A DNA stretch of 49,683 nt. It comes from Legionellaceae bacterium. GTDB lineage: Bacteria; Pseudomonadota; Gammaproteobacteria; UBA12402. Under the pieces are notes generated by a model. The model was not told the DNA's origin. It was given only the letters and a program-made list of their open reading frames with translations, and made no database searches. The stretch lies in NCBI GenBank assembly GCA_002707695.1, contig PANR01000024.1:1-49683 (forward strand). The letters run 5' to 3'. This document shows, one piece after another, positions 1 through 49,683 of this stretch. Numbering within the stretch: the stretch's first letter is position 1; every line of letters starts with the position of its first letter. The position numbers were made by a program, and so were the translations under genes.

Positions 1-354
1 TACCTCATGATGCGCATGGCGTTTTTGCGCGTTTGGCGAACGGGTGCCGTTGACATTAAAGAAGATAGTGAAGGCGGCGGAAAAGAATTAACGATTGAAG
101 GTGTCAGTGAGCATTACCGCGTGGTGGATTTTGATGCTTGCCTGGTATTGGCGCCACGTGAATTATATTCAGAATTACGCACTTACGGGCATGGCGTGCA
201 AAGCATGCGATCACTTATGAAATATGTGCATAACTTAGGATGGGATGTGGAGCTAACCGGCTATAAGCGTCTTGTTCGCGCTGCTTGGTATGAAGTAGAG
301 AAATTAAATCTTCAATCCAAGCATCAAATTAGTGTAACCAATTATCCAACATAA
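1..354 (+). CDS. Hypothetical protein, probably 5'-truncated by the window edge
   Basis: Frame is open from base 1 (TAC CTC ATG...) to TAA at 352-354; no recognisable motif. Confidence 0.55.
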   Translation, partial: YLMMRMAFLRVWRTGAVDIKEDSEGGGKELTIEGVSEHYRVVDFDACLVLAPRELYSELRTYGHGVQSMRSLMKYVHNLGWDVELTGYKRLVRAAWYEVEKLNLQSKHQISVTNYPT

Positions 355-376
355 TAATAAATAGAGAGACAACATC

Positions 377-1591
377 ATGGCAGTAGCGATGAGACCAAAA
401 AAAGAAGTGATTTTGACTGTTGCAGGTTCTGCCTATGCAGCGGTGCAAAATTTTTGTGATGAGCGCGGCATCAGATATGATGGGCCATCACAGGAGGCTC
501 TCAATCAAATCCAAGTTGCTGGCCAGCAATTTGAACAACACTGCAAAACACTTGATGCTGCAAAAAGCGCATCTTATTTTTCTGGTAATCGCAGTTATTT
601 ATACCAATCGAATGTTTTTGAGTTGATGCGTGATCATGGCAATCGTATGGCGCAAATTCGCGGCCAACTCACCGAATCAGTTAATGCATGTAATCAAGAT
701 GCGAGACGTCAAGCTGAAGCTGTTTTAGCGCAATTGGCAACGGAAGAAGATAAAGCGGCATTTAGAGCATTAATGACATCAGTGAACCAAACTCAGCAGG
801 ATTTTGTTGGTTCACAATTTAACGACTGGGCTGCCGAAGAACAACAAGCATTATTACAAGCGCATTATAAAAATCAATCTCAAATTATTTTTCGACCTGA
901 AGGCGTTGATCAAACTTCTGCGACACTCATGGGTGTCGGTTTAAATGGCATAGAAAAAATTAATGTTGAGCTTCGTGATGGGCGCAAAGATTTTGCTCAA
1001 ATTGGTCTTAAAGATGGTAAGCCAAATAAGTTGAGCTTTAATATTTACTATTATGAGCATGGTGATAATGATTGGTGTTTACCGATGTATTGGTTGCCTT
1101 GGCGTAAGTCAAATAGTAATACCAATTATAATACTTTTTCTCATTCTGCTTGGCGAAGCTTGTGGCGTGATAAACAAGGTCGTCAAAAGCTTGGTGGGTT
1201 AGGCGGACAAGCTGAATATATGGTTGATGTTTACGAAGAAACATTCAAAGACACCAAAGATTTGCAGCAGAAGCCAGTTGATATTTTAAATGCAGATGCG
1301 CGTGTTATCATGCAGTGTGCTAAGGCCTTTGTCAATCGAGGTTATAAAATTAGTCAGCAAACTTATCAGGCATTATCAGGCAATCAATTTCAATCGTCTA
1401 ACTCTAATAATTCCTACGCAGCAGAATTAAAACGCTACGAAGAAAGCATGCAAAAACAACACCGCACCATGCGCGATAAGGCGGCCACACAACATCGTAT
1501 CCTTGCAGCAGATTCACCCATTTTAACGGCTGAACAAGACACTGTTCGCGATATTCTTGAAGCACCTCGCTTGGTTGGTCCTGCGCGGTGA
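377..1591 (+). CDS. Hypothetical protein (404 aa), Gln/Ala-rich and helical
   Basis: Long ORF with purine-rich AGAGAGA upstream of the ATG; no recognised domain. Confidence 0.75.
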   Translation: MAVAMRPKKEVILTVAGSAYAAVQNFCDERGIRYDGPSQEALNQIQVAGQQFEQHCKTLDAAKSASYFSGNRSYLYQSNVFELMRDHGNRMAQIRGQLTESVNACNQDARRQAEAVLAQLATEEDKAAFRALMTSVNQTQQDFVGSQFNDWAAEEQQALLQAHYKNQSQIIFRPEGVDQTSATLMGVGLNGIEKINVELRDGRKDFAQIGLKDGKPNKLSFNIYYYEHGDNDWCLPMYWLPWRKSNSNTNYNTFSHSAWRSLWRDKQGRQKLGGLGGQAEYMVDVYEETFKDTKDLQQKPVDILNADARVIMQCAKAFVNRGYKISQQTYQALSGNQFQSSNSNNSYAAELKRYEESMQKQHRTMRDKAATQHRILAADSPILTAEQDTVRDILEAPRLVGPAR

Positions 1592-1625
1592 TGATGGTTT
1601 TAATTTAAATAACCAAGCTAATACA

Positions 1626-2570
1626 CTAAGCTGTAATTTCTTGTAAACGTTTGGCTATTACCATAGCAGGGTCTTTGCCGCCATTTAATACTTTTCGGCA
1701 GATTAGGGTGTTGTGAGTTTGCCCTTTGAAAATAATTTTTGTTACTGGCACGCCGGCCGTTTTTAGTTTTTCAAAATAACCTTCAGATTGACTGCGACCG
1801 CGATCATACTCAGCCACAAAAATGGTGGTAGGGGGTAGGTGATTTAAATTTTCTTCCCAGTAAGGGGAGATGTTTGGGTCTTTGTTTGATATGTTATCGG
1901 GCACATAGAGTGAGAGTAAAAAGTCAATGGCTTCTTGTGTGCATAACTGATCCTCTTCTTCGTATTCGAGGTGAGTTTTAAGGGAAGCGCTGAGGTCGTA
2001 GGGGCCAGCAATGAGTATTTGGTGGTGAATGTTTAGTTCCGGAATGTTTCGTGCTTGATTATTTATGATTGCAGCAAAATTAGCGCCAGCACTAAAACCC
2101 GCAATAATGATCTTATTTTTGTCAATACCGAATTCTTCCGTGTGGGTCATTATGTACTTTGTGGCATCTGTGGCGTCATTTAACCCTGTAGGAAAAGGGT
2201 TTTCCGGTATTAAGCGAAAGTTAACAAGAATAACTTTGCAGCCAGAATGTTTGGCTATGATGCTGCAAGGTGCGTGATGTTGCTCAAATAAATCTATCAT
2301 AAAGCCATTGCCGGGAAATAAAATTACCGCAGGCTTTGATATATCGCCATCATCTCCATAGACACGAATGGGAACTTTATATCCATCTCTGGCGGGGATG
2401 GTTTTGTCGGTAAAGGGAATGTCTTCAGGTTTACCAGCAAATTGCAAGAACACCTTGCCTACTTCGCGAAATTCTTCAATACTCATCTCGTTCACTGGTT
2501 TGGGAGGGTTTTTCTTCGCTTCTTTAGCAAGTTCAGCAAAAAATTGTTTTTCGGCAGGCTCTAAAGGCAT
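1626..2570 (-). CDS. Alpha/beta hydrolase, HSL/Aes-like esterase (abhydrolase_3)
   Basis: Nucleophile elbow GFSAG, FRLIPENPFP motif, EYD acid and GQTHN His; the oxyanion motif reads PGNG instead of HGGG. Confidence 0.85.
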   Translation of the reverse strand: MPLEPAEKQFFAELAKEAKKNPPKPVNEMSIEEFREVGKVFLQFAGKPEDIPFTDKTIPARDGYKVPIRVYGDDGDISKPAVILFPGNGFMIDLFEQHHAPCSIIAKHSGCKVILVNFRLIPENPFPTGLNDATDATKYIMTHTEEFGIDKNKIIIAGFSAGANFAAIINNQARNIPELNIHHQILIAGPYDLSASLKTHLEYEEEDQLCTQEAIDFLLSLYVPDNISNKDPNISPYWEENLNHLPPTTIFVAEYDRGRSQSEGYFEKLKTAGVPVTKIIFKGQTHNTLICRKVLNGGKDPAMVIAKRLQEITA

Positions 2571-2741
2571 TTCTTATTTTCCTTTATTTGTTGAACATTA
2601 TTACCTGTGGCTAAACTAACGTAGTTTAACAAATGTTGCAAGCATCTGTTAACTTCAAATTGATCTTCGGGGTGTTTTGGAGTACTGTAACCCTCATTTT
2701 GCGGTGACTAGGATGCGTTGATTGCGTGTTAAGGTGGTGAG

Positions 2742-3485
2742 ATGAGAAAAAAATTTATTGGCGGTAATTGGAAGATGAACGGCGATGCCGTGAGTGCAAA
2801 GCACTTGGTTGAATCTTTGCGCGTCGGGTTGTCGTCGGTTGAAAGTGATGTTGTTGTGTTCCCCCCTTTTGTTTATTTAACTCAAGTGATCGACCAATTG
2901 CGTGATTCTCGTATCAAGGTTGGTGCGCAGAACCAATGTGAACAAGCAGAGGGCGCATTTACCGGTGAGGTTTCAGCGGCCATGTTAAACGATATTGGTT
3001 GTCAGTATGTTGTGTTGGGCCATTCAGAGCGTCGTCATATATACGGCGAAACGGATGCACAGATTGCTGAAAAATTTGTGTTGGCTCAAGACAATCACTT
3101 GGTGCCAGTTCTGTGTGTGGGTGAAACGTTGGATGAGCATGAAGCTGGCGATACTGAAAAAGTGGTGCTCAAACAGCTTGATGCAGTAATTACGCGCTCT
3201 GGCATATCAAAATTTGACCAATGCGTGCTGGCTTATGAGCCGGTTTGGGCCATTGGAACGGGCAAAACAGCCACGCCTGAGCAGGCCCAGGCAGTTCATA
3301 GCATATTGCGCGAGCATTTATCGAAACAAGATGCTAAGATTGCCGACTCGCTGCGCATCATCTACGGCGGCAGCGTGAAAGCAGCTAATGCGCGAGCAAT
3401 TTTTGCTCAGCCCGATGTGGATGGGGGCTTGATAGGTGGCGCATCGCTAAAAGCCGATGAGTTTATCGCCATTTGCGACGTTTGA
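2742..3485 (+). CDS. tpiA: Triosephosphate isomerase
   Basis: GNWKMN, GHSERR, AYEPVWAIGTG, YGGSV and GGASL motifs. Confidence 0.99.
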   Translation: MRKKFIGGNWKMNGDAVSAKHLVESLRVGLSSVESDVVVFPPFVYLTQVIDQLRDSRIKVGAQNQCEQAEGAFTGEVSAAMLNDIGCQYVVLGHSERRHIYGETDAQIAEKFVLAQDNHLVPVLCVGETLDEHEAGDTEKVVLKQLDAVITRSGISKFDQCVLAYEPVWAIGTGKTATPEQAQAVHSILREHLSKQDAKIADSLRIIYGGSVKAANARAIFAQPDVDGGLIGGASLKADEFIAICDV

Positions 3486-3501
3486 TTAAGAAGAGGTAAA
3501 C

Positions 3502-3834
3502 ATGCAGCAAATTATATTGATTTTTCATTTGTTATTCGCAGTCGCATTGATTGCCATCGTGTTGATACAACAAGGTAAAGGGGCAACCATGGGCGCATCT
3601 TTTGGCGCCGGTGCTTCGCAAACCGTTTTTGGCAGCCAGGGTTACGGCAGCTTTTTGATGAAGGTGACAGGCAGTCTGGCATTGTTGTTTTTTGCAACCA
3701 GTTTGGTGCTGGGTTATTTGTCTGCAAAAGAAGTGAGACTGGCGCATAGCAACAGTTCACTATCTCATGCTGCGCAAATGGCTAAGACCATACAGCAACC
3801 GAAACAAAATGCGACAACGAACGTTAAGAAATAA
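3502..3834 (+). CDS. secG: Preprotein translocase subunit SecG
   Basis: QQGKGATMGASFGAGASQTVFGS motif, two hydrophobic segments, tpiA-secG-tRNA-Leu synteny. Confidence 0.97.
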   Translation: MQQIILIFHLLFAVALIAIVLIQQGKGATMGASFGAGASQTVFGSQGYGSFLMKVTGSLALLFFATSLVLGYLSAKEVRLAHSNSSLSHAAQMAKTIQQPKQNATTNVKK

Positions 3835-3856
3835 GCCAGCGCACATCAATCAATTT

Positions 3857-3975
3857 TTGGATTTGTAAATTGGGTGTGCTTAAACAAACCTTAATTGGCC
3901 ATGGACGGCCAATTTAGAGCGACCATGGATCGGCTTGAGCGTGTTTGTTTAAGCGCACCCAATTCGCAAGTCCAA
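3857..3975 (+). repeat. Structured dispersed repeat, GGA-loop family copy A
   Basis: ~33-nt imperfect terminal inverted repeats enclose AATTGGCC-ATGGAC-GGCCAATT, then GAGC, CC-ATGGAT and TTGAGCGTG; same core layout as copies at 20326, 49437 and 49567. Confidence 0.85.
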
Positions 3976-3999
3976 GACTTAAGAAAACCCACGTTATTT

Positions 4000-4086
4000 G
4001 TCGAAGTGGTGGAATTGGTAGACACGCCATCTTGAGGGGGTGGTGGCCTCACGGCTGTGCGGGTTCGAGTCCCGCCTTCGACACCA
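4000..4086 (+). tRNA. tRNA-Leu (anticodon GAG)
   Basis: Acceptor stem GTCGAAG/CTTCGAC, anticodon arm CCATC-TTGAGGG-GGTGG, long variable arm, GGTTCGAGTCC T-arm and encoded CCA. Confidence 0.97.
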
Positions 4087-4151
4087 TGTTTTTTATCCTC
4101 CAATAACGCAATTTTATAAATTTATGTCTCATCTTATAAGTTGCATAATTT

Positions 4152-5366
4152 TTAACTGAGCAGGCCTAGCATAAAAAGCGGGATTTTATTTTTTGTGCCA
4201 ATGAGTATGTCGTCGGCAAAAATATAAGCGTTTTTTTGATCCTTTATTTGTTTGGTGGTTTTATTTTTGCCGCCAATTTCAAAAACATTATCATCGATTT
4301 TAAAATCGCCGTGTTCGCTATAAAAGACTGATAACCCACTGTTTTGTAGTTGGTTGATGGCAAAAGTTTCTCTAACTTTGCCTAAAAGCATATCTTCAGG
4401 TTGTGCTAGATATGCGGCATAAATCAGATTTGTGTTGTCTGGGTACATCTTGATTGGATTGCGTAGATAAGCTTTGCCAGTTTGCTTTTTATAAAGAGCC
4501 CTAATAAGCCCAGCCTGCTGGAGATAGAGTAAGTAACTTGTGATGTTTTCGTAATCTTTCGACAACGTGTTTGCCAATTTATATGCGCTTAACTCTCCAG
4601 GCTGAGAGTGAGTAATGTATTTGTAGAGTTTCTCGATGGTGAGCAGGGTGGGTGTTTTGATGGAGTGCAGGGTTGCAATATCTTCGTAAATTGTTTTTTG
4701 GATGATATTTTCAATAGCCTGCAACATTTGAAAGTTATCTGAAAAGTTGTTAAGAAATGGAAAGTAGCCTGTTTTTAAGTAATTTTTAAAATGTTTCAAA
4801 GGCTGATTGAGAGGTAGTTTGTCAATGATGGTAGTATGTTCATTGAGTATTTGACTTAAGCTCAAACTAGCTAATTTGATTTTTTGAGTAAATTCCAAAT
4901 ATTCTCGAAAAGAAAACCCGTTTAATCGATAAAGCGTTACACGACGTGATAAATCAAACTTGCTATGAATAATATCAATCATTGAGCTGCCGGAGAAAAC
5001 GATTTTAAAGTCTAGATAGAAGTCAGCAATGTTTTTTAGCTCTTGTTCCCAATTTTGATACTTGTGAATTTCGTCAATGCATAGCAGGCGAATGTCGGTT
5101 GTTTTGTAGAGTGTATCAACAAGATTGAGTAGAGTGTTCTCTAAAAAATACACGTGGTCCGCTGACACATACAGCGAAGTCATTTTTTTTTGATTATAAT
5201 TTAGAATGGTGTGAAGCAGAAAAGTCGTTTTTCCGGTGCCTCTGCTACCTATAATGCCTGTGACGCTATTGTCAAAATTGATCGATTCAAAGCAGTTGCG
5301 GTAGTAAAAATCCCCAGTTTTAAACTGGTCTAATAGCAGCTTTTGTAATTCAAGCAATATTTCCAT
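4152..5366 (-). CDS. AAA_14-family ATPase with DUF4143-like C-terminus
   Basis: Walker A GSRGTGKTT, Walker B LLCIDEIH, FSGSS, YLKTGYFP, RETF and FEIGGK; ATG at 5366 preceded by GAGGCG; AT-rich. Confidence 0.85.
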   Translation of the reverse strand: MEILLELQKLLLDQFKTGDFYYRNCFESINFDNSVTGIIGSRGTGKTTFLLHTILNYNQKKMTSLYVSADHVYFLENTLLNLVDTLYKTTDIRLLCIDEIHKYQNWEQELKNIADFYLDFKIVFSGSSMIDIIHSKFDLSRRVTLYRLNGFSFREYLEFTQKIKLASLSLSQILNEHTTIIDKLPLNQPLKHFKNYLKTGYFPFLNNFSDNFQMLQAIENIIQKTIYEDIATLHSIKTPTLLTIEKLYKYITHSQPGELSAYKLANTLSKDYENITSYLLYLQQAGLIRALYKKQTGKAYLRNPIKMYPDNTNLIYAAYLAQPEDMLLGKVRETFAINQLQNSGLSVFYSEHGDFKIDDNVFEIGGKNKTTKQIKDQKNAYIFADDILIGTKNKIPLFMLGLLS

Positions 5367-5523
5367 TTGACGCCTCAATAATTTGGTTATAACCGAATTA
5401 TATAGAAAAAAGACTTAGGTTTCAACCAAACAGCATAAGTTAACCACAGCTGAATTTTAAAAAATAATAAAAACATAGGGTTATAGGCCAATGCCCTCAT
5501 GGGGCTCGGGTATGGCCAATTTA

Positions 5524-6861
5524 TCAAGGCGGTGGCGGTCCACCTAAGGTTCTTGTCTCTCCCCGAGCGGGCTCGAGTGAATATGGAGGTGGCGCGTCAT
5601 CCCGCGCTTGCGGTGTTAGGCTGTTTGCGGTCAGCGCACCGGGAGGTGCTAAGGGCGCCGAGGGTGCGGGCGCAGTGTCAGTTTTTGATGGTGCAGAAGG
5701 TGCGGGTGCAGCTGCAGCGGCAGCGGTTTCTGGCTCCAGCTCCGAGATTACTGTTTGGGGCGCACAGAGCAGATCAGCGAGAACTTTTATTGCCGCTATT
5801 GCATCATCGGTACAAGGCGTTTTTTCACTGGTAGATGCATCAATTTCAGGCGCTAATCGTTTAATATCGGCATCGATCTTGTCTGAAATGCGTGGTTCAA
5901 ATGCAACTGAGTGATTTTGTTCAAGCTGTATGATGATATTGGCAAGCGTCAACGCGTTTGGTTTTAGTGTATGTCGCGTGGTTTCGGCTGCAACTGAGGT
6001 ATTTAGGCATTCGATGCGTATTAAGCAATACAGCAAAAAACTACGGGCCCTTAATAGTCGTAATTGGCTGATTCTTTCTGGGATAGGGGCCAAGCGGAGT
6101 TCTTCTAATAAAGCTTGGGGTGGTTGGGCCTTGCGTAGGTGTTCGCTAAGCGGTGCGACGCGGCTTGGCCTTGCAAAGTTAGGTTTAACAAGAGGTCTAA
6201 GAAAAGATTCTGCAAGGTTTGAAGAGGCAATAAAATTTCCCATCATTTTTTCCGCAGTGGCAACGGCTGCTTCAGTTTCTGGCACTAGGGTGGTTGATGC
6301 AACAATTATTTTATGTGCATGTGTTTGCGCCAGATGGTTGTACACGGCATGAAAGGCTTCTTTCACACCTTCTCCTGTTTTTGCCGAGCAGCGAAAATAA
6401 GCCTTAGCGCCTATTGCCTCGGCAAACGCAGCGATCTCTTCATCGGCGTAAACCCATTGGCTGGTAACGTCAATTTTATTGACAAACAAAAAGATAGGTG
6501 TGCCAGGGGGGAGAAGTGCTATTCGGCTTCTAATACCAGCAAATTCATCCTGAGCCGTTAAATCTAAACAGGCGATATAGGCGTCGCAAGTTTGATGATA
6601 ACTCTTTACTATCGTGTCAAAGCCAGAGTGGCCAGCAATGTCCCATATCCTGAATTTAAAGAAATAACCTTCGTTCCCAAGTATTTTTATACTATAATCA
6701 GTGCCGATGGTGAGATCCACATCAAATCGAAATTGATCATTTATTTCACGCATGACTAAACTGGTTGCCCCGCCTGCACGTACTGAACGAATGATGAGGT
6801 TGAACAGCATGTTCGGTGCGTCTCTGTCTCTTAGACCGTGGTTTTCGAGAATGATTGGCAT
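5524..6861 (-). CDS. Rab-like small GTPase-domain protein with degenerate P-loop and Pro/Ala-rich tail (candidate effector)
   Basis: TIGTDY (G2/RabF1), FRIWDIAG (G3), NKID (G4), CSAKTGEGV (G5); G1 reads SVRAGGATS; RBS AAGGGGGAG upstream. Confidence 0.85.
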   Translation of the reverse strand: MPIILENHGLRDRDAPNMLFNLIIRSVRAGGATSLVMREINDQFRFDVDLTIGTDYSIKILGNEGYFFKFRIWDIAGHSGFDTIVKSYHQTCDAYIACLDLTAQDEFAGIRSRIALLPPGTPIFLFVNKIDVTSQWVYADEEIAAFAEAIGAKAYFRCSAKTGEGVKEAFHAVYNHLAQTHAHKIIVASTTLVPETEAAVATAEKMMGNFIASSNLAESFLRPLVKPNFARPSRVAPLSEHLRKAQPPQALLEELRLAPIPERISQLRLLRARSFLLYCLIRIECLNTSVAAETTRHTLKPNALTLANIIIQLEQNHSVAFEPRISDKIDADIKRLAPEIDASTSEKTPCTDDAIAAIKVLADLLCAPQTVISELEPETAAAAAAPAPSAPSKTDTAPAPSAPLAPPGALTANSLTPQARDDAPPPYSLEPARGETRTLGGPPPP

Positions 6862-6970
6862 AATGAGCTCCCCCTTGTGATGCTTTACTCCATTGTAACA
6901 CGGGCTTGCATTTTAGAATAGACGTGAAAAAATATTGTCCACTGCATAAAATTTGCCATCGGCTTATGCC

Positions 6971-6999
6971 TTGAAAGTTAGTGGTGAAAGCGTTATAAA
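6971..6999 (+). promoter_or_regulatory. Candidate sigma70 promoter of the nuo operon
   Basis: TTGAAA-N17-TATAAA, 67 nt upstream of nuoA. Confidence 0.5.
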
Positions 7000-7066
7000 T
7001 GGTCACGTTCAGTTCTTAATGATTCTGCTAAAACAGATCGGCAATATGTGAGGAAATAACGACAAT

Positions 7067-7423
7067 ATGCTCGGCCAATTTTTTCCAATTCTCGTGTTTA
7101 TCGGTGTGGGTATATTTTTTGGCCTGGCTCCCATCGTCATGGGCTTAATCCTTGGGCCAAATCGTGGTTACAAAGAAAAAACTTCCACCTATGAATGCGG
7201 GTTTGAAGGGGTAGGTAATTCACGCTTACCTTTTGATGTGCGTTATTATCTTGTCGCTATTTTATTTATCTTATTTGATTTGGAAGTCGCATTTCTTGTG
7301 CCTTGGGCAGTAGTTTTCCGCAAGCTTGGATGGTTTGGCATGCTCAGTATGTTAGTTTTTATTCTCCTGCTTCTCGTTGGTTTCATCTATGAGTGGAAAA
7401 AAGGAGCCTTAGAGTGGGAATAA
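7067..7423 (+). CDS. nuoA: NADH-quinone oxidoreductase subunit A
   Basis: [13 protein letters not shown] and [11 protein letters not shown] motifs. Confidence 0.98.
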
Positions 7424-7905
7424 AAGATCTTGCAATTAAATTTCAGCAAAAAGGTTTTGTGGTGACACAAGCTGATCAAGTGTTGAATTGGGCGCGAAGC
7501 GGATCGCTTTGGCCCATGACATTTGGCTTGGCGTGTTGCGCGATTGAAATGATGCAAGCGGCCAATCCGCGTTATGATACCGATCGTTTTGGCGTGATTT
7601 TTCGTGCAAGCCCTCGGCAATCTGACGTGATGATTGTAGCAGGTACGCTTTGCAATAAAATGGCGCCTGCATTGAGAAAAGTCTACGATCAAATGGCTGA
7701 GCCACGTTGGGTGATTTCGATGGGTTCATGCGCCAATGGTGGTGGTTATTATCACTATTCGTATTCGGTGGTACGAGGTTGTGATCGAATTGTACCGGTT
7801 GATATATATGTGCCCGGTTGTCCGCCCACGGCAGAAGCGTTGGTGTATGGTATCATGCAACTGCAAAATAAAATCAATGGCAAAAAAATTATTGAGCGAA
7901 AATAA
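7414..7905 (+). CDS. nuoB: NADH-quinone oxidoreductase subunit B
   Basis: [20 protein letters not shown] and PGCPP; start placed at GTG 7414 after AAGGAG. Confidence 0.97.
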
Positions 7906-8687
7906 TGGCATCGTTAGCAAATCTACAGTTACAGGTGAATGAGCGTTTTGGCAAGGCGCTGTTAACGAGCGTGGTTGAGCACGATGAGTTGACTATCGAA
8001 TGTGAAGCAAAAGATTTGAAATCAATTTGCTTGGCTTTGCGCGATGAAGCATTTTTCGATTTTGATATGTTAGTCGATGTGAGCGGTCTTGATTATTTAG
8101 ATTATGGTGTTGCGCAGTGGAAAACTAATCAAGCAACTAATCAGGGGTTTGATCGTGGTGTGGATCAAGTAAAAGTGTTTGATGATCACAAGCCACGTTT
8201 TGCCTCTGTTTATCATCTATTATCCATCACGCACAACCATCGTATTCGTGTGCGCGCTTTTGTGCCTGACAACATGGCGATTGATTCAGTTATTGATATT
8301 TGGCCTTCAGCAAATTGGTATGAACGTGAAGCGTATGATCTTTACGGCATTCTTTATCAAGGCCATCCAGATTTGCGACGTTTGTTAACCGATTATGGCT
8401 TTGTTGGCCATCCGTTTCGTAAAGATTTTCCATTAAGCGGACATGTGGAAGTGCGTTTTGACGCAAAAGAAGACCGAGTGATTTATGAACCTGTTGATAT
8501 TCAACCGCGCGTGCTCGTGCCTAAAGTTATTCGCGATGATAATCGCTATTTAAATGAAGCGGCCATTCGTCATGAAGAAGACGCAGTCAAGGCACAAAAA
8601 GAAGCTGAAGCAAAAGCTAAAGAAGCGGCTGAGAAAAAAGATGATAAGAAAGATGATAAGAAAGTTGATAAAAAGGGTGAGAAATAG
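7905..8687 (+). CDS. nuoC: NADH-quinone oxidoreductase subunit C, with charged C-terminal extension
   Basis: [24 protein letters not shown] and [10 protein letters not shown] motifs. Confidence 0.97.
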
Positions 8688-9940
8688 TGGCTGAAATTAA
8701 AAACTACACTATCAACTTTGGGCCACAGCATCCCGCGGCACATGGTGTATTGCGTTTAGTGATGGAGCTCGATGGTGAAGTGGTAGAAGGTGCCGATCCG
8801 CATATTGGGTTGTTACACCGCGCAACTGAAAAGCTTGCTGAAACCAAACCTTTTAATCAAAGCATTGGTTACATGGATCGTTTGGATTATGTCGGGTTGA
8901 TGCTCAATGAGCATGCTTACGTGTTAGCGATTGAAAAGCTACTTGGCATCAAAGCGCCTGTGCGCGCACAATATATTCGCGTGATGTTTGATGAGCTTTC
9001 TCGTATTTTGAATCATTTGTTTTGGGTGGGTGCAAATTCACTTGATGTGGGTGCGATGGCGGTGATGCTTTATGCTTATCGTGAGCGAGAAGAAATTATT
9101 GATTGCTACGAAGCTGTTTCAGGTTCTCGTATGCACGCAACGTATTATCGCCCAGGCGGTGTTTATCGTGATTTGCCTGAGAAAATGCCCAAATATAAAG
9201 AGTCTCCATGGCTAAAAGGTAAAAATTTAAAACGATTCAATCAGGGTCGAGACGGTTCGTTGCTCGATTTTGTTGAGGCATTTATCGAGCGTTTCCCGCG
9301 AGAGCTTGATAAATACGAAACCTTGTTAACCGGTAACCGCATTTTTAAACAACGCCTTGTTGATATTGGTGTGATTGAAAAAGATCGTGCCATTGCGTTA
9401 GGTTTTACTGGCCCTATGCTTCGTGCCTGTGGTGTGCCGTGGGATTTGCGAAAGCAGCAGCCTTATGAGGTGTATGACCAGCTCGATTTTGATATACCCG
9501 TTGGCAAAACAGGTGATTGCTACGATCGTTATTTAGTGCGTATGGCCGAGATGCGTGAGTCATTAAAAATTATCAAACAGTGTGTTGATTGGCTACGAAA
9601 AAATCCTGGACCAGTCATGTTGCCTGATCATAAGGTTTCACCGCCGCACCGTGCAGAAATGAAAAAAGGCATGGAAGACTTAATTCATCACTTTAAGCTA
9701 TTTACAGAAGGTTATTGTGTGCCTAAAGGCGAGGCGTATGCCACTGTCGAAAGCCCTAAAGGTGAGCTAGGTGTTTATTTGGTGTCAGATGGTGCAAACA
9801 AACCATATCGTTTAAAAGTGCGTGGTCCGTGTTTTGCGCATATGTCGAGTATGAATGAGTTAAGCCGCGGTTATTTGTTAGCTGATGCAGTGACAATATT
9901 AGCAAGTATGGACATGGTATTTGGCGAAGTGGATCGCTAG
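8687..9940 (+). CDS. nuoD: NADH-quinone oxidoreductase subunit D
   Basis: [26 protein letters not shown] and C-terminal GEVDR. Confidence 0.98.
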
Positions 9941-9963
9941 GTAAACAGAAAGAGAAAAAGTTA

Positions 9964-10464
9964 GTGAGCGAAGTGCAAGACAATATAACCTTATCAAGTG
10001 AAGCAAAAGCGGCAATTGATAAAGAATTAAAAAAGTATCCTGCTGATCGTAAGCGTTCGGCATGCATGGCTGCGCTAACGTTTGTGCAGAAAGAAAATGG
10101 TGGTCATTTGACAAATCCATTAATTGAAGCGGTTGCTGATTATTTAGAAATACCAAGTATTGCCGCCTATGAAGTGGCAAGCTTTTATTCGATGTATGAG
10201 TTGGCGCCTGTTGGGCGTCATAAAGTGTGTTTATGTACCAATGTGCCTTGTATGTTGCGGGGTGCGGATGAGCTTGGCGAGCACATGAAAAAACGATTGA
10301 AGATTAACTATGGCGAAACCACAAAAGATGGTCGGATCACGCTGAAGTCAGTCGAATGTATGGGTGCCTGTGTGGGTGGCCCAATGATGCAGGTCGATGA
10401 TGATGTTTATCATGAAAACCTAACCACTGAAACCGTGGATAAAATTTTGGATGACTTAACATGA
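9964..10464 (+). CDS. nuoE: NADH-quinone oxidoreductase subunit E
   Basis: VASFYSMY; CTNVPC and CMGAC [2Fe-2S] ligands. Confidence 0.97.
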
Positions 10465-11744
10465 CGATTGAACAAAACAAAGTTTGCCGTCGTACTCTAC
10501 ACTTAGATGAGCCATGGACATTGGCTTCCTACAAAAGTGTTGGGGGTTATACCGTATGGGAAAAAATTCTTAAAGAAAAGACACCGCCCGCAGAGATAGT
10601 TGAACAGTTAAAGCAGTCAGGGTTGCGTGGTCGTGGTGGTGCGGGTTTTCCCACAGGTGTGAAATGGAGTTTCATTAAACGTGATGCGCCAGGGCAAAAA
10701 TACGTGGTTTGTAATTCTGATGAAGGCGAGCCGGGCACTTGTAAAGATCGTGATATTTTGCGTTACAATCCACATCAACTTATTGAAGGTATGGCAATTG
10801 GTGCTTACGTTATGGGCGCAACCGTTGGTTACAACTATATTCGCGGTGAATTTGCAGAGCCTATCCGACGTTTTGAGCAGGCATTGAAAGAGGCGCATGA
10901 AGCGGGGTATTTAGGCAAAAATATTTTGGGTTCAGGGTTTGATTTTGATTTACATACTCATCTTGGTGCCGGCGCTTATATTTGTGGTGAAGAAACCGCT
11001 TTGTTGAATTCCATCGAAGGTAAAAAAGGGCAGCCTCGTTTTAAGCCACCATTTCCCGCTAATCATGGTGTGTTTGGCCAAGCGACAACCATCAACAATA
11101 CGGAAAGCTATGCGTCTGTTCCGCCCATTTTGCAACATGGTGCAAAATGGTTTGCTGATATGGGTCCACCGAATAATGGTGGTGCTAAAGTATTCTGTTT
11201 AAGTGGGCATGTTGAGAAGCCACAGAATTTCGAGGTACCGTTGGGCACACCATTTAAAACTTTGTTAGAGATGGCAGGTGGCGTGCGTGGTGGAAAGAAA
11301 ATTAAAGCGGTTATACCGGGTGGTTCATCAATGCCGGTGTTGCCAGGTGAAGCCATGATGAAAGTTAACATGGATTATGATTCATTGATGAAGGCAGGTT
11401 CAATGTTAGGATCTGGCGCTATCATCGTGATGGATGAAAGCACATGCATGGTCAAGGTTGCTGAACGCTTAGCGTTGTTCTATGCCGAAGAATCTTGCGG
11501 GCAGTGCACTCCATGTCGTGAAGGGACCGGATGGTTGTATCGCACCATTCATCGAATTCGTCATGGCCAAGGTACAACAACAGATATTGAAAAGCTGAAA
11601 AATATTGCAGATAACATTGAAGGCCGCACAATTTGCGCGCTAGGCGAAGCAGCTGCTTGGCCAGTGCAAGGGTTTTTACGCCATTTTAAGCATGAGTTTG
11701 AGCAACATGTCGCAGGAAAATGTCCGACAGGTGAATGTGGATAA
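10461..11744 (+). CDS. nuoF: NADH-quinone oxidoreductase subunit F
   Basis: [26 protein letters not shown] and [12 protein letters not shown]. Confidence 0.99.
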
Positions 11745-11772
11745 TGGAGTTGCTGCTATCGTCATCCTGCAC

Positions 11773-11856
11773 CGTTGTTGTCATTCCCGCGAAAGCGGGA
11801 ATCCAGGAATGTTTGTTTTGAACTGGATCCCCGCTTTCGCGGGAATGACAACGGCG
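11773..11856. repeat. Palindromic repeat, GTCATTCCCGCGAAAGCGGGAATCCAG family (dRS3/REP-like), complete doublet
   Basis: GTCATTCCCGCGAAAGCGGGAATCCAG and its inverted copy CTGGATCCCCGCTTTCGCGGGAATGAC lie between nuoF and nuoG; contains ATTCCC-N8-GGGAAT. Confidence 0.9.
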
Positions 11857-11903
11857 AGCGAAAATAGGTATGATGCTGGTGAAAAAGATAGAAGTGAATT
11901 TTA

Positions 11904-14306
11904 ATGAGCGAAGTTAAAAACACAGTGAAAATATCAATCGATGATAAAGCTATCGAGGTTGATGCTAATAAAACGATTATTGAGGTGGCAGACGAGAACG
12001 ATATTCATATCCCACGTTTTTGCTACCATAAAAAATTAGCCGTGGCTGCAAATTGTCGTATGTGCTTGGTTGAGGTAGAAGGTGGTCGAAAGCCCATGCC
12101 AGCTTGTGCAACACCGATAGCCGATGGCATGAAAGTTTATACTAAATCTTCTGCCACATTGCATTCACAAAAAGCTGTGATGGAATTCTTGCTCATCAAC
12201 CATCCCTTAGATTGTCCGATCTGCGATCAGGGCGGGCAGTGTGAACTCCAAGATTTGGCTTTAGGGTTTGGTCATGACAAAACGGAATACACCCAAACGA
12301 AGCGAGCAGTGGAGAGTGATAATTTGGGCCCGCTTATCGCGACAGAAATGACGCGTTGTATTCATTGCACGCGTTGTGTGCGTTTTGGCGAAGAGGTAGC
12401 GGGGTTTCGAGAGCTTGGTGCAACCGATCGTGGTGAGCACATGAAAATTGGTACTTACATCAAACATAGTATGACTTCTGAAGTCTCTGGCAACATCATC
12501 GAGTTATGTCCAGTTGGCGCGCTGTTATCAAAACCTTTCTTATACCGTGCCCGTCCATGGGAGGTTGACTCACATCCGAGTATTGCGCCACATGATTGTC
12601 TTGGTTCAAACATTAATATTCACACGCGACGTGGACAAGTCATGCGTGTAGTGCCGCGTGAGAATGAAAGTATTAATGAATGTTGGTTATCTGATCGCGA
12701 TCGATTTAGTTATTTAGGCATTAATGCGCAGAATCGTGTGCTCAAACCACAAATCAAACAAAATGGACAATGGCAGGAAACCGATTGGGAAACGGCGTTG
12801 AACATTGCCGCTAAAGGACTGCAAAAAGTTTATAATGCGAAAGGTCCCGAAAAAATTGCGGCGTTGGCTTCATCTTCAAATACCATTGAAGAATATTATT
12901 TGTTACAGAAAATTTGGCGAGCGCTTGGGTCAAATAATCTTGATCATCGGTTGCGTCAATTAGATTTTGCTGACCAAGATCAATTGCCTGCTTATCTCGG
13001 TTTAGATTTCTCATTGGCTGACATTGCAGAGCAGCAGGCTATTTTATTAGTTGGCTCAAACATCCGCCATGAACAGCCGCTGGCGGGATTACGTGTGCGC
13101 AAAGCCACTTTAAATGGTGCTGCCGTGATGGCGGTGAATATGCTTGATTGTTCGTTTAATTTTAAATTAACCGATAAAATGATTCAATCACCGTCAACGT
13201 TTATTACCGGCTTACAAGAAATTTTGCATGCTTTAATGAAAGGTCAGGAAGTGCCTGATCATGTAGCAAAATTGGTGCAGGGTGTGACTGTAAGTGATAC
13301 AGCAGCAAGAATCGCCAAACAATTATCATCAGCTGAAAGAAAAATCATTATTGCAGGCGCTGCTGCTGAACAACATCCTCAGTCAGCCACAGTTAGGCGT
13401 TTGTTGGCGGCCATTGCGAATTTATCAGGTGCCAAATTAGGTTTTATGACAACCGGAGCCAACAGTGCAGGTGCTCATCTTGCGGGCATGTTGCCTCATC
13501 GTGGGCCAGTAGCGCAAGTTGTAAAAAAACGTGGATTACCAGGATCAGCTTGTTGGCATCATGATGTATCTGCTTATTGCTTGATGGGTGTTCAACCAGA
13601 GCATGATACTGCTGACAGCGCGATGGCGCTTGCCGCATTGAAAAAAGCGGAGTTTGTTTTGTGTTTAAATACGCATGCTAGCCAAGCAATGCGCGAATAT
13701 GCTGATGTGATTTTGCCTATAGCAAGTTTTGCTGAAACCTCTGGCACGTATGTAAACGTTGAAGGGCGCTGGCAAAGTTTTCGTGGCGCAGTACCTCCAC
13801 AAGGTGAGGCGCGTCCTGCTTGGAAAGTATTACGGGTTTTGGCTAACCTTATGCAGTTAGAAGGATTTGATTATCTAAATAGCGAGCAAGTGCGTGATGA
13901 ACTCCATCATTTGGTTGAAAAACATTTGTCGGACGATAAACATAAAGTGCTGCTCTCACAACTGAGCGCTGTTAGCTTAGAGATTAAACCTTTAAAAACC
14001 CCCGCAGGTGACAACCAATTGTCAACAATCTATTGCACGCCAATCTACTCGACTGACAGTTTGGTTCGTGCATCAGGCGCGCTTCAAGAAGTATTTGCTG
14101 GGAAGTTTTCTGGCGCAGCGGTTAATGCAGCAACAGCGAAAAAATTGCAGTTGAAAAAACAAGTATCAATTCAACAAGCTAAGCTAACTAAGCAGCTACC
14201 GCTCCAGATTAATTCGAGTGTGCCTGATGATTGTGTATTAATTTATACTGGAAGTGATGAATCAGTGGGTTTGGGAGAGGCATTTAGCATGGCTGAGGTG
14301 AAATAA
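11904..14306 (+). CDS. nuoG: NADH-quinone oxidoreductase subunit G
   Basis: PRFCYH, ANCRMCLVE, HPLDCPICDQGGQC and RCIHCTRCVRF. Confidence 0.98.
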   Translation: MSEVKNTVKISIDDKAIEVDANKTIIEVADENDIHIPRFCYHKKLAVAANCRMCLVEVEGGRKPMPACATPIADGMKVYTKSSATLHSQKAVMEFLLINHPLDCPICDQGGQCELQDLALGFGHDKTEYTQTKRAVESDNLGPLIATEMTRCIHCTRCVRFGEEVAGFRELGATDRGEHMKIGTYIKHSMTSEVSGNIIELCPVGALLSKPFLYRARPWEVDSHPSIAPHDCLGSNINIHTRRGQVMRVVPRENESINECWLSDRDRFSYLGINAQNRVLKPQIKQNGQWQETDWETALNIAAKGLQKVYNAKGPEKIAALASSSNTIEEYYLLQKIWRALGSNNLDHRLRQLDFADQDQLPAYLGLDFSLADIAEQQAILLVGSNIRHEQPLAGLRVRKATLNGAAVMAVNMLDCSFNFKLTDKMIQSPSTFITGLQEILHALMKGQEVPDHVAKLVQGVTVSDTAARIAKQLSSAERKIIIAGAAAEQHPQSATVRRLLAAIANLSGAKLGFMTTGANSAGAHLAGMLPHRGPVAQVVKKRGLPGSACWHHDVSAYCLMGVQPEHDTADSAMALAALKKAEFVLCLNTHASQAMREYADVILPIASFAETSGTYVNVEGRWQSFRGAVPPQGEARPAWKVLRVLANLMQLEGFDYLNSEQVRDELHHLVEKHLSDDKHKVLLSQLSAVSLEIKPLKTPAGDNQLSTIYCTPIYSTDSLVRASGALQEVFAGKFSGAAVNAATAKKLQLKKQVSIQQAKLTKQLPLQINSSVPDDCVLIYTGSDESVGLGEAFSMAEVK

Positions 14307-14309
14307 ACT

Positions 14310-15335
14310 ATGGGTGCTACCATTATTGCATTGCTGTGGAACGTGCTATGGATGCTTTGCGTCATTGTGCCTGTTGTCGCGATGGTTGTTATTGTGATGT
14401 ATGCAGAGCGTAAAGTGATTGGATTTTTGCATGCAAGAATTGGCCCTAATCGATTAGGGTTTGCCGGTGTGTTACAGCCAGTGGCTGATGTGATTAAGCT
14501 TTTACAAAAAGAAATTATTTTTCCCCAAAATGCCAATCGTTATCTATATATTATCGCGCCCATGTTAGCGATAGCCCCTTCGTTTGCTGCATGGGCTGTT
14601 ATTCCTTTTGCGCCGCATTGGGTTGTGGCGAATATTAATGCGGGAACACTTTATTTGCTCGCCATGACATCGTTGGGTATTTACGGCATCATTTTGGGTG
14701 GTTGGGCATCTAATTCGAAGTATGCATTACTCGGTGCAATGCGCGCAGCTGCACAAATGATTTCTTATGAACTGGCTATGGGTTTTGCCATTGTTGGTGT
14801 TTTGATGGCCGCCAATACGATTAAATTACAAAATATTATTTTGTCGCAATCAGGCGGCATCTGGCATTGGTATTTTATTCCCTTGTTCCCTTTGTTCCTT
14901 GTTTATTGGATTAGTGGTGTTGCTGAAACCAATCGAGCTCCGTTTGACGTTTCAGAAGGTGAGTCTGAGATTGTTGCAGGGTTTCACGTTGAGTATGCTG
15001 GCATGTCATTCGCCATTTTCTTTTTGGCAGAGTATGCCAATATGATTTTAATTTCAGCGATTGCAAGTATATTTTTCTTGGGCGGTTGGCTCTCACCCTT
15101 CGATCATATTCCAGCGTTGCAACAAGCATTTGCATGGGTGCCAGGCGTGGTTTGGTTGCTGCTAAAAATGTCTATATTTCTGTTTGTCTTTTTATGGATT
15201 CGAGCCACGTTTCCACGTTATCGCTATGATCAAATTATGCGGCTGGGCTGGAAGGTTTTAATTCCCGTGACTTTGGTGTGGTTGGTGATCGAAGCGTTAG
15301 CGATTATGTTACATTTGCCACCATGGTGGGGGTAG
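14310..15335 (+). CDS. nuoH: NADH-quinone oxidoreductase subunit H
   Basis: ERKVIG...[14 protein letters not shown] and PRYRYDQIM. Confidence 0.98.
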
Positions 15336-15350
15336 GTGAGATAGGAACTT

Positions 15351-15845
15351 ATGTTCAAAACAATTAAACAGTATGTGAAAGCGTTTACACTTTGGGAGCT
15401 GTTGCTAGGCCTGAAGGTGACGTATAGTTTTTTATTTCAGCGTCGTCGAGTCGTTCAATATCCCGAGGTTGAAACACCACGCTCACCAAGATTTCGCGGA
15501 TTACATGCATTGCGCCGTTATCCCAATGGTGAAGAACGCTGTATTGCTTGTAAGTTGTGCGAGGCCACTTGCCCGGCGTTGGCTATTACGATTGAAGCTG
15601 CGCCGAGAGAAAAAGATGGTCAGCGTCGCACAACACTCTATGAAATTGATTTGTTTAAATGCATTTACTGTGGGTTTTGTGAAGAGTCTTGCCCGGTTGA
15701 CTCCATTGTTGAGACTGATTTGATGCACTATCACTTTGAGAATCGAGGCGAGAATATTATGACAAAGCCCAAATTACTCGCTATTGGCGATCGTTATGAA
15801 AAAGAAATTGCGCGTGATCGTGGCGAAGATGGAGATTATCGGTAG
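15351..15845 (+). CDS. nuoI: NADH-quinone oxidoreductase subunit I
   Basis: [12 protein letters not shown] and [12 protein letters not shown] [4Fe-4S] motifs. Confidence 0.98.
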
Positions 15846-16481
15846 ATGACAGCATATGAAATAAACATTGTCACACATATTATTTTCTACTGCTTCGCAA
15901 TCATGGCGGTTTGTTCGGCGACGTTAGTTGTGTTTAGCCGCAGTCCGGTATATTCAATTTTATTTTTAGTGTTAACTTTTTTTGCAACAGCAGGTATTTG
16001 GATAATCCTGCAAGCCGAATTTTTAGGGCTGATACTCGTTATTATTTACGTTGGGGCGGTGATGACGCTATTTTTATTTGTTGTCATGATGCTTGACCTT
16101 GAAGAGGTGTTAAAGCACCGCAGTTTAGTGCGTTTTTATCCCATCGTTATGATATTGGTAGGCCTGATTTTTGCTGGCTTGTTGATCTTTGTGGGGCCAT
16201 GGCATTTTGGGTTCAAGCAATTCCCAGCACCGACGGCATTGCCAGCTGGATATAGCAGTACAAAAGCCTTAGGTGGTGTGCTCTATACGCACTACATGCT
16301 GCCATTTGAGTTGGCGGGTGTTATTTTGCTGGTTGGTATGGTCTCAGCCATTGCGTTGACGCAACGAGCAAAGCGCAATCGTCGTCGTCAAACGCCATCC
16401 GGCCAAATTGCCGTTCAACCAGAGGATCGTATTCGATTGGTTAAAGATAAAGATATTCCTCGTGGAGGTGATTCAGCATGA
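15846..16481 (+). CDS. nuoJ: NADH-quinone oxidoreductase subunit J
   Basis: [20 protein letters not shown] and PFELAG motifs. Confidence 0.97.
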
Positions 16482-16783
16482 TTCCACTATCAACCTATTT
16501 GATTTTTTCTGCCATTTTATTTGCTCTCAGCTTATTAGGGTTTATGGTGAATCGAAAAAATATTGTCAACTTGCTAATGAGCGTTGAGTTGTTGTTGTTA
16601 TCAGTGAACACAAATTTTATTGCCTTTTCACATTTTTTGCACAATGTGGCGGGTGAAATTTTTGTATTTTTTGTACTAACAGTTGCGGCTGCTGAAGCAG
16701 CCATCGGGTTGGCTATTATGGTTGTTTTGTTTAGACGACGAGAAACGATTGCGGTTGAAAAAATTGCAACACTAAAAGGGTAG
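16478..16783 (+). CDS. nuoK: NADH-quinone oxidoreductase subunit K
   Basis: LMSVELLL and [11 protein letters not shown] motifs. Confidence 0.97.
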
Positions 16784-16786
16784 TGT

Positions 16787-18757
16787 ATGGAACATGTTAT
16801 TAAAATATTAGCGTGGTGGTTGGCTGTTGTGCCGCTTATTGCCTCACTTATTGCCGGTATTGGTGGCCAATGGATTGGTCGTCGTTTGAGCCACTGGGTG
16901 ACCATTCTTGGTGTGTTTACCTCGTTTGTGTTGGCATTGATTATTTTTAAATACATTGTTATCAGCGGCGTCCCACCAGTTGATTCGACCGTTTTTCATT
17001 GGGTTAATAGTGGTAGCTTCCATTTTAATGTCGGTTTCTTGGTAGATCATTTATCAGCGACAATGTTGGTCATTGTGACGTTTGTGTCAACATTGGTGCA
17101 TATTTATAGCATTGGCTATATGGCGCATGAAAAAACTGACCATCGATTTTTTGCTTATATGTCGGCATTTACGTTTGCCATGATTATGCTGGTGTTGGCT
17201 AATAATTTCTTGCTGCTCTTTTTTGGATGGGAGGGCGTTGGTTTAGTCTCCTACCTATTAATTGGTTACTGGTACAATAAAGAGACTGCCGCATTTGGTA
17301 GTTTAAAAGCATTTATTGTAAACCGTGTTGGTGATATGGGCTTTTTGCTGGGTATTGCCGCGGTGCTGGCTTATTTTGGTAGCCTGCATTATGCCACCGT
17401 CTTTCATCGCGCGCCTGAATTTTTGAATACCACGACAAGCATTATTCCAGGGCTTCATTGGCATGTGCTGACATTGATTTGCATATTGCTGTTTATTGGT
17501 GCGATGGGTAAATCAGCGCAAATGCCCCTGCACGTTTGGTTGCCTGAATCAATGGAAGGCCCTACGCCCATTTCAGCGTTAATTCATGCTGCAACGATGG
17601 TCACCGCTGGTGTGTATATGGTGACTCGCATGTCGCCTTTATTTGAATATTCCACGACATCATTGACGTTAGTGTTAGTGCTAGGCGGTTCAACGTGTTT
17701 ATTCTGCGGTATTTTAGGCATGTTTGCATTTGATATTAAACGCGTTATTGCTTATTCAACGTTATCGCAGTTGGGCTATATGATGGTGGGCGTGGGTAGC
17801 TCTGCGTATGCTGCTGGGATGTTTCATCTTTTTTGTCATGCGTGTTTTAAAGCATTGTTGTTCTTATCAGCCGGCTCGGTGATCACTGCGATGCACGAAG
17901 AGCAAGATATGCGAAAGATGGGCGGGCTTGTGAAGTACATGCCTATTACTTACACGTGCTTTTTGATTGGGGGTTTGGCGCTCTCAGCTATTCCACCTTT
18001 CGCTGGATTTTATTCGAAAGACTCTATTATTGAAGCAGCCAGTCTATCAACCATTCATGGCTCAACTTATGCGTATATCTGCGCATTACTAGGTGCTTTT
18101 GTCACGGCCTGCTATACGTTTCGTGCTTTTTTCCTTACCTTTCATGGTAAGACGCGCATGTCATCAGACATGCAGTCTAAGGTAACTGAGTCACCGCCTT
18201 GCATGACCATCCCGTTAATATTATTAGCTGTGCCATCGGCGGTGTTAGGGTTTTCTATCATTCACTGGATTTTATATGCAAAATCGCCGCTATTAGGTGG
18301 TGGTGTGTTTGTTTTGCCACATTTGAACGTGTTAGCTGAAATGGCAAAAGGGTTTCATGGTGCATTATATATGGCGTTGCATGCTATTGAGACTATGCCA
18401 TTTTGGTTTGCTGTTTGTGGTATTTTATGGGCATGGTTGGTAACAATAGGCCGACCCCAAGTTGCTGAATTTCTCAAACGTCGTTTGTCGTGGCTTTACT
18501 TCATTATTCTTAGCAAATATGGTTTTGATGATTTTAACCAAGTTGTATTTGTTCGCTGGAGTCGTGTTGTAGGTGGATTTTTCTATAAAATTGTTGATCT
18601 GTTCATTATTGATAAGGTCAGTGTTGAAGGCTCGGGCAAAGCGATTGGGTTTTTGTCGCGCATCTTGCGTGTGGCACAATCGGGTTATATTTATCAGTAC
18701 GTTTTTGTCATGATGTTTGGCTTATTCGTCTTTTTGTTGTGGCGGATTTTATTGTAG
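16787..18757 (+). CDS. nuoL: NADH-quinone oxidoreductase subunit L
   Basis: GWEGVG and GKSAQMPLHVWLPESMEGPTPISALIHAATMVTAG. Confidence 0.98.
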   Translation: MEHVIKILAWWLAVVPLIASLIAGIGGQWIGRRLSHWVTILGVFTSFVLALIIFKYIVISGVPPVDSTVFHWVNSGSFHFNVGFLVDHLSATMLVIVTFVSTLVHIYSIGYMAHEKTDHRFFAYMSAFTFAMIMLVLANNFLLLFFGWEGVGLVSYLLIGYWYNKETAAFGSLKAFIVNRVGDMGFLLGIAAVLAYFGSLHYATVFHRAPEFLNTTTSIIPGLHWHVLTLICILLFIGAMGKSAQMPLHVWLPESMEGPTPISALIHAATMVTAGVYMVTRMSPLFEYSTTSLTLVLVLGGSTCLFCGILGMFAFDIKRVIAYSTLSQLGYMMVGVGSSAYAAGMFHLFCHACFKALLFLSAGSVITAMHEEQDMRKMGGLVKYMPITYTCFLIGGLALSAIPPFAGFYSKDSIIEAASLSTIHGSTYAYICALLGAFVTACYTFRAFFLTFHGKTRMSSDMQSKVTESPPCMTIPLILLAVPSAVLGFSIIHWILYAKSPLLGGGVFVLPHLNVLAEMAKGFHGALYMALHAIETMPFWFAVCGILWAWLVTIGRPQVAEFLKRRLSWLYFIILSKYGFDDFNQVVFVRWSRVVGGFFYKIVDLFIIDKVSVEGSGKAIGFLSRILRVAQSGYIYQYVFVMMFGLFVFLLWRILL

Positions 18758-18767
18758 AGGGTAGGCG

Positions 18768-20306
18768 GTGATACACGATTTTCCATTATTAAGTTTATTG
18801 ATTTGGATTCCCATCATCGGAGCGATGTTGGTGTTGGCAGCAAGTGGCGCGCGACACCGTCATCCGCAAGAAAATATTGCCGCAGCACGTTGGATCTCAA
18901 TCATTACTGTATTGATTTGTTGCTTATTGAGCGTGCCATTGTATGTCATGTTTAATAACAATGTTGTTGGCATGCAATTTCAAGAAAATTTAAATTGGAT
19001 TCCCGCGCTAGGCATCCATTATCGTTTAGGCATTGATGGCATTTCACTGGCAATGATCTTGCTAACCAATTTTACAGGTTTTGTCGTGATACTTGCTGCT
19101 ATGCAAGCCATTAAAGAAAAAGTCGCGCAATACATGGCAGCATTTTTGGTCTTGCAGGGTGTGTCTGTTGGCGTGTTTGCAGCCAATGATGGCATGTTGT
19201 TTTATTTGTTTTGGGAGGCGATGTTGATCCCGATGTATTTATGTATTGGGGTATGGGGTGATAAAAACCGTTCTTATGCATCAATTAAATTTTTCTTATA
19301 TACTTTTTTGGGTTCGGCGTTGATGTTGGTTGCGCTGATCTATCTTGGACTGCGTGCAGGATCATTTCGAATTACCGACTTTTATGCATTGCATATGCCA
19401 CTTTATATTCAAATGTTTTTATTTTTTGCCTTTTTATTTGCGTTTGCGGTCAAGCTGCCCATGTGGCCATTGCACACGTGGTTGCCCGACGCACACACTG
19501 CAGCACCTGCAGGTGGCTCGGTGATTTTGGCGGCATTGATGTTGAAGATGGGTGTGTATGGTTTTTTGCGATTTAATTTACCGGTGACGCCAGATGCTTC
19601 CCAAATTCTTGATTGGATGATGATTGTGTTGGGGTTGATCGCGGTGGTGTATGTTGGGTTTATTGCGATTGTTCAGCCTGATATGAAACGTTTGATCGCG
19701 TACTCATCAGTTGCGCACATGGGGTTTGCAACGCTAGCTTGTTTTATGGTGTATTCAATTATTGCTACACACGGCAATATTCAAGATGCTTATATGAGTT
19801 TGGAAGGGGGTGTGGTGCAGATGATTTCGCACGCCTTTAACACGGGTGCCATGTTCTTGGGTGTTGGTATTTTGTATGACCAGCTGCATACCCGATTTAT
19901 TAAAGATTACCGCGGCGTTGCTCACAAGATGCCAATATTCGCTGCATTCTTTATGCTGTTTGCGATGTCAAATGTTGGGTTGCCAGGTACATCGGGATTT
20001 GTGGGCGAGTTTATGATTATTCTCAGCGCCTATCAGGCGCATTTTTGGGTGGCGTTTTTTGCCTCCAGCACTTTGATATTGGGCGCTGCTTATACGTTGT
20101 GGATGTATAAGCGTGTATTTTTTGGTGCGGTTACTGCGGGCGGCCCTGTTGAAAAGCTACAAGATGTTAATTCAGTGCAGATTTTAATTTTTGTGTTGTT
20201 GGGACTTGGTGTCATTGCCATTGGTATTTATCCAGATTGGTTGTTGAATATGTTACATACGTCGGTGAACCATATTTTGACATTGAGTTTGCAACATAGA
20301 GTTTAG
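18768..20306 (+). CDS. nuoM: NADH-quinone oxidoreductase subunit M
   Basis: FWEAMLIP, PLHTWLPDAH and GLPGTSGFVGE. Confidence 0.98.
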   Translation: MIHDFPLLSLLIWIPIIGAMLVLAASGARHRHPQENIAAARWISIITVLICCLLSVPLYVMFNNNVVGMQFQENLNWIPALGIHYRLGIDGISLAMILLTNFTGFVVILAAMQAIKEKVAQYMAAFLVLQGVSVGVFAANDGMLFYLFWEAMLIPMYLCIGVWGDKNRSYASIKFFLYTFLGSALMLVALIYLGLRAGSFRITDFYALHMPLYIQMFLFFAFLFAFAVKLPMWPLHTWLPDAHTAAPAGGSVILAALMLKMGVYGFLRFNLPVTPDASQILDWMMIVLGLIAVVYVGFIAIVQPDMKRLIAYSSVAHMGFATLACFMVYSIIATHGNIQDAYMSLEGGVVQMISHAFNTGAMFLGVGILYDQLHTRFIKDYRGVAHKMPIFAAFFMLFAMSNVGLPGTSGFVGEFMIILSAYQAHFWVAFFASSTLILGAAYTLWMYKRVFFGAVTAGGPVEKLQDVNSVQILIFVLLGLGVIAIGIYPDWLLNMLHTSVNHILTLSLQHRV

Positions 20307-20325
20307 TTGTTGTTTTGCTCTGAAT

Positions 20326-20437
20326 GGCTTAGAAGAGGAGGTGATTTTGAAAAGCACGCGGTAAATACATCCCTGTATGCTCCATCAAAACATCCATGTT
20401 TTGAAGGGTTTTTCAAAATCACTTTCTCTCTTAAGCC
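20326..20437 (-). repeat. Structured dispersed repeat, GGA-loop family copy B (GGA strand antisense to nuo)
   Basis: ~30-nt inverted arms; minus strand reads TCAAAAC-ATGGAT-GTTTTGA, GGAGC, ATAC-AGGGAT-GTAT, then GCGTG. Confidence 0.85.
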
Positions 20438-20475
20438 CAAGCAAAAATGTTTGGTTTGGGTGTTGGTTTTCTGTT

Positions 20476-20503
20476 GTTACCCCTGCGAATTCAAGGGGTC
20501 CAG
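20476..20503 (+). repeat. Degenerate half-copy of the GTCA...TCCAG palindromic repeat
   Basis: GTTACCCCTGCGAATTCAAGGGGTCCAG resembles the copy at 40601-40627. Confidence 0.5.
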
Positions 20504-20578
20504 TGGTTGATCAAAAACTGAAAAGTAGGTTAAGTGATTTTTAAAGATTAAATAAATGATCAAAAATTTAGGTTAAAT

Positions 20579-22021
20579 ATGATGATGACAGTTTCTCTTC
20601 CCAATTTTTACTGCTTGGTGCCAGAGATGGCGGTGTTGCTTGGCGCCTGTTTGGTATTAATGCTGGATGTGTTTGTTAAGCAAAAAGAACACTTGTTAAC
20701 TTTTTGGTTGACGGAAGCTGTTGTGGTGGTCGCTGCTATTTTAACTGCGCTGCAGTTTTACGATTCAACGATTGTGACGTTCCATGGCAATTTTATACGT
20801 GATGATTTTGGCAGTATTTGTAAGTTGTTTGTCTATTTAATTATGTTTGCCGCGTTTTATTTTTCGACTAATTATATCAGCGAGCGAAAAATTCATCAGG
20901 GCGAGTATTATGCGCTTGGTTTGTTTTCAATGTTGGGCATGATGATTTTAATTTCTGGCCATAGCTTGATTACCGTGTATTTGGGCTTAGAATTATTATC
21001 GTTGCCCCAGTATGCAATGATTGCGATGCAGCGTGACTCTGATCAAGCGCCTGAAGCAGCAATGAAGTACTTTATTATGGGCGCGATTGCGTCGGGTATT
21101 TTGCTTTATGGTATGTCGATGATCTATGGCGCGGCCAATAGTTTGCAGATCACCCAAATTGGAGCGTTCTCGCATACAGCGCAGGGCCTTCATTTTGCGA
21201 TGTTAACGTTTGGCATTTTGTTTTTGATTGTTGGTATTGGGTTTAAGCTCGGTGCAGTGCCTTTTCATAATTGGATTCCAGATGTTTATCAGGGCTCACC
21301 CGTTTCGGTAGCGTTGATTATTGGTACGGCGACTAAAATCGCGGGGTTTGGTATGGCCATTCGCCTGCTGGCTAACATGTTGCCAGGCGTGTTACATGAG
21401 TGGCAATTATGGTTAATTGTCGTGTCAATTGCTTCGATGGCAATAGGTAATTTACTCGCTATTGTGCAGACTAGTTTTAAGCGACTGTTGGGGTATTCGT
21501 CTGTTGCACAGATGGGTTATATGCTGCTAGGTTTGTTAACGGGTACAAAAGCAGGCTATTCAGCAGCTACGTTTTATGTGATTGTTTATGCGTTGATGGC
21601 GCTTGCCGCTTTTTCACTGTTAACGATGCTTAGTCGCAAAGGCATTGAGTTTGATCGCATTGAAGATTTAAAAGGTTTGAATTCGCGTAATCCGTGGATG
21701 GCATTTATGATGTTGCTGATCATGTTTTCAATGGCAGGCATACCGCCGCTAGTTGGATTTTTTGCAAAGGTAGCCGTGTTTGAAGCGCTGGTGAAAGTGC
21801 ATCTGGTGTGGGTTGCTTGCGTGGCGGTTATTTTGGCTGTTATTGGTGCTTATTATTACATTCATGTTGTGAAGGTGATGTATTTTGAAGAACCTGTCGA
21901 TGCAACGCCTTTGCATGCTGAGGGTGATGTTTGGGTGGTGTTCACGTTAAATAGTTTATTATTGTTAGGCTTGGGGATTTTTCCAACGGCGTTATATGCA
22001 TTGTGCTCGGGGTTGTTTTAG
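20579..22021 (+). CDS. nuoN: NADH-quinone oxidoreductase subunit N
   Basis: EAAMKYF, FKLGAVPFHNWIPDVYQG and SMAGIPPLVGF. Confidence 0.98.
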   Translation: MMMTVSLPNFYCLVPEMAVLLGACLVLMLDVFVKQKEHLLTFWLTEAVVVVAAILTALQFYDSTIVTFHGNFIRDDFGSICKLFVYLIMFAAFYFSTNYISERKIHQGEYYALGLFSMLGMMILISGHSLITVYLGLELLSLPQYAMIAMQRDSDQAPEAAMKYFIMGAIASGILLYGMSMIYGAANSLQITQIGAFSHTAQGLHFAMLTFGILFLIVGIGFKLGAVPFHNWIPDVYQGSPVSVALIIGTATKIAGFGMAIRLLANMLPGVLHEWQLWLIVVSIASMAIGNLLAIVQTSFKRLLGYSSVAQMGYMLLGLLTGTKAGYSAATFYVIVYALMALAAFSLLTMLSRKGIEFDRIEDLKGLNSRNPWMAFMMLLIMFSMAGIPPLVGFFAKVAVFEALVKVHLVWVACVAVILAVIGAYYYIHVVKVMYFEEPVDATPLHAEGDVWVVFTLNSLLLLGLGIFPTALYALCSGLF

Positions 22022-22042
22022 TGAGGGGGTTAGTTTTTTGTT

Positions 22043-22069
22043 GTCATCCTCGCGAAGGCGGGGATCCAG
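22043..22069 (+). repeat. Half-copy of the GTCA...TCCAG palindromic repeat
   Basis: GTCATCCTCGCGAAGGCGGGGATCCAG just downstream of nuoN. Confidence 0.75.
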
Positions 22070-22130
22070 GCACAAAAAATCAACACACATTTTCTCTGAA
22101 ACACCTCAATACCTTAGAAGGGAGTAAGTG

Positions 22131-22322
22131 ATGAGCGGATGGGAGCAGATTATTGTATTAGTGGCAGCGATCTTTTTGATTTGGTGGCTGTGGCGTATGG
22201 TGAAGCGCAATCCCGGTGCGTTTTCAAAAGTGAATTTGAATAAAAGCCTGTGGACGATGGGCTGGATAGTTTTAATTCTTATTGGCTTTGTTGCCATCCT
22301 CGTTTTTATCACACGGCATTGA
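22131..22322 (+). CDS. Small two-TM membrane protein
   Basis: AGGGAG RBS; two hydrophobic segments flanking KRNPGAFSKVNLNKS. Confidence 0.7.
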   Translation: MSGWEQIIVLVAAIFLIWWLWRMVKRNPGAFSKVNLNKSLWTMGWIVLILIGFVAILVFITRH

Positions 22323-22325
22323 TTT

Positions 22326-22628
22326 TTATTTCGCGGCGATTCGTGGCATTTTATTGATGGCAGCATAGACGTGGGCGAGGGTGGCGATTGTGATGTTTGC
22401 TTCGCCTTTGATAATTTTGGATACTTGGGTGGGGCTTTTGTCGAGTTTTTCAACCATTTCATTAAAGCCAATCTCGTTTTTTGACATGTAGTCAATAACT
22501 GCTTTAGAAATATCATGTTGCAAGGATCGAAGCGCTTGATATTCAAGTTTTGCAGCTGACTCAATTTCGGCAATTTCGTTTTTGTCTAAACGTTTTTTTA
22601 AGTAATCTTTAAAGTTTCTTGCTTTCAT
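22326..22628 (-). CDS. XRE/HTH antitoxin (HigA-like)
   Basis: HTH segment MVEKLDKSPTQVSKIIKGEANITIATL; lies downstream of the toxin. Confidence 0.8.
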   Translation of the reverse strand: MKARNFKDYLKKRLDKNEIAEIESAAKLEYQALRSLQHDISKAVIDYMSKNEIGFNEMVEKLDKSPTQVSKIIKGEANITIATLAHVYAAINKMPRIAAK

Positions 22629-22637
22629 TTGGTTTTC

Positions 22638-22937
22638 TCACACAGTTTTCAATAGCTGCCTTGCTTTTCTAATGTCACGTTGTTGCGTCTGTTTATTTCC
22701 GGCAACCAATAGGACAATGTCTTGCGTTTCATTAAATGCATAATAAATTCTTAGCCCAAATTTTCTTTCTCGCAGTTCAAACAAGCTTCTTCCCAGAGAT
22801 TTGCTGTGTGGCAGCTTTAACTCGTTGCCGCACATCTCTAATAGACACAGCTCCTTGGCAACCGATTTAAGTTGTGTGTTATCCAACTTATCGAGCCAAG
22901 TTTCCACATGCTCAGCATAAACAATATTCCAAGCCAT
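22638..22937 (-). CDS. RelE/ParE-superfamily toxin (HigB/Gp49-like)
   Basis: LPHSKSLGRSLFELR, GLRIYY and LLVAGNKQTQQRDI; toxin-first arrangement. Confidence 0.85.
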   Translation of the reverse strand: MAWNIVYAEHVETWLDKLDNTQLKSVAKELCLLEMCGNELKLPHSKSLGRSLFELRERKFGLRIYYAFNETQDIVLLVAGNKQTQQRDIRKARQLLKTV

Positions 22938-22961
22938 TTTTGATCCATATTTTTGTTATTG

Positions 22962-22977
22962 CTACTTTATATAGTAG
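22962..22977. promoter_or_regulatory. Candidate TA autorepression operator
   Basis: CTACT-N6-AGTAG inverted repeat about 25 nt upstream of the toxin ATG. Confidence 0.35.
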
Positions 22978-23088
22978 TCAATTATAATGTAATGTCAAGG
23001 CGTCTGATGTAAATAAAGTTACATGCGCAGTTTGTGTGAATATAGGCATCTATTTGAAAAATATAGCAATATTTTTGCAAGGCCCATT

Positions 23089-24732
23089 TTACGCAGGTTG
23101 TACTGGCTGCGCTGTGAATAGTGGTCGCCGTACTCGTGGGTGTGCATCTGCCTGAACCCTGCATGGTGGACGAAGCAGCGCAGAAGAATCAGATCCGAAA
23201 TGAGATTTTGCCGGTGTTTCGCTTGTTGTGGCTGGAGACTGTTCGCTAGTTGTATGGCGCTGTTGTGGCTTGTGCGCGCTGGGCGCAGGGGATGAGCGTG
23301 GTGTGGTGGCTGGAGAGCTCATTGGGCTTGAGTTGAACATGATCGCATGTCCGGTGTTTTCCGACAGTGTTGCTGCTAATCGTTCAAAAAAGTTAGCTAA
23401 TGCGCTGAGTATGATCAAGATAGACGCCACGCTGATAGGCGAGGGTGGTCTGCTGCTCGCTCGACTCGAGGCGCGTGATGATGCTGGGCTTGGGTTCGCC
23501 ATGTTGTCTGATGAGCTATTGCTCGCTGACACCGATCCGAATGTACCTAGCAAGTCAAAACCCCAGCCCCAGCTGTCGTCAGCAGCTTCCTCGTGTGGCT
23601 CAGTGATGATATTGGGTGTCTCAACTTTGTGTGACAAGGCGTGATCGTTTGGCATAAATTGAGTGCCCAAAAACCCTAAGCGTGGGAGCTCGTTGAACCA
23701 AACATTGCGTTTAGCAGAGTTGATTGCATCGTCTGTGAATTGAGCTTTTAACAGATCATCTGCGTGAAATCCTGCTTCAAGCAATGCTTGTGCGCTGAAG
23801 CCAGCGTCTTTGAGCTCGGCAGCGTTGTAATACTCTCGCATATCCGTTGCTCGTAACGCCTGGTCAGCTGCCTTTAATTCTTCAGCAGACCAGCCAGCGT
23901 GTTGTAAATCAAACAAAAAAGGTTTGAGTGTGCCGTATTGTTCTTTCAAGTAGGTTGGCGATAATGCTCCCTTTGTTTGTTCATCAAGCAGCATAATGCG
24001 GCCAATAGTTTCAGCGCTTGAATGAATGGTGACAGCGTCTCTGCCAATTTTTTCTCTCAGTGTTCTGGTTGAAAAGCTGTGGCGGTCCAGATGTTTTTGT
24101 AATCTTGCCTGTCTTTCTTGGGGTGAAATGTTGGCTTGATAAACGCTGGTATTTTCATCTAACACCGTATTAACTGTTTCAATGGCGTCTGACTCAATAT
24201 TAATTGATTCGCAGCGGTATGAAATATGCGTCTCACCATCTTGTTCTTTTGCAACAAATTTTATTTTAATGTCGGCAAGTTTGATTTTTTCTATCCCTGT
24301 ATCGCCAAATTGTTGAATATATTGTGGCAGTGTAAATAAACAAGAAAATTCACCCGGTTGGCTAAAACCGTTATGTTCAAGGTCAAAACTCACGTGCTGG
24401 CTAGCACCGCTTGAGCTGGTCGATGCTTGAAGGTTTTTTCCCATTAGACATTCAATTTCAGCGGACGTGAGCGGAGAAAAATGATAAGGAAACGCAATGT
24501 GTTTGCCTGTGATCCCGTTAAGTTCATCAGCGTGTGTGCTGTCACCGCTAACAAAACCTGCTTGGCTGAAGATATCGCGAACCAAGTTGGCAGTTTCAAC
24601 AGACAAGCCGTGCTGGGTGAACGCCGCTACAAATGCTTCATTGGCCTGGCCAAGCGCAGGATTTTCTCCATTGGTGCGCGTGAGGTATTCGGGATTGCTG
24701 GTATAACCAAGCGATTGGTGTGTTATTTTCAT
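23089..24732 (-). CDS. Hypothetical protein (547 aa) with LKxAGFSAxE decapeptide repeats and Ser/Pro-rich tail
   Basis: Long ORF containing LQHAGWSAEELKAA...ELKDAGFSAQALLEAGFHADDLLKAQF; disordered C-terminus. Confidence 0.75.
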   Translation of the reverse strand: MKITHQSLGYTSNPEYLTRTNGENPALGQANEAFVAAFTQHGLSVETANLVRDIFSQAGFVSGDSTHADELNGITGKHIAFPYHFSPLTSAEIECLMGKNLQASTSSSGASQHVSFDLEHNGFSQPGEFSCLFTLPQYIQQFGDTGIEKIKLADIKIKFVAKEQDGETHISYRCESINIESDAIETVNTVLDENTSVYQANISPQERQARLQKHLDRHSFSTRTLREKIGRDAVTIHSSAETIGRIMLLDEQTKGALSPTYLKEQYGTLKPFLFDLQHAGWSAEELKAADQALRATDMREYYNAAELKDAGFSAQALLEAGFHADDLLKAQFTDDAINSAKRNVWFNELPRLGFLGTQFMPNDHALSHKVETPNIITEPHEEAADDSWGWGFDLLGTFGSVSASNSSSDNMANPSPASSRASSRASSRPPSPISVASILIILSALANFFERLAATLSENTGHAIMFNSSPMSSPATTPRSSPAPSAHKPQQRHTTSEQSPATTSETPAKSHFGSDSSALLRPPCRVQADAHPRVRRPLFTAQPVQPA

Positions 24733-24895
24733 TGTTGTGAATCCATTTATTATTTAGGCTATGTTGCCCTTAGTCCTTGAATTCTATCAATTTGCAAGAA
24801 TGGTGTCTACGACATTTTACCACGCAAACATTGAGCAAATTTTGATGGTATGTGTTACAATAAACCTAGAGCTAATGTGTTAAAGGAGCATCTTC

Positions 24896-25504
24896 ATGTT
24901 ATCTGTTTGGGCCCGGTTGAGCGCTGCGTTGGGTTTTTCTCTGCGAGATAGAAAGAGAATAGATGAAAAAAAAATAGCAGAAGCCATTTTTTATGCATGT
25001 GCGTGTGACGATGAAGGCAGCGATGATGAGGCGCATTCGGCTTATTCAGTATTAGATGAGGTACCAGAAGAAAACTATCCAAACTATGCTCGGGCAATTT
25101 TTACCTTTATCAAACAAACGTATCGAGGCAGTGTTGATGACTTGCGTGTGGTGCTAGATGAGGTGTTAGACAGTGATACACGTCTTGGCAAGGTTTTTCA
25201 GTCAGCCCTACAAGCAGAAAAGCTATTAGCAGAGGTGCGTGCGTATCGAGATGCACTGCCACCTTTGGTTCAAGTCTCGCCAAAAAAGCAGTCAGATGCC
25301 AGTTCGGGTGTTGATGTATCGCCGTCAACTCCTACAAAGAAAAAATCTATATTTAACCGAGCGGTTGAGCCAGCTTCATCCTCTGATGATGAGGCGGGCG
25401 CGGTTCGCAGAAGCCCTCCTAGAAGGCTTCGAAAAAAGCGTAGTGATGGTGGTGATGATAGGCCACGCCATGGCCACACCCCTGGCGGCCGACCGAGCGC
25501 TTAG
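24896..25504 (+). CDS. Hypothetical protein (202 aa) with basic, low-complexity C-terminus
   Basis: AAGGAG RBS; helical N-half; SPKK, TPTKKK and RRSPPRRLRKKR in the tail. Confidence 0.75.
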   Translation: MLSVWARLSAALGFSLRDRKRIDEKKIAEAIFYACACDDEGSDDEAHSAYSVLDEVPEENYPNYARAIFTFIKQTYRGSVDDLRVVLDEVLDSDTRLGKVFQSALQAEKLLAEVRAYRDALPPLVQVSPKKQSDASSGVDVSPSTPTKKKSIFNRAVEPASSSDDEAGAVRRSPPRRLRKKRSDGGDDRPRHGHTPGGRPSA

Positions 25505-25605
25505 TGACAAATTATTTTTCATCAATTCTGGCACAGAACATGTGGGTATTTTTCATGCTTTAACGCTTTGGATTTTGCTTTCTCTATGCTACATTGATTC
25601 ACGGC

Positions 25606-26466
25606 ATGGATATTTTAACGGTTGACTATCAAGCTTCTAATGCACCTCGTCGATTTGCAGAATCGTTGCATCAAACCGGTTTTGCTGTGTTATCCAATCA
25701 TTCCGTTCCGCATGGATTATTCGATCGTGTGCGAGAAGATTGGCGTGCATTTTTTTCAAGACCCTTAGCAGAAAAAGAAAAATACTGGTACGACTTAGAT
25801 TTTCACGATGGTTATTATCCAACAGAAAGTGCGAAAAACCGCCCGGTGAATGATTTAAAAGAATTTTATCATATTGTGCCAAACGGTCGCGTGCCAGAAG
25901 GTGTTGGTCAAGACACGTGGGCGCTTCGCGAACAGTTATTTGCAATAGGTAGGCAATTGTTAACTTGGTTGCAGGACAACATGCCAAGTGAAATTGCTAA
26001 AAAATTACCGCTGAAATTACCTGATATGATGGATGAAGCGGGCAAAACGACATTGCGCATTATTCATTACCCGCCGTTAACAGGCAATGAGCCTAAAGAT
26101 GCAGTGCGTGCAGCTGAGCATGAAGATATTAATTTAATGACCGTGTTGCCCGCAGCAAATCAACCTGGGCTGCAAGTTAAAACCAAAGAAGGTAAGTGGC
26201 AAACGGTTCAATGTGATCCAGGTACTATTGTCATAAATGCCGGTGATCTGTTGCAAGAGTTTACCGAAGGGTTTTATAAATCCACCACACACCGCGTGAT
26301 CAATCCAGAAGGCGAATCAGCGCGCCATGCGCGTTTTTCTACGCCGATGTTTGTACATGCCAGACCTGATATTGCCTTATCAGCGCGTTATCCAACGGTG
26401 AAAGATTATGTTGATGAGCGTTTGGCAGCACAAGGGTTAAAACAGTTTAATAAGATCAATCGATAG
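25606..26466 (+). CDS. 2OG-Fe(II) oxygenase, isopenicillin N synthase-like (copy 1)
   Basis: TGFAVL, HEDIN (HxD), STTHRV and RFS motifs. Confidence 0.92.
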   Translation: MDILTVDYQASNAPRRFAESLHQTGFAVLSNHSVPHGLFDRVREDWRAFFSRPLAEKEKYWYDLDFHDGYYPTESAKNRPVNDLKEFYHIVPNGRVPEGVGQDTWALREQLFAIGRQLLTWLQDNMPSEIAKKLPLKLPDMMDEAGKTTLRIIHYPPLTGNEPKDAVRAAEHEDINLMTVLPAANQPGLQVKTKEGKWQTVQCDPGTIVINAGDLLQEFTEGFYKSTTHRVINPEGESARHARFSTPMFVHARPDIALSARYPTVKDYVDERLAAQGLKQFNKINR

Positions 26467-26478
26467 GGAGTATAGAGT

Positions 26479-27321
26479 ATGCAAGCAGCTGTTGTTGATT
26501 ATCAAGCGTCTGACGCGCCAGCAAAATTTGCAGAGTCATTGCATCAAACTGGCTTTGCTGTTTTAAAAAATCATCCTATTCCGCCTGAATTGTTTCAGCA
26601 AGTCAAAAACGAATGGGCAAAGTTTTTTGCTTCTGATGAAAAATTAAAATTTATGTATGATCGAGCAGCATGTCCTCAAGATGGTTATTTTCCGACAGAA
26701 AGTGCAAAGGGTGAGGTGCTTGATGACCTTAAAGAATTTTACCAGGTTTACCCGCATGGTCGTATGCCATCCTCAGTAAGTGAATCGACATGGCATTTGT
26801 TCCATGAGTTATACAAGATTGGCGTCGATACGTTAAAATGGTTGGATCAAAACATGCCGCGCGATATTCATCAAAAACTCAGTTGCCATTTGGAAGAGAT
26901 GGCTGATCCTGATATTCAAACATTATTGCGAATTATTCATTATCCCGCGCAGACAGGTGATGAAGACGAAGGCGCACTTCGTGCAGCAGATCATGAAGAC
27001 ATTAACTTAATCACTATTTTACCCGCTGCGGATGAACCAGGGTTAGAGGCGCAGGATCGTGCCGGCAATTGGCACGAAGTGCCCTGTGATCCAGGGATGA
27101 TTGTGGTGAATGCGGGTGATCCTTTGCAGATGAGCACAGAAGGTTATTATAAATCCACCACACATCGTGTTCGCAATCCAAGTAAAGAACGTATGCACTT
27201 GCCGCGTTATTCATTTCCGCTATTTTTGCATTGCAAAGGTGATGTGGTGTTGAACACGAAAACTGGTTTTACAGCGGGTGATTATCTTCGTGAGCGATTG
27301 GTTGAATTAGGTTTGGCTTAA
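26479..27321 (+). CDS. 2OG-Fe(II) oxygenase, isopenicillin N synthase-like (copy 2)
   Basis: Same motifs (HEDIN, STTHRV, RYS); paralog of the upstream gene. Confidence 0.92.
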   Translation: MQAAVVDYQASDAPAKFAESLHQTGFAVLKNHPIPPELFQQVKNEWAKFFASDEKLKFMYDRAACPQDGYFPTESAKGEVLDDLKEFYQVYPHGRMPSSVSESTWHLFHELYKIGVDTLKWLDQNMPRDIHQKLSCHLEEMADPDIQTLLRIIHYPAQTGDEDEGALRAADHEDINLITILPAADEPGLEAQDRAGNWHEVPCDPGMIVVNAGDPLQMSTEGYYKSTTHRVRNPSKERMHLPRYSFPLFLHCKGDVVLNTKTGFTAGDYLRERLVELGLA

Positions 27322-27392
27322 CGGGACCATTGCAAACAGCCCCTTAAACTTTAGTTATCGGGGCAATGATTAAAATAATCTCATTGGCGTAT

Positions 27393-27425
27393 ACCAAAAA
27401 GGCGGCTATTTGCCGCCTTTTTGGT
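27393..27425. terminator. Bidirectional intrinsic terminator
   Basis: ACCAAAAAGGCGGC-TATTT-GCCGCCTTTTTGGT between the convergent oxygenase and nrdB genes. Confidence 0.85.
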
Positions 27426-27435
27426 GTGTTTGATA

Positions 27436-28524
27436 CTAGTCTTCATCATCCCAAGATAATGAGCCGCCGGTTTGATATTCGGTGACACGTGTTTCAAAGA
27501 AATTTTTCTCTTTTTTCAGATCCATGACTTCGCTCATCCAAGGGAATGTGTTTTCCGCACCTGGATATTGCTCTGGCAAACCAATCTGCGCACAACGACG
27601 ATTGGCAATAAATTGCAAATATTCGCGGAAACTCTCTGCATTCATGCCAAGAATACCGCGCGGCATCGTATCAACTGCATATTGATATTCAAGTTCAACA
27701 CCTTCGCGAATCATGTTAATTGCTTCTTGTTGAAATGCTTCAGTCCACAAGCTTGGGTTTTCTAATTTGATTTGATTAATGACATCAATGCCAAAGTTAA
27801 GGTGCATGGATTCGTCACGAAGAATATATTGAAACTGCTCTGCAGTTCCAACCATTTTATTGCGACGACCCATTGATAAAATTTGCGTAAAGCCCACATA
27901 GAAGAAGATGCCTTCAAAGATGACATAGAAAGCCACCAAGTCACGCATGAGTCGTTGATTCGCTTCAGGTGTGCCAGTATGGAAGGTTGGATCACCTAAA
28001 CTTTGCGTATACTTCAATGCCCATGATGCTTTGCGTGCTACTGAGGGGAGTTCGCGATACATGTTAAATACTTCGGCTTCATCCAAACCTAAACTTTGCA
28101 CAACATAAGTATAAGCGTGTGTGTGAATGGCTTCCTCAAACGCTTGTCGCAACACATATTGGCGGCATTCAGGATTAGTGATGTGACGATAAACAGCAAG
28201 TACTAAGTTGTTAGCCACCAATGAATCAGCTGTTGAGAAAAACCCAAGGTTTTGTTTGACGATACGGCGTTCGTCTTCCGTTAGACCATTGGGGTCGCGC
28301 CATAACGCGATGTCGGCAGCCATGTTTACTTCCTGAGGCATCCAATGGTTTGCACAGCCTACGAGATATTTATCCCAAGCCCATTCATATTTGAATGGTA
28401 CCAGCTGATTGAGATCAGCTCGGCAGTTAATAATTTTTTTATCATCAACTTGAATGCGCGCGGCGCCCATTTCTAGCTCTTCTAAGCCGGTTGCACCGCC
28501 TTCGGTTGCTACTACTTCTGACAT
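27436..28524 (-). CDS. nrdB: Ribonucleotide reductase class Ia beta subunit
   Basis: EEAIHTHAY (radical Tyr present), FEGIFF, RDESMH and [10 protein letters not shown]; ATG at 28524 after AGGAGA. Confidence 0.97.
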
Positions 28525-28550
28525 ATCAATTCTCCTAAATATCAATTAAT

Positions 28551-31500
28551 TTATTGGCACGCTTCACAATCTGGATCGTCAATCGAACACGCCTTTGGCG
28601 CTGCAGAGCCCACTTCGGCATCCGTTTGTACAGCGTTTAGCGACCCTTTGCTTACCGTTGATTTTTCCATATGGCTTGCGCCTAAACTGCGTAAGTAATA
28701 CGTTGTTTTTAAGCCGCTCGTCCAAGCATGACGATAAAGACTGTCGAGTTTTTTGCCTGATGGATTAGCCATGTAGAGGTTGAGCGATTGTGATTGATCA
28801 ATCCATTTTTGACGTTTTGCGCCTGCTTTGACTAACCAGCTTGGATCAACCTCAAATGCTGTAGCATATAATGCTTTTAGTTCTTCAGGAATACGATCGA
28901 TGCGTTGAACGCTACCATCATAGTATTTTAGATCATTGACCATCACATCATCCCAAAGGCCGCGAGATTTTAAATCACGAACCAGATAGGGGTTAACGAC
29001 AGTAAACTCACCTGACATATTCGATTTAACATATAAATTTTGATAAGTCGGTTCAATAGATTGTGAAACACCGCAAATGTTAGAAATGGTGGCCGTTGGT
29101 GCAATGGCCATCACATTAGAATTACGCATGCCTTTTTTAATTTTTTTGCGCAAGCTTTCCCAATCTAAAGTGGTTTCTTGATCCATGTCACAATTAACGC
29201 CGTTTCGTGCATCAATGACGTACTTGACTGAATCAATCGGTAATACACCTTGATTCCATAATGACCCTTCAAAGCTTTCATATGCGCCGCGTTCTTGCGC
29301 CAGCTCTGCAGAAGCTTCTAATGCATAATAACTGACGTACTCCTGATAGCGATCAGCAAATTTGACAGCTTGCTCTGATGCGTAAGGAATACGTTTGCGA
29401 TACAAGCAATCTTGAAAGCCCATCACGCCCAAACCGATGGGGCGGTGTTTTAAGTTAGAATTTCTTGCTTGCGGGATAGTGTAGTAATTGATGTTGATCA
29501 CATTGTCTAACATGCGAATAGCTGTTTTAACCGTTTTCTTGAGGCGTTCAACATCAAATCGATTGTTGTCGTCCATATGTTGAGGTAGGTTGATGCTGCC
29601 TAAATTACACACGGCGACTTCTTCTTTAGACGTGTTCAATGTGATTTCAGTACACAGATTTGAGCTATGCACAACACCGCTATGGCGTTGTGGCGAGCGT
29701 AAGTTACAAGGATCTTTAAACGTAATCCATGGGTGGCCAGTTTCAAACAACATGCTGAGCATCTTGCGCCATAACGCAAGGGCGGACACCACTTTGTAAT
29801 TATTCATTTCGCCGCGCCGCGCTTTTTCTTCATAAGCGAGGTAGGCTTTTTCAAAATCTTTTCCGTACAGGTCATGTAACTCTGGTGCTTCATCAGGGGA
29901 GAAGAGCGTCCAGTCTTGTTTGTCATGAACACGTTGCATAAACAAATCGTTAACCCACGCTGCCGTGTTCATGTCATGCGTACGACGACGATCATCGCCT
30001 GTGTTTTTGCGTAGCTCTAAAAAGTCTTCAAAATCTTTGTGCCAAACTTCGAGATAAGCACACACAGCCCCTTTGCGCTTGCCGCCATTGTGAGCTAGCG
30101 CGGCAGTTGTCATATAACTTTCGTCACCTTCAACCTTTAAATCATAGACGAATGGAACGGGGACGATAGGGTTAATTGAACGTAGGCGACTAAATAGCGT
30201 TTTGCCCCACACAAACCAATTGCGTTTTTTAACAGCTTGGCAACCAACGAGCTCGGCAATTTCTGGCACAGCTGGAATGCGTAGATCATATGCCTTAGTT
30301 TTGCCGTTAAATTCGATTCGTTCACCATTATCGCGAACGCCTGTATGGGAGTTTTCTCTTTCGCGATATTGACCAGCGCAAGGAATGCCAAGGCGCAGTA
30401 ATTGATATCGCAATCCTTCTGCGAGCGATGTGGACGTGTTGGTGAAATAAATTTCTTTGCCGCGGCTGACACCACCATCTGTTTCAAGCAGCCCTTTGAT
30501 TAAGGCGAGCGTTTGTGATTTTGGCAGATGACTAAACCGTCTGGCGATATGTTTCTCCTTGTTGCTGTGGTAGATGTCATCTCGCGTAAATGGTAATGCA
30601 GATTGGCCAGCGCTGACAAATTGTCCGGTTGAACCGTCACGCATTAATCCTTTGCCAATAGACCAACGCACTTGTTGATAGTTTTTGCCTCGATTGGTTA
30701 CCCAATAATGAATGCCGCGATTTTTTAAATATTCGCGAACAAACACTAAGTGTTCATCTTGCTGTGGGTTGCCAGAGACGCCCCATTCATGTTCGGATAA
30801 ATGCCCGTCTCCTAGCAAAATACCATAAAGACGCGCATCTTCTTCGGTAAAGTGCTCAACAGGGACAATTTCTTGTGGAATAGTTTGTCCAATGTAATCG
30901 TTTGCTTTAAGCTCGCCAGCGTCAACCCATGCCGTCATGAGTTTGCCGCTTGTCAGTTGGGCAAGTGTACGATCAATGCTTTGTTCGCGCGCCACCTGTT
31001 GAATGGCCCAAATAGGATGGCCTGAAGTTACTTTGATTGGCTTAATTGAATGTTTAATATTGAGCTCAACCATCGGATCAGTTTGGTTATAAAGCATTTG
31101 ATCAAGCACTTCTCGGTATTCGCCGCGTTGGCCTAATACCAAGTCACCTTTTTTAACATCCCTGATGGCTTTGATGCCGTCGGCGGTGTAGAGCAAAGTT
31201 TCGGGTGAAAAACATTGATTCACAGCGATGGCAGTCGCATCAGCAACGTTGAGGAAGGGAACCACGCCCTGCGACCTGCCATTTGTGCCATGAATATGTG
31301 CGCCCATCGCGCGAACAGATGTCCAGTCATTACCAAGGCCGCCGGCGTATTTAGACAGTAATGCATTGTCTTTAATCGCGCCGTAAATGCTATCAAGGTC
31401 ATCGCTCACGGTTGTTAAGAAGCAGCTAGATAATTGCGGACGTTGTGTGCCTGCATTAAAAAGCGTTGGCGTTGAGCTCATAAAATCAAATGTAGATAAT

Positions 31501-32543
31501 AAGTTGTAGAATTCAATAGCGCGTGCTTCGCGATCTTTTTCTTCAACGGCCAAGCCCATCGCAACACGCATGAAAAATGCTTGGGGCAATTCGAAACGTA
31601 TGTTGTTGTGATGAATGAAGTAGCGATCATACAGTGTTTGCATGCTGAGATACGTAAATTGATGATCACGTTCGGGCATTAATGCTTTGGTGATTTTGTC
31701 GAGATCAAATTTGAGTAATTCATCGCTGATGCGCCCAAGCTCAACGCCTTTTTCTAGATAAGCGCGAAAGTATTCGCCATAGAGTTCAAACATTTCGGCA
31801 AAGGTTGCATTGGTGGCAACACCTAAGTAAGTCAGCGCTTCGCTGCGCAGTTCATCAAGCAATAAACGAGCGGTGACTTGGCTATAGTTCGGATCACGCT
31901 CTACAAATGCGCGTGAGGTAATGATCAAAGCTTTGCTGACATCGCTTTCCGGCATGCCATTATACAGGTTACGTTGCACTTCTTTTAGGATGACCTCGGG
32001 ATCGACGTCAGTGAGTTCTGCGCAGGCTTCTTGCACAACAGTTTGCACACGTTCGTAATCCAGCGGCGCTGTTGCACCATCGCTTAGCATCACATCAATG
32101 CTAATATCAGTTTTTGGTTTAACAACAGCTTTAGGTGCTGCATCTTCTTTGCGTGCTTTGTGACGCTCTTCACGGTAAAGCACGTAAGCGCGCGCTACTT
32201 TTTGTTCGCCAGCGCGCATTAATGCTAACTCAACTTGATCTTGTATAAATTCGATATGCACAGCACTGTCGGTGAGTGCGCGTGCCTGTAAGGTTTTTGT
32301 AATGTCTTGAGTTAATTCGTCGACTTTTTCGTGTATGCGGCGCGAGGCAACAGCGGTATTGCCTTCAACCGCTAAAAATGCTTTGGTGACTGCCACTTTA
32401 ATTTTGCTTTCTTCATAGGGCACGCCCGTGCCGTTACGGCGAATAACGCGTAGCTCACCAGGCTGAGAGTTATTCGTATTGATAGTGTTAATGACTGGGG
32501 TGGCTTCGGCTGTGCTAGCATCAGCTGTAGTTACTTCGCTCAT
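28551..32543 (-). CDS. nrdA: Ribonucleotide reductase class Ia alpha subunit, two ATP-cones, interrupted by an intein
   Basis: TPTLFNAG, LSSCFL, SSNLCTE, AVCNLGS, APTATIS, TTYYLR and C-terminal CEAC; ATG at 32543 after GGAG. Confidence 0.97.
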   Translation of the reverse strand: MSEVTTADASTAEATPVINTINTNNSQPGELRVIRRNGTGVPYEESKIKVAVTKAFLAVEGNTAVASRRIHEKVDELTQDITKTLQARALTDSAVHIEFIQDQVELALMRAGEQKVARAYVLYREERHKARKEDAAPKAVVKPKTDISIDVMLSDGATAPLDYERVQTVVQEACAELTDVDPEVILKEVQRNLYNGMPESDVSKALIITSRAFVERDPNYSQVTARLLLDELRSEALTYLGVATNATFAEMFELYGEYFRAYLEKGVELGRISDELLKFDLDKITKALMPERDHQFTYLSMQTLYDRYFIHHNNIRFELPQAFFMRVAMGLAVEEKDREARAIEFYNLLSTFDFMSSTPTLFNAGTQRPQLSSCFLTTVSDDLDSIYGAIKDNALLSKYAGGLGNDWTSVRAMGAHIHGTNGRSQGVVPFLNVADATAIAVNQCFSPETLLYTADGIKAIRDVKKGDLVLGQRGEYREVLDQMLYNQTDPMVELNIKHSIKPIKVTSGHPIWAIQQVAREQSIDRTLAQLTSGKLMTAWVDAGELKANDYIGQTIPQEIVPVEHFTEEDARLYGILLGDGHLSEHEWGVSGNPQQDEHLVFVREYLKNRGIHYWVTNRGKNYQQVRWSIGKGLMRDGSTGQFVSAGQSALPFTRDDIYHSNKEKHIARRFSHLPKSQTLALIKGLLETDGGVSRGKEIYFTNTSTSLAEGLRYQLLRLGIPCAGQYRERENSHTGVRDNGERIEFNGKTKAYDLRIPAVPEIAELVGCQAVKKRNWFVWGKTLFSRLRSINPIVPVPFVYDLKVEGDESYMTTAALAHNGGKRKGAVCAYLEVWHKDFEDFLELRKNTGDDRRRTHDMNTAAWVNDLFMQRVHDKQDWTLFSPDEAPELHDLYGKDFEKAYLAYEEKARRGEMNNYKVVSALALWRKMLSMLFETGHPWITFKDPCNLRSPQRHSGVVHSSNLCTEITLNTSKEEVAVCNLGSINLPQHMDDNNRFDVERLKKTVKTAIRMLDNVININYYTIPQARNSNLKHRPIGLGVMGFQDCLYRKRIPYASEQAVKFADRYQEYVSYYALEASAELAQERGAYESFEGSLWNQGVLPIDSVKYVIDARNGVNCDMDQETTLDWESLRKKIKKGMRNSNVMAIAPTATISNICGVSQSIEPTYQNLYVKSNMSGEFTVVNPYLVRDLKSRGLWDDVMVNDLKYYDGSVQRIDRIPEELKALYATAFEVDPSWLVKAGAKRQKWIDQSQSLNLYMANPSGKKLDSLYRHAWTSGLKTTYYLRSLGASHMEKSTVSKGSLNAVQTDAEVGSAAPKACSIDDPDCEACQ
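30087..31214 (-). mobile_element. Intein (376 aa) with LAGLIDADG homing endonuclease; +1 extein residue is Gly
   Basis: AVNQ|CFSPETLLYTADG; block B VTSGHP; LYGILLGDG and IKGLLETDG; block F VYDLKVEG; ALAHN|GGKRKGA. Removing it restores the conserved AVNQGGKRKGA. Confidence 0.95.
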
Positions 32544-32709
32544 ATGTTTGACTCCGTGTGTTATGTTTAGGTCCTGCCAGACCAGCAAAACAAAATGCAT
32601 CGCATGCCGGCTTGGTTTTGCTCTGTTTTTGAAGTGACTTCACCCATGAAATACCTTTAAGCGGTTGTATTTACAGGCGAAATTGCACTCGGTATCTGTC
32701 CTGATACAA

Positions 32710-32757
32710 CCCCAAGATCTTGGGGTAACTAAACAGAGTTATAACAAGATAGTGCGG
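32710..32757. promoter_or_regulatory. Tandem NrdR boxes
   Basis: CCCCAAGATCTTGGGG (32710-32725) and TAACAAGATAGTGCGG (32742-32757), 32 bp apart, fit CwAnATnTwG upstream of nrdA. Confidence 0.7.
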
Positions 32758-32795
32758 TTTCGAATGGATTGCAAGGGGACAAATGAAGAAAGTCC

Positions 32796-32826
32796 TGTGG
32801 AAATCTTGTGGAAATCTTGTGATAAA
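32796..32826. promoter_or_regulatory. Three DnaA-box-like repeats at 11-bp spacing
   Basis: TGTGGAAAT, TGTGGAAAT and TGTGATAAA, each one mismatch from TGTGNAWAA. Confidence 0.45.
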
Positions 32827-32930
32827 ATTGACCCGTTAATATTATGGTTTTATGTGTGCCAGATTGGGTACATGCTGTCCATGATGGTGGTCAGTCTGCA
32901 TATACCCTATGGTCATTCGGTAAGCGTGAA

Positions 32931-33536
32931 TTAGCCAAGTTGCTCAGCTACAAATTCCCAATTCACTAGTTGCCAAAAGGCTTCAATGTATTTGGGTCGT
33001 GCATTACGATAATCAACGTAATAAGCATGTTCCCACACATCGCAAGTCATTAATGGTTTTAGATTATCCGTCATAGGATTGCCGGCGTTGCTGGTGCTCA
33101 CGATTTTTAAACTATCACCGTCTTTAACTAACCAAGCCCAGCCGGATCCAAACGTGGTGGCAGCTGTTGTTGAAAACGTTTCTTTGAATTTGTCGAACGA
33201 ACCAAAATGCTTATTGATGGCATCAGCTAATGCGCCGGTTGGTTCGCCGCCACCGTTAGGTGACAAGCTTGGTTCGCCGCCACCGTTAGGTGACAAGCAA
33301 TGCCAGTAAAACGTGTGGTTCCAAATTTGCGCTGCGTTATTAAAAACACCGCCATCTGCTGAGGTGATGATATCTTCAAGTGATTTGTCTTCAAATTCAG
33401 TGCCTGGGACTAGCTCATTAAGCTTGTTGACGTAAGCTTGGTGATGTTTGCCGTAGTGGTATTCGAGCGTTTCTTTAGAAATATGAGGTTCAAGTGCGTT
33501 CATTTCATAGGGTAATTTAGGCAGTTCAAATGTCAT
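32931..33536 (-). CDS. sodB: Fe superoxide dismutase with a 10-aa internal duplication
   Basis: HYGKHH, AAQIWNHTFYW, FGSGWAW and DVWEHAYY. Confidence 0.96.
   Translation of the reverse strand: MTFELPKLPYEMNALEPHISKETLEYHYGKHHQAYVNKLNELVPGTEFEDKSLEDIITSADGGVFNNAAQIWNHTFYWHCLSPNGGGEPSLSPNGGGEPTGALADAINKHFGSFDKFKETFSTTAATTFGSGWAWLVKDGDSLKIVSTSNAGNPMTDNLKPLMTCDVWEHAYYVDYRNARPKYIEAFWQLVNWEFVAEQLG
33239..33298. repeat. Perfect 30-nt tandem duplication inside sodB
   Basis: TTGGTTCGCCGCCACCGTTAGGTGACAAGC occurs twice in tandem. Confidence 0.95.
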
Positions 33537-33703
33537 GGATAGTCTCCTTTTATGGCGTTACGTGTTGCGCAACTATATCGCACTTGATTTCAAGATCCAA
33601 CCGAGAAAATTTGTGGTTATTATTTGGCTCAGCTTGCAGGACCTTGTGCGATGGTCTATAGTTAAGACAGGTGTTTCTTGAAGAAGAATGAAGGGAGTCA
33701 ACG

Positions 33704-34261
33704 ATGAAAACTATTGTTAAAATTGGTCTTATTAGCAGTTTGCTTGTCGGCGCGTGTTTGTCGGCAAACGTGATGGCGCAAACGCCGTCCGTCAACTTTT
33801 CTAACCTGTCTCATACATTATTAAATAACCCGCCAACGCCCAAAGCCCCTAATGCATCAGTCACGGCAGGGTGGACACGTCAGCAAAAAGAAATGTTAAC
33901 GCAGTTTGCTCAACAAGCAAGCAGAATTGGCTGGCAATCGGGCTCGATCAACAACCCTTATCTAGGTCCGACGAGGCCGCTCCGTTACTACAGTGAAATG
34001 CCTCAGTTGGAGCGAACTGTTGCAAAGAGTTTTCCAAACCTTTCAAAAAGTTCACTAAACGACGTTCTTAGTTATCTAGCAGGCGTTAGAGCATCTTCTG
34101 AAGGGCAAGCGAATCATCTCAGATCTACTACAAGCCCTACTCTTTTTGATGCGACAACAGCCGCTCCCGATTTCAGGGTTAACCAAGCTTCTGCTTCTGT
34201 CGGGTTTAGAACTCGAGGAAACTTTGATTCAGACATGGTCCTAGAGGAAGAAGAGCTGTAG
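33704..34261 (+). CDS. Secreted hypothetical protein, paralog 1
   Basis: AGGGAG RBS; Sec-type signal ending VMA-Q; homologous to 35990-36580; acidic C-terminus. Confidence 0.8.
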   Translation: MKTIVKIGLISSLLVGACLSANVMAQTPSVNFSNLSHTLLNNPPTPKAPNASVTAGWTRQQKEMLTQFAQQASRIGWQSGSINNPYLGPTRPLRYYSEMPQLERTVAKSFPNLSKSSLNDVLSYLAGVRASSEGQANHLRSTTSPTLFDATTAAPDFRVNQASASVGFRTRGNFDSDMVLEEEEL

Positions 34262-34295
34262 CGTTCTTCCCGTTCGCTTCATGCCGACTTTTCGT

Positions 34296-35528
34296 TCAAT
34301 TGCTGTTAAGTCGGCGCTCGATTGCTTGAGCACTTTTGCTTGAAACGCCTGCTTTGCTTGCGAGTTTTTTCCACTGGGCACGTGCTGATAGTACGTTATC
34401 CAACATGGTTTGTGCCTCTTGTTTGTTAATGCTGGCTGATAGTGCTAATTCTATTAAATCATCGTGTGTGATGTGCTTACCTTTGCCCATAACCATGGTA
34501 CTTTGTTCGCCGCCAGGGCCTGAGGAAAAAGTTAAATCATAAGCTGGCGTTAATTGCCATTGCCCGTCTGCATTGATCATGAATGATATATTTTTTGTAT
34601 GATCATCTTTGTTGTGCATCAATACGTTAAAAACGCATAGACGAAAAAGTTTGCGTACTTCATTTTTGCTTTTAGTTAGCAGAAAGGTTGCTTTGAGTAA
34701 TGTTTTGTAATCCATGGAGGGTGTTCTGAAATCTGAGTGTAATAAACCGCAAGCTGAATGAATGTGAAAACGCTTTTGACTCGCACGATCAAAACGTTTT
34801 GTTGCGAAATAACCTGGGCCGTGTTTGGCGGGCAGCAAACAGGTTTCCATTGTTTCTATGCCAGCAAGCTTTGCTAGTTGTGCGTAGACAAATTCAATGG
34901 CACCGCTATCGAAGGGCTCAACAGCATTGGGAAATTTAACGAGCCAATGTTCATAGCCTGCTGGCAATTCATTGGCGCCATGAATAATATTTTTTTTATT
35001 GTTTAAACCAATCATGGCTTTTGGCCTGGCACCTGCTGAGGAGCCATTTAGTTCAAGTATTTCTGCAATAACGGCGCTAGCATCACCTTGTAAAATTTGC
35101 CGCGTTTGTTTGGCTAGCAAATCTAAATCTAATTGTTGTGGCGTGTCTGTTGATTGTTCGTGGGCAGGGTAATAGATCAATGCGCCCATGCCGTGTTCGC
35201 CAACATAAGTCAGTCGATCAAGCGGTGTTAATTCATCGGGCAATATGCCTTCTTCACGCACAGCGCGATCGAGGAGTAAGCGACCCCAGCCGTCAGGCAA
35301 GCTGTCGTTGAACAGGCCTGGCAATCCGTCGAATAAAGCGGGGTCGCCTTGTTGCAAGCCAGCTTTCAGCGGCAGAGTAAAGGGTGAAAGCTCGATGCCT
35401 TTTTGAATGAAGCTTTCGTCATATTCGAAATAGGCCGTTTGATCGCGATAAGCCAAGCGGCCTACTTTGACCGGGTGGTCTGTGGTTTTTAAATAGACGT
35501 CAACTTGTTTGACAGATTTGTTGCTCAT
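34296..35528 (-). CDS. hipA: HipA-family Ser/Thr kinase toxin
   Basis: DSLPDGWG, SSAGARPK, KRFDR, NKDDHTKN and PAYD motifs. Confidence 0.92.
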   Translation of the reverse strand: MSNKSVKQVDVYLKTTDHPVKVGRLAYRDQTAYFEYDESFIQKGIELSPFTLPLKAGLQQGDPALFDGLPGLFNDSLPDGWGRLLLDRAVREEGILPDELTPLDRLTYVGEHGMGALIYYPAHEQSTDTPQQLDLDLLAKQTRQILQGDASAVIAEILELNGSSAGARPKAMIGLNNKKNIIHGANELPAGYEHWLVKFPNAVEPFDSGAIEFVYAQLAKLAGIETMETCLLPAKHGPGYFATKRFDRASQKRFHIHSACGLLHSDFRTPSMDYKTLLKATFLLTKSKNEVRKLFRLCVFNVLMHNKDDHTKNISFMINADGQWQLTPAYDLTFSSGPGGEQSTMVMGKGKHITHDDLIELALSASINKQEAQTMLDNVLSARAQWKKLASKAGVSSKSAQAIERRLNSN

Positions 35529-35830
35529 GTTCGCCGACCTCGCTGGCGTTTTTTGGGCGCTGATTGTAGTACCTCGTCAAACGTTTGATAGGTTGGTTTG
35601 ATAGGGTCGAGCGCTGTCGAGATAGGTTCGAGATAGTCTAAGACTAATGCGAGATGTAGAAAGGATTCGAGGGAGATCTTTCCTGTGCGCTCGAATTTTC
35701 TCAGCGTGGGTAGTTTTACGCCAGATCGCTCAGCGAGGCCGGCTTGGGTGAGTCCAAGCGCTAGGCGCCGCGTGCGGAAAGCGCCGCCGGCTTTTTTGAG
35801 CACATCTTCTGTGCCAATAAGTGATATCAT
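35525..35830 (-). CDS. XRE/HTH antitoxin (HipB-like)
   Basis: LTQAGLAERSGVKLPTLRKFERTG; ATGA overlap with hipA. Confidence 0.88.
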   Translation of the reverse strand: MISLIGTEDVLKKAGGAFRTRRLALGLTQAGLAERSGVKLPTLRKFERTGKISLESFLHLALVLDYLEPISTALDPIKPTYQTFDEVLQSAPKKRQRGRRT

Positions 35831-35989
35831 AATGTTAAATATATCAATTTAAACAAGATAAGTGATGTTATTGTATCATTAACGTTGATTTTTTGCAAGA
35901 GGATATTTTGCCGATTATGCACCATGGTTGGCGATTCGGTATTTTATGGCTTACAATGAAACTATGGAATTTTTAAAAGGAGTTATCAG

Positions 35990-36580
35990 ATGAAATCTAT
36001 TGTTAAAATTAGTCTTATTAGCAGTTTGCTTGCCGGTGCGTGTTTGTCTGCAAACGTGATGGCGCAAACGCCGTCTTTTAATCGTGCTGGGTTATCTGTT
36101 GCTTCACGGGTGCCAATAGTTAATTCCAACCAGTCTGACAGCCTTTCAGCACGTAGGGATTATATAAGCGGTCACCCAACAGTAGAGCCCAGAGCGCCTA
36201 ATGCATTGCTCACAGCAGGGTTCACACGTTCTCAAAAAGAAACCTTGACAAGGCTTGCATATAGAGTAAACAAGCTTGGTTGGATGAAAGGTTTGAACGT
36301 TCCGCAAAATGATTCAATGGACCGCTTGAAACATCAGGTTAAACGTGCGTTTCCGGGACATTCTCAAAGAGACATTCTGACCTATTTGCTCAGTGTAAAG
36401 GATTCTGCGCAGTCGGCAGCCACTAGTGTTCGTCTGAAGCATCCAAGGGTTTTTTCTGCTGCAACCAACGTGGCTGATTACAATATAGTTCACACTTCTC
36501 TCGCAAGTTTTCGAAACAGAGGTACTTTTTTCAATGATGAAAGCCTAATGGACGAAGAATCATCAGCAACAGAGTTCTAA
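35990..36580 (+). CDS. Secreted hypothetical protein, paralog 2
   Basis: AAGGAG RBS; signal peptide nearly identical to paralog 1; shares APNA..TAG.TR.QKE and FR.RG.F. Confidence 0.8.
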   Translation: MKSIVKISLISSLLAGACLSANVMAQTPSFNRAGLSVASRVPIVNSNQSDSLSARRDYISGHPTVEPRAPNALLTAGFTRSQKETLTRLAYRVNKLGWMKGLNVPQNDSMDRLKHQVKRAFPGHSQRDILTYLLSVKDSAQSAATSVRLKHPRVFSAATNVADYNIVHTSLASFRNRGTFFNDESLMDEESSATEF

Positions 36581-36602
36581 CTTTTCCCGCGCGCTTTTTG
36601 CT

Positions 36603-37397
36603 TCACGCCGGCTGTGAGGATAGCGGGGAGGTTTCACCCCTGCGCAGGGTGAGGATTTCCACGCCGTCTTTGGTCACAAGCAGCGTATGCTCCCATTGCG
36701 CCGAGAGGCTGTGATCTTTGGTGACAACCGTCCATTTATCCGGCAGGGTTTTGATGAAGCGCTTACCCGCGTTGATCATCGGTTCAATGGTGAAGGTCAT
36801 GCCCTCTTGGAGCACCATGCCTGTGCCAGGCTTACCATAATGCAGTACATTGGGCGGCTCGTGCATGGTTTTACTGATCCCGTGACCGCAATATTCGCGC
36901 ACCACCGAAAAGCGATGGCTTTCAGCATGCTGCTGGATGGCATGGCCAATATCACCTAAAAATACGCCGGGTTTGACCATCTCAATGCCGATCCACAAGC
37001 ACTCTCGTGTCACGTCGACTAGCCGCTGGGCCTGCACTGAAGGCTTGCCAATTATGAACATCTCGCTCGTATCGCCATGGTAACCGTCTTTTCGGACCAC
37101 GACATCGATATTCACAATATCGCCATCTTTGAGTTTTTTGGGGCCGGGGATGCCATGGCAGACGACATGGTTCACTGAGGTGCACATGTTTTTAGGAAAG
37201 CCATGGTAATTAAATGAGCCGGGGATGGCCTGCTGTTTGTTCACAATATGATCACGAGCGATCTCATCAAGTGCCTCAGTCGTTACGCCAGCTTTCACGT
37301 GAGGGGCTAATATTTCAAGGACTTCCGCCGCCAAACGGCCGGCAATTCGCATTTTCTCGATTTCGTCAGGGGTTCTTATTGCAGTATTTTCAGACAT
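36603..37397 (-). CDS. map: Methionine aminopeptidase type I
   Basis: CTSVNHVVCHGIP, DGYHGD, YCGHGI, FTIEPMIN and SAQWEHT. Confidence 0.98.
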   Translation of the reverse strand: MSENTAIRTPDEIEKMRIAGRLAAEVLEILAPHVKAGVTTEALDEIARDHIVNKQQAIPGSFNYHGFPKNMCTSVNHVVCHGIPGPKKLKDGDIVNIDVVVRKDGYHGDTSEMFIIGKPSVQAQRLVDVTRECLWIGIEMVKPGVFLGDIGHAIQQHAESHRFSVVREYCGHGISKTMHEPPNVLHYGKPGTGMVLQEGMTFTIEPMINAGKRFIKTLPDKWTVVTKDHSLSAQWEHTLLVTKDGVEILTLRRGETSPLSSQPA

Positions 37398-37426
37398 GAG
37401 CGGCACTATAGCACTTTTGTTCACAT

Positions 37427-37687
37427 TGTGCTATAAAGCGCACTGCTTTTAGAAACCGCGCGATTGTCGATACTGCCGTTCGGGTGCTCGAAAGAGTTGA
37501 ATGGTGGGACGGTCGTAAGAAAAAAAGCTAATCGAAAACTCGCTAGCGTGAGCGGAAAAACGTTGATTTTTGAGTAACGCAGCGCAGTTTACATTGAAAA
37601 GTAAATGAGCAGCGGAACGCAGAAAATCGGCGTTTTTCAGCCAAGATAGTAGAGTTTTCGATAGCTTTGTAACCCGGAGAAAATATA
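37427..37687 (+). promoter_or_regulatory. rpsB promoter and S2 autoregulatory leader, interrupted by a palindromic element
   Basis: Extended -10 TGTGCTATAAA plus GCGC discriminator; GGGTGCTC-GAAA-GAG hairpin, TGGGA and TAACCC motifs resemble the gammaproteobacterial rpsB leader. Confidence 0.7.
37524..37668. repeat. 145-nt palindromic element (RPE-like)
   Basis: Arms AAAGCTAATCGAAAACTC / GAGTTTTCGATAGCTTT; inner arms GAAAAACGTTGATTTT / AAAATCGGCGTTTTTC; core GCGCAGTTTAC...GTAAATGAGCA. Confidence 0.8.
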
Positions 37688-38407
37688 ATGTCTATATCTA
37701 TGCGTGATATGCTTAGAGCGGGCGTGCATTTTGGGCACAAAACTCGCTACTGGCACCCTAAAATGGCACCGTTTATTTATGGTGCTCGTAACAAAGTCCA
37801 CATTATTAACCTTGAAAAAACATTACCGTTGTTTAATGACGCGGTTAATTTTATTGGTGGTGTGGCGAGCAAAGGCGGCAAAGTGTTGTTCGTTGGCACA
37901 AAATATGCGGCGCAAAATGTGATTCGTGAAGAAGCAGAGCGTTGCGGCATGCCTTATGTTGACCATCGTTGGTTGGGCGGTATGTTGACGAACTACAAAA
38001 CCATTCGCCAATCCATCAAGCGGTTGAAAGAGCTCGATAGTATGTTTGAAAAAAACAACTACGGGACTGCATCAACCAAAAAAGAAATTCTCACACTATC
38101 TCGCGAGCGAGACAAGTTGCAACACACACTAGGCGGTATCAAAAATATGAATGGTATCCCTGACGTGTTGTTTGTTATCGATATTGGTTTTGAACATATC
38201 GCTATCGCTGAAGCACACAAATTGAAAATTCCTGTGGTGGCTGTTGTGGATACTAATCATGCGCCTGAAGGTGTTGATTACATGATCCCAGGCAACGATG
38301 ATTCTATTGCAGCAATACGCTTATACGCTTCAGCAGTTGCTGATGCAGTGTTGCACGCAAAGGGTTCAAACACAGTGGCAACAGAAGCTAAAGAAACAAA
38401 CGAATAA
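37688..38407 (+). CDS. rpsB: 30S ribosomal protein S2
   Basis: [16 protein letters not shown] and PGNDD. Confidence 0.99.
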
Positions 38408-38420
38408 AAGAGGAAGAGAC

Positions 38421-39299
38421 ATGGCAATTACAGCAAGTTTAGTAAAAGAGCTCCGTGAAAGAACGGGTGCAGGCATGATGGAGTGTAAAAAAGCACTATC
38501 TGCCGCAGAAGGTGACATTGAAAAAGCCATTGAAGAAATGCGCAAATCAGGTCAAGCAAAAGCGGCTAAAAAAGCAGGGCGTGTTGCTGCCGAAGGCGTT
38601 GTGATCATTAAAACCAGTGATGATCGCAAGCAAGCGGTGATGCTTGAGATTAACACAGAAACTGACTTCGTTGCTCGCGATGAAACCTTTAGCCAATTTG
38701 CTGATGCTGTGGCGCAAGCAGCATTATCAACTCAAGCAAATGATATTGCAGCATTGTCCGGCGCTGAATTTTCAGCGGGCAAAACTGTTGAAACGGCGCG
38801 CGAAGAAATTGTGGCGAAAATTGGTGAAAACATTCAATTGCGTCGCCTGAATTTCTTGCAAACTGAAGGTGTCATTGGTGCTTATACACACGGTGTTCGC
38901 ATCGGTGTGTTGTTAGACATGCAAGGGGGTAATGCTGAGGTTGCTAAAGATGTGGCTATGCACATTGCAGCGATGCGTCCTGAAGCAGTGAGCCCTGACC
39001 AGGTACCTCAAGCTGTTATCGATAAGGAAAAAGAAATTTTTTCTGCGCAAGCAGCAGAAAGCGGTAAGCCTGCAGAGATTATTGAAAAAATGATTGGTGG
39101 GCGTATGAAAAAATTCTTGGCTGAAGTGAGCTTAACCGGTCAAGCATTTGTGCGTGACCCTAATCAAACAATTGGCGACTTGCTTAAAGCGAATAATGCA
39201 GAAGTAAAAAGCTTTGTTCGTTTCGAAGTTGGTGAAGGTATTGAGAAGGAAGAAACGGATTTTGCTGCAGAAGTGAAAGCCGCTGCAGAAGGAAAATAA
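38421..39299 (+). CDS. tsf: Elongation factor Ts
   Basis: [19 protein letters not shown] and ETDFVA; start reassigned to ATG 38421. Confidence 0.98.
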
Positions 39300-40036
39300 T
39301 GTCAGTTAAATATCCACGAATTTTATACAAATTGAGTGGTGAAGCCTTTACAAAAGCGCGGTTGGGTGTTGATCCGGCCGCGCTTGATTGCATCGTGAAT
39401 AAAATATCTGAAGTGTTGTCGTTAGGTGTCCAAGTTGGTATCGTCATCGGTGCTGGCAATCTTATTCGTGGTGCAGATTTAGCTTGCAATGGTTTTGATC
39501 AGAAAACCGCGGATTACATGGGCATGATTGGTACGGTGATTAATGGGATGGCGTTATCAACACTCTTTGAATCCCACCATATTTCAAACAAATTGATGAC
39601 CAAAATAAAAATGCCAGATTTGGTTGCTGAGTATAATGCTGAGCAGGCAATTCAGGCATTGTCTGAAAATAATGTGGTGATTTTTGCGGGCGGTACGGGT
39701 AATCCTTTTTGTACAACGGATACTGCTGCAAGCCTGTGTGCAATTGATATCAAAGCAGATTTGCTGATTAAAGCAACGACAGTGGATGGCATTTACACAG
39801 CTGATCCCAAGAAAGCGCCCGATGCAAAGCGGTATCGTACCTTGAATTATACTGAGGCGCTTAATAAGCAATTGGCTGTGATGGACCGCGGTGCTATTGA
39901 ATTATGCCGTGATGCAAAGGTGCCTATGCGGATTTATAACATGCGTCAAGAGGGCGCATTAAAAGCTATTGTGCTTGGTGAAGATATTGGTACTTATGTC
40001 GACGCTGACGCAGAAGTCAGTTTATCGGGAGGTTAA
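39299..40036 (+). CDS. pyrH: UMP kinase
   Basis: [16 protein letters not shown] and DGIYTADP. Confidence 0.97.
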
Positions 40037-40037
40037 T

Positions 40038-40592
40038 ATGCAAAAAGTGAAAGCAGATGCTGAATCGCGCATGAAAAAAAGTATAGAGGTGTTGCATCAT
40101 GAATTAGGAAAGGTCAGAACAGGTCGCGCGCACCCCAATCTACTTGAACATATCATGGTGTCTTACTATGGTAATGATACACCGCTTAATCAAGTGGCGA
40201 ATGTGACTGTGTTAGATGCAAGAACGTTGCAAGTGGCGCCTTGGGAGAAAGGGTTGTTGCCTACAGTTGAAAAAGCCATCGTGCAATCTGATTTAGGGTT
40301 AAATCCTGCATCAAGTGGTGATGTGTTACGTATTCCTTTGCCGCCACTGACTGAAGAACGTCGACGTGATTTAATTAAAGTCGTTAAATCTGAGGGCGAA
40401 AAAGCAAAAGTGGCCATTCGTAATGTGCGTCGTGATGCAAATGATGAATTGAAAAGTTTGCTTAAGGCAAAAGAATTAGGTGAGGATGAAGAGCATCGTG
40501 CGCAAGCTGATATTCAGAAAGTGACAGATAAATACGTCGCCGAGGTTGACCAGTTGTTGTCGCATAAAGAGAAAGAGCTTTTGGAGATTTAA
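40038..40592 (+). CDS. frr: Ribosome recycling factor
   Basis: [20 protein letters not shown] and RNVRRDAN; ATG 40038 after GGAGG. Confidence 0.98.
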
Positions 40593-40600
40593 ACCATGCT

Positions 40601-40679
40601 GTCACCCCTGCGTAGGCAGGGGTCCAGTTGTAGCCCGCATGCAGCTTTCCCGCATTACGCTTCGCTTCATGCGGGCTAC
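40601..40679. repeat. Composite repeat: GTCA...TCCAG half-copy plus GTAG-type REP inverted pair
   Basis: GTCACCCCTGCGTAGGCAGGGGTCCAG, then GTAGCCCGCATG...CATGCGGGCTAC; minus strand reads GTAGCCCGCATGAAGCGAAGCGTAATGCGGG. Confidence 0.8.
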
Positions 40680-40703
40680 ATCCTAAAACTTAGGTAGGTT
40701 GGC

Positions 40704-41429
40704 GTGAACTTAGAAAACAACATCCCCAAACACGTGGCTATCGTTATGGACGGTAATGGTCGTTGGGCTGAAGGCCGTGGATTGCCACGAGTATCTGGTC
40801 ATCAGGCAGGGGTTGAAGTGGTTCGACAAATCGTCGAGGTTGCCGGTGAACAAGGTATTCAGGTGTTGAGCCTCTTTGCCTTTAGCACAGAGAATTGGCA
40901 GCGACCGGAGAAAGAAGTTGGCTTTTTGATGAAGCTGCTGCTGAAAGGCTTGCAAAAGGAAATCAAAAAACTTCACGAAAAAAATATTCAACTGCGTGTG
41001 ATTGGCGATCGCTCAAGATTATCGGCGAGTGTAGTTGAGGCCATTGAAAAGGCGCAGCGCTTGACGGCGAACAATACTGGCCCTGTGTTGGTGTTGGCGA
41101 TAAACTATGGTGGTCAATGGGATATTGTCGAAGCCGCCAGAGAGGTAGCGGCTGCTGTACAAGAGGGTCAGTTATCCGTTGACGATATTAATGCTGAGGT
41201 TTATGCACGTCACTTATCCTTAGCAGATTTGCCACCCGTTGATTTGTTTATTCGAACGAGCGGCGAATTGCGCATTAGTAATTTTTTCTTGTGGCAGCTG
41301 GCTTATGCTGAATTATATTTTACAGAAGTCTTGTGGCCTGATTTTGGGAAAGCTGAATTCATGAAAGCGTTGGCTGCATACCAAGATCGCAAACGGCGGT
41401 TTGGTAAAGTGGCAATACAGGAATCGTAA
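40704..41429 (+). CDS. uppS: Undecaprenyl diphosphate synthase
   Basis: HVAIVMDGNGRWA, FSTENW and IRTSGELRISNF. Confidence 0.98.
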   Translation: MNLENNIPKHVAIVMDGNGRWAEGRGLPRVSGHQAGVEVVRQIVEVAGEQGIQVLSLFAFSTENWQRPEKEVGFLMKLLLKGLQKEIKKLHEKNIQLRVIGDRSRLSASVVEAIEKAQRLTANNTGPVLVLAINYGGQWDIVEAAREVAAAVQEGQLSVDDINAEVYARHLSLADLPPVDLFIRTSGELRISNFFLWQLAYAELYFTEVLWPDFGKAEFMKALAAYQDRKRRFGKVAIQES

Positions 41430-42238
41430 TGAAAGAAAGAATTCTCACAGGATTGGCGATAGCAGGGTTGGGTTTTTTGTTAGTGCTTTACTTACCCACA
41501 CCGTTTTTTATCCTGCTATCAACAATCATCGTGCTTTGGCTCGCTTGGGAATGGAGCGGATTGCTGGGTTTAAAGTCTTTGTGGGCGAAGCTTGCCTACG
41601 TTGTGCTTCTGGGTTTTAGCCTATTGGCTAGCTTTCATTTGCCTATTTGGCCAGTGCTGGTTGTGGCAACCATTTTTTGGTGTTTGGCGTTGTGTATGGT
41701 GGTGTTGTATCCAAGAGCAACCGTTGTGTGGTGCCATCACTGGATTGCCAGAGCGGTTGTTGGCTTGCTGGCGTTGGTGCCCTGTTGGTTATCTGTTAAT
41801 GTTATTCACACCGCCACAGATGGCCCCATAGCGCTGGTTTTGTTGATTCTCCTGGTGAGCATGGCAGACTCAGGGGCATACTTTGCTGGTCGGTTTTGGG
41901 GGCGCACACCATTAATGCCAAACGTTAGCCCTAAAAAAACATGGGAGGGTGCAGTTGGTGGGTTGCTGAGCGCACTTGTCGTTGTCGTTATTTTGGGCTT
42001 GGTGATGCATTTGGATTTTGAACAGTGGATAACAATGCTCGTCTTGGCAGTGGTGGTTGTGTCATTCAGCATAGTGGGTGATTTGCTAGAGAGCGTATTA
42101 AAGCGACAGGCAGGGGTTAAGGATAGTGGCAATTTATTGCCAGGACATGGTGGTTTGTTGGATCGAGTTGACAGTTTATTGGCTGCTGCGCCTTTATTTT
42201 TGGCCGCTCGCTTATTGACCAAACATCTGGGTTTGTAA
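41429..42238 (+). CDS. cdsA: Phosphatidate cytidylyltransferase
   Basis: SPKKTWEG and GDLLES.LKR..GVKDSG.LLPGHGGLLDRVDS. Confidence 0.98.
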   Translation: MKERILTGLAIAGLGFLLVLYLPTPFFILLSTIIVLWLAWEWSGLLGLKSLWAKLAYVVLLGFSLLASFHLPIWPVLVVATIFWCLALCMVVLYPRATVVWCHHWIARAVVGLLALVPCWLSVNVIHTATDGPIALVLLILLVSMADSGAYFAGRFWGRTPLMPNVSPKKTWEGAVGGLLSALVVVVILGLVMHLDFEQWITMLVLAVVVVSFSIVGDLLESVLKRQAGVKDSGNLLPGHGGLLDRVDSLLAAAPLFLAARLLTKHLGL

Positions 42239-42339
42239 CTAGCATGTGACTCATTATAGAGGCTAATTACCTAGCTATTATTTACCTTATACCAAAGTTC
42301 CGTTATTCTGCGTGGACGTTTTTGAGGGTTACGTACAGT

Positions 42340-44652
42340 ATGATTAAAAAAGTTGCATTAGTAAGTTTATTGACCATGACCTTGGGCAGCGCAATGGCTG
42401 CTGACGATGGGTTTGTGATTCAGCATATCCAAGTCAATGGACTTCATCGCATTCCCCTTAAAACATTGTACAGTTATTTGCCTATCAAGTTGGGCGATAG
42501 GATCAATGCCCAAACGAGCACCGCCATTATTCAGGATTTATACAAATCAGGCTTTTTCTCAAACATCAATTTGACCCGTCAAGGCAACACACTCAATATC
42601 GATGTGGTGGAGCGGCCAGTCATTGGTGATCTTACTATCCACGGCAATAAAGCGATTAAAACAGCCGCGTTGCTTAAGGCATTGAAGGGCCAGGGTATTG
42701 CGACAGGGCTTGAGTACAACCCATCGACCGTTGATGAAATCAAAAACGTATTATTCGATCAATATTTTTCGCAAAGTAAATATAGCGTTAATGTAACAAC
42801 TAAAGTTAATGAGCTTTCAACAGGTCGAATCGGCTTAAACATCGATATTTCTGAGGGGAAAGAGGCTAAAATTGCCAAGGTGACGGTTATTGGTAATACG
42901 GCGTTTGACGAAAAAGAGCTGCTCAAGCAGTTTAAGTTATCCCCACCAAATCTATTATCATTCTTCACGCATAACGATTTATACTCCAGTGAAAAACTGC
43001 AGTCAGACTTGGATAGATTGCGTTCTTTTTATTTAGATCACGGTTATTTGCAATTTCAGTTAAACAATTCGCAAGTATCGATTACGCCCGCGCGTGATGA
43101 AATTTATGTGACTGCTGATATTACAGAAGGCCCTCAGTACCGCATTAAGGGTTATCAATTTACTGGTAATACGGTTTTGTCGCAGGATGTTTTGAAGAGT
43201 TTTGTCCCATTTAAAACAGGTGATATATTTTCACGCCAACAAGTGATTAATGTTGAAAAATCTGTGACTGACAAGCTTGGTGAAAAAGGTTATGCGCGCG
43301 CTAATGTTCAGGTAATACCAGCGATTGATCAAAACAATCATCAAGTTGGTTTGAATTTTCATGTGCAGCCAGGTGATCGTATTTATGTTCGTCATATTAG
43401 TTTCTCCGGCAATTATCAAACCAATGACACCGTGCTTCGTCGAGCAGTCGAGCAATTTGAAGGCGCATTAGTGTCAACAACACAATTAAAAGCGTCTAAG
43501 CAGGATCTGTTACAACTGCCTTATATTTCCGATGCGAAAATGACAGTGTCGCCGGTACCGAATCGCGTGAATGAAGAAGATGTGCATTACAATGTTACTG
43601 AGCACTCAAGCGCTTCATTAAATGCTGGGATTGGTTACTCAGATACTGATGGCTTGCTTTTCCAAGCGGCATTTAATCAAAAAAGCTTTTTGGGCACAGG
43701 CAATAGTTTAAATTTACAGTTTTCACGTTCTGCTTCGACCACCTCTTATAATGTTGATTATTTCAATCCGTATTACACAATCTGGGGTGTGGGTCGTGAA
43801 ATCAGTTTCAATTATTCGCATTATAAAGCTGACCAAGTGAACCTTGCTGACTATGCAACCAATAATTTGGGCGCCGCGATTAATTACAGCTTGCCCATTT
43901 CTCATAACTTGGCTTATCAGCTTGGCGCTGGTTATAACAACAGTATTTTGATTGAAGGCAACTCACCGCCGCAATTTATGGGTGATTTTACCAATAAATA
44001 TGGTAAACACTATTATGACTTATCTCTAAACACGGGATTGACATACAGTAATTACGATCGTGCTATTATGCCAACATCAGGCACGCAGCAATCGCTTGGT
44101 TTGACGGCCACAGCCCCTGTCGGCGGTAAGTCTTTACGCTACTATCAAAGTAGTTATAGCTTTGAGGGCTATTTGCCGCTTTATAAGCAAGCATGGGTAT
44201 TTAATGGTAGTGCGAACTTAGGTTATGCCAATGGCTATGGCGCATATGGTGGTCACTATCCATTTTTCAAAAATTATTTTGCAGGTGGTATGGGCTCGGT
44301 GAGAGGCTACGAAACGAATACGCTTGGCCCGAAAGATGAAAATGGTGATCCTATCGGCGGTAACATTTTGATGACAGGTTCAGTTGGTCTCATCTTCCCT
44401 AACCCAATTAGCCATAACGTTCGCACAAGTCTATTTGTTGATGGCGGTAACGTATTTGATTCAAATAAATCACAGCATGGTCTTGGTGTTAAGGGCGTTG
44501 CGTTTAACAAAATTCGTTACTCAACAGGGGTTGAGCTCGATTGGTTGAGTCCAATGGGCTTTACACTACAGTTTTCTCTAGCTAAGGCGTTAAATCCAGG
44601 TAACCACAGTAAAACGCAGGTGTTCGGATTTAATATTACGGCCGGGGTTTAG
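42340..44652 (+). CDS. bamA: Outer membrane protein assembly factor BamA
   Basis: Signal peptide, POTRA repeats, VRGY motif and beta-barrel C-terminus. Confidence 0.97.
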   Translation: MIKKVALVSLLTMTLGSAMAADDGFVIQHIQVNGLHRIPLKTLYSYLPIKLGDRINAQTSTAIIQDLYKSGFFSNINLTRQGNTLNIDVVERPVIGDLTIHGNKAIKTAALLKALKGQGIATGLEYNPSTVDEIKNVLFDQYFSQSKYSVNVTTKVNELSTGRIGLNIDISEGKEAKIAKVTVIGNTAFDEKELLKQFKLSPPNLLSFFTHNDLYSSEKLQSDLDRLRSFYLDHGYLQFQLNNSQVSITPARDEIYVTADITEGPQYRIKGYQFTGNTVLSQDVLKSFVPFKTGDIFSRQQVINVEKSVTDKLGEKGYARANVQVIPAIDQNNHQVGLNFHVQPGDRIYVRHISFSGNYQTNDTVLRRAVEQFEGALVSTTQLKASKQDLLQLPYISDAKMTVSPVPNRVNEEDVHYNVTEHSSASLNAGIGYSDTDGLLFQAAFNQKSFLGTGNSLNLQFSRSASTTSYNVDYFNPYYTIWGVGREISFNYSHYKADQVNLADYATNNLGAAINYSLPISHNLAYQLGAGYNNSILIEGNSPPQFMGDFTNKYGKHYYDLSLNTGLTYSNYDRAIMPTSGTQQSLGLTATAPVGGKSLRYYQSSYSFEGYLPLYKQAWVFNGSANLGYANGYGAYGGHYPFFKNYFAGGMGSVRGYETNTLGPKDENGDPIGGNILMTGSVGLIFPNPISHNVRTSLFVDGGNVFDSNKSQHGLGVKGVAFNKIRYSTGVELDWLSPMGFTLQFSLAKALNPGNHSKTQVFGFNITAGV

Positions 44653-44689
44653 TTTGTTTAATTTGATTAATCATTTAGGAGAGCAAGTT

Positions 44690-45223
44690 ATGAAAAAAAC
44701 AGCGAAATTATTATTAGCATCTGTTGCCACATTGGGATTGTTAAGTAGCGTGTATGCTGCAGATTTGAAAGTTGCGACTGTCAATGTAGCGAAAGTGTTG
44801 CAATCTTCCTCTGTTGTGAGTAAGGCAAAAAGCAGTTTGCAAGCTAAGTACAAGCCTCAATACAACAATATTGAAACGGCACAGAAAAAAATGGTAGCAG
44901 ACATCAATAATTTGAAGAAAAATTCTGAAACCATGTCTGCAAGCGCGCGTAAAACCGCTCAGAACAACATTGCTCAAGAGCAGCAAACGTTAATTGCTCA
45001 GCAGCAACAGTTTCAACAACAGTTGACTAAAGCGCAACAGCAAACCATGCAAGCAGTGTTGTCACGTTTGCAAACCGTTATTGCTAAGATTGCTCAACAA
45101 AATGGCTATACGCTAGTGTTACCTAAAGATGCTGTGGCTTATGCGGCCAGCAATTTAGATATTACTCCTCAGGTATTAAAATCTTTTGATGCCTCTGGTG
45201 CGTTGCCAGGCGCAGCGTCTTAA
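44690..45223 (+). CDS. skp: Periplasmic chaperone Skp/OmpH
   Basis: Signal peptide, KVATVNV, coiled coil and DITPQV; position after bamA. Confidence 0.92.
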   Translation: MKKTAKLLLASVATLGLLSSVYAADLKVATVNVAKVLQSSSVVSKAKSSLQAKYKPQYNNIETAQKKMVADINNLKKNSETMSASARKTAQNNIAQEQQTLIAQQQQFQQQLTKAQQQTMQAVLSRLQTVIAKIAQQNGYTLVLPKDAVAYAASNLDITPQVLKSFDASGALPGAAS

Positions 45224-45261
45224 TTGTGGTAGTGGTTGCTGATTAATTGGGTGTGGTTAGG

Positions 45262-46809
45262 ATGACTGATGTACGCATAACACTTCAAGAGCTGGCTAAA
45301 ATGATAGATGCCGAATTACGTGGTGATCCCAACCATGTGATAACCGGCATCAAAACATTACAAGTTGCCGAAGCTTGCGATCTTAGTTTTTTGGGCAACC
45401 CAGTTTATCGCAAGTATCTGGCTGATACGAAGGCGGGTGTGGTCATCTTGGCGCCCAAGTATTTGCCGGACTGCTCGACAAACGCACTCATTGTCGATGA
45501 TCCTTATTTTGCTTATGCCAAAATTACAGAGTTGTTCGTGCGTAAACCCTCTGCCTCTCAAGGTGCGCATACAACGGCAGTTGTAGGAGAGCGTTGTGAG
45601 ATTCACCCTTCGGCGAGCATTGGTCCCAAATCAGTTATTGCTGATGACGTCAGTATTGGTGAAGGGACGGTGATTGGACCTGGTGTGTCGATTGCTGCCG
45701 GCACGACAGTTGGCAAGCACTGTAAAATCGATGCGAACGTTACCATTTGTCACGAGATTGTCATTGGTGATCGTGTCATTTTGCATGCAGGCACAGTGAT
45801 CGGTTCGGATGGGTTTGGTCTGGCAGAAAAAAATGGTGTCTGGCATAAAATTCCTCAGCTCGGCCGCGTGATTATTGAAGATGATGTTGAAATCGGTGCT
45901 AACACGACAATTGACCGAGGGGCCTTAGGTGATACGGTCATTGAAAAAGGTGTTAAGTTAGATAATCAAATTCAAATTGGACACAATGTCCGGATCGGTG
46001 CACACACTGCTATTGCTGCATGCACAGGTGTTGCAGGCAGTACACGGATTGGTAAGCATTGTAAGATTGCCGGTGGTGTCGGTATCAACGGTCATTTGGA
46101 GATAGCAGATTACACCGTTATTACCGGCATGGCGATGGTGACTAATTCTGTTAAAGTACCAGGCATTTATTCATCAGGCACAGGTATTTTGCCAAACCAT
46201 GAATGGAAGAAAAACGTTGCGCGTTTTCGTCAGCTTGACAAGGTATTGCGTCGGGTGGGCGGTTTGTATCAAGAAAATAGAATAAACGGAAAGACGGTTA
46301 AAACGACTGCGCCGCATGGTGCGTTTGAAGCGAAGAGGGCTCCAGTAATGAAAGATAAATTGATGGGTATTGATGAAGTGTTTAAACACCTTCCGCATCG
46401 ACCACCATTTTTGCTGATTGACCGTGTGGCTAAATTTACGCCCAATGAATCGTTAACGGCAATAAAGAATGTCACTATTAACGAGGCATTTTTTCAAGGA
46501 CATTTTCCAGCAAAACCGATTATGCCAGGTGTATTGATTCTTGAAGCATTAGCGCAAGCTTGTACGGTTTTTGCGTTCTTAACGACTGGTGAAGATCCAA
46601 ATGCAGGCGGATTATATTATTTTGCAGGCATCGATAATGCACGATTTAAACGCCCGGTTGAGCCTGGTGATCAGCTTGTGCTTGATGTTCAATTTGTTAA
46701 AGCTCGTCAAGGTGTTTGGAAAATGAAGGGAGTCGCCTCGGTTGCCGATGAGGTGGTATGTACGGCTGAATTGTTAAGTGCGAAGCCAAACGAGGGTCAA
46801 GGGAAATGA
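45262..46809 (+). CDS. lpxD: In-frame LpxD-FabZ fusion ORF (LpxD acyltransferase plus FabZ dehydratase)
   Basis: Hexapeptide repeats, GSDGFG, IDRGAL and DNQIQIGHN; no stop before the FabZ motifs [12 protein letters not shown] and [18 protein letters not shown]. Confidence 0.9.
46348..46809 (+). CDS. fabZ: FabZ moiety, possible internal translation start
   Basis: In-frame ATG at 46348 with GAGGG 8 nt upstream; FabZ catalytic His and Glu motifs. Confidence 0.8.
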
Positions 46810-47585
46810 GTAAATTGATTCACAAAACAGCCATCATTGATGCCAAGGCCGAGTTAGCCAGTGATGTGACAGTTGGACCTTATAGCGTGATTGGACCCGA
46901 CGTTAAAATTGATGCAGGCACATGTGTTGGCTCTCACGTTGTGATTAAAGGCCCCACCACTATAGGAAAAGACAATAAAATTTTTCAGTTTGCGTCGATT
47001 GGGGAAGACCCTCAGGATTTAAAATATCAAGGCGGTGAAACGCGCTTAGAGATTGGTGATCGAAATCGAATTCGTGAATGTGTGACCATTAACCGCGGGA
47101 CAGAACTAGGTGGCGCTGTCACAAAAATTGGTGACGATAATTTATTGATGGCTTATACACACATCGCTCATGATTGTATTTTACATAACCATCTTGTTTT
47201 GGCGACACACGTCTCGGTTGCTGGGCATGTCACCATTGGCGATCACGCAGTTTTAGGCGGGTTTTCTGGTGTTCACCAGTTTTGTCATATTGGTGCTTAT
47301 AGCTTTGCAGCGGCAGGCTCAATGATTCCCAAAGATATTCTTCCTTATACAAAAGTGTCTGGTTATTATGCCAAACCATTTGGGTTGAACGTGGTTGGAT
47401 TGCAGCGTCATCAGTTCGCTGAAAAAACAATTGCCTGTTTAAAAAACGCTTACCGCATTGTGTATCGTCAAGATTTAAAAGTCACAGAAGCTGTTGACGA
47501 ACTCGTTAAAATCCGCGCGATATGCCCAGAGGTTGATTTGATGATCAATGTGCTAAAAAATTCTGAGCGAGGCGTTGTGAGGTGA
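46806..47585 (+). CDS. lpxA: UDP-N-acetylglucosamine acyltransferase
   Basis: PQDLKY, HIAHDC, VHQFC and GLNVVGL. Confidence 0.98.
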
Positions 47586-47588
47586 TTT

Positions 47589-48722
47589 ATGCCCTTAAAG
47601 GTCGCATTGCTCGCAGGTGAGCCATCAGGTGATGCATTAGGGGCGAGTCTATTAAAAGCGCTGCGCGAGCGTTATCCAGATCTTATCGCTAAGGGCATTG
47701 CTGGCCCTAACATGCAAAAAGCGGGTTGTGAGTCGTTGTTTCCCATGGAAAAGTTGAGTGTAATGGGGTTGATTGAACCGCTCAAACGTCTTCCAAGTTT
47801 ATTCCTTATTCGTCGACAATTTATTAAAAAAATAAAAGCTTTCAAGCCAGATGTCTTCATTGGCATTGATTCACCCGATTTCAATTTGGGTGTTGAGATT
47901 GCTTTAAAAAAAGCAGGTATTAAGACGGTGCACTATGTGAGTCCGTCAATTTGGGCGTGGCGACCTAAACGTATTCATAAAATAAAAAAGGCGGTGGATT
48001 TAGTGCTGTGCATTTTGCCTTTTGAGCTCGTCCTGTATGAAAAAGAAAAGATACCGGCCGTTTATGTCGGACATTCGCTTGCGGATGAAATTTCAGTGTG
48101 GTGTTACCAAGAAAAAGCCAGACAGCATTTTGGGTTGCCCGTTGATGCAAAGGTGTTGGCGGTGTTGCCAGGTAGTCGTGAAACAGAAATAAAATATATT
48201 GCGCCCACTTTTTTGGAGGTGGCAAAACGCTGTCAACAAAGTATGCCTAACTTATTTTTTTTGGTCCCCATGGTTAATCACGCGCGCCGCAAACAGTTTA
48301 TTCAACTTCTACGAAAAAGTGGGATTAAATTAAAAAATTTATATTTACTTGATGGAGAATCGCGCGATGCGATGATTGCGTCAGATGCAGTGCTCATGGC
48401 ATCAGGCACCGCTAGTTTAGAAGCGATGTTGCTCAAGCGCCCGATGGTCGTTGCTTATAAAATGTCGACACTTACGCATTGGCTTGCAAAAAAATTAGTA
48501 AAAACAAACTTCATTGCGCTTCCCAATATTCTTAATAAAAAACAAGTCGTGCCGGAATTCATTCAAGATAATGCAACACCAGAGACATTAACCACCGAGG
48601 TGCTCAAACAGCTTCAGACGAATCATGATGATTTAGTCGCAAACTTCCAAGAATGGCATGCCATTCTTCGCCAAAAAGCCGGCAAAAAGGCCGCGCAAGC
48701 TATCCTTGATTTGATTGCGTGA
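47589..48722 (+). CDS. lpxB: Lipid-A-disaccharide synthase
   Basis: AGEPSGD, IDSPDFN, YVSPSIWAWR, LPGSR and SGTASLE. Confidence 0.98.
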   Translation: MPLKVALLAGEPSGDALGASLLKALRERYPDLIAKGIAGPNMQKAGCESLFPMEKLSVMGLIEPLKRLPSLFLIRRQFIKKIKAFKPDVFIGIDSPDFNLGVEIALKKAGIKTVHYVSPSIWAWRPKRIHKIKKAVDLVLCILPFELVLYEKEKIPAVYVGHSLADEISVWCYQEKARQHFGLPVDAKVLAVLPGSRETEIKYIAPTFLEVAKRCQQSMPNLFFLVPMVNHARRKQFIQLLRKSGIKLKNLYLLDGESRDAMIASDAVLMASGTASLEAMLLKRPMVVAYKMSTLTHWLAKKLVKTNFIALPNILNKKQVVPEFIQDNATPETLTTEVLKQLQTNHDDLVANFQEWHAILRQKAGKKAAQAILDLIA

Positions 48723-49334
48723 TTAACGTTTTTTCACACGTTCAACGGCTTCTTGAATAGCAAGTTTGCGCGCTTCAAGGGTGTCGCGTTGATTGCTTGT
48801 TTGTTTGTGAGCAAGTTTAGCGTGTTGATGTTTACGTGCCAGATTGGCTTTTTCAATAGAAAGCCGTTTCTCTCGATTATTAAAACGCATTCGATAGTGT
48901 GCTGAGTGCAATGCGGGGTCTTTTGCTTCAACCATGTCGATACAATCGACAGGGCAGGGTTCAACACACAATTCGCAACCCGTGCATTCGTCATTAATCA
49001 CAGTGTGCATTTGTTTTGATGCGCCAAGTATGGCGTCAACAGGGCAGGCGCTGATGCATTTAGTGCAGCCAATACACTCTTCTTCACGAATGGCCGCAAG
49101 CAATTTGGGTTTTTCTTTTTGCTGCATTTCGTCTATGTAGGGTGTTGCGTCTTGTTCGGTTATTGCTGCTAATTTTTTTAATCCTTTTACACCCCCGGGC
49201 GGGCATAGATTAATGGCTTCACCATCATTGACAATAGCTTCGGCATAAGGTTTGCATCCGTCATAGGTGCATAAGCCGCATTGCGTTTGCGGGAGAATAT
49301 CATCGATGTCTTTAATTGTGATTTTGTGTTTCAT
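48723..49334 (-). CDS. rnfB: RnfB/RsxB-like iron-sulfur protein
   Basis: [31 protein letters not shown] and [12 protein letters not shown]. Confidence 0.88.
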
Positions 49335-49436
49335 TAATTTAAGTTCTCTAGGAATGTGTGCGGGTATTTCCTCCCAAACACACTCCTCAATTCACGGCCA
49401 TTTTGTTCGTTCAGTGATCATCGAGTGATGCTGGGC

Positions 49437-49544
49437 AAGGAGAGTCCAGGTTGATTATTCAGACACGCAACAAGTACATCCCTGTATGCTCTGGCAAAAC
49501 ATCCGTGTTTTGCAAGGTCTGAATAATCAACCCGAACTCTCCTT
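49437..49544 (-). repeat. Structured dispersed repeat, GGA-loop family copy C
   Basis: 28-nt arms with 2 mismatches; minus strand reads GCAAAAC-ACGGAT-GTTTTGC, AGAGC, TAC-AGGGAT-GTA, GCGTG. Confidence 0.85.
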
Positions 49545-49566
49545 TTATGGCTTATGCTCATTTCAA

Positions 49567-49677
49567 AAGAGATGGGCGGGTGATTCCGGACAAACCCTTG
49601 TTGGCCAGGGATGGCCAACTTGGAGCGTCCCACGGATGGGTTTGAGCGTGTTTGTGAGGAATGCCCGCGTATCTCTT
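49567..49677 (+). repeat. Structured dispersed repeat, GGA-loop family copy D
   Basis: Imperfect arms; GTTGGCC-AGGGAT-GGCCAAC, GGAGC, CCC-ACGGAT-GGG, TTGAGCGTG. Confidence 0.85.
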
Positions 49678-49683
49678 AATAAA

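Follow-up and report, generated by a model that had tools for sequence, protein, structure and literature searches.

Sponge small RNAs of the Csr/Rsm systems are encoded by single-copy or few-copy genes, each with a GacA/UvrY-dependent promoter of its own and a terminator, and have 5-22 sites. REPs are simple hairpins of 20-40 nt whose 5′ tetranucleotide is conserved; a REPIN consists of two REPs in inverted orientation, and both are moved by cognate Y1 transposases (RAYTs), whose genes they flank. The closest described system is the TwoAYGGAY RNA motif of Weinberg et al. (2010, PMC2864571), which is RF01731 in Rfam and is filed there in CL00106, the clan for Csr-Rsm protein binding. The idea of CsrA binding by TwoAYGGAY is already in print (Gardner and Eldai, 2015, PMC4333381), and so are "multivalent Csr/Rsm sponges" with a "mobile-element-like" expansion (Li et al., 2026, preprint, bioRxiv 10.64898/2026.09.22.753630). 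Section 8 of this preprint gives the divergent doublet as the commonest doublet form in Pseudomonas and describes an extended Pseudomonas form that has three more hairpins, a pseudoknot, and repeat arrays at its flanks. Its main text does not use the words replication, lagging, 'leading strand', or 'GC skew'.

A repeat family of the TwoAYGGAY type

The window is the whole stretch of DNA analysed here, 49,683 nt in length. A first-pass annotation had reported four elements of one architecture in it, and they were confirmed in the sequence (Table 1). When each left flank was aligned locally against the reverse complement of the right flank, exactly the same element ends were obtained. The hairpin 1 stems (AATTGGCC, TCAAAAC, GCAAAAC, and GTTGGCC) and all eight loops had also been read correctly.

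Table 1. Positions of the four copies and their parts in the window
Feature	Position	Strand	Description
Copy A	3857..3975	+	Subfamily with TTGGCC hairpin 1
Copy A, hairpin 1	3893-3914	+	Loop ATGGAC at 3901-3906
Copy A, hairpin 2 loop	3925-3930	+	ATGGAT
Copy A, outer arms	3857-3887 with 3945-3975	+	Paired with each other
Copy B	20326..20437	-	Subfamily with CAAAAC hairpin 1
Copy B, loops	20397-20392; 20374-20369	-	Hairpin 1 ATGGAT; hairpin 2 AGGGAT
Copy C	49437..49544	-	CAAAAC subfamily
Copy C, loops	49506-49501; 49483-49478	-	Hairpin 1 ACGGAT; hairpin 2 AGGGAT
Copy D	49567..49677	+	TTGGCC subfamily
Copy D, loops	49607-49612; 49632-49637	+	Hairpin 1 AGGGAT; hairpin 2 ACGGAT

The four copies fold much better than their own shuffles (z = -6.5 to -11.3), and both strands fold very stably. 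Copy A (MFE -63.4, z = -10.9; 96.1 bits with the family's own covariance model, R1) lies 22 nt past secG and 25 nt ahead of tRNA-Leu(GAG), sense to both. Copy B (MFE -42.0 on the (-) element strand and -49.3 on the opposite strand; 70.2 bits) lies between nuoM and nuoN in the nuo operon, antisense to both genes. Copy C (MFE -62.4, z = -11.3; 76.8 bits) lies 102 nt upstream of rsxB/rnfB and is sense to it. Copy D (MFE -59.0, z = -6.9; 89.4 bits) forms a divergent (head-to-head) doublet with copy C at the contig end, 22 nt apart. The covariance model found no further copy in the window. In the genome, which is represented by 1.35 Mb at 62% completeness, a core-profile search found 25 copies (E <= 1.3e-10; the next match has E = 0.99).

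The anatomy is common to the family. A long basal stem, whose inner pairs of (C)AAAC with GTTT(G) are conserved and whose outer 15-25 bp are copy-specific, encloses a conserved, non-palindromic core of about 62 nt with two internal hairpins. The loop of each hairpin is small and shows NGGA, and its closing pairs are A-U and C-G (CA-NGGA-UG). The joints of the core are GGAGCG between the hairpins and YTTGAGCGTG after hairpin 2. Two consecutive hairpins on one basal stem were seen in single-sequence folds, in RNAalifold, and in pair counts over the 25 copies. The covariation claimed from the window is real. In the 25-copy alignment, 83.3% of the cells are paired versus 62.3% in shuffles, and 235 cells have changes on both sides versus 87 in shuffles; none of 500 shuffles reached either of the observed values, and slid controls gave 27-45% pairing. 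Changes on both sides occur in 30 of the 38 pairs. For hairpin 1, 96% of the cells are paired and 8 of the 10 pairs have such changes.

It had been suspected that the family may not be new, and this proved right. Judged by sequence, the elements are best placed as a divergent lineage of RF01731 TwoAYGGAY, for which both the CsrA-sponge idea and the mobile-element idea have been published. Like TwoAYGGAY, they have two adjacent hairpins on a common long basal stem and GGA in the loops, are multi-copy and intergenic, and belong to Gammaproteobacteria. The poor conservation of the outer stem, as described for TwoAYGGAY in PMC4333381, and the divergent doublets of the preprint's section 8 are shared as well. 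With RF01731, a match at E <= 10 was obtained for 12 of the 25 copies, and its strand agrees with that of the own covariance model; only three reach the gathering score of 43 bits (49.0, 47.5, and 43.2 bits), nine stay below it, and 13 have no match. Copy A (32.6 bits, E = 0.0016) and copy D (16.5 bits, E = 7.6) are among the nine. Unlike the family proper, the CAAAAC subfamily, to which copies B and C belong, has no RF01731 match at all. The loops are ANGGAN rather than the strict AYGGAY, which was found in 11/25 copies for hairpin 1, in 15/25 for hairpin 2, and in both loops of 6/25; most of the other loops with GGA read AGGGAY, AAGGAY, or, at a length of 5 nt, AGGAY. The form here is a simple long stem, in contrast to the extended Pseudomonas form.

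CsrA-type loops and the Csr system

The GGA of the loops is indeed kept, in 24/25 copies for hairpin 1 and likewise in 24/25 for hairpin 2 (48/50 loops). The loops and their closing pairs fit the CsrA consensus, as had been claimed, and the two GGA motifs of an element are 23-25 nt apart. By sequence, the hairpins are classed as predicted CsrA/RsmA sites, with two consensus GGA hairpins per element. The exact SELEX 12-mer reported for copies B (20367-20378) and C (49476-49487) was found there, in one more copy of the family (three copies in total), and at two places of the genome outside the family. There are 27 exact CANGGATG words inside the elements, all on one strand, and they are retained in other genomes, across element GC contents of 40-69%.

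An absence of csrA, which had been named as a point that would speak against the idea, is not the case; the genome has three csrA genes. The gene was found in 14/14 genomes with elements, but also in 54 of the 61 searched genomes overall. Within the bacterial family, there are 1 to 14 csrA matches per genome, and their number is not significantly correlated with the number of elements (Spearman 0.19). None of the 14 genomes of the bacterial family has a match over the gathering score to the Rfam models of CsrB, RsmY, and RsmZ (RF00018, RF00166, and RF00195).

CsrB and CsrC, as well as RsmX, RsmY, and RsmZ, resemble the elements in having hairpin loops with GGA that agree with the CsrA consensus, and are in the same Rfam clan, CL00106. 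Unlike these sponge RNAs, the elements have two sites per unit and are dispersed in 25 copies. No promoter-like site was found around A, B, or C/D, and none of the 35 matches to a GacA-box motif, with up to two mismatches allowed, is near an element. Having neither such a site beside them nor a match over threshold to the sRNA models, the elements were rejected as sRNA genes of the CsrB/RsmY/RsmZ type.

Spread, arms, and proposed mobility

The family is widespread, as had been thought possible. Elements were found in 14 of 61 searched relatives, the present genome (G000) included, and in two named Marinobacter species. In the 13 other genomes of the bacterial family, the lowest copy number is 0 and the highest is 24. 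For two congeneric genomes, seven orthologous pairs of elements are identical at 740/749 positions (98.8%), and the flanks, known for six of the seven pairs, are 90-95% identical. Orthologues keep their arms, whereas paralogues with near-identical cores have arms that differ in a compensated way. This suggests that each new copy has its arms made anew. Two sister species differ in the presence of whole palindromes. In one case, the filled site has 144 nt and the empty site 29 nt, and in another, the insert is about 190 nt. In the one clear comparison of a filled with an empty site, there is an imperfect direct repeat of about 20 nt, which is longer than usual target duplications. One intergenic site is occupied by different subfamilies in two species. 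None of 24 flanking-gene pairs of the present genome is shared, in the same arrangement, with the element loci of the relatives.

The outer arms had been described as largely unrelated between copies. A blastn-short search with 50 arms against the genome gave only chance matches of 13-15 nt, the sole exception being the locus C18:64096-64125; the arms are thus unique in 24/25 copies. At two loci (C18:64094-64267 in the present genome and L054 in the relative G008), a direct repeat of the arm sequence lies next to the element. In the outer arms of the present genome, mismatches on the GGA strand are G.U in 27 cases and A.C in 12 (binomial p = 0.024). This asymmetry is absent from the relatives' alignment A4 (14 vs. 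21) and from fixed-column counts on A2 (46 vs. 47).

A MITE, which is marked by family-wide terminal inverted repeats and short target-site duplications, is likewise small, non-coding, multi-copy, and palindromic. The first-pass annotation took the variable arms as an argument against an ordinary MITE, and this holds in the present genome, where the arms are unique to each copy. It does not hold in sister genera; members of one subfamily have conserved arms in genus g9 and in G054, and these arms resemble terminal inverted repeats. No target-site duplication was detectable, as the longest word common to both flanks averages 4.96 nt versus 4.91 nt in controls, and no conserved cleavage motif was found at the elements. 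With unique arms and no direct repeats above control, the elements were not classified as MITEs in the present genome. A linked transposase was also looked for, and none is linked to the elements. The Y1 transposase domain (PF01797) was found neither in the present genome at its 62% completeness nor in G054, which is 98% complete and has seven copies. No element flanks the Y1 genes of G008; on the same contig, the closest one lies at a distance of 14 kb. Among the searched genomes, Y1_Tnp occurs in 12/14 with elements versus 26/47 without (Fisher p = 0.059, with related genomes that are not independent).

REPs and REPINs resemble the elements as dispersed intergenic palindromes, often right after stop codons and inside operons, with a copy number that varies strongly between relatives and a suspected single-strand biology. 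This genome also has a true REP-like family, which comes to within about 50 nt of 3/25 element copies. Unlike REPs and REPINs, the elements have a non-palindromic 62-nt core, two internal hairpins, and copy-specific arms. An assignment to REP/REPIN with RAYT was rejected on this core, on the lack of a PF01797 match in the present genome at 62% completeness, and on the unflanked Y1 genes of G008.

It might still be argued that the stable hairpin as such, in either orientation, is the function, as in REPs and BIMEs, and that it serves as a 3′ end barrier giving stability to the mRNA upstream of it, a terminator, or an insulator while the loops have no specific role. In 15/25 copies, the gap to the nearest stop codon of the ORF calls is only -13 to 25 nt, with two copies overlapping the stop, and copies lie inside operons (nuoM-nuoN and lgt-thyA). 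By reading of the arm sequences, roughly 10/25 copies have an A-run at the start of the arms and a T-run at their end, which is the pattern of bidirectional terminators, and the genome has about 70 core-less hairpins of this A-run/T-run kind with 12-19 bp stems. The very stable folds of both strands fit this explanation as well. However, it leaves unexplained the conserved core, the GGA loops, and the fixed joints amid variable stems, and also the strand bias described below. A terminator between nuoM and nuoN would uncouple the operon, and a scan for terminator-like sequences gave none at B and only chance-level ones at A and C/D. I consider this explanation very unlikely.

Orientation and a reading of the elements

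Where the neighbour genes are co-directional, the GGA strand runs antisense to them in 9/13 cases in the present genome and in 16/19 cases in the relatives G008 and G013 (25/32 combined). The GC skew was also analysed, as no more than a proxy for the replication strand; it is correlated with the gene direction (r 0.66). Within +-10 kb, the GGA strand is on the C-rich strand in 21/25 copies of the present genome (p = 0.0009). Copies B and C follow this rule, while copy A, whose GGA strand is on the G-rich strand, and copy D are exceptions. The counts are 16/24 in G008, 13/16 in G013, and 23/29 in eight further genomes including G054 (7/7), which gives 73/94 copies in twelve genomes. The skew predicts 21/25 orientations in the present genome, while the local coding majority predicts 15/25. 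The ORF calls place 6/7 copies of G054 between convergent genes and give no right-hand ORF for the seventh. Thus, the sense of transcription cannot explain the bias in G054. Since the orientation follows the GC skew, it points to a DNA-level process.

The first-pass annotation had proposed a mobile two-site CsrA cassette that acts as a sponge or brings transcripts under Csr control. Its covariation, its fit to the CsrA consensus, the presence of csrA, and the spread of the family stand. The control of transcripts is weakened by the mostly antisense GGA strand, including that of copy B in the nuo operon, by the lack of a promoter-like site beside the four copies, and by the orientation along the GC skew.

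A purely DNA-level element would dispense with CsrA altogether. The two hairpins would be recognition structures for a dimeric enzyme acting on single-stranded DNA at the replication fork, e.g., a Y1/HUH transposase of the IS200/IS605 or RAYT kind, and the likeness to CsrA sites would be incidental. The skew bias, which outpredicts the coding majority and in G054 is beyond the reach of transcription sense, is in its favor, as are the compensated arms of paralogues versus the kept arms of orthologues and the more frequent Y1_Tnp in genomes with elements. However, this co-occurrence is not significant, no Y1 transposase was found in the present genome at its 62% completeness or in G054, the Y1 genes of G008 are far from elements, and there is neither a cleavage motif nor a target duplication. 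The skew is tied to gene direction. Moreover, it is hard to claim coincidence for a match to the CsrA consensus at eight positions, in both loops, across 40-69% GC. This explanation is possible but rather doubtful.

More tentatively still, elements of the TwoAYGGAY type could be an undescribed kind of replication-fork-directed mobile palindrome whose arms are rebuilt at each copying, which I regard as unlikely. The active single strand would be the complement of the GGA strand on the lagging-strand template, and the arms would be rebuilt by fold-back or template-switch copying of the sequence adjacent to the core. The CsrA-type loops might be dual-purpose or might be the recognition hairpins of some enzyme. 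Such copying would explain the roughly 99% identical arms of orthologues, the compensated paralogues, and the direct repeats beside elements at two loci.

The reading that I prefer, with a probability of about 0.55, is that the elements are a mobile palindromic DNA repeat of a divergent TwoAYGGAY lineage, whose core has two predicted CsrA-type hairpins, and that only some copies are RNA-capable. At the DNA level, the comparative data suggest that the repeat is mobile or selfishly maintained. Whole palindromes would be gained and lost, other subfamilies may re-occupy intergenic sites, and insertion or survival may depend on the replication strand. At the RNA level, a transcript of the GGA strand would offer two near-consensus CsrA/RsmA sites on a rigid stem, as far as the motif indicates. 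Their spacing of 23-25 nt may suit one CsrA dimer, and such a copy would titrate or recruit CsrA, as others have proposed earlier for such elements. Copy A, inside the secG-tRNA-Leu unit, and copy C, upstream of rsxB, would be fit for this role. From antisense copies, e.g., B in the nuo operon, only a stable hairpin that lacks GGA loops would form.

The idea of CsrA titration has already been published for TwoAYGGAY, and therefore the window adds an instance but no concept. What is added here is the orientation bias, the antisense placement, the lack of promoter-like sites beside the four copies, the stable arms of orthologues with compensated differences between paralogues, and the gain or loss of whole palindromes seen between sister species. 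The skew bias together with these arm patterns makes the choice between an RNA regulator and a single-strand DNA parasite testable. If CsrA binding is true, this small marine genome would have dozens of two-site decoys spread through its operons, and the bacterial family would be a natural system for Csr titration without the classical sponge RNAs.

Two-hairpin palindromes in the genome

All four elements that the first-pass annotation had described are present in the window with their stems and eight loops, and each folds as a long outer stem enclosing two hairpins. Their coordinates were reproduced exactly when each left flank was aligned with its reverse-complemented right counterpart, and the SELEX 12-mer quoted for copies B and C is there. 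All of A-D are intergenic, and no sigma-70-like sites were found around any of them.

Elements and other repeats in the window. Orientation is that of the strand carrying the GGA loops (the GGA strand); z-scores are against dinucleotide shuffles.
Feature	Position (strand)	Setting	Orientation	MFE (kcal/mol)	Fold z-score
Copy A	3857-3975 (+)	between secG and tRNA-Leu(GAG)	sense to both	-63.4	-10.9
Copy B	20326-20437 (-)	between nuoM and nuoN	antisense to the nuo operon	-42.0	-6.5
Copy C	49437-49544 (-)	102 nt upstream of rsxB/rnfB	sense	-62.4	-11.3
Copy D	49567-49677 (+)	head-to-head partner of C, at the contig end		-59.0	-6.9
REP-like inverted pair	11779-11789 (-), 11840-11850 (+)				
Core-less 16-bp hairpin	27391-27427	between an A-run and a T-run, bidirectional terminator type			

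The G000 assembly, of which the window is contig C24, has 1,350,486 bases in 56 contigs, with 43.5% GC, and is rated 61.8% complete. A core profile found 25 copies in it (E <= 1.3e-10; the next match has E = 0.99), and R1, the covariance model made from these, recovered the same 25 copies. The core is conserved over about 62 nt and reads (C)AAAC, CC(Y)T, hairpin 1, GGAGCG, hairpin 2, YTTGAGCGTG, and TTTG. As had been claimed from the window, GGA is conserved in the loops: it is present in 24 of the 25 loops of hairpin 1 and in 24 of the 25 of hairpin 2, with a spacing of 23-25 nt between the two motifs. The loop with its closing pairs, CANGGATG, occurs 27 times within elements, on a single strand throughout.

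The claimed covariation was also recovered. In the 25-copy alignment, 83.3% of the cells are paired versus 62.3% after shuffling, and both sides have changed in 235 cells versus 87 in the shuffles; none of 500 shuffles reached the observed values, and slid controls gave only 27-45% pairing. In hairpin 1, 96% of the cells are paired and eight of the ten pairs have double changes. An independent RNAalifold run predicted the outer stem and hairpin 1.

Outer arm length is 19-32 nt in 24 of the 25 copies, while the copy at C18:38682 (contig C18) has no right arm. Summed over the G000 copies, the arm pairing consists of 587 matches, 27 G.U, 12 A.C, 16 other mismatches, and 7 gaps. It had been noticed that the arms seem unrelated between copies, and indeed they are unique to each copy, having in common just a few 8-9 nt words. 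When the 50 arms were searched against the genome with blastn-short, the matches were at chance level except at one locus.

A divergent lineage of the TwoAYGGAY family

At gathering thresholds, Rfam finds only tRNA in the window, and a permissive search of the other copies gave RF01731 (TwoAYGGAY) as the best family. This model matches 12 of the 25 G000 copies at E <= 10, on the strand given by R1. Three of the 25 exceed its gathering score of 43 bits, A and D score 32.6 and 16.5 bits, and B and C, which belong to a subfamily with a CAAAAC hairpin 1, have no match. The G000 elements are a divergent lineage of this known family, and what the first-pass annotation found is real and well described.

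TwoAYGGAY was reported as a probable RNA, not cis-regulatory, from human gut, gamma-Proteobacteria, and Clostridiales (Weinberg et al. 2010, PMC2864571). It later matched a CsrA-binding motif model and CsrA sequestration was proposed, the external stem of the Rfam model being one that "is not well conserved" (Gardner and Eldai 2015, PMC4333381). A 2026 preprint on Pseudomonas gives 16,086 matches across 1,148 of 1,324 strains, a median copy number of 11-23 outside the P. aeruginosa group, and an enrichment of divergent doublets, which make up 68.4% of doublets (10.64898/2026.09.22.753630). Since both the CsrA reading and the mobile-element reading are in print for TwoAYGGAY, the interpretation offered for the window had already been published. 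A literature search for CsrA with GGA in repetitive extragenic elements found none, and one for CsrA with miniature inverted-repeat found nothing relevant. The identity of the elements as integron attC sites was considered and dropped, because the elements have a conserved centre and variable ends, whereas attC sites have conserved ends and a variable centre.

Is the family widespread, as was supposed? R1 has matches in 14 of the 61 genomes searched, G000 included; these tallies take in the unpublished genome G052, which has no R1 match. Among the 13 other genomes of the same bacterial family, eight have matches and five have none. There are 24 and 16 copies in two genomes of the genus g9 and 8 in G004. 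The copy counts in relatives are lower bounds, because R1 misses a third subfamily with GGA loops in the g9 genome G013 (L086, about 2660-2790 on the minus strand, and L174, about 2660-2790). When one genome per species was scanned with a strict pattern, nine stretches were found, four of which were confirmed by R1 (Marinobacter azerbaijanicus, M. orientalis, one Pseudomonadota MAG, and one Piscirickettsiaceae MAG), the pattern being too strict for mapping the distribution. The CANGGAUG words are retained where elements have 40-69% GC.

In G004 (L176-L183), an additional outermost stem, GCCTG.C with G.CAGGC, lies beyond an asymmetric internal loop and has compensated variants. In G054 (L192-L198), the conservation between copies extends about 30 nt into the flank on either side; thus, the repeated unit there exceeds the model.

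Evolution of elements and their arms

Seven orthologous pairs of elements were compared between G008 and G013, the two g9 genomes. The elements are identical at 740 of 749 positions (98.8%), while the flanks, compared in six of the seven pairs, are 90-95% identical. Thus, the elements, arms included, are conserved in place. Among paralogues of the main g9 subfamily, the cores are near-identical and many arm positions differ with the partner changed too, and the palindrome frequently extends into the locus-specific flank. The stability of orthologous arms against the compensated differences of paralogues is a new, testable contrast.

Orthologous sites of G008 and G013 can be occupied by different subfamilies (L052/L086 and L063/L174; by coordinates, likewise L055/L078 and L047/L067). 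At L051, a filled site of 144 nt stands against an unrelated 29-nt spacer in G013, and at L054 the whole long palindrome forms an insert of about 190 nt, on either side of which lie about 20 nt of the target as an imperfect direct repeat; with no outgroup, either case may be an insertion or a deletion. The G013 counterpart of L060 has 278 nt of other sequence, and that of L049 falls at a contig end. In a candidate filled/empty pair from G010 and G002, the flanks are merely 72-74% identical. A metagenome scan with NuoN for a close relative with an empty nuoM-nuoN site found none, the best identity being 58%. No flanking genes are shared in the same arrangement between the G000 element loci and those of relatives, and no target-site duplications or flanking direct repeats above control were found at the G000 elements.

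About 70 core-less hairpins with stems of 12-19 bp were found in G000, among them the one in the window. They made it attractive to suppose that the arms are older terminator hairpins split by core insertion; this was rejected for L051 and L054, the two informative loci, whose empty sites contain neither arm. At C18:64094-64267 (L212), a core-less hairpin lies directly upstream of an element and has identical arms (25 + 24 nt, 100%). The copies of a 27-nt direct repeat begin at 64094 and 64138, and beyond the element, at 64259, there is a similar word of 10 nt. This arrangement, unique among the 25 G000 copies, looks like the footprint of duplication and core loss, or of arm copying.

The stop codon of lgt and the start codon of thyA overlap or nearly touch in four genera. 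This junction shows turnover: it is occupied by an element in G000, by a palindrome that retains a core-like remnant in G006 and G012, by a different palindrome in G008, and by REPs in G001. The C-terminal tails of Lgt are too variable to judge whether the arms derive from the coding 3' end.

A second, far commoner REP-like repeat, in which ATGACA comes after a short GC-rich hairpin, has 113 matches in G000. It is frequently arrayed in tandem, at a period of 40-48 nt, and frequently found at contig ends. Three of the 25 TwoAYGGAY-like copies (on C1, at C42:11622, and on C54) have it no more than about 50 nt away, and it is also found after lgt in G001. Pseudomonas TwoAYGGAY is associated with REP arrays (10.64898/2026.09.22.753630). 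That the elements themselves have a purely structural, REP-like role seems to me improbable.

A linked transposase was sought as well. The Y1 transposase domain (Y1_Tnp, PF01797) was not found in G000, which is 62% complete. It is present in 12 of the 14 genomes with elements versus 26 of the 47 without (Fisher p 0.059). None was found in G054, which has seven copies at 98% completeness, and no Y1 gene of G008 adjoins an element.

Strand orientation and CsrA

G000 has three csrA genes over curated cut-offs, at 62% completeness. All 14 element-bearing genomes have csrA, yet so do 54 of the 61 overall. The gene is strongly expanded in relatives from the same bacterial family, with genomes of 1.2-2.1 Mb (PF02599 matches: 14 in G008, 9 in G004, 9 in G011, and 8 in G013). 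Within the bacterial family, csrA copy number does not correlate significantly with element number (rho 0.19). The CsrB, RsmY, and RsmZ models, which often miss distant sponges, have no match over the gathering score in the 14 family genomes. A GacA/UvrY upstream box motif has perfect matches only at C11:12039 and C46:23511, neither near an element nor with a GGA-rich stretch within 330 nt.

It had been proposed that the elements bring transcripts under Csr control, and the orientation of the copies does not bear this out. Between co-directional genes in G000, A being counted with its tRNA, the GGA strand is antisense in nine copies versus sense in four. In G008 and G013, it is antisense in 16 and sense in 3. 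The pooled antisense fraction is 25/32 (p 0.002), or 23/30 (p 0.005) after removal of two orthologous duplicates.

GC skew is strong in G000, and the plus strand of the window is G-rich along its whole length (+0.03 to +0.165). The GGA strand is the C-rich strand in 21 of the 25 G000 copies (+-10 kb; p 0.0009), while the local coding majority predicts the orientation in just 15 of 25. B and C obey this rule, and the four G000 copies that break it include the other two window copies, A and D. The same orientation was found for 16/24 copies in G008 and 13/16 in G013, where only about 2.5 kb of flank is available and local genes dominate, and for 23/29 over eight further genomes with 10-kb loci (7/7 in G054). 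ORF calls place six of the seven G054 copies between convergent genes, the seventh having no right-hand ORF. The total is 73/94, with a significance that is overstated by the non-independence of related genomes and of orthologous copies. Most bacteria have the G-rich strand as their leading strand, and contig skew correlates with the coding strand in G000 (r 0.66). Thus, the complement of the GGA strand would lie on the lagging-strand template. This replication-strand bias of the copies is a new, testable point; the main text of the Pseudomonas preprint (10.64898/2026.09.22.753630) contains none of the terms replication, lagging, "leading strand", or "GC skew".

Arm mismatches were compared to see which strand is under structural selection, and the counts disagree between sets. 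G.U exceeds A.C in G000 (27:12, p 0.024) and in mixed relatives (16:5), the ratio in G008/G013 is 14:21, and fixed-column counts on one alignment, A2, are 46 versus 47. The GGA strand is the better-folding strand in 17 of the 25 G000 copies. I regard a purely DNA-level element as possible and rather unlikely. The reading that I prefer, with a probability of roughly 0.55, is that the palindromic DNA repeat is mobile and that its core encodes two hairpins of the CsrA type; only those copies that are transcribed on the GGA strand could then act on CsrA.

Follow-up and report, generated by a model that had tools for sequence, protein, structure and literature searches.

A Rab-like protein with an altered P-loop and a conserved C-terminal PPxY motif in an uncultured marine bacterium encoding Dot/Icm secretion genes

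In a survey of the Legionella genus, 71 of 184 small-GTPase-like proteins were Rab-like, and the 16 put to the test were translocated (10.1101/350777). Knowledge of bacterial Rab-like effectors goes back to this survey, and a mechanism has been assigned to none of them; a further source still gives their function as unknown and treats their use of a GTP/GDP cycle as an open question (PMC7542358). Compared by description, the protein reported here (P0001) resembles the named Legionella Rab-like effectors (Llo1716 and Llo3288 of L. longbeachae) in its Rab fold, its extra C-terminal regions, its Dot/Icm-bearing source, its patchy distribution and its apparent horizontal acquisition. Unlike them, P0001 and its family have substitutions at the P-loop Gly and Lys and at the catalytic Gln and carry a conserved PPxY motif, though the supplementary alignment of the survey might hold similar P-loop variants (10.1101/350777). 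P0001 is probably a variant within the known bacterial Rab-like effectors, namely an injected, non-switching Rab look-alike, and it would extend Rab mimicry beyond the Legionella genus to a small, uncultured, marine order bearing Dot/Icm.

Eukaryotic pseudoGTPases offer a second comparison. Nucleotide-free pseudoGTPases are degenerate in most G motifs and the non-hydrolysing class retains the P-loop Lys, so that P0001, altered only in G1 and partly in G3, fits neither class cleanly. CENP-M and the pG1 and pG2 domains of p190RhoGAP bind no nucleotide, and Rnd1, Rnd3 and the N-terminal domain of p190RhoGAP bind GTP without hydrolysing it (PMC10211241). What P0001 has in common with these proteins is a GTPase fold without conserved catalytic residues, a Gln loss resembling that of the GTP-bound, non-hydrolysing class and, as we propose, use of the fold as a binding module; it differs in being bacterial and in keeping G2, G4 and G5 intact. 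The Legionella effector GTPase LegA15, whose fold differs from that of P0001, has a non-canonical pocket and a Kd for GTP of 1.4 uM (PMC9757750).

Set beside Rab1, Rab8, Rab10 and Rab14, P0001 has the same fold, the switch-I TIG, the WD of G3, NKxD and SAK, and departs from them in the absence of GxxxxGK, the catalytic Gln and a C-terminal Cys, in unconserved RabF3 and RabF4 columns and in an extension of 255 residues. PPxY motifs recruit NEDD4-family WW-HECT ligases in adaptors such as Ndfip and ARRDC proteins and in viral late domains; like these, P0001 carries a canonical PPxY within a Pro-rich stretch predicted to be disordered, where WW binding is putative. NEDD4L acts on the TRP effectors of Ehrlichia, among which TRP32 has no canonical PPxY (PMC5768648), and no PPxY attached to a Rab-fold domain appeared among the literature matches listed.

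The gene, its insert and the secretion context

The window (the whole stretch of DNA analysed, 49,683 nucleotides) comes from an uncultured marine bacterium of a separate small order, represented by 14 genomes in the collection and lying apart from the Legionella genus. A sequence-only reading had placed a Rab mimic at 6327–6807 with the strand unnamed; this interval corresponds to residues 19–178 of a minus-strand open reading frame encoding 445 amino acids plus a stop, with no internal stops in the translation. The locus comprises the following features.

4000–4086, plus strand: tRNA-Leu (anticodon GAG), left border of the insert (ARAGORN)
4087–7066, strand not applicable: 2.98-kb insert from tRNA-Leu(GAG) to nuoA, with the ATPase gene and the Rab-like gene (genome comparison)
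4152–5378, minus strand: AAA_14/DUF4143 ATPase gene in the same insert (Pfam AAA_14, E 3.5e-22)
5524–6861, minus strand: whole coding sequence of P0001 (ORF list and translation; Logan contigs of runs X1–X3 agree)
6868–6876, minus strand: Shine-Dalgarno-like AAGGGGGAG, 6 nt upstream of the ATG at 6861 (read directly)

The long start at M1 is favoured over M18 because of this Shine-Dalgarno-like sequence upstream of its ATG. Logan contigs from the three runs, all of one study, show no differences to the window wherever they cover P0001 and leave holes over the gene (for example, X1 over 6674–6825). The P-loop codons likewise show no differences in a contig from a second sample of that study (X3 record 9), whose depth is low (2.4) and whose independence from the assembly is doubtful. 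The Rab-like gene is present as a single copy in a reduced genome.

The tRNA-Leu(GAG) gene lies 25, 64 and 162 nt upstream of nuoA in three of the four family genomes with nuoA, which thus lack the insert, compared to 2980 nt here; the insert border showed no att-like direct repeat of the tRNA-Leu end. The neighbouring ATPase matches PADLOC family PDC-S01, a candidate single-gene defence (E 2.3e-30), and is probably separate cargo, outside the function of the Rab-like protein; against PADLOC, the Rab-like protein itself matched no family at E <= 0.01. A two-gene defence system combining the ATPase with the GTPase-like protein was considered and not adopted, since PDC-S01 is catalogued as a single-gene candidate, the ATPase gene has its own promoter-like site (5425–5397, 11/12 matches), and its GC content is very different (0.355–0.362 vs. 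0.435 for the genome). The presence of a candidate phage-defence ATPase next door also allows a non-effector view of the islet.

The Rab-like protein does occur in a bacterium with Legionella-type secretion genes: the genome encodes a Dot/Icm cluster on contig C46 (DotH/IcmK, 276 bits; DotI/IcmL, 189 bits; a 1006-aa VirB4-like ORF; and DotG/IcmE, which scores 302 bits against an equivalog cut-off of 750 and is matched in its C-terminal part alone). The producing genome thus carries the secretion system on which injection would depend. A search for IcmS (PF12608) gave no match in this 62% complete genome and is uninformative, as the control matched no genome.

A Rab fold with two altered P-loop residues

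Sequence and predicted structure agree on a Rab fold for the GTPase-like domain. Pfam Ras (PF00071) matches aa 29–177 (E 1.2e-20; 74.2 bits vs. a cut-off of 21.6) from profile position 9 onwards, so that the first strand and the P-loop align poorly to the profile. AlphaFold2 predicts the six-stranded sheet and five helices of a G domain, with pLDDT 90–98 per 10-residue block across aa 21–180, and the best Foldseek matches of this model are Rab8, Rab10, Rab4, Rab1 and Rab11, mostly in GTP-analogue forms. In 29 of the first 30 listed rows the target-normalised TM is 0.86–0.91 and the rmsd 1.5–2.1 A; the outlier is a Rab27a fusion construct (TM 0.73, rmsd 4.2 A). All 60 chains listed in a PDB sequence search are Rab or Rab-like, and identity to the best-matching eukaryotic Rabs (Rab1, Rab8, Rab10 and Rab14) is 24–28%, with an rmsd of about 1.5 A over ~170 residues. 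Structure prediction, proposed earlier as a check, therefore returned a Rab fold at TM about 0.9. The motifs within the domain are as follows.

6292–6813, minus strand: Rab-fold small-GTPase-like domain, aa 17–190 (Pfam Ras, AlphaFold2, Foldseek)
6757–6792, minus strand: altered P-loop (G1) IRSVRAGGATSL, aa 24–35 (column counts, family comparison)
6694–6711, minus strand: switch I / G2 TIGTDY, aa 51–56, Thr51 kept (alignment of family and relatives)
6628–6645, minus strand: G3 / start of switch II WDIAGH, aa 73–78, Asp74 kept, catalytic Gln replaced by His78
6469–6480, minus strand: G4 NKID, aa 128–131, guanine specificity (N, K and D invariant in three of three family members)
6379–6390, minus strand: G5 CSAK, aa 158–161, guanine base contact (invariant in three of three)

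The motifs quoted in the sequence-only reading are all present in the translation, including FNLIIRSVRAGGATSLVMR at aa 20–38 and KFRIW at aa 69–73. Its gapless alignment to the Rab N-terminus, with the first P-loop Gly read as Ser and the Lys as Ala, is borne out by solved Rab14 and Rab1, to which the P-loop region aligns without gaps (E 9e-15 to 1e-14), and by an alignment of P0001 with its 79 nearest single-domain relatives, from which the column counts given here were taken. P0001 has Ser26 where 77/79 relatives have the first Gly, and Ala32 where 78/79 have Lys (the remaining row being a gap); G31 and Thr33 are kept, so that the segment reads S26...G31-A32-T33 in place of the canonical GxxxxGK[ST]. 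Arg25, at a column occupied by I, L, V or A in 74/79 relatives, is invariant in the family and specific to it. Among 275 other domain rows, the only full-length P-loop without Lys belongs to P0082.

In G3, the Asp and Gly of DxxGQ are present and, as noted from the sequence at the outset, the Gln is His; this column holds Q in 65/79 and H in 3/79 relatives, and reads H, G and H in the three family members. The absence of both the G1 Lys and the G3 Gln means that the label "pseudo-GTPase" fits P0001 by sequence. The rest of the pocket is intact: the canonical G2, G4 and G5 motifs are present, and Thr51, N128/K129/D131 of NKxD and S159/A160/K161 of SAK are invariant in all three members, as are the P-loop Thr33 and the G3 Asp74. 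Conservation extends to I52 and G53 beside Thr51 (T in 78/79 relatives at column 51) and to C158, T162 and G163 around SAK. Such an intact guanine pocket argues against a loss of nucleotide binding, and the earlier proposal that binding and switching had been lost does not sit well with a pattern that points to a pocket under selection.

The surface through which Rabs meet their partners is kept in part. P0001 retains TIGTDY, which resembles RabF1, and the W-D of RabF2, in line with the first reading, which had the whole interaction surface preserved; columns of switch II and of RabF3/RabF4 (T75, G77, Q78, E79, Y88, Y89 and R90, of which we take the last three to represent RabF3/RabF4) vary among the three family members, and the conserved helix-3 Trp (column W113) is lost in P0001.

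A family of three and its origin

An exhaustive search of 1.84 billion representatives returned two relatives of P0001, P0005 (encoded on a 29-kb JGI contig) and P0008 (on a 2.4-kb contig), which score 422 and 398 bits in a profile search in which the next protein scores 105. The three are 33–41% identical, and P0005 and P0008 carry the same Gly-to-Ser and Lys-to-Ala changes, which puts the P-loop deviation beyond chance or sequencing error. Among 42 columns conserved across the superfamily, 20 are kept in all three, 20 vary and only two have changed identically (G-to-S26 and K-to-A32). Because these changes are common to proteins of such low identity, the P-loop change is, as far as sequence comparison can tell, selected and not a product of decay; neutral decay, which the sequence-only reading had named as a possible refutation, is accordingly very improbable. 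The pocket likewise appears to be still under selection, because the G2 Thr, the G3 Asp, NKxD and SAK are invariant and, at conserved columns, only two P-loop residues have changed identically across the family. Individual members carry further changes: P0005 has a 3-residue insertion within the P-loop, and in P0008 Ser replaces the Gly of DxxG.

The family is sparsely distributed. A word-index search with full-length P0001 recovered no close homologue, merely its own fragment; no homologue of the gene was found in 13 other genomes of the family and order, and no member of the three-protein subfamily in 400 genomes of the class. Across these searches (13 genomes of family and order, 40 of relatives and 400 of the class) every match was to LepA, IF2, Era or an ordinary small GTPase, with Ras-like matches in 44 of the 400 class genomes. 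Scans of metagenome and genome contigs for the P0005 and P0008 loci brought up nothing closer than distant Rab-like loci in compost metagenomes and in Heimdall/Hod-archaeota.

In phylogenetic analysis, the three members are monophyletic (99). They share a polytomy with C-terminal-Cys Rabs, Heimdall-type Rabs and long bacterial Rab-like proteins, with no supported nesting inside eukaryotic Rabs, and the free tree puts them outside a starred clade (95) that holds 20 bacterial and seven Asgard rows. They score 13–43 bits higher with a profile built from eukaryote-type (C-terminal-Cys) Rabs than with a bacterial one, a margin that is inflated for P0001 itself since the eukaryote-type rows were picked as its best matches. 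In controls, 51/51 held-out eukaryote-type rows scored on the eukaryote side and 12/16 bacterial rows on the opposite side. The profile comparison thus favours a eukaryotic origin for the family. The host derivation proposed at the outset stands as far as the profile scores go; the tree allows a bacterial origin, since the AU test does not reject joining the family to a bacterial clade of 20 ordinary, single-domain GTPases (p 0.458, lnL difference 2.16).

C-terminal extension and candidate functions

The GTPase domain is followed by a 255-residue extension that carries a conserved PPxY motif near its end, neither of which figured in the sequence-only reading. Its parts are as follows.

5764–6117, minus strand: helical region unique to P0001, aa 249–366 (AlphaFold2; absent from P0005 and P0008)
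5527–5760, minus strand: Pro/Ala-rich disordered tail, aa 368–445 (pLDDT < 50, no secondary structure)
5581–5592, minus strand: PPPY (PPxY, class-I WW-domain ligand consensus), aa 424–427, 18 residues from the C-terminus

Helices at aa 241–290 are predicted with pLDDT 52–81 per 10-residue block in the full-length model, falling to 40–72 beyond, and aa 236–370 modelled alone from a single sequence reach a mean pLDDT of only 56.5. The C-terminal region has no Pfam match at E <= 0.1 (DUF5327 is sub-threshold, with E 0.17 and 13.1 bits vs. a cut-off of 27), sequence searches found no homologue of aa 249–366 outside the genome's own sequence, and the Atlas gave no usable feature match and only uninformative structure rows (TM <= 0.36). 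The last Cys, C366, lies 79 residues before a terminus that reads GGPPPP, and P0001 therefore has no prenylation Cys, as the first reading had it.

In the tail, pLDDT is below 50 and secondary structure is absent over aa 368–423 and 427–445; the PPPY itself sits in a low-confidence stretch (block means 37–45) in which residues 424–426 reach at least 50. By sequence it is a candidate class-I WW ligand, a PPxY consensus in a disordered, accessible region. All three proteins close with a disordered tail, in which the motif lies 18, 16 and 19 residues from the end of P0001, P0005 and P0008, respectively, and occurs within the last 35 residues of 0/265 other retrieved relatives and of 5/1147 ORFs of the source genome. 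Since PPxY spans just four residues and the tails are Pro-rich, its recurrence could be partly compositional.

We propose that the P0001 family consists of injected, non-cycling Rab-fold adaptors that recruit host WW-domain proteins, and give this reading a probability of roughly 45%. The Rab-shaped domain would stand outside GEF and GAP control and would not cycle: the missing P-loop Lys predicts that nucleotide is held weakly and the missing catalytic Gln that it is hydrolysed poorly, so that some host membrane or Rab partner would meet a single, fixed Rab-like surface. Guanine nucleotide is probably still sampled, because NKxD and SAK are conserved. Through its PPxY, the tail would bring in a WW-domain protein of the host, the most plausible candidate being a HECT ubiquitin ligase of the NEDD4 type, and the adaptor might join this ligase to the Rab partner or the vacuole membrane, or might itself be ubiquitinated and sorted. 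Residues 249–366 of P0001 may provide membrane or partner targeting in place of the prenylation of a true Rab. The variable switch II and RabF3/RabF4 columns count against an adaptor, in that a surface for a specific Rab partner shared by the three members is not evident.

A more detailed version appears doubtful to us: a switch-less adaptor, locked in an "on-like" shape and seated on a Rab partner or a Rab-marked membrane, would hijack host NEDD4-type (WW-HECT) ligases, the loss of Lys and Gln making it immune to GEFs and GAPs, the guanine pocket being kept for stability and the PPxY bringing the ligase to ubiquitinate the partner or the vacuole surface. Should this version prove correct, the family would provide the first PPxY adaptor built on a Rab fold and the first demonstrated case of a pseudoGTPase serving in virulence or symbiosis. 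The family amounts to a natural experiment on whether Rab-like effectors depend on a GTP/GDP cycle, with two P-loop residues and the Gln changed, the rest of the pocket kept and a eukaryotic ligase-recruiting motif added, and it could reveal what use a pathogen or symbiont makes of a Rab shape that does not switch. The predictions are weak or absent nucleotide binding, no response to GAPs or GEFs, and PPxY-dependent WW binding.

Alternatively, the family could be an atypical, working guanine-nucleotide switch in which Arg25 (or Arg28 of P0001) replaces the Lys, perhaps a fast-exchanging, GEF-independent and mostly GTP-loaded Rab mimic; we regard this as unlikely, yet worth serious consideration. 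Thr51, Thr33, Asp74, NKxD and SAK have stayed invariant despite 33–41% identity, and we know of no role for NKxD and SAK beyond holding guanine. The family-wide Arg25 at an otherwise aliphatic or Ala column and a model resembling GTP-analogue-bound Rabs point the same way, and LegA15, although of another fold, sets a precedent for a non-canonical pocket (PMC9757750). A working switch is harder to reconcile with the P-loop insertion of P0005 and the DxxG Ser of P0008, which sit badly with a precise phosphate site, and with a catalytic Gln column reading H, G and H. Moreover, the family has given up the P-loop Lys, a residue that touches both the beta and the gamma phosphate in all canonical P-loop NTPases and is retained in all but one gapped row of the relatives.

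We consider it improbable that the protein is a nucleotide-free, dominant-negative decoy trapping a host Rab GEF (or GDI) in the manner of S22N- or N121I-type Rab mutants, as the sequence-only reading had suggested. The low nucleotide affinity expected from Lys-to-Ala and a Rab-like fold without a prenylation site would suit such a decoy. GDI binding, however, requires a prenylated tail, which P0001 lacks; switch II, one of the principal GEF contacts, differs between the three members; and a permanently empty protein leaves the conservation of NKxD and SAK unexplained. A GEF trap is further weakened by one study of nucleotide-free Rab–GEF complexes, in which the P-loop Lys serves as the stabilising hub, paired either to the Gln/Asp of switch II or to an acidic GEF finger (PMC3919270): P0001 has neither the Lys nor the Gln of that hub.

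About equally improbable is a bacterial-intrinsic Ras-like regulator that never leaves the cell, whether a divergent prokaryotic small GTPase or a partner of the AAA_14 ATPase. The AU test result, the Ras-like matches in the class and the PDC-S01-matching neighbour in the same insert are all compatible with it. Against it stand the position of the family outside the starred bacterial and Asgard clade, the preference for the eukaryote-type profile (with its inflated margin), the lack of a PADLOC match for the Rab-like protein, and the single-gene nature, separate promoter-like site and very different GC of the ATPase gene. It would also leave the PPxY tail without a reader, as we know of none in bacteria for such a disordered tail.

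That the gene is what remains of a Rab-like gene that once worked and is now decaying or neutral, as the lost hallmark catalytic residues and the single copy in a reduced genome might suggest, is very improbable given two substitutions fixed at 33–41% identity alongside 20 other retained conserved positions, an intact 445-codon frame with a strong Shine-Dalgarno sequence, and a domain model of very high confidence.

The Rab-like protein and its altered P-loop

The sequence-only reading drew attention to positions 6327–6807, which correspond to residues 19–178 of a 445-codon open reading frame on the minus strand; every string that it quoted was found in the translation of this frame, whose product we refer to as P0001.

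5524–6861, minus strand: gene encoding P0001, a Rab-like protein of 445 aa
6 nt upstream of the ATG at 6861, minus strand: Shine-Dalgarno-like AAGGGGGAG, read from the sequence

In Pfam, residues 29–177 match the Ras family at 74 bits (E 1.2e-20; cut-off 21.6 bits), with Roc, EF-Tu and Arf scoring far below. The 60 PDB sequences shown by phmmer are exclusively Rab or Rab-like chains, led by Rab14 and Rab1 (E ~1e-14), and the PDB Rab alignments run through the P-loop region without gaps. Other "Ras" matches in the source assembly (1.35 Mb in 56 contigs, 61.8% complete) are limited to Era and MnmE.

An exhaustive HMMER search of 1.84 billion cluster representatives returned 11,105 matches at E ≤ 0.001, but only four at E ≤ 1e-30. 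Most high-scoring matches were tandem-Rab proteins with scores summed over several domains. Among 21 of the top matches, which were retrieved, only P0005 (243 aa) and P0008 (247 aa) qualified as true relatives. These two and P0001, the three known members of the family, share 33–41% pairwise identity, and a three-member profile run against a collection of 5.8 billion proteins scored P0005 at 422 bits, P0008 at 398 bits and the next protein at 105.

In all three members the first P-loop Gly is replaced by Ser and the Lys by Ala, and the position of the catalytic Gln is occupied by His, Gly and His. The same columns in the 79 nearest single-domain relatives hold Lys in 78 (the other has a gap), Gly in 77 and Gln in 65. 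When the 42 columns in which at least 70% of these relatives agree were compared, 20 were kept throughout the family, including P-loop Gly31 and Thr33, Thr51 of switch I (G2), the G3 Trp-Asp, NKxD (G4) and SAKTG (G5), and 20 varied within it, mainly in switch II and at RabF3/F4 positions; an identical change in every member occurred at exactly two, Gly to Ser26 and Lys to Ala32. The P-loop change is thus a surgical one, with the contacts to guanine and Mg preserved. Among 275 other retrieved Rab-like domains, 17 fail the GxxxxGK[ST] pattern, of which nine are N-terminally truncated fragments and seven retain Gly-Lys, leaving P0082, a metagenomic protein, as the only one with a full-length P-loop that truly lacks the Lys. 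P0082 is unrelated to the family. In a second sample from the same study, which is perhaps the source of the assembly, a contig of low depth spans the P-loop codons with 0 differences. The altered P-loop and missing Gln noted from the sequence are real, and the observation is not only confirmed but strengthened; judged from the three sequences, the unusual P-loop is a family trait rather than damage. The interpretation built on it holds in part, as detailed below.

Predicted fold and ancestry

AlphaFold2, run on P0001 with an 82-row alignment, models residues 17–190 as a G domain (pLDDT 90–98 per 10-residue block over residues 21–180, P-loop included), residues 249–366 as helical with medium to low confidence (block means 40–81) and residues 368–445 as disordered. 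The best Foldseek matches in the PDB are Rab8, Rab10, Rab4, Rab1, Rab5, Rab3 and Rab11, many in GTP-analogue forms, with target-normalised TM scores of 0.86–0.91 and rmsd of 1.5–2.1 Å in 29 of the first 30 rows listed; the outlier is a Rab27a fusion construct (TM 0.73, 4.2 Å). Model and matches together bear out the proposed Rab fold. The helical region is absent from P0005 and P0008, was unreliable when modelled alone, and found no homologue among the 1.84 billion representatives (HMMER), no usable Atlas match and no Pfam match at E ≤ 0.1 (DUF5327 is sub-threshold at E 0.17).

The family is monophyletic in a FastTree phylogeny of 278 domain rows (support 99) and likewise in an IQ-TREE (LG+C20) analysis of 85 rows, which omits the long-branch L017b and P0109, all 128 unlabelled rows and a random 64 of the 96 rows with a C-terminal Cys. 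The latter tree has a starred clade that unites 20 ordinary bacterial GTPases with seven Asgard rows; the family falls outside it, in a polytomy shared with Heimdall-type Rabs, Rabs of the eukaryote type (C-terminal Cys) and long Rab-like proteins of bacteria. When profiles were compared in a split-half test, all three members scored 13–43 bits higher on the eukaryote-type profile, although the margin of P0001 itself is inflated, the rows of that profile being its best matches; held-out eukaryote-type rows behaved the same way in 51 of 51 cases and bacterial rows the other way in 12 of 16. The host origin put forward by the sequence-only reading is favored by the profile scores, but an AU test did not reject a tree that groups the family with the 20 bacterial rows (p 0.458, lnL difference 2.16); eukaryotic ancestry is therefore the better guess.

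Rab-like proteins of 250–380 aa from genomes of the same class (L006, L044, L045, L049, L055, L058 and L059) also group with eukaryote-type Rabs and not with the ordinary bacterial single-domain clade. A giant protein from a bacterium of this class (L033, genome G352, contig C17) carries at least four tandem Rab-like domains in an ORF of at least 1199 aa within the locus and an open frame of 2326 aa. The metagenomic P0010 (2394 aa) has two Rab-like domains, each following putative leucine-rich repeats (judged by eye), and near its N-terminus a Cys-His motif reminiscent of OTU-type deubiquitinases; its make-up suggests a multi-domain effector.

Genomic setting and secretion genes

The Rab-like gene and an ATPase gene occupy a 2,980-nt gap between a tRNA gene and nuoA.

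4000–4086: tRNA-Leu(GAG)
4152–5378, minus strand: AAA_14/DUF4143 ATPase, 408 aa, PADLOC candidate single-gene defence PDC-S01 (E 2.3e-30)
7067 onward: nuoA

In three of the four other genomes of the bacterial family (here equated with the order, 14 genomes in the collection) that have nuoA, this tRNA, preceded by secG, lies 25, 64 and 162 nt upstream of nuoA, so the gap in the window represents an insert at the tRNA; the neighborhood differs in the fourth. No att-like repeat survives at the insert. The ATPase gene has a GC content of 0.355–0.362 against 0.435 for the genome, and its own near-consensus promoter-like site (5425–5397); PADLOC gave no match to the Rab-like protein. The order tpiA-secG-tRNA-Leu(GAG)-nuoA (window 2742–4086 and 7067 onward; loci L066–L069) is kept in three of the four nuoA-bearing genomes. 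With the query used, nuoA was matched in only four of the 13 other family genomes, which suggests that complex I is missing from many reduced genomes of the bacterial family.

No relative of the Rab-like gene was found in these 13 genomes or in 400 sampled genomes of the class, 44 of which have ordinary or Rab-like small GTPases scoring at most 91 bits, versus 353 bits for the gene itself. The source genome (G000) encodes a Dot/Icm-type cluster.

Contig C46, locus L071, 2700–11481, minus strand: Dot/Icm region-II-like cluster, with two LuxR-type regulators and phosphate ABC transporter genes at its borders

It comprises icmL/dotI, icmK/dotH, a short DotG/IcmE (568 aa), a 1006-aa VirB4-like ORF of IcmB/DotO size and four small ORFs without a Pfam match.

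A conserved PPxY tail and proposed mode of action

As the sequence-only reading stated, P0001 has no C-terminal Cys for prenylation, its last Cys being residue 366. All three members end in a Pro-rich tail, in which a PPxY motif lies 18 (P0001), 16 (P0005) and 19 (P0008) residues before the C-terminus, with similar flanks: an Ala-Pro-Pro stretch before and Ser/Thr-x-Glu/Lys-Pro after. Within the last 35 residues, PPxY occurs in 0 of 265 further relatives retrieved and in five of the 1147 ORFs of the source genome. One of these five, a 785-aa ORF (contig C40, 7–2364, plus strand), has a Pro-rich C-terminal tail with PPGY. Class-I WW domains, found for example in HECT ligases of the NEDD4 family, bind PPxY as their consensus ligand, and no bacterial reader of the motif is known.

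We propose that P0001 would be injected into a eukaryotic host to act as a non-cycling Rab-shaped adaptor, its PPxY serving to recruit a ligase with WW domains or some other WW protein. Without the P-loop Lys, nucleotide affinity is expected to fall by orders of magnitude; the conserved NKxD and SAK suggest that guanine nucleotide may still be bound, if weakly, and the missing Gln speaks against regulated hydrolysis. Alternatively, P0001 might still work as a switch, of an atypical kind, with the Lys compensated by Arg25, a family-specific residue in a column that holds Ile, Leu, Val or Ala in 74 of the 79 relatives. The GEF trap raised by the sequence-only reading is less likely, because nucleotide-free Rab-GEF complexes are described as stabilized by pairing of the P-loop Lys with a switch-II Gln/Asp or an acidic GEF finger (PMC3919270), P0001 lacks both this Lys and the Gln, and switch II varies within the family.

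For the genus Legionella, 184 small-GTPase-like proteins are reported, including 71 that are Rab-like; fusions to other domains are frequent, Rab structural features are stated to be conserved in them, and 16 that were tested were translocated (10.1101/350777). A 2020 mimicry review gives their function and targets as unknown and notes a lack of evidence for use of the canonical cycle (PMC7542358). PseudoGTPases are described in eukaryotes, among them CENP-M, p190RhoGAP domains and Rnd proteins (PMC10211241); judged by title or abstract, none of the Legionella pseudoGTPase papers matched concerns a bacterial Rab-like one. None of the bacterial-Rab papers matched describes a form deficient in the P-loop, and among the matches listed for PPxY/WW-domain effectors of Legionella none is on point. 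LegA15, termed an "atypical GTPase effector", is presented as having a non-Ras fold, unlike P0001 (PMC9757750). The family appears to differ from known bacterial Rab-like effectors in three features: a P-loop with Ser for Gly and Ala for Lys while the rest of the pocket is intact, replacement of the catalytic Gln, and a conserved C-terminal PPxY. It would offer a clear example, open to testing, of how a Rab shape can serve without the canonical switch, with weak nucleotide binding, WW binding and translocation as predictions.

Residues 1–7 of P0008 comprise a Met-Gly start with Ser at position 6, a pattern that the start of P0001 lacks and that we take to fit the eukaryotic N-myristoylation consensus; such a modification, if real, would give P0008 a lipid anchor in the host cell.

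Follow-up and report, generated by a model that had tools for sequence, protein, structure and literature searches.

The class Ia ribonucleotide reductase (RNR) alpha subunit gene, nrdA, of a Legionellaceae bacterium is interrupted by an intein-like element that combines a Hint fold with a nested LAGLIDADG endonuclease and is followed directly by glycine. Textbooks and reviews state that inteins insert before Cys, Ser or Thr, and that this residue is needed for splicing. From comparative sequence analysis, we lean toward the view that NrdA is matured by splicing at this glycine: cyclization of the terminal Asn would come first, and the alpha-amine of the freed Gly would then attack the Gln-Cys thioester.

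The element lies in a window of 49,683 nucleotides, which is the whole stretch of DNA that was analyzed (contig PANR01000024.1). The features of the locus are as follows.

28551 to 32600, minus strand: open reading frame of the nrdA precursor (class Ia RNR alpha subunit), 1349 aa as listed
31215 to 32543, minus strand: N-extein, with the C-terminal end ...AIAVNQ, containing the SSC cysteine (E. coli C225 equivalent)
30087 to 31214, minus strand: intein-like element (Hint plus LAGLIDADG), 376 aa, Cys1 to His375-Asn376
30084 to 30086 and 30081 to 30083, minus strand: codons ggc ggc of Gly+1 and Gly+2, the first residues of the C-extein and of RNR loop 2
28551 to 30086, minus strand: C-extein, beginning GGKRKGAVCAY, with NLCTE and AVCNL and a C-terminal CxxC tail
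27436 to 28545, minus strand: nrdB (RNR beta subunit, 369 aa), adjoining nrdA downstream in the same orientation, assigned from its translation by eye

The precursor scored 1638.9 bits against NCBIfam PRK07207 (cut-off 965) and contains the Pfam domains Ribonuc_red_lgC, lgN and ATP-cone; judged by these matches, the host protein is a class Ia RNR alpha subunit of the PRK07207 type. Its start codon is probably the second Met, at 32543, and the nearest solved structure in a profile search was that of Pseudomonas aeruginosa NrdA (5im3). Base composition was uninformative as to a foreign origin of the element (GC 0.455 versus 0.438 and 0.468 for the exteins).

The junctions can be read directly from the codons. 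Gln-1 (caa, 31215-31217) is followed by Cys1 (tgt, 31212-31214), and the element ends in His (cac, 30090-30092) and Asn (aat, 30087-30089). Its translation begins CFSPETLL and ends TTAALAHN, with AIAVNQ upstream and GGKRKGAVCAY downstream. The motif AVNQGGKR(K/Q)GA is uninterrupted in all 119 intein-less proteins (120 relatives were listed), which makes a shifted parse impossible and the boundaries of the element unambiguous. The anatomy that had been claimed for this gene, a 376-aa in-frame insertion between Gln and Gly with Cys1, block B TxxH, block F Asp and terminal His-Asn and then Gly-Gly, is thus confirmed. Since the first residue of the C-extein is Gly, the Cys, Ser or Thr that class 1 inteins have at +1 is missing. 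In the profile search, the junction mapped between Q294 and G295 of E. coli R1 (294/295) and to approximately 442/443 of P. aeruginosa 5im3, i.e., to loop 2, as originally predicted. The SSC motif lies upstream of the element, and NLCTE and AVCNL, which correspond to E. coli C439/E441 and C462, lie downstream of it, so the redox pair is indeed split by the insertion.

Within the element, three parts were distinguished.

30885 to 31214, minus strand: N-terminal Hint part, approximately residues 1-110, with Cys1 (31212-31214) and block B T63..H66 (31017-31028); strands from the AF2 model
30228 to 30884, minus strand: LAGLIDADG homing endonuclease domain, approximately residues 111-329 (Pfam LAGLIDADG_3)
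30087 to 30227, minus strand: C-terminal Hint part, approximately residues 330-376, with block F Asp358 (30141-30143) and His-Asn (30087-30092)

Both LAGLIDADG motifs, LYGILLGDGH (30801-30830) and LIKGLLETDGG (30471-30503), retain their acidic residues (D136 and D246). In Pfam searches, LAGLIDADG_3 (PF14528) was above its cut-off (E 9.5e-11), and Hint_2 and Intein_splicing were below theirs. The AF2 model of the element (pLDDT 91, pTM 0.89) is compact, with the two ends close together. Its Foldseek matches had PI-SceI, TliVMA and PI-PfuI on top and also included I-DmoI and I-SceI; figures for individual matches were E 2e-19 for 1ef0, TMq 0.63 for 7qsu and E 2e-13 for 1dq3. Phmmer found no sequence match of the element to solved inteins. 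A profile search, which was built from full-length proteins and was dominated by matches to the RNR exteins, returned PI-PkoII (E 2.7e-8), gp41-1 (4.3e-6) and 2lwy (1.5e-4, a weak match over approximately 70 positions). By motifs and fold, the element is a double-motif LAGLIDADG endonuclease with predicted homing activity.

In most respects, the element resembles class 1 LAGLIDADG inteins, such as PI-SceI (VMA1), TliVMA and PI-PfuI of the Pyrococcus RNR. It shares with them a Hint fold that encloses a LAGLIDADG domain, the Cys1, block B TxxH, block F Asp and terminal His-Asn residues, an in-frame position within a functionally conserved site of an enzyme related to replication, and a sporadic distribution that is discordant with the host tree. 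It differs in low sequence similarity to the solved inteins and in Gly at the position where they have Cys, Ser or Thr. Because of this Gly, the branched intermediate of class 1-3 mechanisms cannot form in the element. Canonical inteins mutated to Ala or Gly at +1 are known to undergo cleavage and are not known to splice.

The glycine is a property of a protein family. The terminal Asn is followed by Gly-Gly in 120 of the 120 closest homologues, which makes a sequencing error at Gly+1 implausible, and in all 74 genome loci that were resolved (of 80), including one (L092) whose N-junction was misparsed by the pattern used. We then considered elements at the same site more broadly, keeping 175 of 272 proteins in which one match spanned both ends with at least 12 flanking residues. 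Gly+1 was present in 158 of them and Ser+1 in 17, and the catalytic core was identical in the two groups. To the initial question whether Gly+1 is invariant, the answer is yes for the close family, but more distant alleles at the same site carry Ser.

The catalytic residues of the Hint domain are conserved in the same-site set: Cys1 in 174/175 and His-Asn in 173/175 elements, and block B His and block F Asp in 100%. By column, conservation was 99-100% for C1, 96-100% for T63, 100% for H66, 100% for D358, and 99-100% for both H375 and N376. The endonuclease residues D136 and D246 are present in 96% of elements and K221 in 100%. The motifs named in the original prediction are therefore both present and conserved. 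A LAGLIDADG acidic residue was lost in 9 of the 158 Gly+1 elements, and 8 of these 9 kept the Hint core; likewise, shortened elements of 179, 289 and 328 aa still span from Cys to His-Asn with Gly-Gly following. We also estimated dN/dS for the loci with an element of exactly 378 aa, 53 in number, using 18 non-overlapping pairs chosen greedily from 91. The median values were 0.11 for Hint, 0.10 for the endonuclease and 0.06 for the flanking extein, and these low ratios point to purifying selection on both the Hint and the endonuclease halves.

These observations bear on two explanations in which no processing takes place. The first, that the nrdA in the window is a pseudogene or that Gly+1 is a miscall, can hardly be entertained. 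The genome is 61.8% complete, and a second RNR could be missing from its assembly. Against this, the frame is open over 1349 codons, the exteins are 86% and 93% identical to those of intein-less relatives, and Gly-Gly is shared by all homologues and resolved loci mentioned above. Together with the low dN/dS values and the genomes described below in which an interrupted nrdA is the sole RNR, this disposes of a dead allele, which had been raised at the outset, for the family as a whole; nor is the element an error.

According to the second, the element is never removed, and either NrdA works with a 376-aa domain permanently in loop 2 or the endonuclease/Hint domain has gained a host function there. 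The compact model with neighboring ends is in keeping with such an arrangement, as is the low dN/dS of the endonuclease, which implies strong long-term selection and is unusual for a purely selfish homing cycle. However, if the insertion were inert, there would be no reason for 173-175 of 175 elements to keep Cys1, block B His, block F Asp and His-Asn, nor for the Hint core to persist where the endonuclease is dead or the element has shrunk to a mini form. In addition, the Ser+1 relatives are canonical by sequence and are not set apart from the Gly+1 elements by any intein column, and RNR loop 2 needs access to the effector site as well as to the substrate site. We regard a permanently retained element as very improbable.

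The distribution of the element is that of a mobile one. Of the 400 genomes of the class that were scored, 11 contained it, and it was absent from both of the two that belong to the window's own family. The NrdA nearest to that in the window (P0123; 86% identity in the N-extein and 93% in the C-extein) has no element, whereas the nearest element (P0003, 75.5% identity) resides in an NrdA that is only 57% and 71% identical in the two exteins; on this basis, the element moves horizontally. Named carrier loci belong to Pseudomonadota, Acidobacteriota, Opitutaceae, Thermomicrobiales and Armatimonadales. Among 10 other carrier genomes, the interrupted nrdA was the sole RNR detected in three, which are 96-100% complete (G101, 100%; G207, 99%; G072, 96%). 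Each of them has one PF02867 locus, and no NrdD (PF13597) was found in any of the three. Judged by gene content, the hosts of these sole-RNR genomes need the product of the interrupted gene. A mobile element that arrives in a naive, single-copy gene of this kind must yield a working enzyme upon arrival.

The following model would account for these features. A full-size mobile intein, composed of Hint and LAGLIDADG parts, would have inserted itself between the Gln and Gly of loop 2 in class I RNR alpha subunits. An N-S acyl shift at Cys1, assisted by the block B Thr and His, would give the Gln-Cys thioester. The His375-Asn376 pair would then cyclize to a succinimide, freeing the alpha-amine of Gly+1 with the thioester still in the active site, and the unhindered Gly amine would attack the thioester (aminolysis) to form the native Gln-Gly peptide bond of loop 2. 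Off-pathway cleavage would likely accompany this reaction in part. Ligation of the ends, the order of the steps and their efficiency are what we infer from the comparisons.

The closest precedent for the amine step is provided by type A bacterial intein-like (BIL) domains, e.g., that of Clostridium thermocellum (PDB 2lwy), which are also Hint domains with an N-terminal Cys, a C-terminal His-Asn and no +1 nucleophile. The review PMC4031507, which cites Dassa 2004, Aranko 2013 and Amitai 2003 on this point, reports that such domains are able to splice, with the freed amine attacking the thioester. The same source and other reviews report mainly cleavage products for BILs, and PMC7765530 describes type A BILs as unable to ligate. 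BILs are also described as small and endonuclease-free and as residing in the variable regions of non-conserved proteins, whereas the element is located in the invariant loop 2 of NrdA, is 376 aa long and has a conserved, homing-like LAGLIDADG domain. It thus has the His-Asn without a +1 nucleophile that marks type A BILs, but neither their small size nor their location in variable regions. What we propose, by analogy, is that a BIL-type amine route operates in a full-size, endonuclease-bearing mobile intein at a conserved site.

Ligation could, in principle, proceed by another route, such as a nearby side-chain relay (Cys+9 in this protein), a cellular thiol or a host factor. The alpha-amine route for Gly+1 RNR elements is itself a proposal, and Cys+9 occurs both in the window and in 119 of 120 close intein-bearing homologues. 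Yet this Cys is nearly as frequent in intein-less proteins (114/119), it is replaced by Phe in one carrier (P0067/L029), and two other Gly+1 hosts (P0246 and P0247) have no Ser, Thr or Cys anywhere from +1 to +10. Cys+9 is hence a feature of the host, an alternative nucleophile is unavailable, and we rejected this residue both as the acceptor, in agreement with the doubt expressed initially, and as a relay. A dedicated host factor is disfavored by the spread of the element across phyla. Overall, we consider ligation by any of these other routes improbable.

The Ser+1 alleles provide a natural comparison for the mechanism, as sister clades of the Gly+1 elements. They occur in other class I NrdA subfamilies at the same insertion point, following (N/D)Q, beginning with Cys and ending in HN. 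In a tree of 62 of the 175 same-site elements (representatives plus 9 close ones), Gly+1 and Ser+1 elements share one common tree. In the Grx-fused NrdA subfamily, 120 rows were considered, of which 3 weak ones and 1 oddly parsed one were left out; Ser+1 was found in 25 of 25 clearly parsed interrupted alleles versus 17 of 91 uninterrupted alleles. This association of Ser with the element is a hint that, where a host can accommodate a nucleophile, having one is favored. We also looked for element columns in which one and the same residue makes up the majority (at least 60%) of both Gly+1 groups and another residue that of the Ser+1 group; among the 17, 19 and 17 rows compared, no such column was found, and adaptation to the missing nucleophile is therefore not apparent. 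The hinted preference for Ser and the lack of a separating column, along with the reports of cleavage by BILs and the behavior of canonical inteins mutated at +1, weaken the case for splicing by aminolysis.

The principal competing explanation is that the element cleaves at both junctions without ligation. Hydrolysis or thiolysis of the Cys1 thioester, together with Asn cyclization, would leave a nicked but active two-chain NrdA of approximately 443 and 511 aa. The comparative evidence as a whole fits this outcome equally well: conservation of Cys1 and His-Asn, purifying selection and carriage in sole-RNR genomes would all be expected. Furthermore, the junction sits in a surface loop, BILs that lack a +1 nucleophile reportedly give mostly cleaved products, and the NrdA of phage Aeh1 is reported to be active as two chains. 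The phage protein resembles the case described here in that a mobile endonuclease has split an RNR alpha subunit that still functions, and it is the model for a two-chain NrdA. However, the Aeh1 break is at the gene level, was made by a free-standing HNH gene (mobE), falls in the stretch bounded by the C439 and C462 equivalents, outside loop 2, and reportedly leaves an enzyme whose activity is absolutely dependent on special, acquired tail sequences. It differs in both site and kind of event, and the comparison with Aeh1 made initially is loose.

Cleavage of the element would instead cut inside a loop that is conserved in every intein-less relative, would leave no tails, and would require the two-chain enzyme to work immediately after invasion, without co-evolved assembly aids. 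RNR loop 2 is reported to carry allosteric specificity. Among the sequences examined, no nrdA split into two genes at this site was noticed. On balance, we view cleavage without ligation as viable but unlikely. The three options listed without ranking in the original prediction can thus be ordered, with splicing as the best reading, a two-chain enzyme still to be reckoned with, and the inert insertion disfavored by retention of the Hint core despite decay or deletion of the endonuclease. More tentatively than for NrdA maturation itself, we suggest that full-size inteins of a large and ancient family, mobile to this day, may splice efficiently without a side-chain nucleophile at +1, joining Gln to Gly through direct attack of the alpha-amine on the thioester.

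Some members of this family were already known, reported simply as inteins. The nrdA "inteins" of Azotobacter vinelandii and A. chroococcum (Avin_33290 and Achr_15980) and of Methylococcus capsulatus Bath (MCA2543) belong to it, and Methylococcus and Methylomagnum proteins were among the close matches of the element. At a locus of A. vinelandii NBRC 13581 (L057), the element occupies the same site, is 61% identical, and reads CFAPETLV...LAHN between NQ and GGKRKG, which in substance bears out the initial mention of an Azotobacter RIR1 element, possibly at this position. This element may be the one listed as "BIL" in the InBase registry; text naming it a BIL was not found in the open-access literature. 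The accessible parts of the Azotobacter and Methylococcus genome papers call the nrdA elements LAGLIDADG inteins, and mention neither the missing +1 nucleophile nor a splicing test. In the open-access literature searched, no discussion of a Gly+1 RNR intein or report of its splicing was found. The supplement of Novikova 2016 (PMC4760082) lists 211 bacterial RNR inteins and may include Gly+1 elements together with their +1 residues.

Reviews cast BILs as small, endonuclease-free and mostly cleaving elements of variable proteins, and the Gly+1 RNR family breaks that division. Its glycine is kept across hundreds of alleles and several phyla, in the invariant loop of an essential enzyme that is the sole RNR in some genomes, and this conservation suggests that proteins can naturally splice at plain glycine. 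If splicing does occur, it would be an efficient natural ligation needing no side-chain nucleophile, and it would bear on intein evolution and on how elements enter sites without a nucleophile. A natural template for scarless ligation at glycine would also become available to protein engineering, which is limited by the Cys, Ser or Thr scar. If the element only cleaves, many bacteria would run a nicked, two-chain RNR cut inside loop 2, which is equally unexpected. If it splices, the family would constitute a fourth mechanistic class of inteins, one that matures the only RNR of many bacteria.

The element lies within the gene for the class I ribonucleotide reductase (RNR) alpha subunit, NrdA:

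28551-32600, (-) strand: nrdA precursor, 1349 codons, an open frame for a class Ia RNR alpha subunit of the Pseudomonas type
30087-31214, (-) strand: the element, NrdA residues 463-838 (376 aa), an insertion that starts Cys-Phe-Ser-Pro and ends His-Asn
27436-28545, (-) strand: nrdB, directly after nrdA

The window NrdA, which has two ATP cones, is assigned as a class Ia RNR alpha subunit by its score against the curated NCBIfam model PRK07207 (1638.9 bits; cut-off 965). The listed frame opens 19 codons before a second Met (MSEVTT...), and the hydrophobic extension so created (MHFVLLVWQ..., 32544-32600, (-) strand) is probably untranslated. A 116-aa ORF overlapping the element in another frame (30137-30487, (-) strand) has being open as its sole support and is probably spurious. 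Within the Fe/Mn superoxide dismutase ORF (32931-33536, (-) strand), about 9 residues are duplicated in tandem and in frame (SPNGGGEPSL SPNGGGEPTG).

The element is flanked by ...AIAVNQ on its N side and GGKRKGAVCAY... on its C side, and the junction codons, read from the nucleotide sequence, are caa/tgt and cac aat/ggc ggc. Among the 120 nearest matches to the window C-extein, 119 have an uninterrupted AVNQGGKR(K/Q)GA, so the insertion is precise and leaves no room for moving its borders. By profile search, the junction maps to E. coli R1 294/295 and to approximately 442/443 of Pseudomonas aeruginosa NrdA (5im3), i.e., to loop 2. The element has block B Thr63..His66, two LAGLIDADG motifs with Asp136 and Asp246, block F Asp358, and His375-Asn376. 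The original prediction of a 376-aa insert with Cys1, TxxH, two LAGLIDADG motifs, the Asp and His-Asn followed by Gly-Gly was thus right in every detail. An AlphaFold2 model from a 66-sequence alignment (pLDDT 91, pTM 0.89) matches the endonuclease-bearing inteins PI-SceI (1ef0, E 2e-19), TliVMA (7qsu, TMq 0.63) and PI-PfuI (1dq3).

Used as the only query in a word-indexed search, the element matched 976 of 4003 candidate proteins at E <= 0.001. The top 120 of these were all NrdA, with 61-76% identity across the whole element, and Asn was followed by Gly-Gly in every one (preceded by His in 119 and Lys in 1). When one genome per species was scanned, 80 loci with 57-66% identity were found, and His-Asn/Gly-Gly occupied the C-junction in all 74 that could be parsed. 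Named carriers include Azotobacter vinelandii NBRC 13581, Azorhizophilus paspali, Thiothrix, Thiolinea and Chromohalobacter; metagenome-assembled carriers include genomes labeled Burkholderiales, Blastocatellia/Pyrinomonadales, Opitutaceae, Thermomicrobiales, Armatimonadales and Omnitrophota. The original prediction mentioned an Azotobacter element, possibly at this site; the scan shows that A. vinelandii does have a homologous element there, with Gly at +1, the first residue after the terminal Asn. When representatives of 50%-identity clusters were searched exhaustively with HMMER, 1372 matched at E <= 0.001; among the best 150, the C-junction was visible in 82, reading HN/GG in 52, HN/SG in 20 and otherwise in 10, a few of the last lying in proteins other than RNRs. 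Sampled hosts were class I alpha subunits (7/7 above the TIGR02506 cut-off).

Both junctions were readable in 175 of 272 pooled proteins, and these same-site elements have Cys1 in 174 cases, His-Asn in 173, and Gly (158) or Ser (17) at +1. Invariance of Gly+1, proposed earlier as a check, therefore holds among the best matches and parsed loci and breaks down in the pooled set. In a 62-element tree, derived from a quick search and to be taken with care, the Ser+1 sequences fall into a single well-supported clade of 15 and a pair that lies within the Gly+1 sequences, which needs at least two state changes at +1; the 45 Gly+1 sequences are deeply diverged (terminal branches of 0.1-1.7 changes per site). 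This depth, together with the Gly majority, argues that the missing +1 nucleophile is an old, stable and majority state at the loop-2 site. The constancy of Gly+1 has a host explanation, since Gly-Gly is also present in 119/119 intein-less relatives.

Several variants were observed. P0319 (1327 aa) has a same-site element with Ser1 instead of Cys1 and then Gly-Ser (NQ/SFTGD...HN/GSKRKG); it is the sole Ser1 form among the 175 and has a long branch. Five NrdAs of 1685-1710 aa (P0041, P0081, P0093, P0101, P0111) and a 1680-aa open frame on G237:C25 have a second Hint element further downstream, the two-element proteins showing extra Pfam Intein_splicing/Hint matches and about 350 additional residues.

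In the glutaredoxin-fused NrdA subfamily of the Ser+1 representative P0296 (P0393-P0510), whose members are kin and not independent, Ser+1 occurs in 25/25 clearly parsed interrupted alleles, and the 91 uninterrupted alleles read NQSG (17, as NQSGKR), NQGG (30, NQGGKR) or NQGGG (44, NQGGGKR). That Ser accompanies the element suggests that a nucleophile may be retained or carried in where the host tolerates one. The nearest intein-less relatives (86% identical) of the Ser+1 alleles read NQGGG, and the Ser forms may have been left behind by co-conversion during homing or by loss of the intein.

The element was present in 11 of 400 scored genomes of the class, the window's own included, and in neither of the two other genomes of its family. 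Within genus g212 its presence varies: one of G366 and G210 has the full element (E 2e-169) and the other a weak partial match (E 5e-5). The NrdA closest to that of the window, P0123 (86% N-extein and 93% C-extein identity), lacks the element, as do the next four, and the closest element (P0003, 75.5%) resides in an NrdA only 57%/71% identical. This intein/extein discordance, the patchy distribution and the cross-phylum spread indicate that the element homes horizontally into naive Gln/Gly-Gly sites. On arrival in a single-copy essential gene, it must by itself give back function immediately.

Cys1, Thr63, His66, Asp358, Tyr367, His375 and Asn376 are conserved in both Gly+1 and Ser+1 groups, as are the endonuclease residues Asp136, Lys221 and Asp246. 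A feature inside the element separating the two groups was looked for and none was found. Median dN/dS over 18 non-overlapping locus pairs is 0.11 for Hint, 0.10 for the endonuclease and 0.06 for 200 codons of flanking extein. A LAGLIDADG acidic residue is lost in 9 of 158 Gly+1 elements, 8 of which keep the Hint core, and short forms of 179, 289 and 328 aa keep the Cys start and the His-Asn/Gly-Gly end. Endonuclease decay with the splicing domain kept is a classical mark of host dependence on Hint chemistry. We infer that the element is functional and needed by its host; its permanent retention in the enzyme is very improbable.

In three of the 10 other carriers, G101 (100% complete), G207 (99%) and G072 (96%), the interrupted nrdA is the only RNR barrel (PF02867) locus, and NrdD (PF13597) is absent. 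Among the rest, G269 and G373 have small extra fragments only and five have a second RNR. A dead allele, the refutation foreseen by the original prediction, is excluded for the family by these sole-RNR carriers, the low dN/dS and the conserved core, and is unlikely for the window nrdA, whose genome likewise shows no second RNR but is only 61.8% complete; we give a dead allele or an error hardly any credence. The fragments lie at G373:C12:35552-35818 and G269:C6:188939-189244. One of these carriers has an isolated 137-aa frame for the C-terminal RNR barrel (profile 435-523) about 6 kb from nrdA; in the other, the match to the distal part of nrdA lies in another frame and includes two TGA codons, which could be a frameshift or assembly error.

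With Gly at +1, the branched intermediate that class 1-3 inteins pass through is impossible. A relay through Cys+9, a residue whose use as splice acceptor was already doubted, was rejected: this Cys is equally common in intein-less alleles, is Phe in one carrier and is missing from other Gly+1 host types. Ligation by some different route seems distinctly unlikely. Glycine is the least hindered acceptor, and the Gly+1 alpha-amine is the sole nucleophile common to all Gly+1 hosts. For the latter reason, the best-supported route, and in our judgment a somewhat probable one, is splicing in which a Cys1 thioester would form first, Asn376 would cyclise to a succinimide, freeing the Gly+1 alpha-amine, and this amine would attack the thioester directly. 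Such an attack was proposed for type A bacterial intein-like (BIL) domains, according to PMC4031507. Cleavage at both junctions, giving a nicked two-chain NrdA, fits the comparative evidence as a whole equally well; reviews including PMC4031507 describe mainly cleaved BIL products, and one (PMC7765530) considers type A BILs unable to ligate. Two further points count against splicing: Gly+1 and Ser+1 elements show no distinguishing internal feature, and Ser accompanies the element in the P0296 subfamily. Phage Aeh1 shows a two-chain NrdA to be workable, although it is reported to be split elsewhere and to rely on acquired tails. We regard such cleavage as a serious but rather unlikely alternative to amine-mediated splicing.

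The element resembles class 1 inteins in its fold, size and endonuclease, in where it inserts and in how it behaves, but differs in the defining +1 residue (Gly, not Cys/Ser/Thr). With type A BILs it shares the missing +1 nucleophile and His-Asn; however, these are described as small, endonuclease-free and located in variable host regions, none of which applies here. In the InBase registry the Azotobacter element was presumably entered as a BIL, a label that no text found in the open-access literature supports or refutes. Genome papers call the nrdA elements of A. chroococcum/A. vinelandii and Methylococcus capsulatus (MCA2543) 'inteins'. No discussion of the missing nucleophile, the family size, the Ser+1 sister clade or a splicing test was found in the open-access literature. 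The element is real and is a new member of an annotated but unstudied family. What would surprise specialists is how widespread and stable Gly+1 is, and that in some genomes the interrupted nrdA is the sole RNR; the element would represent BIL-like chemistry inside a mobile, full-size intein of an essential enzyme.
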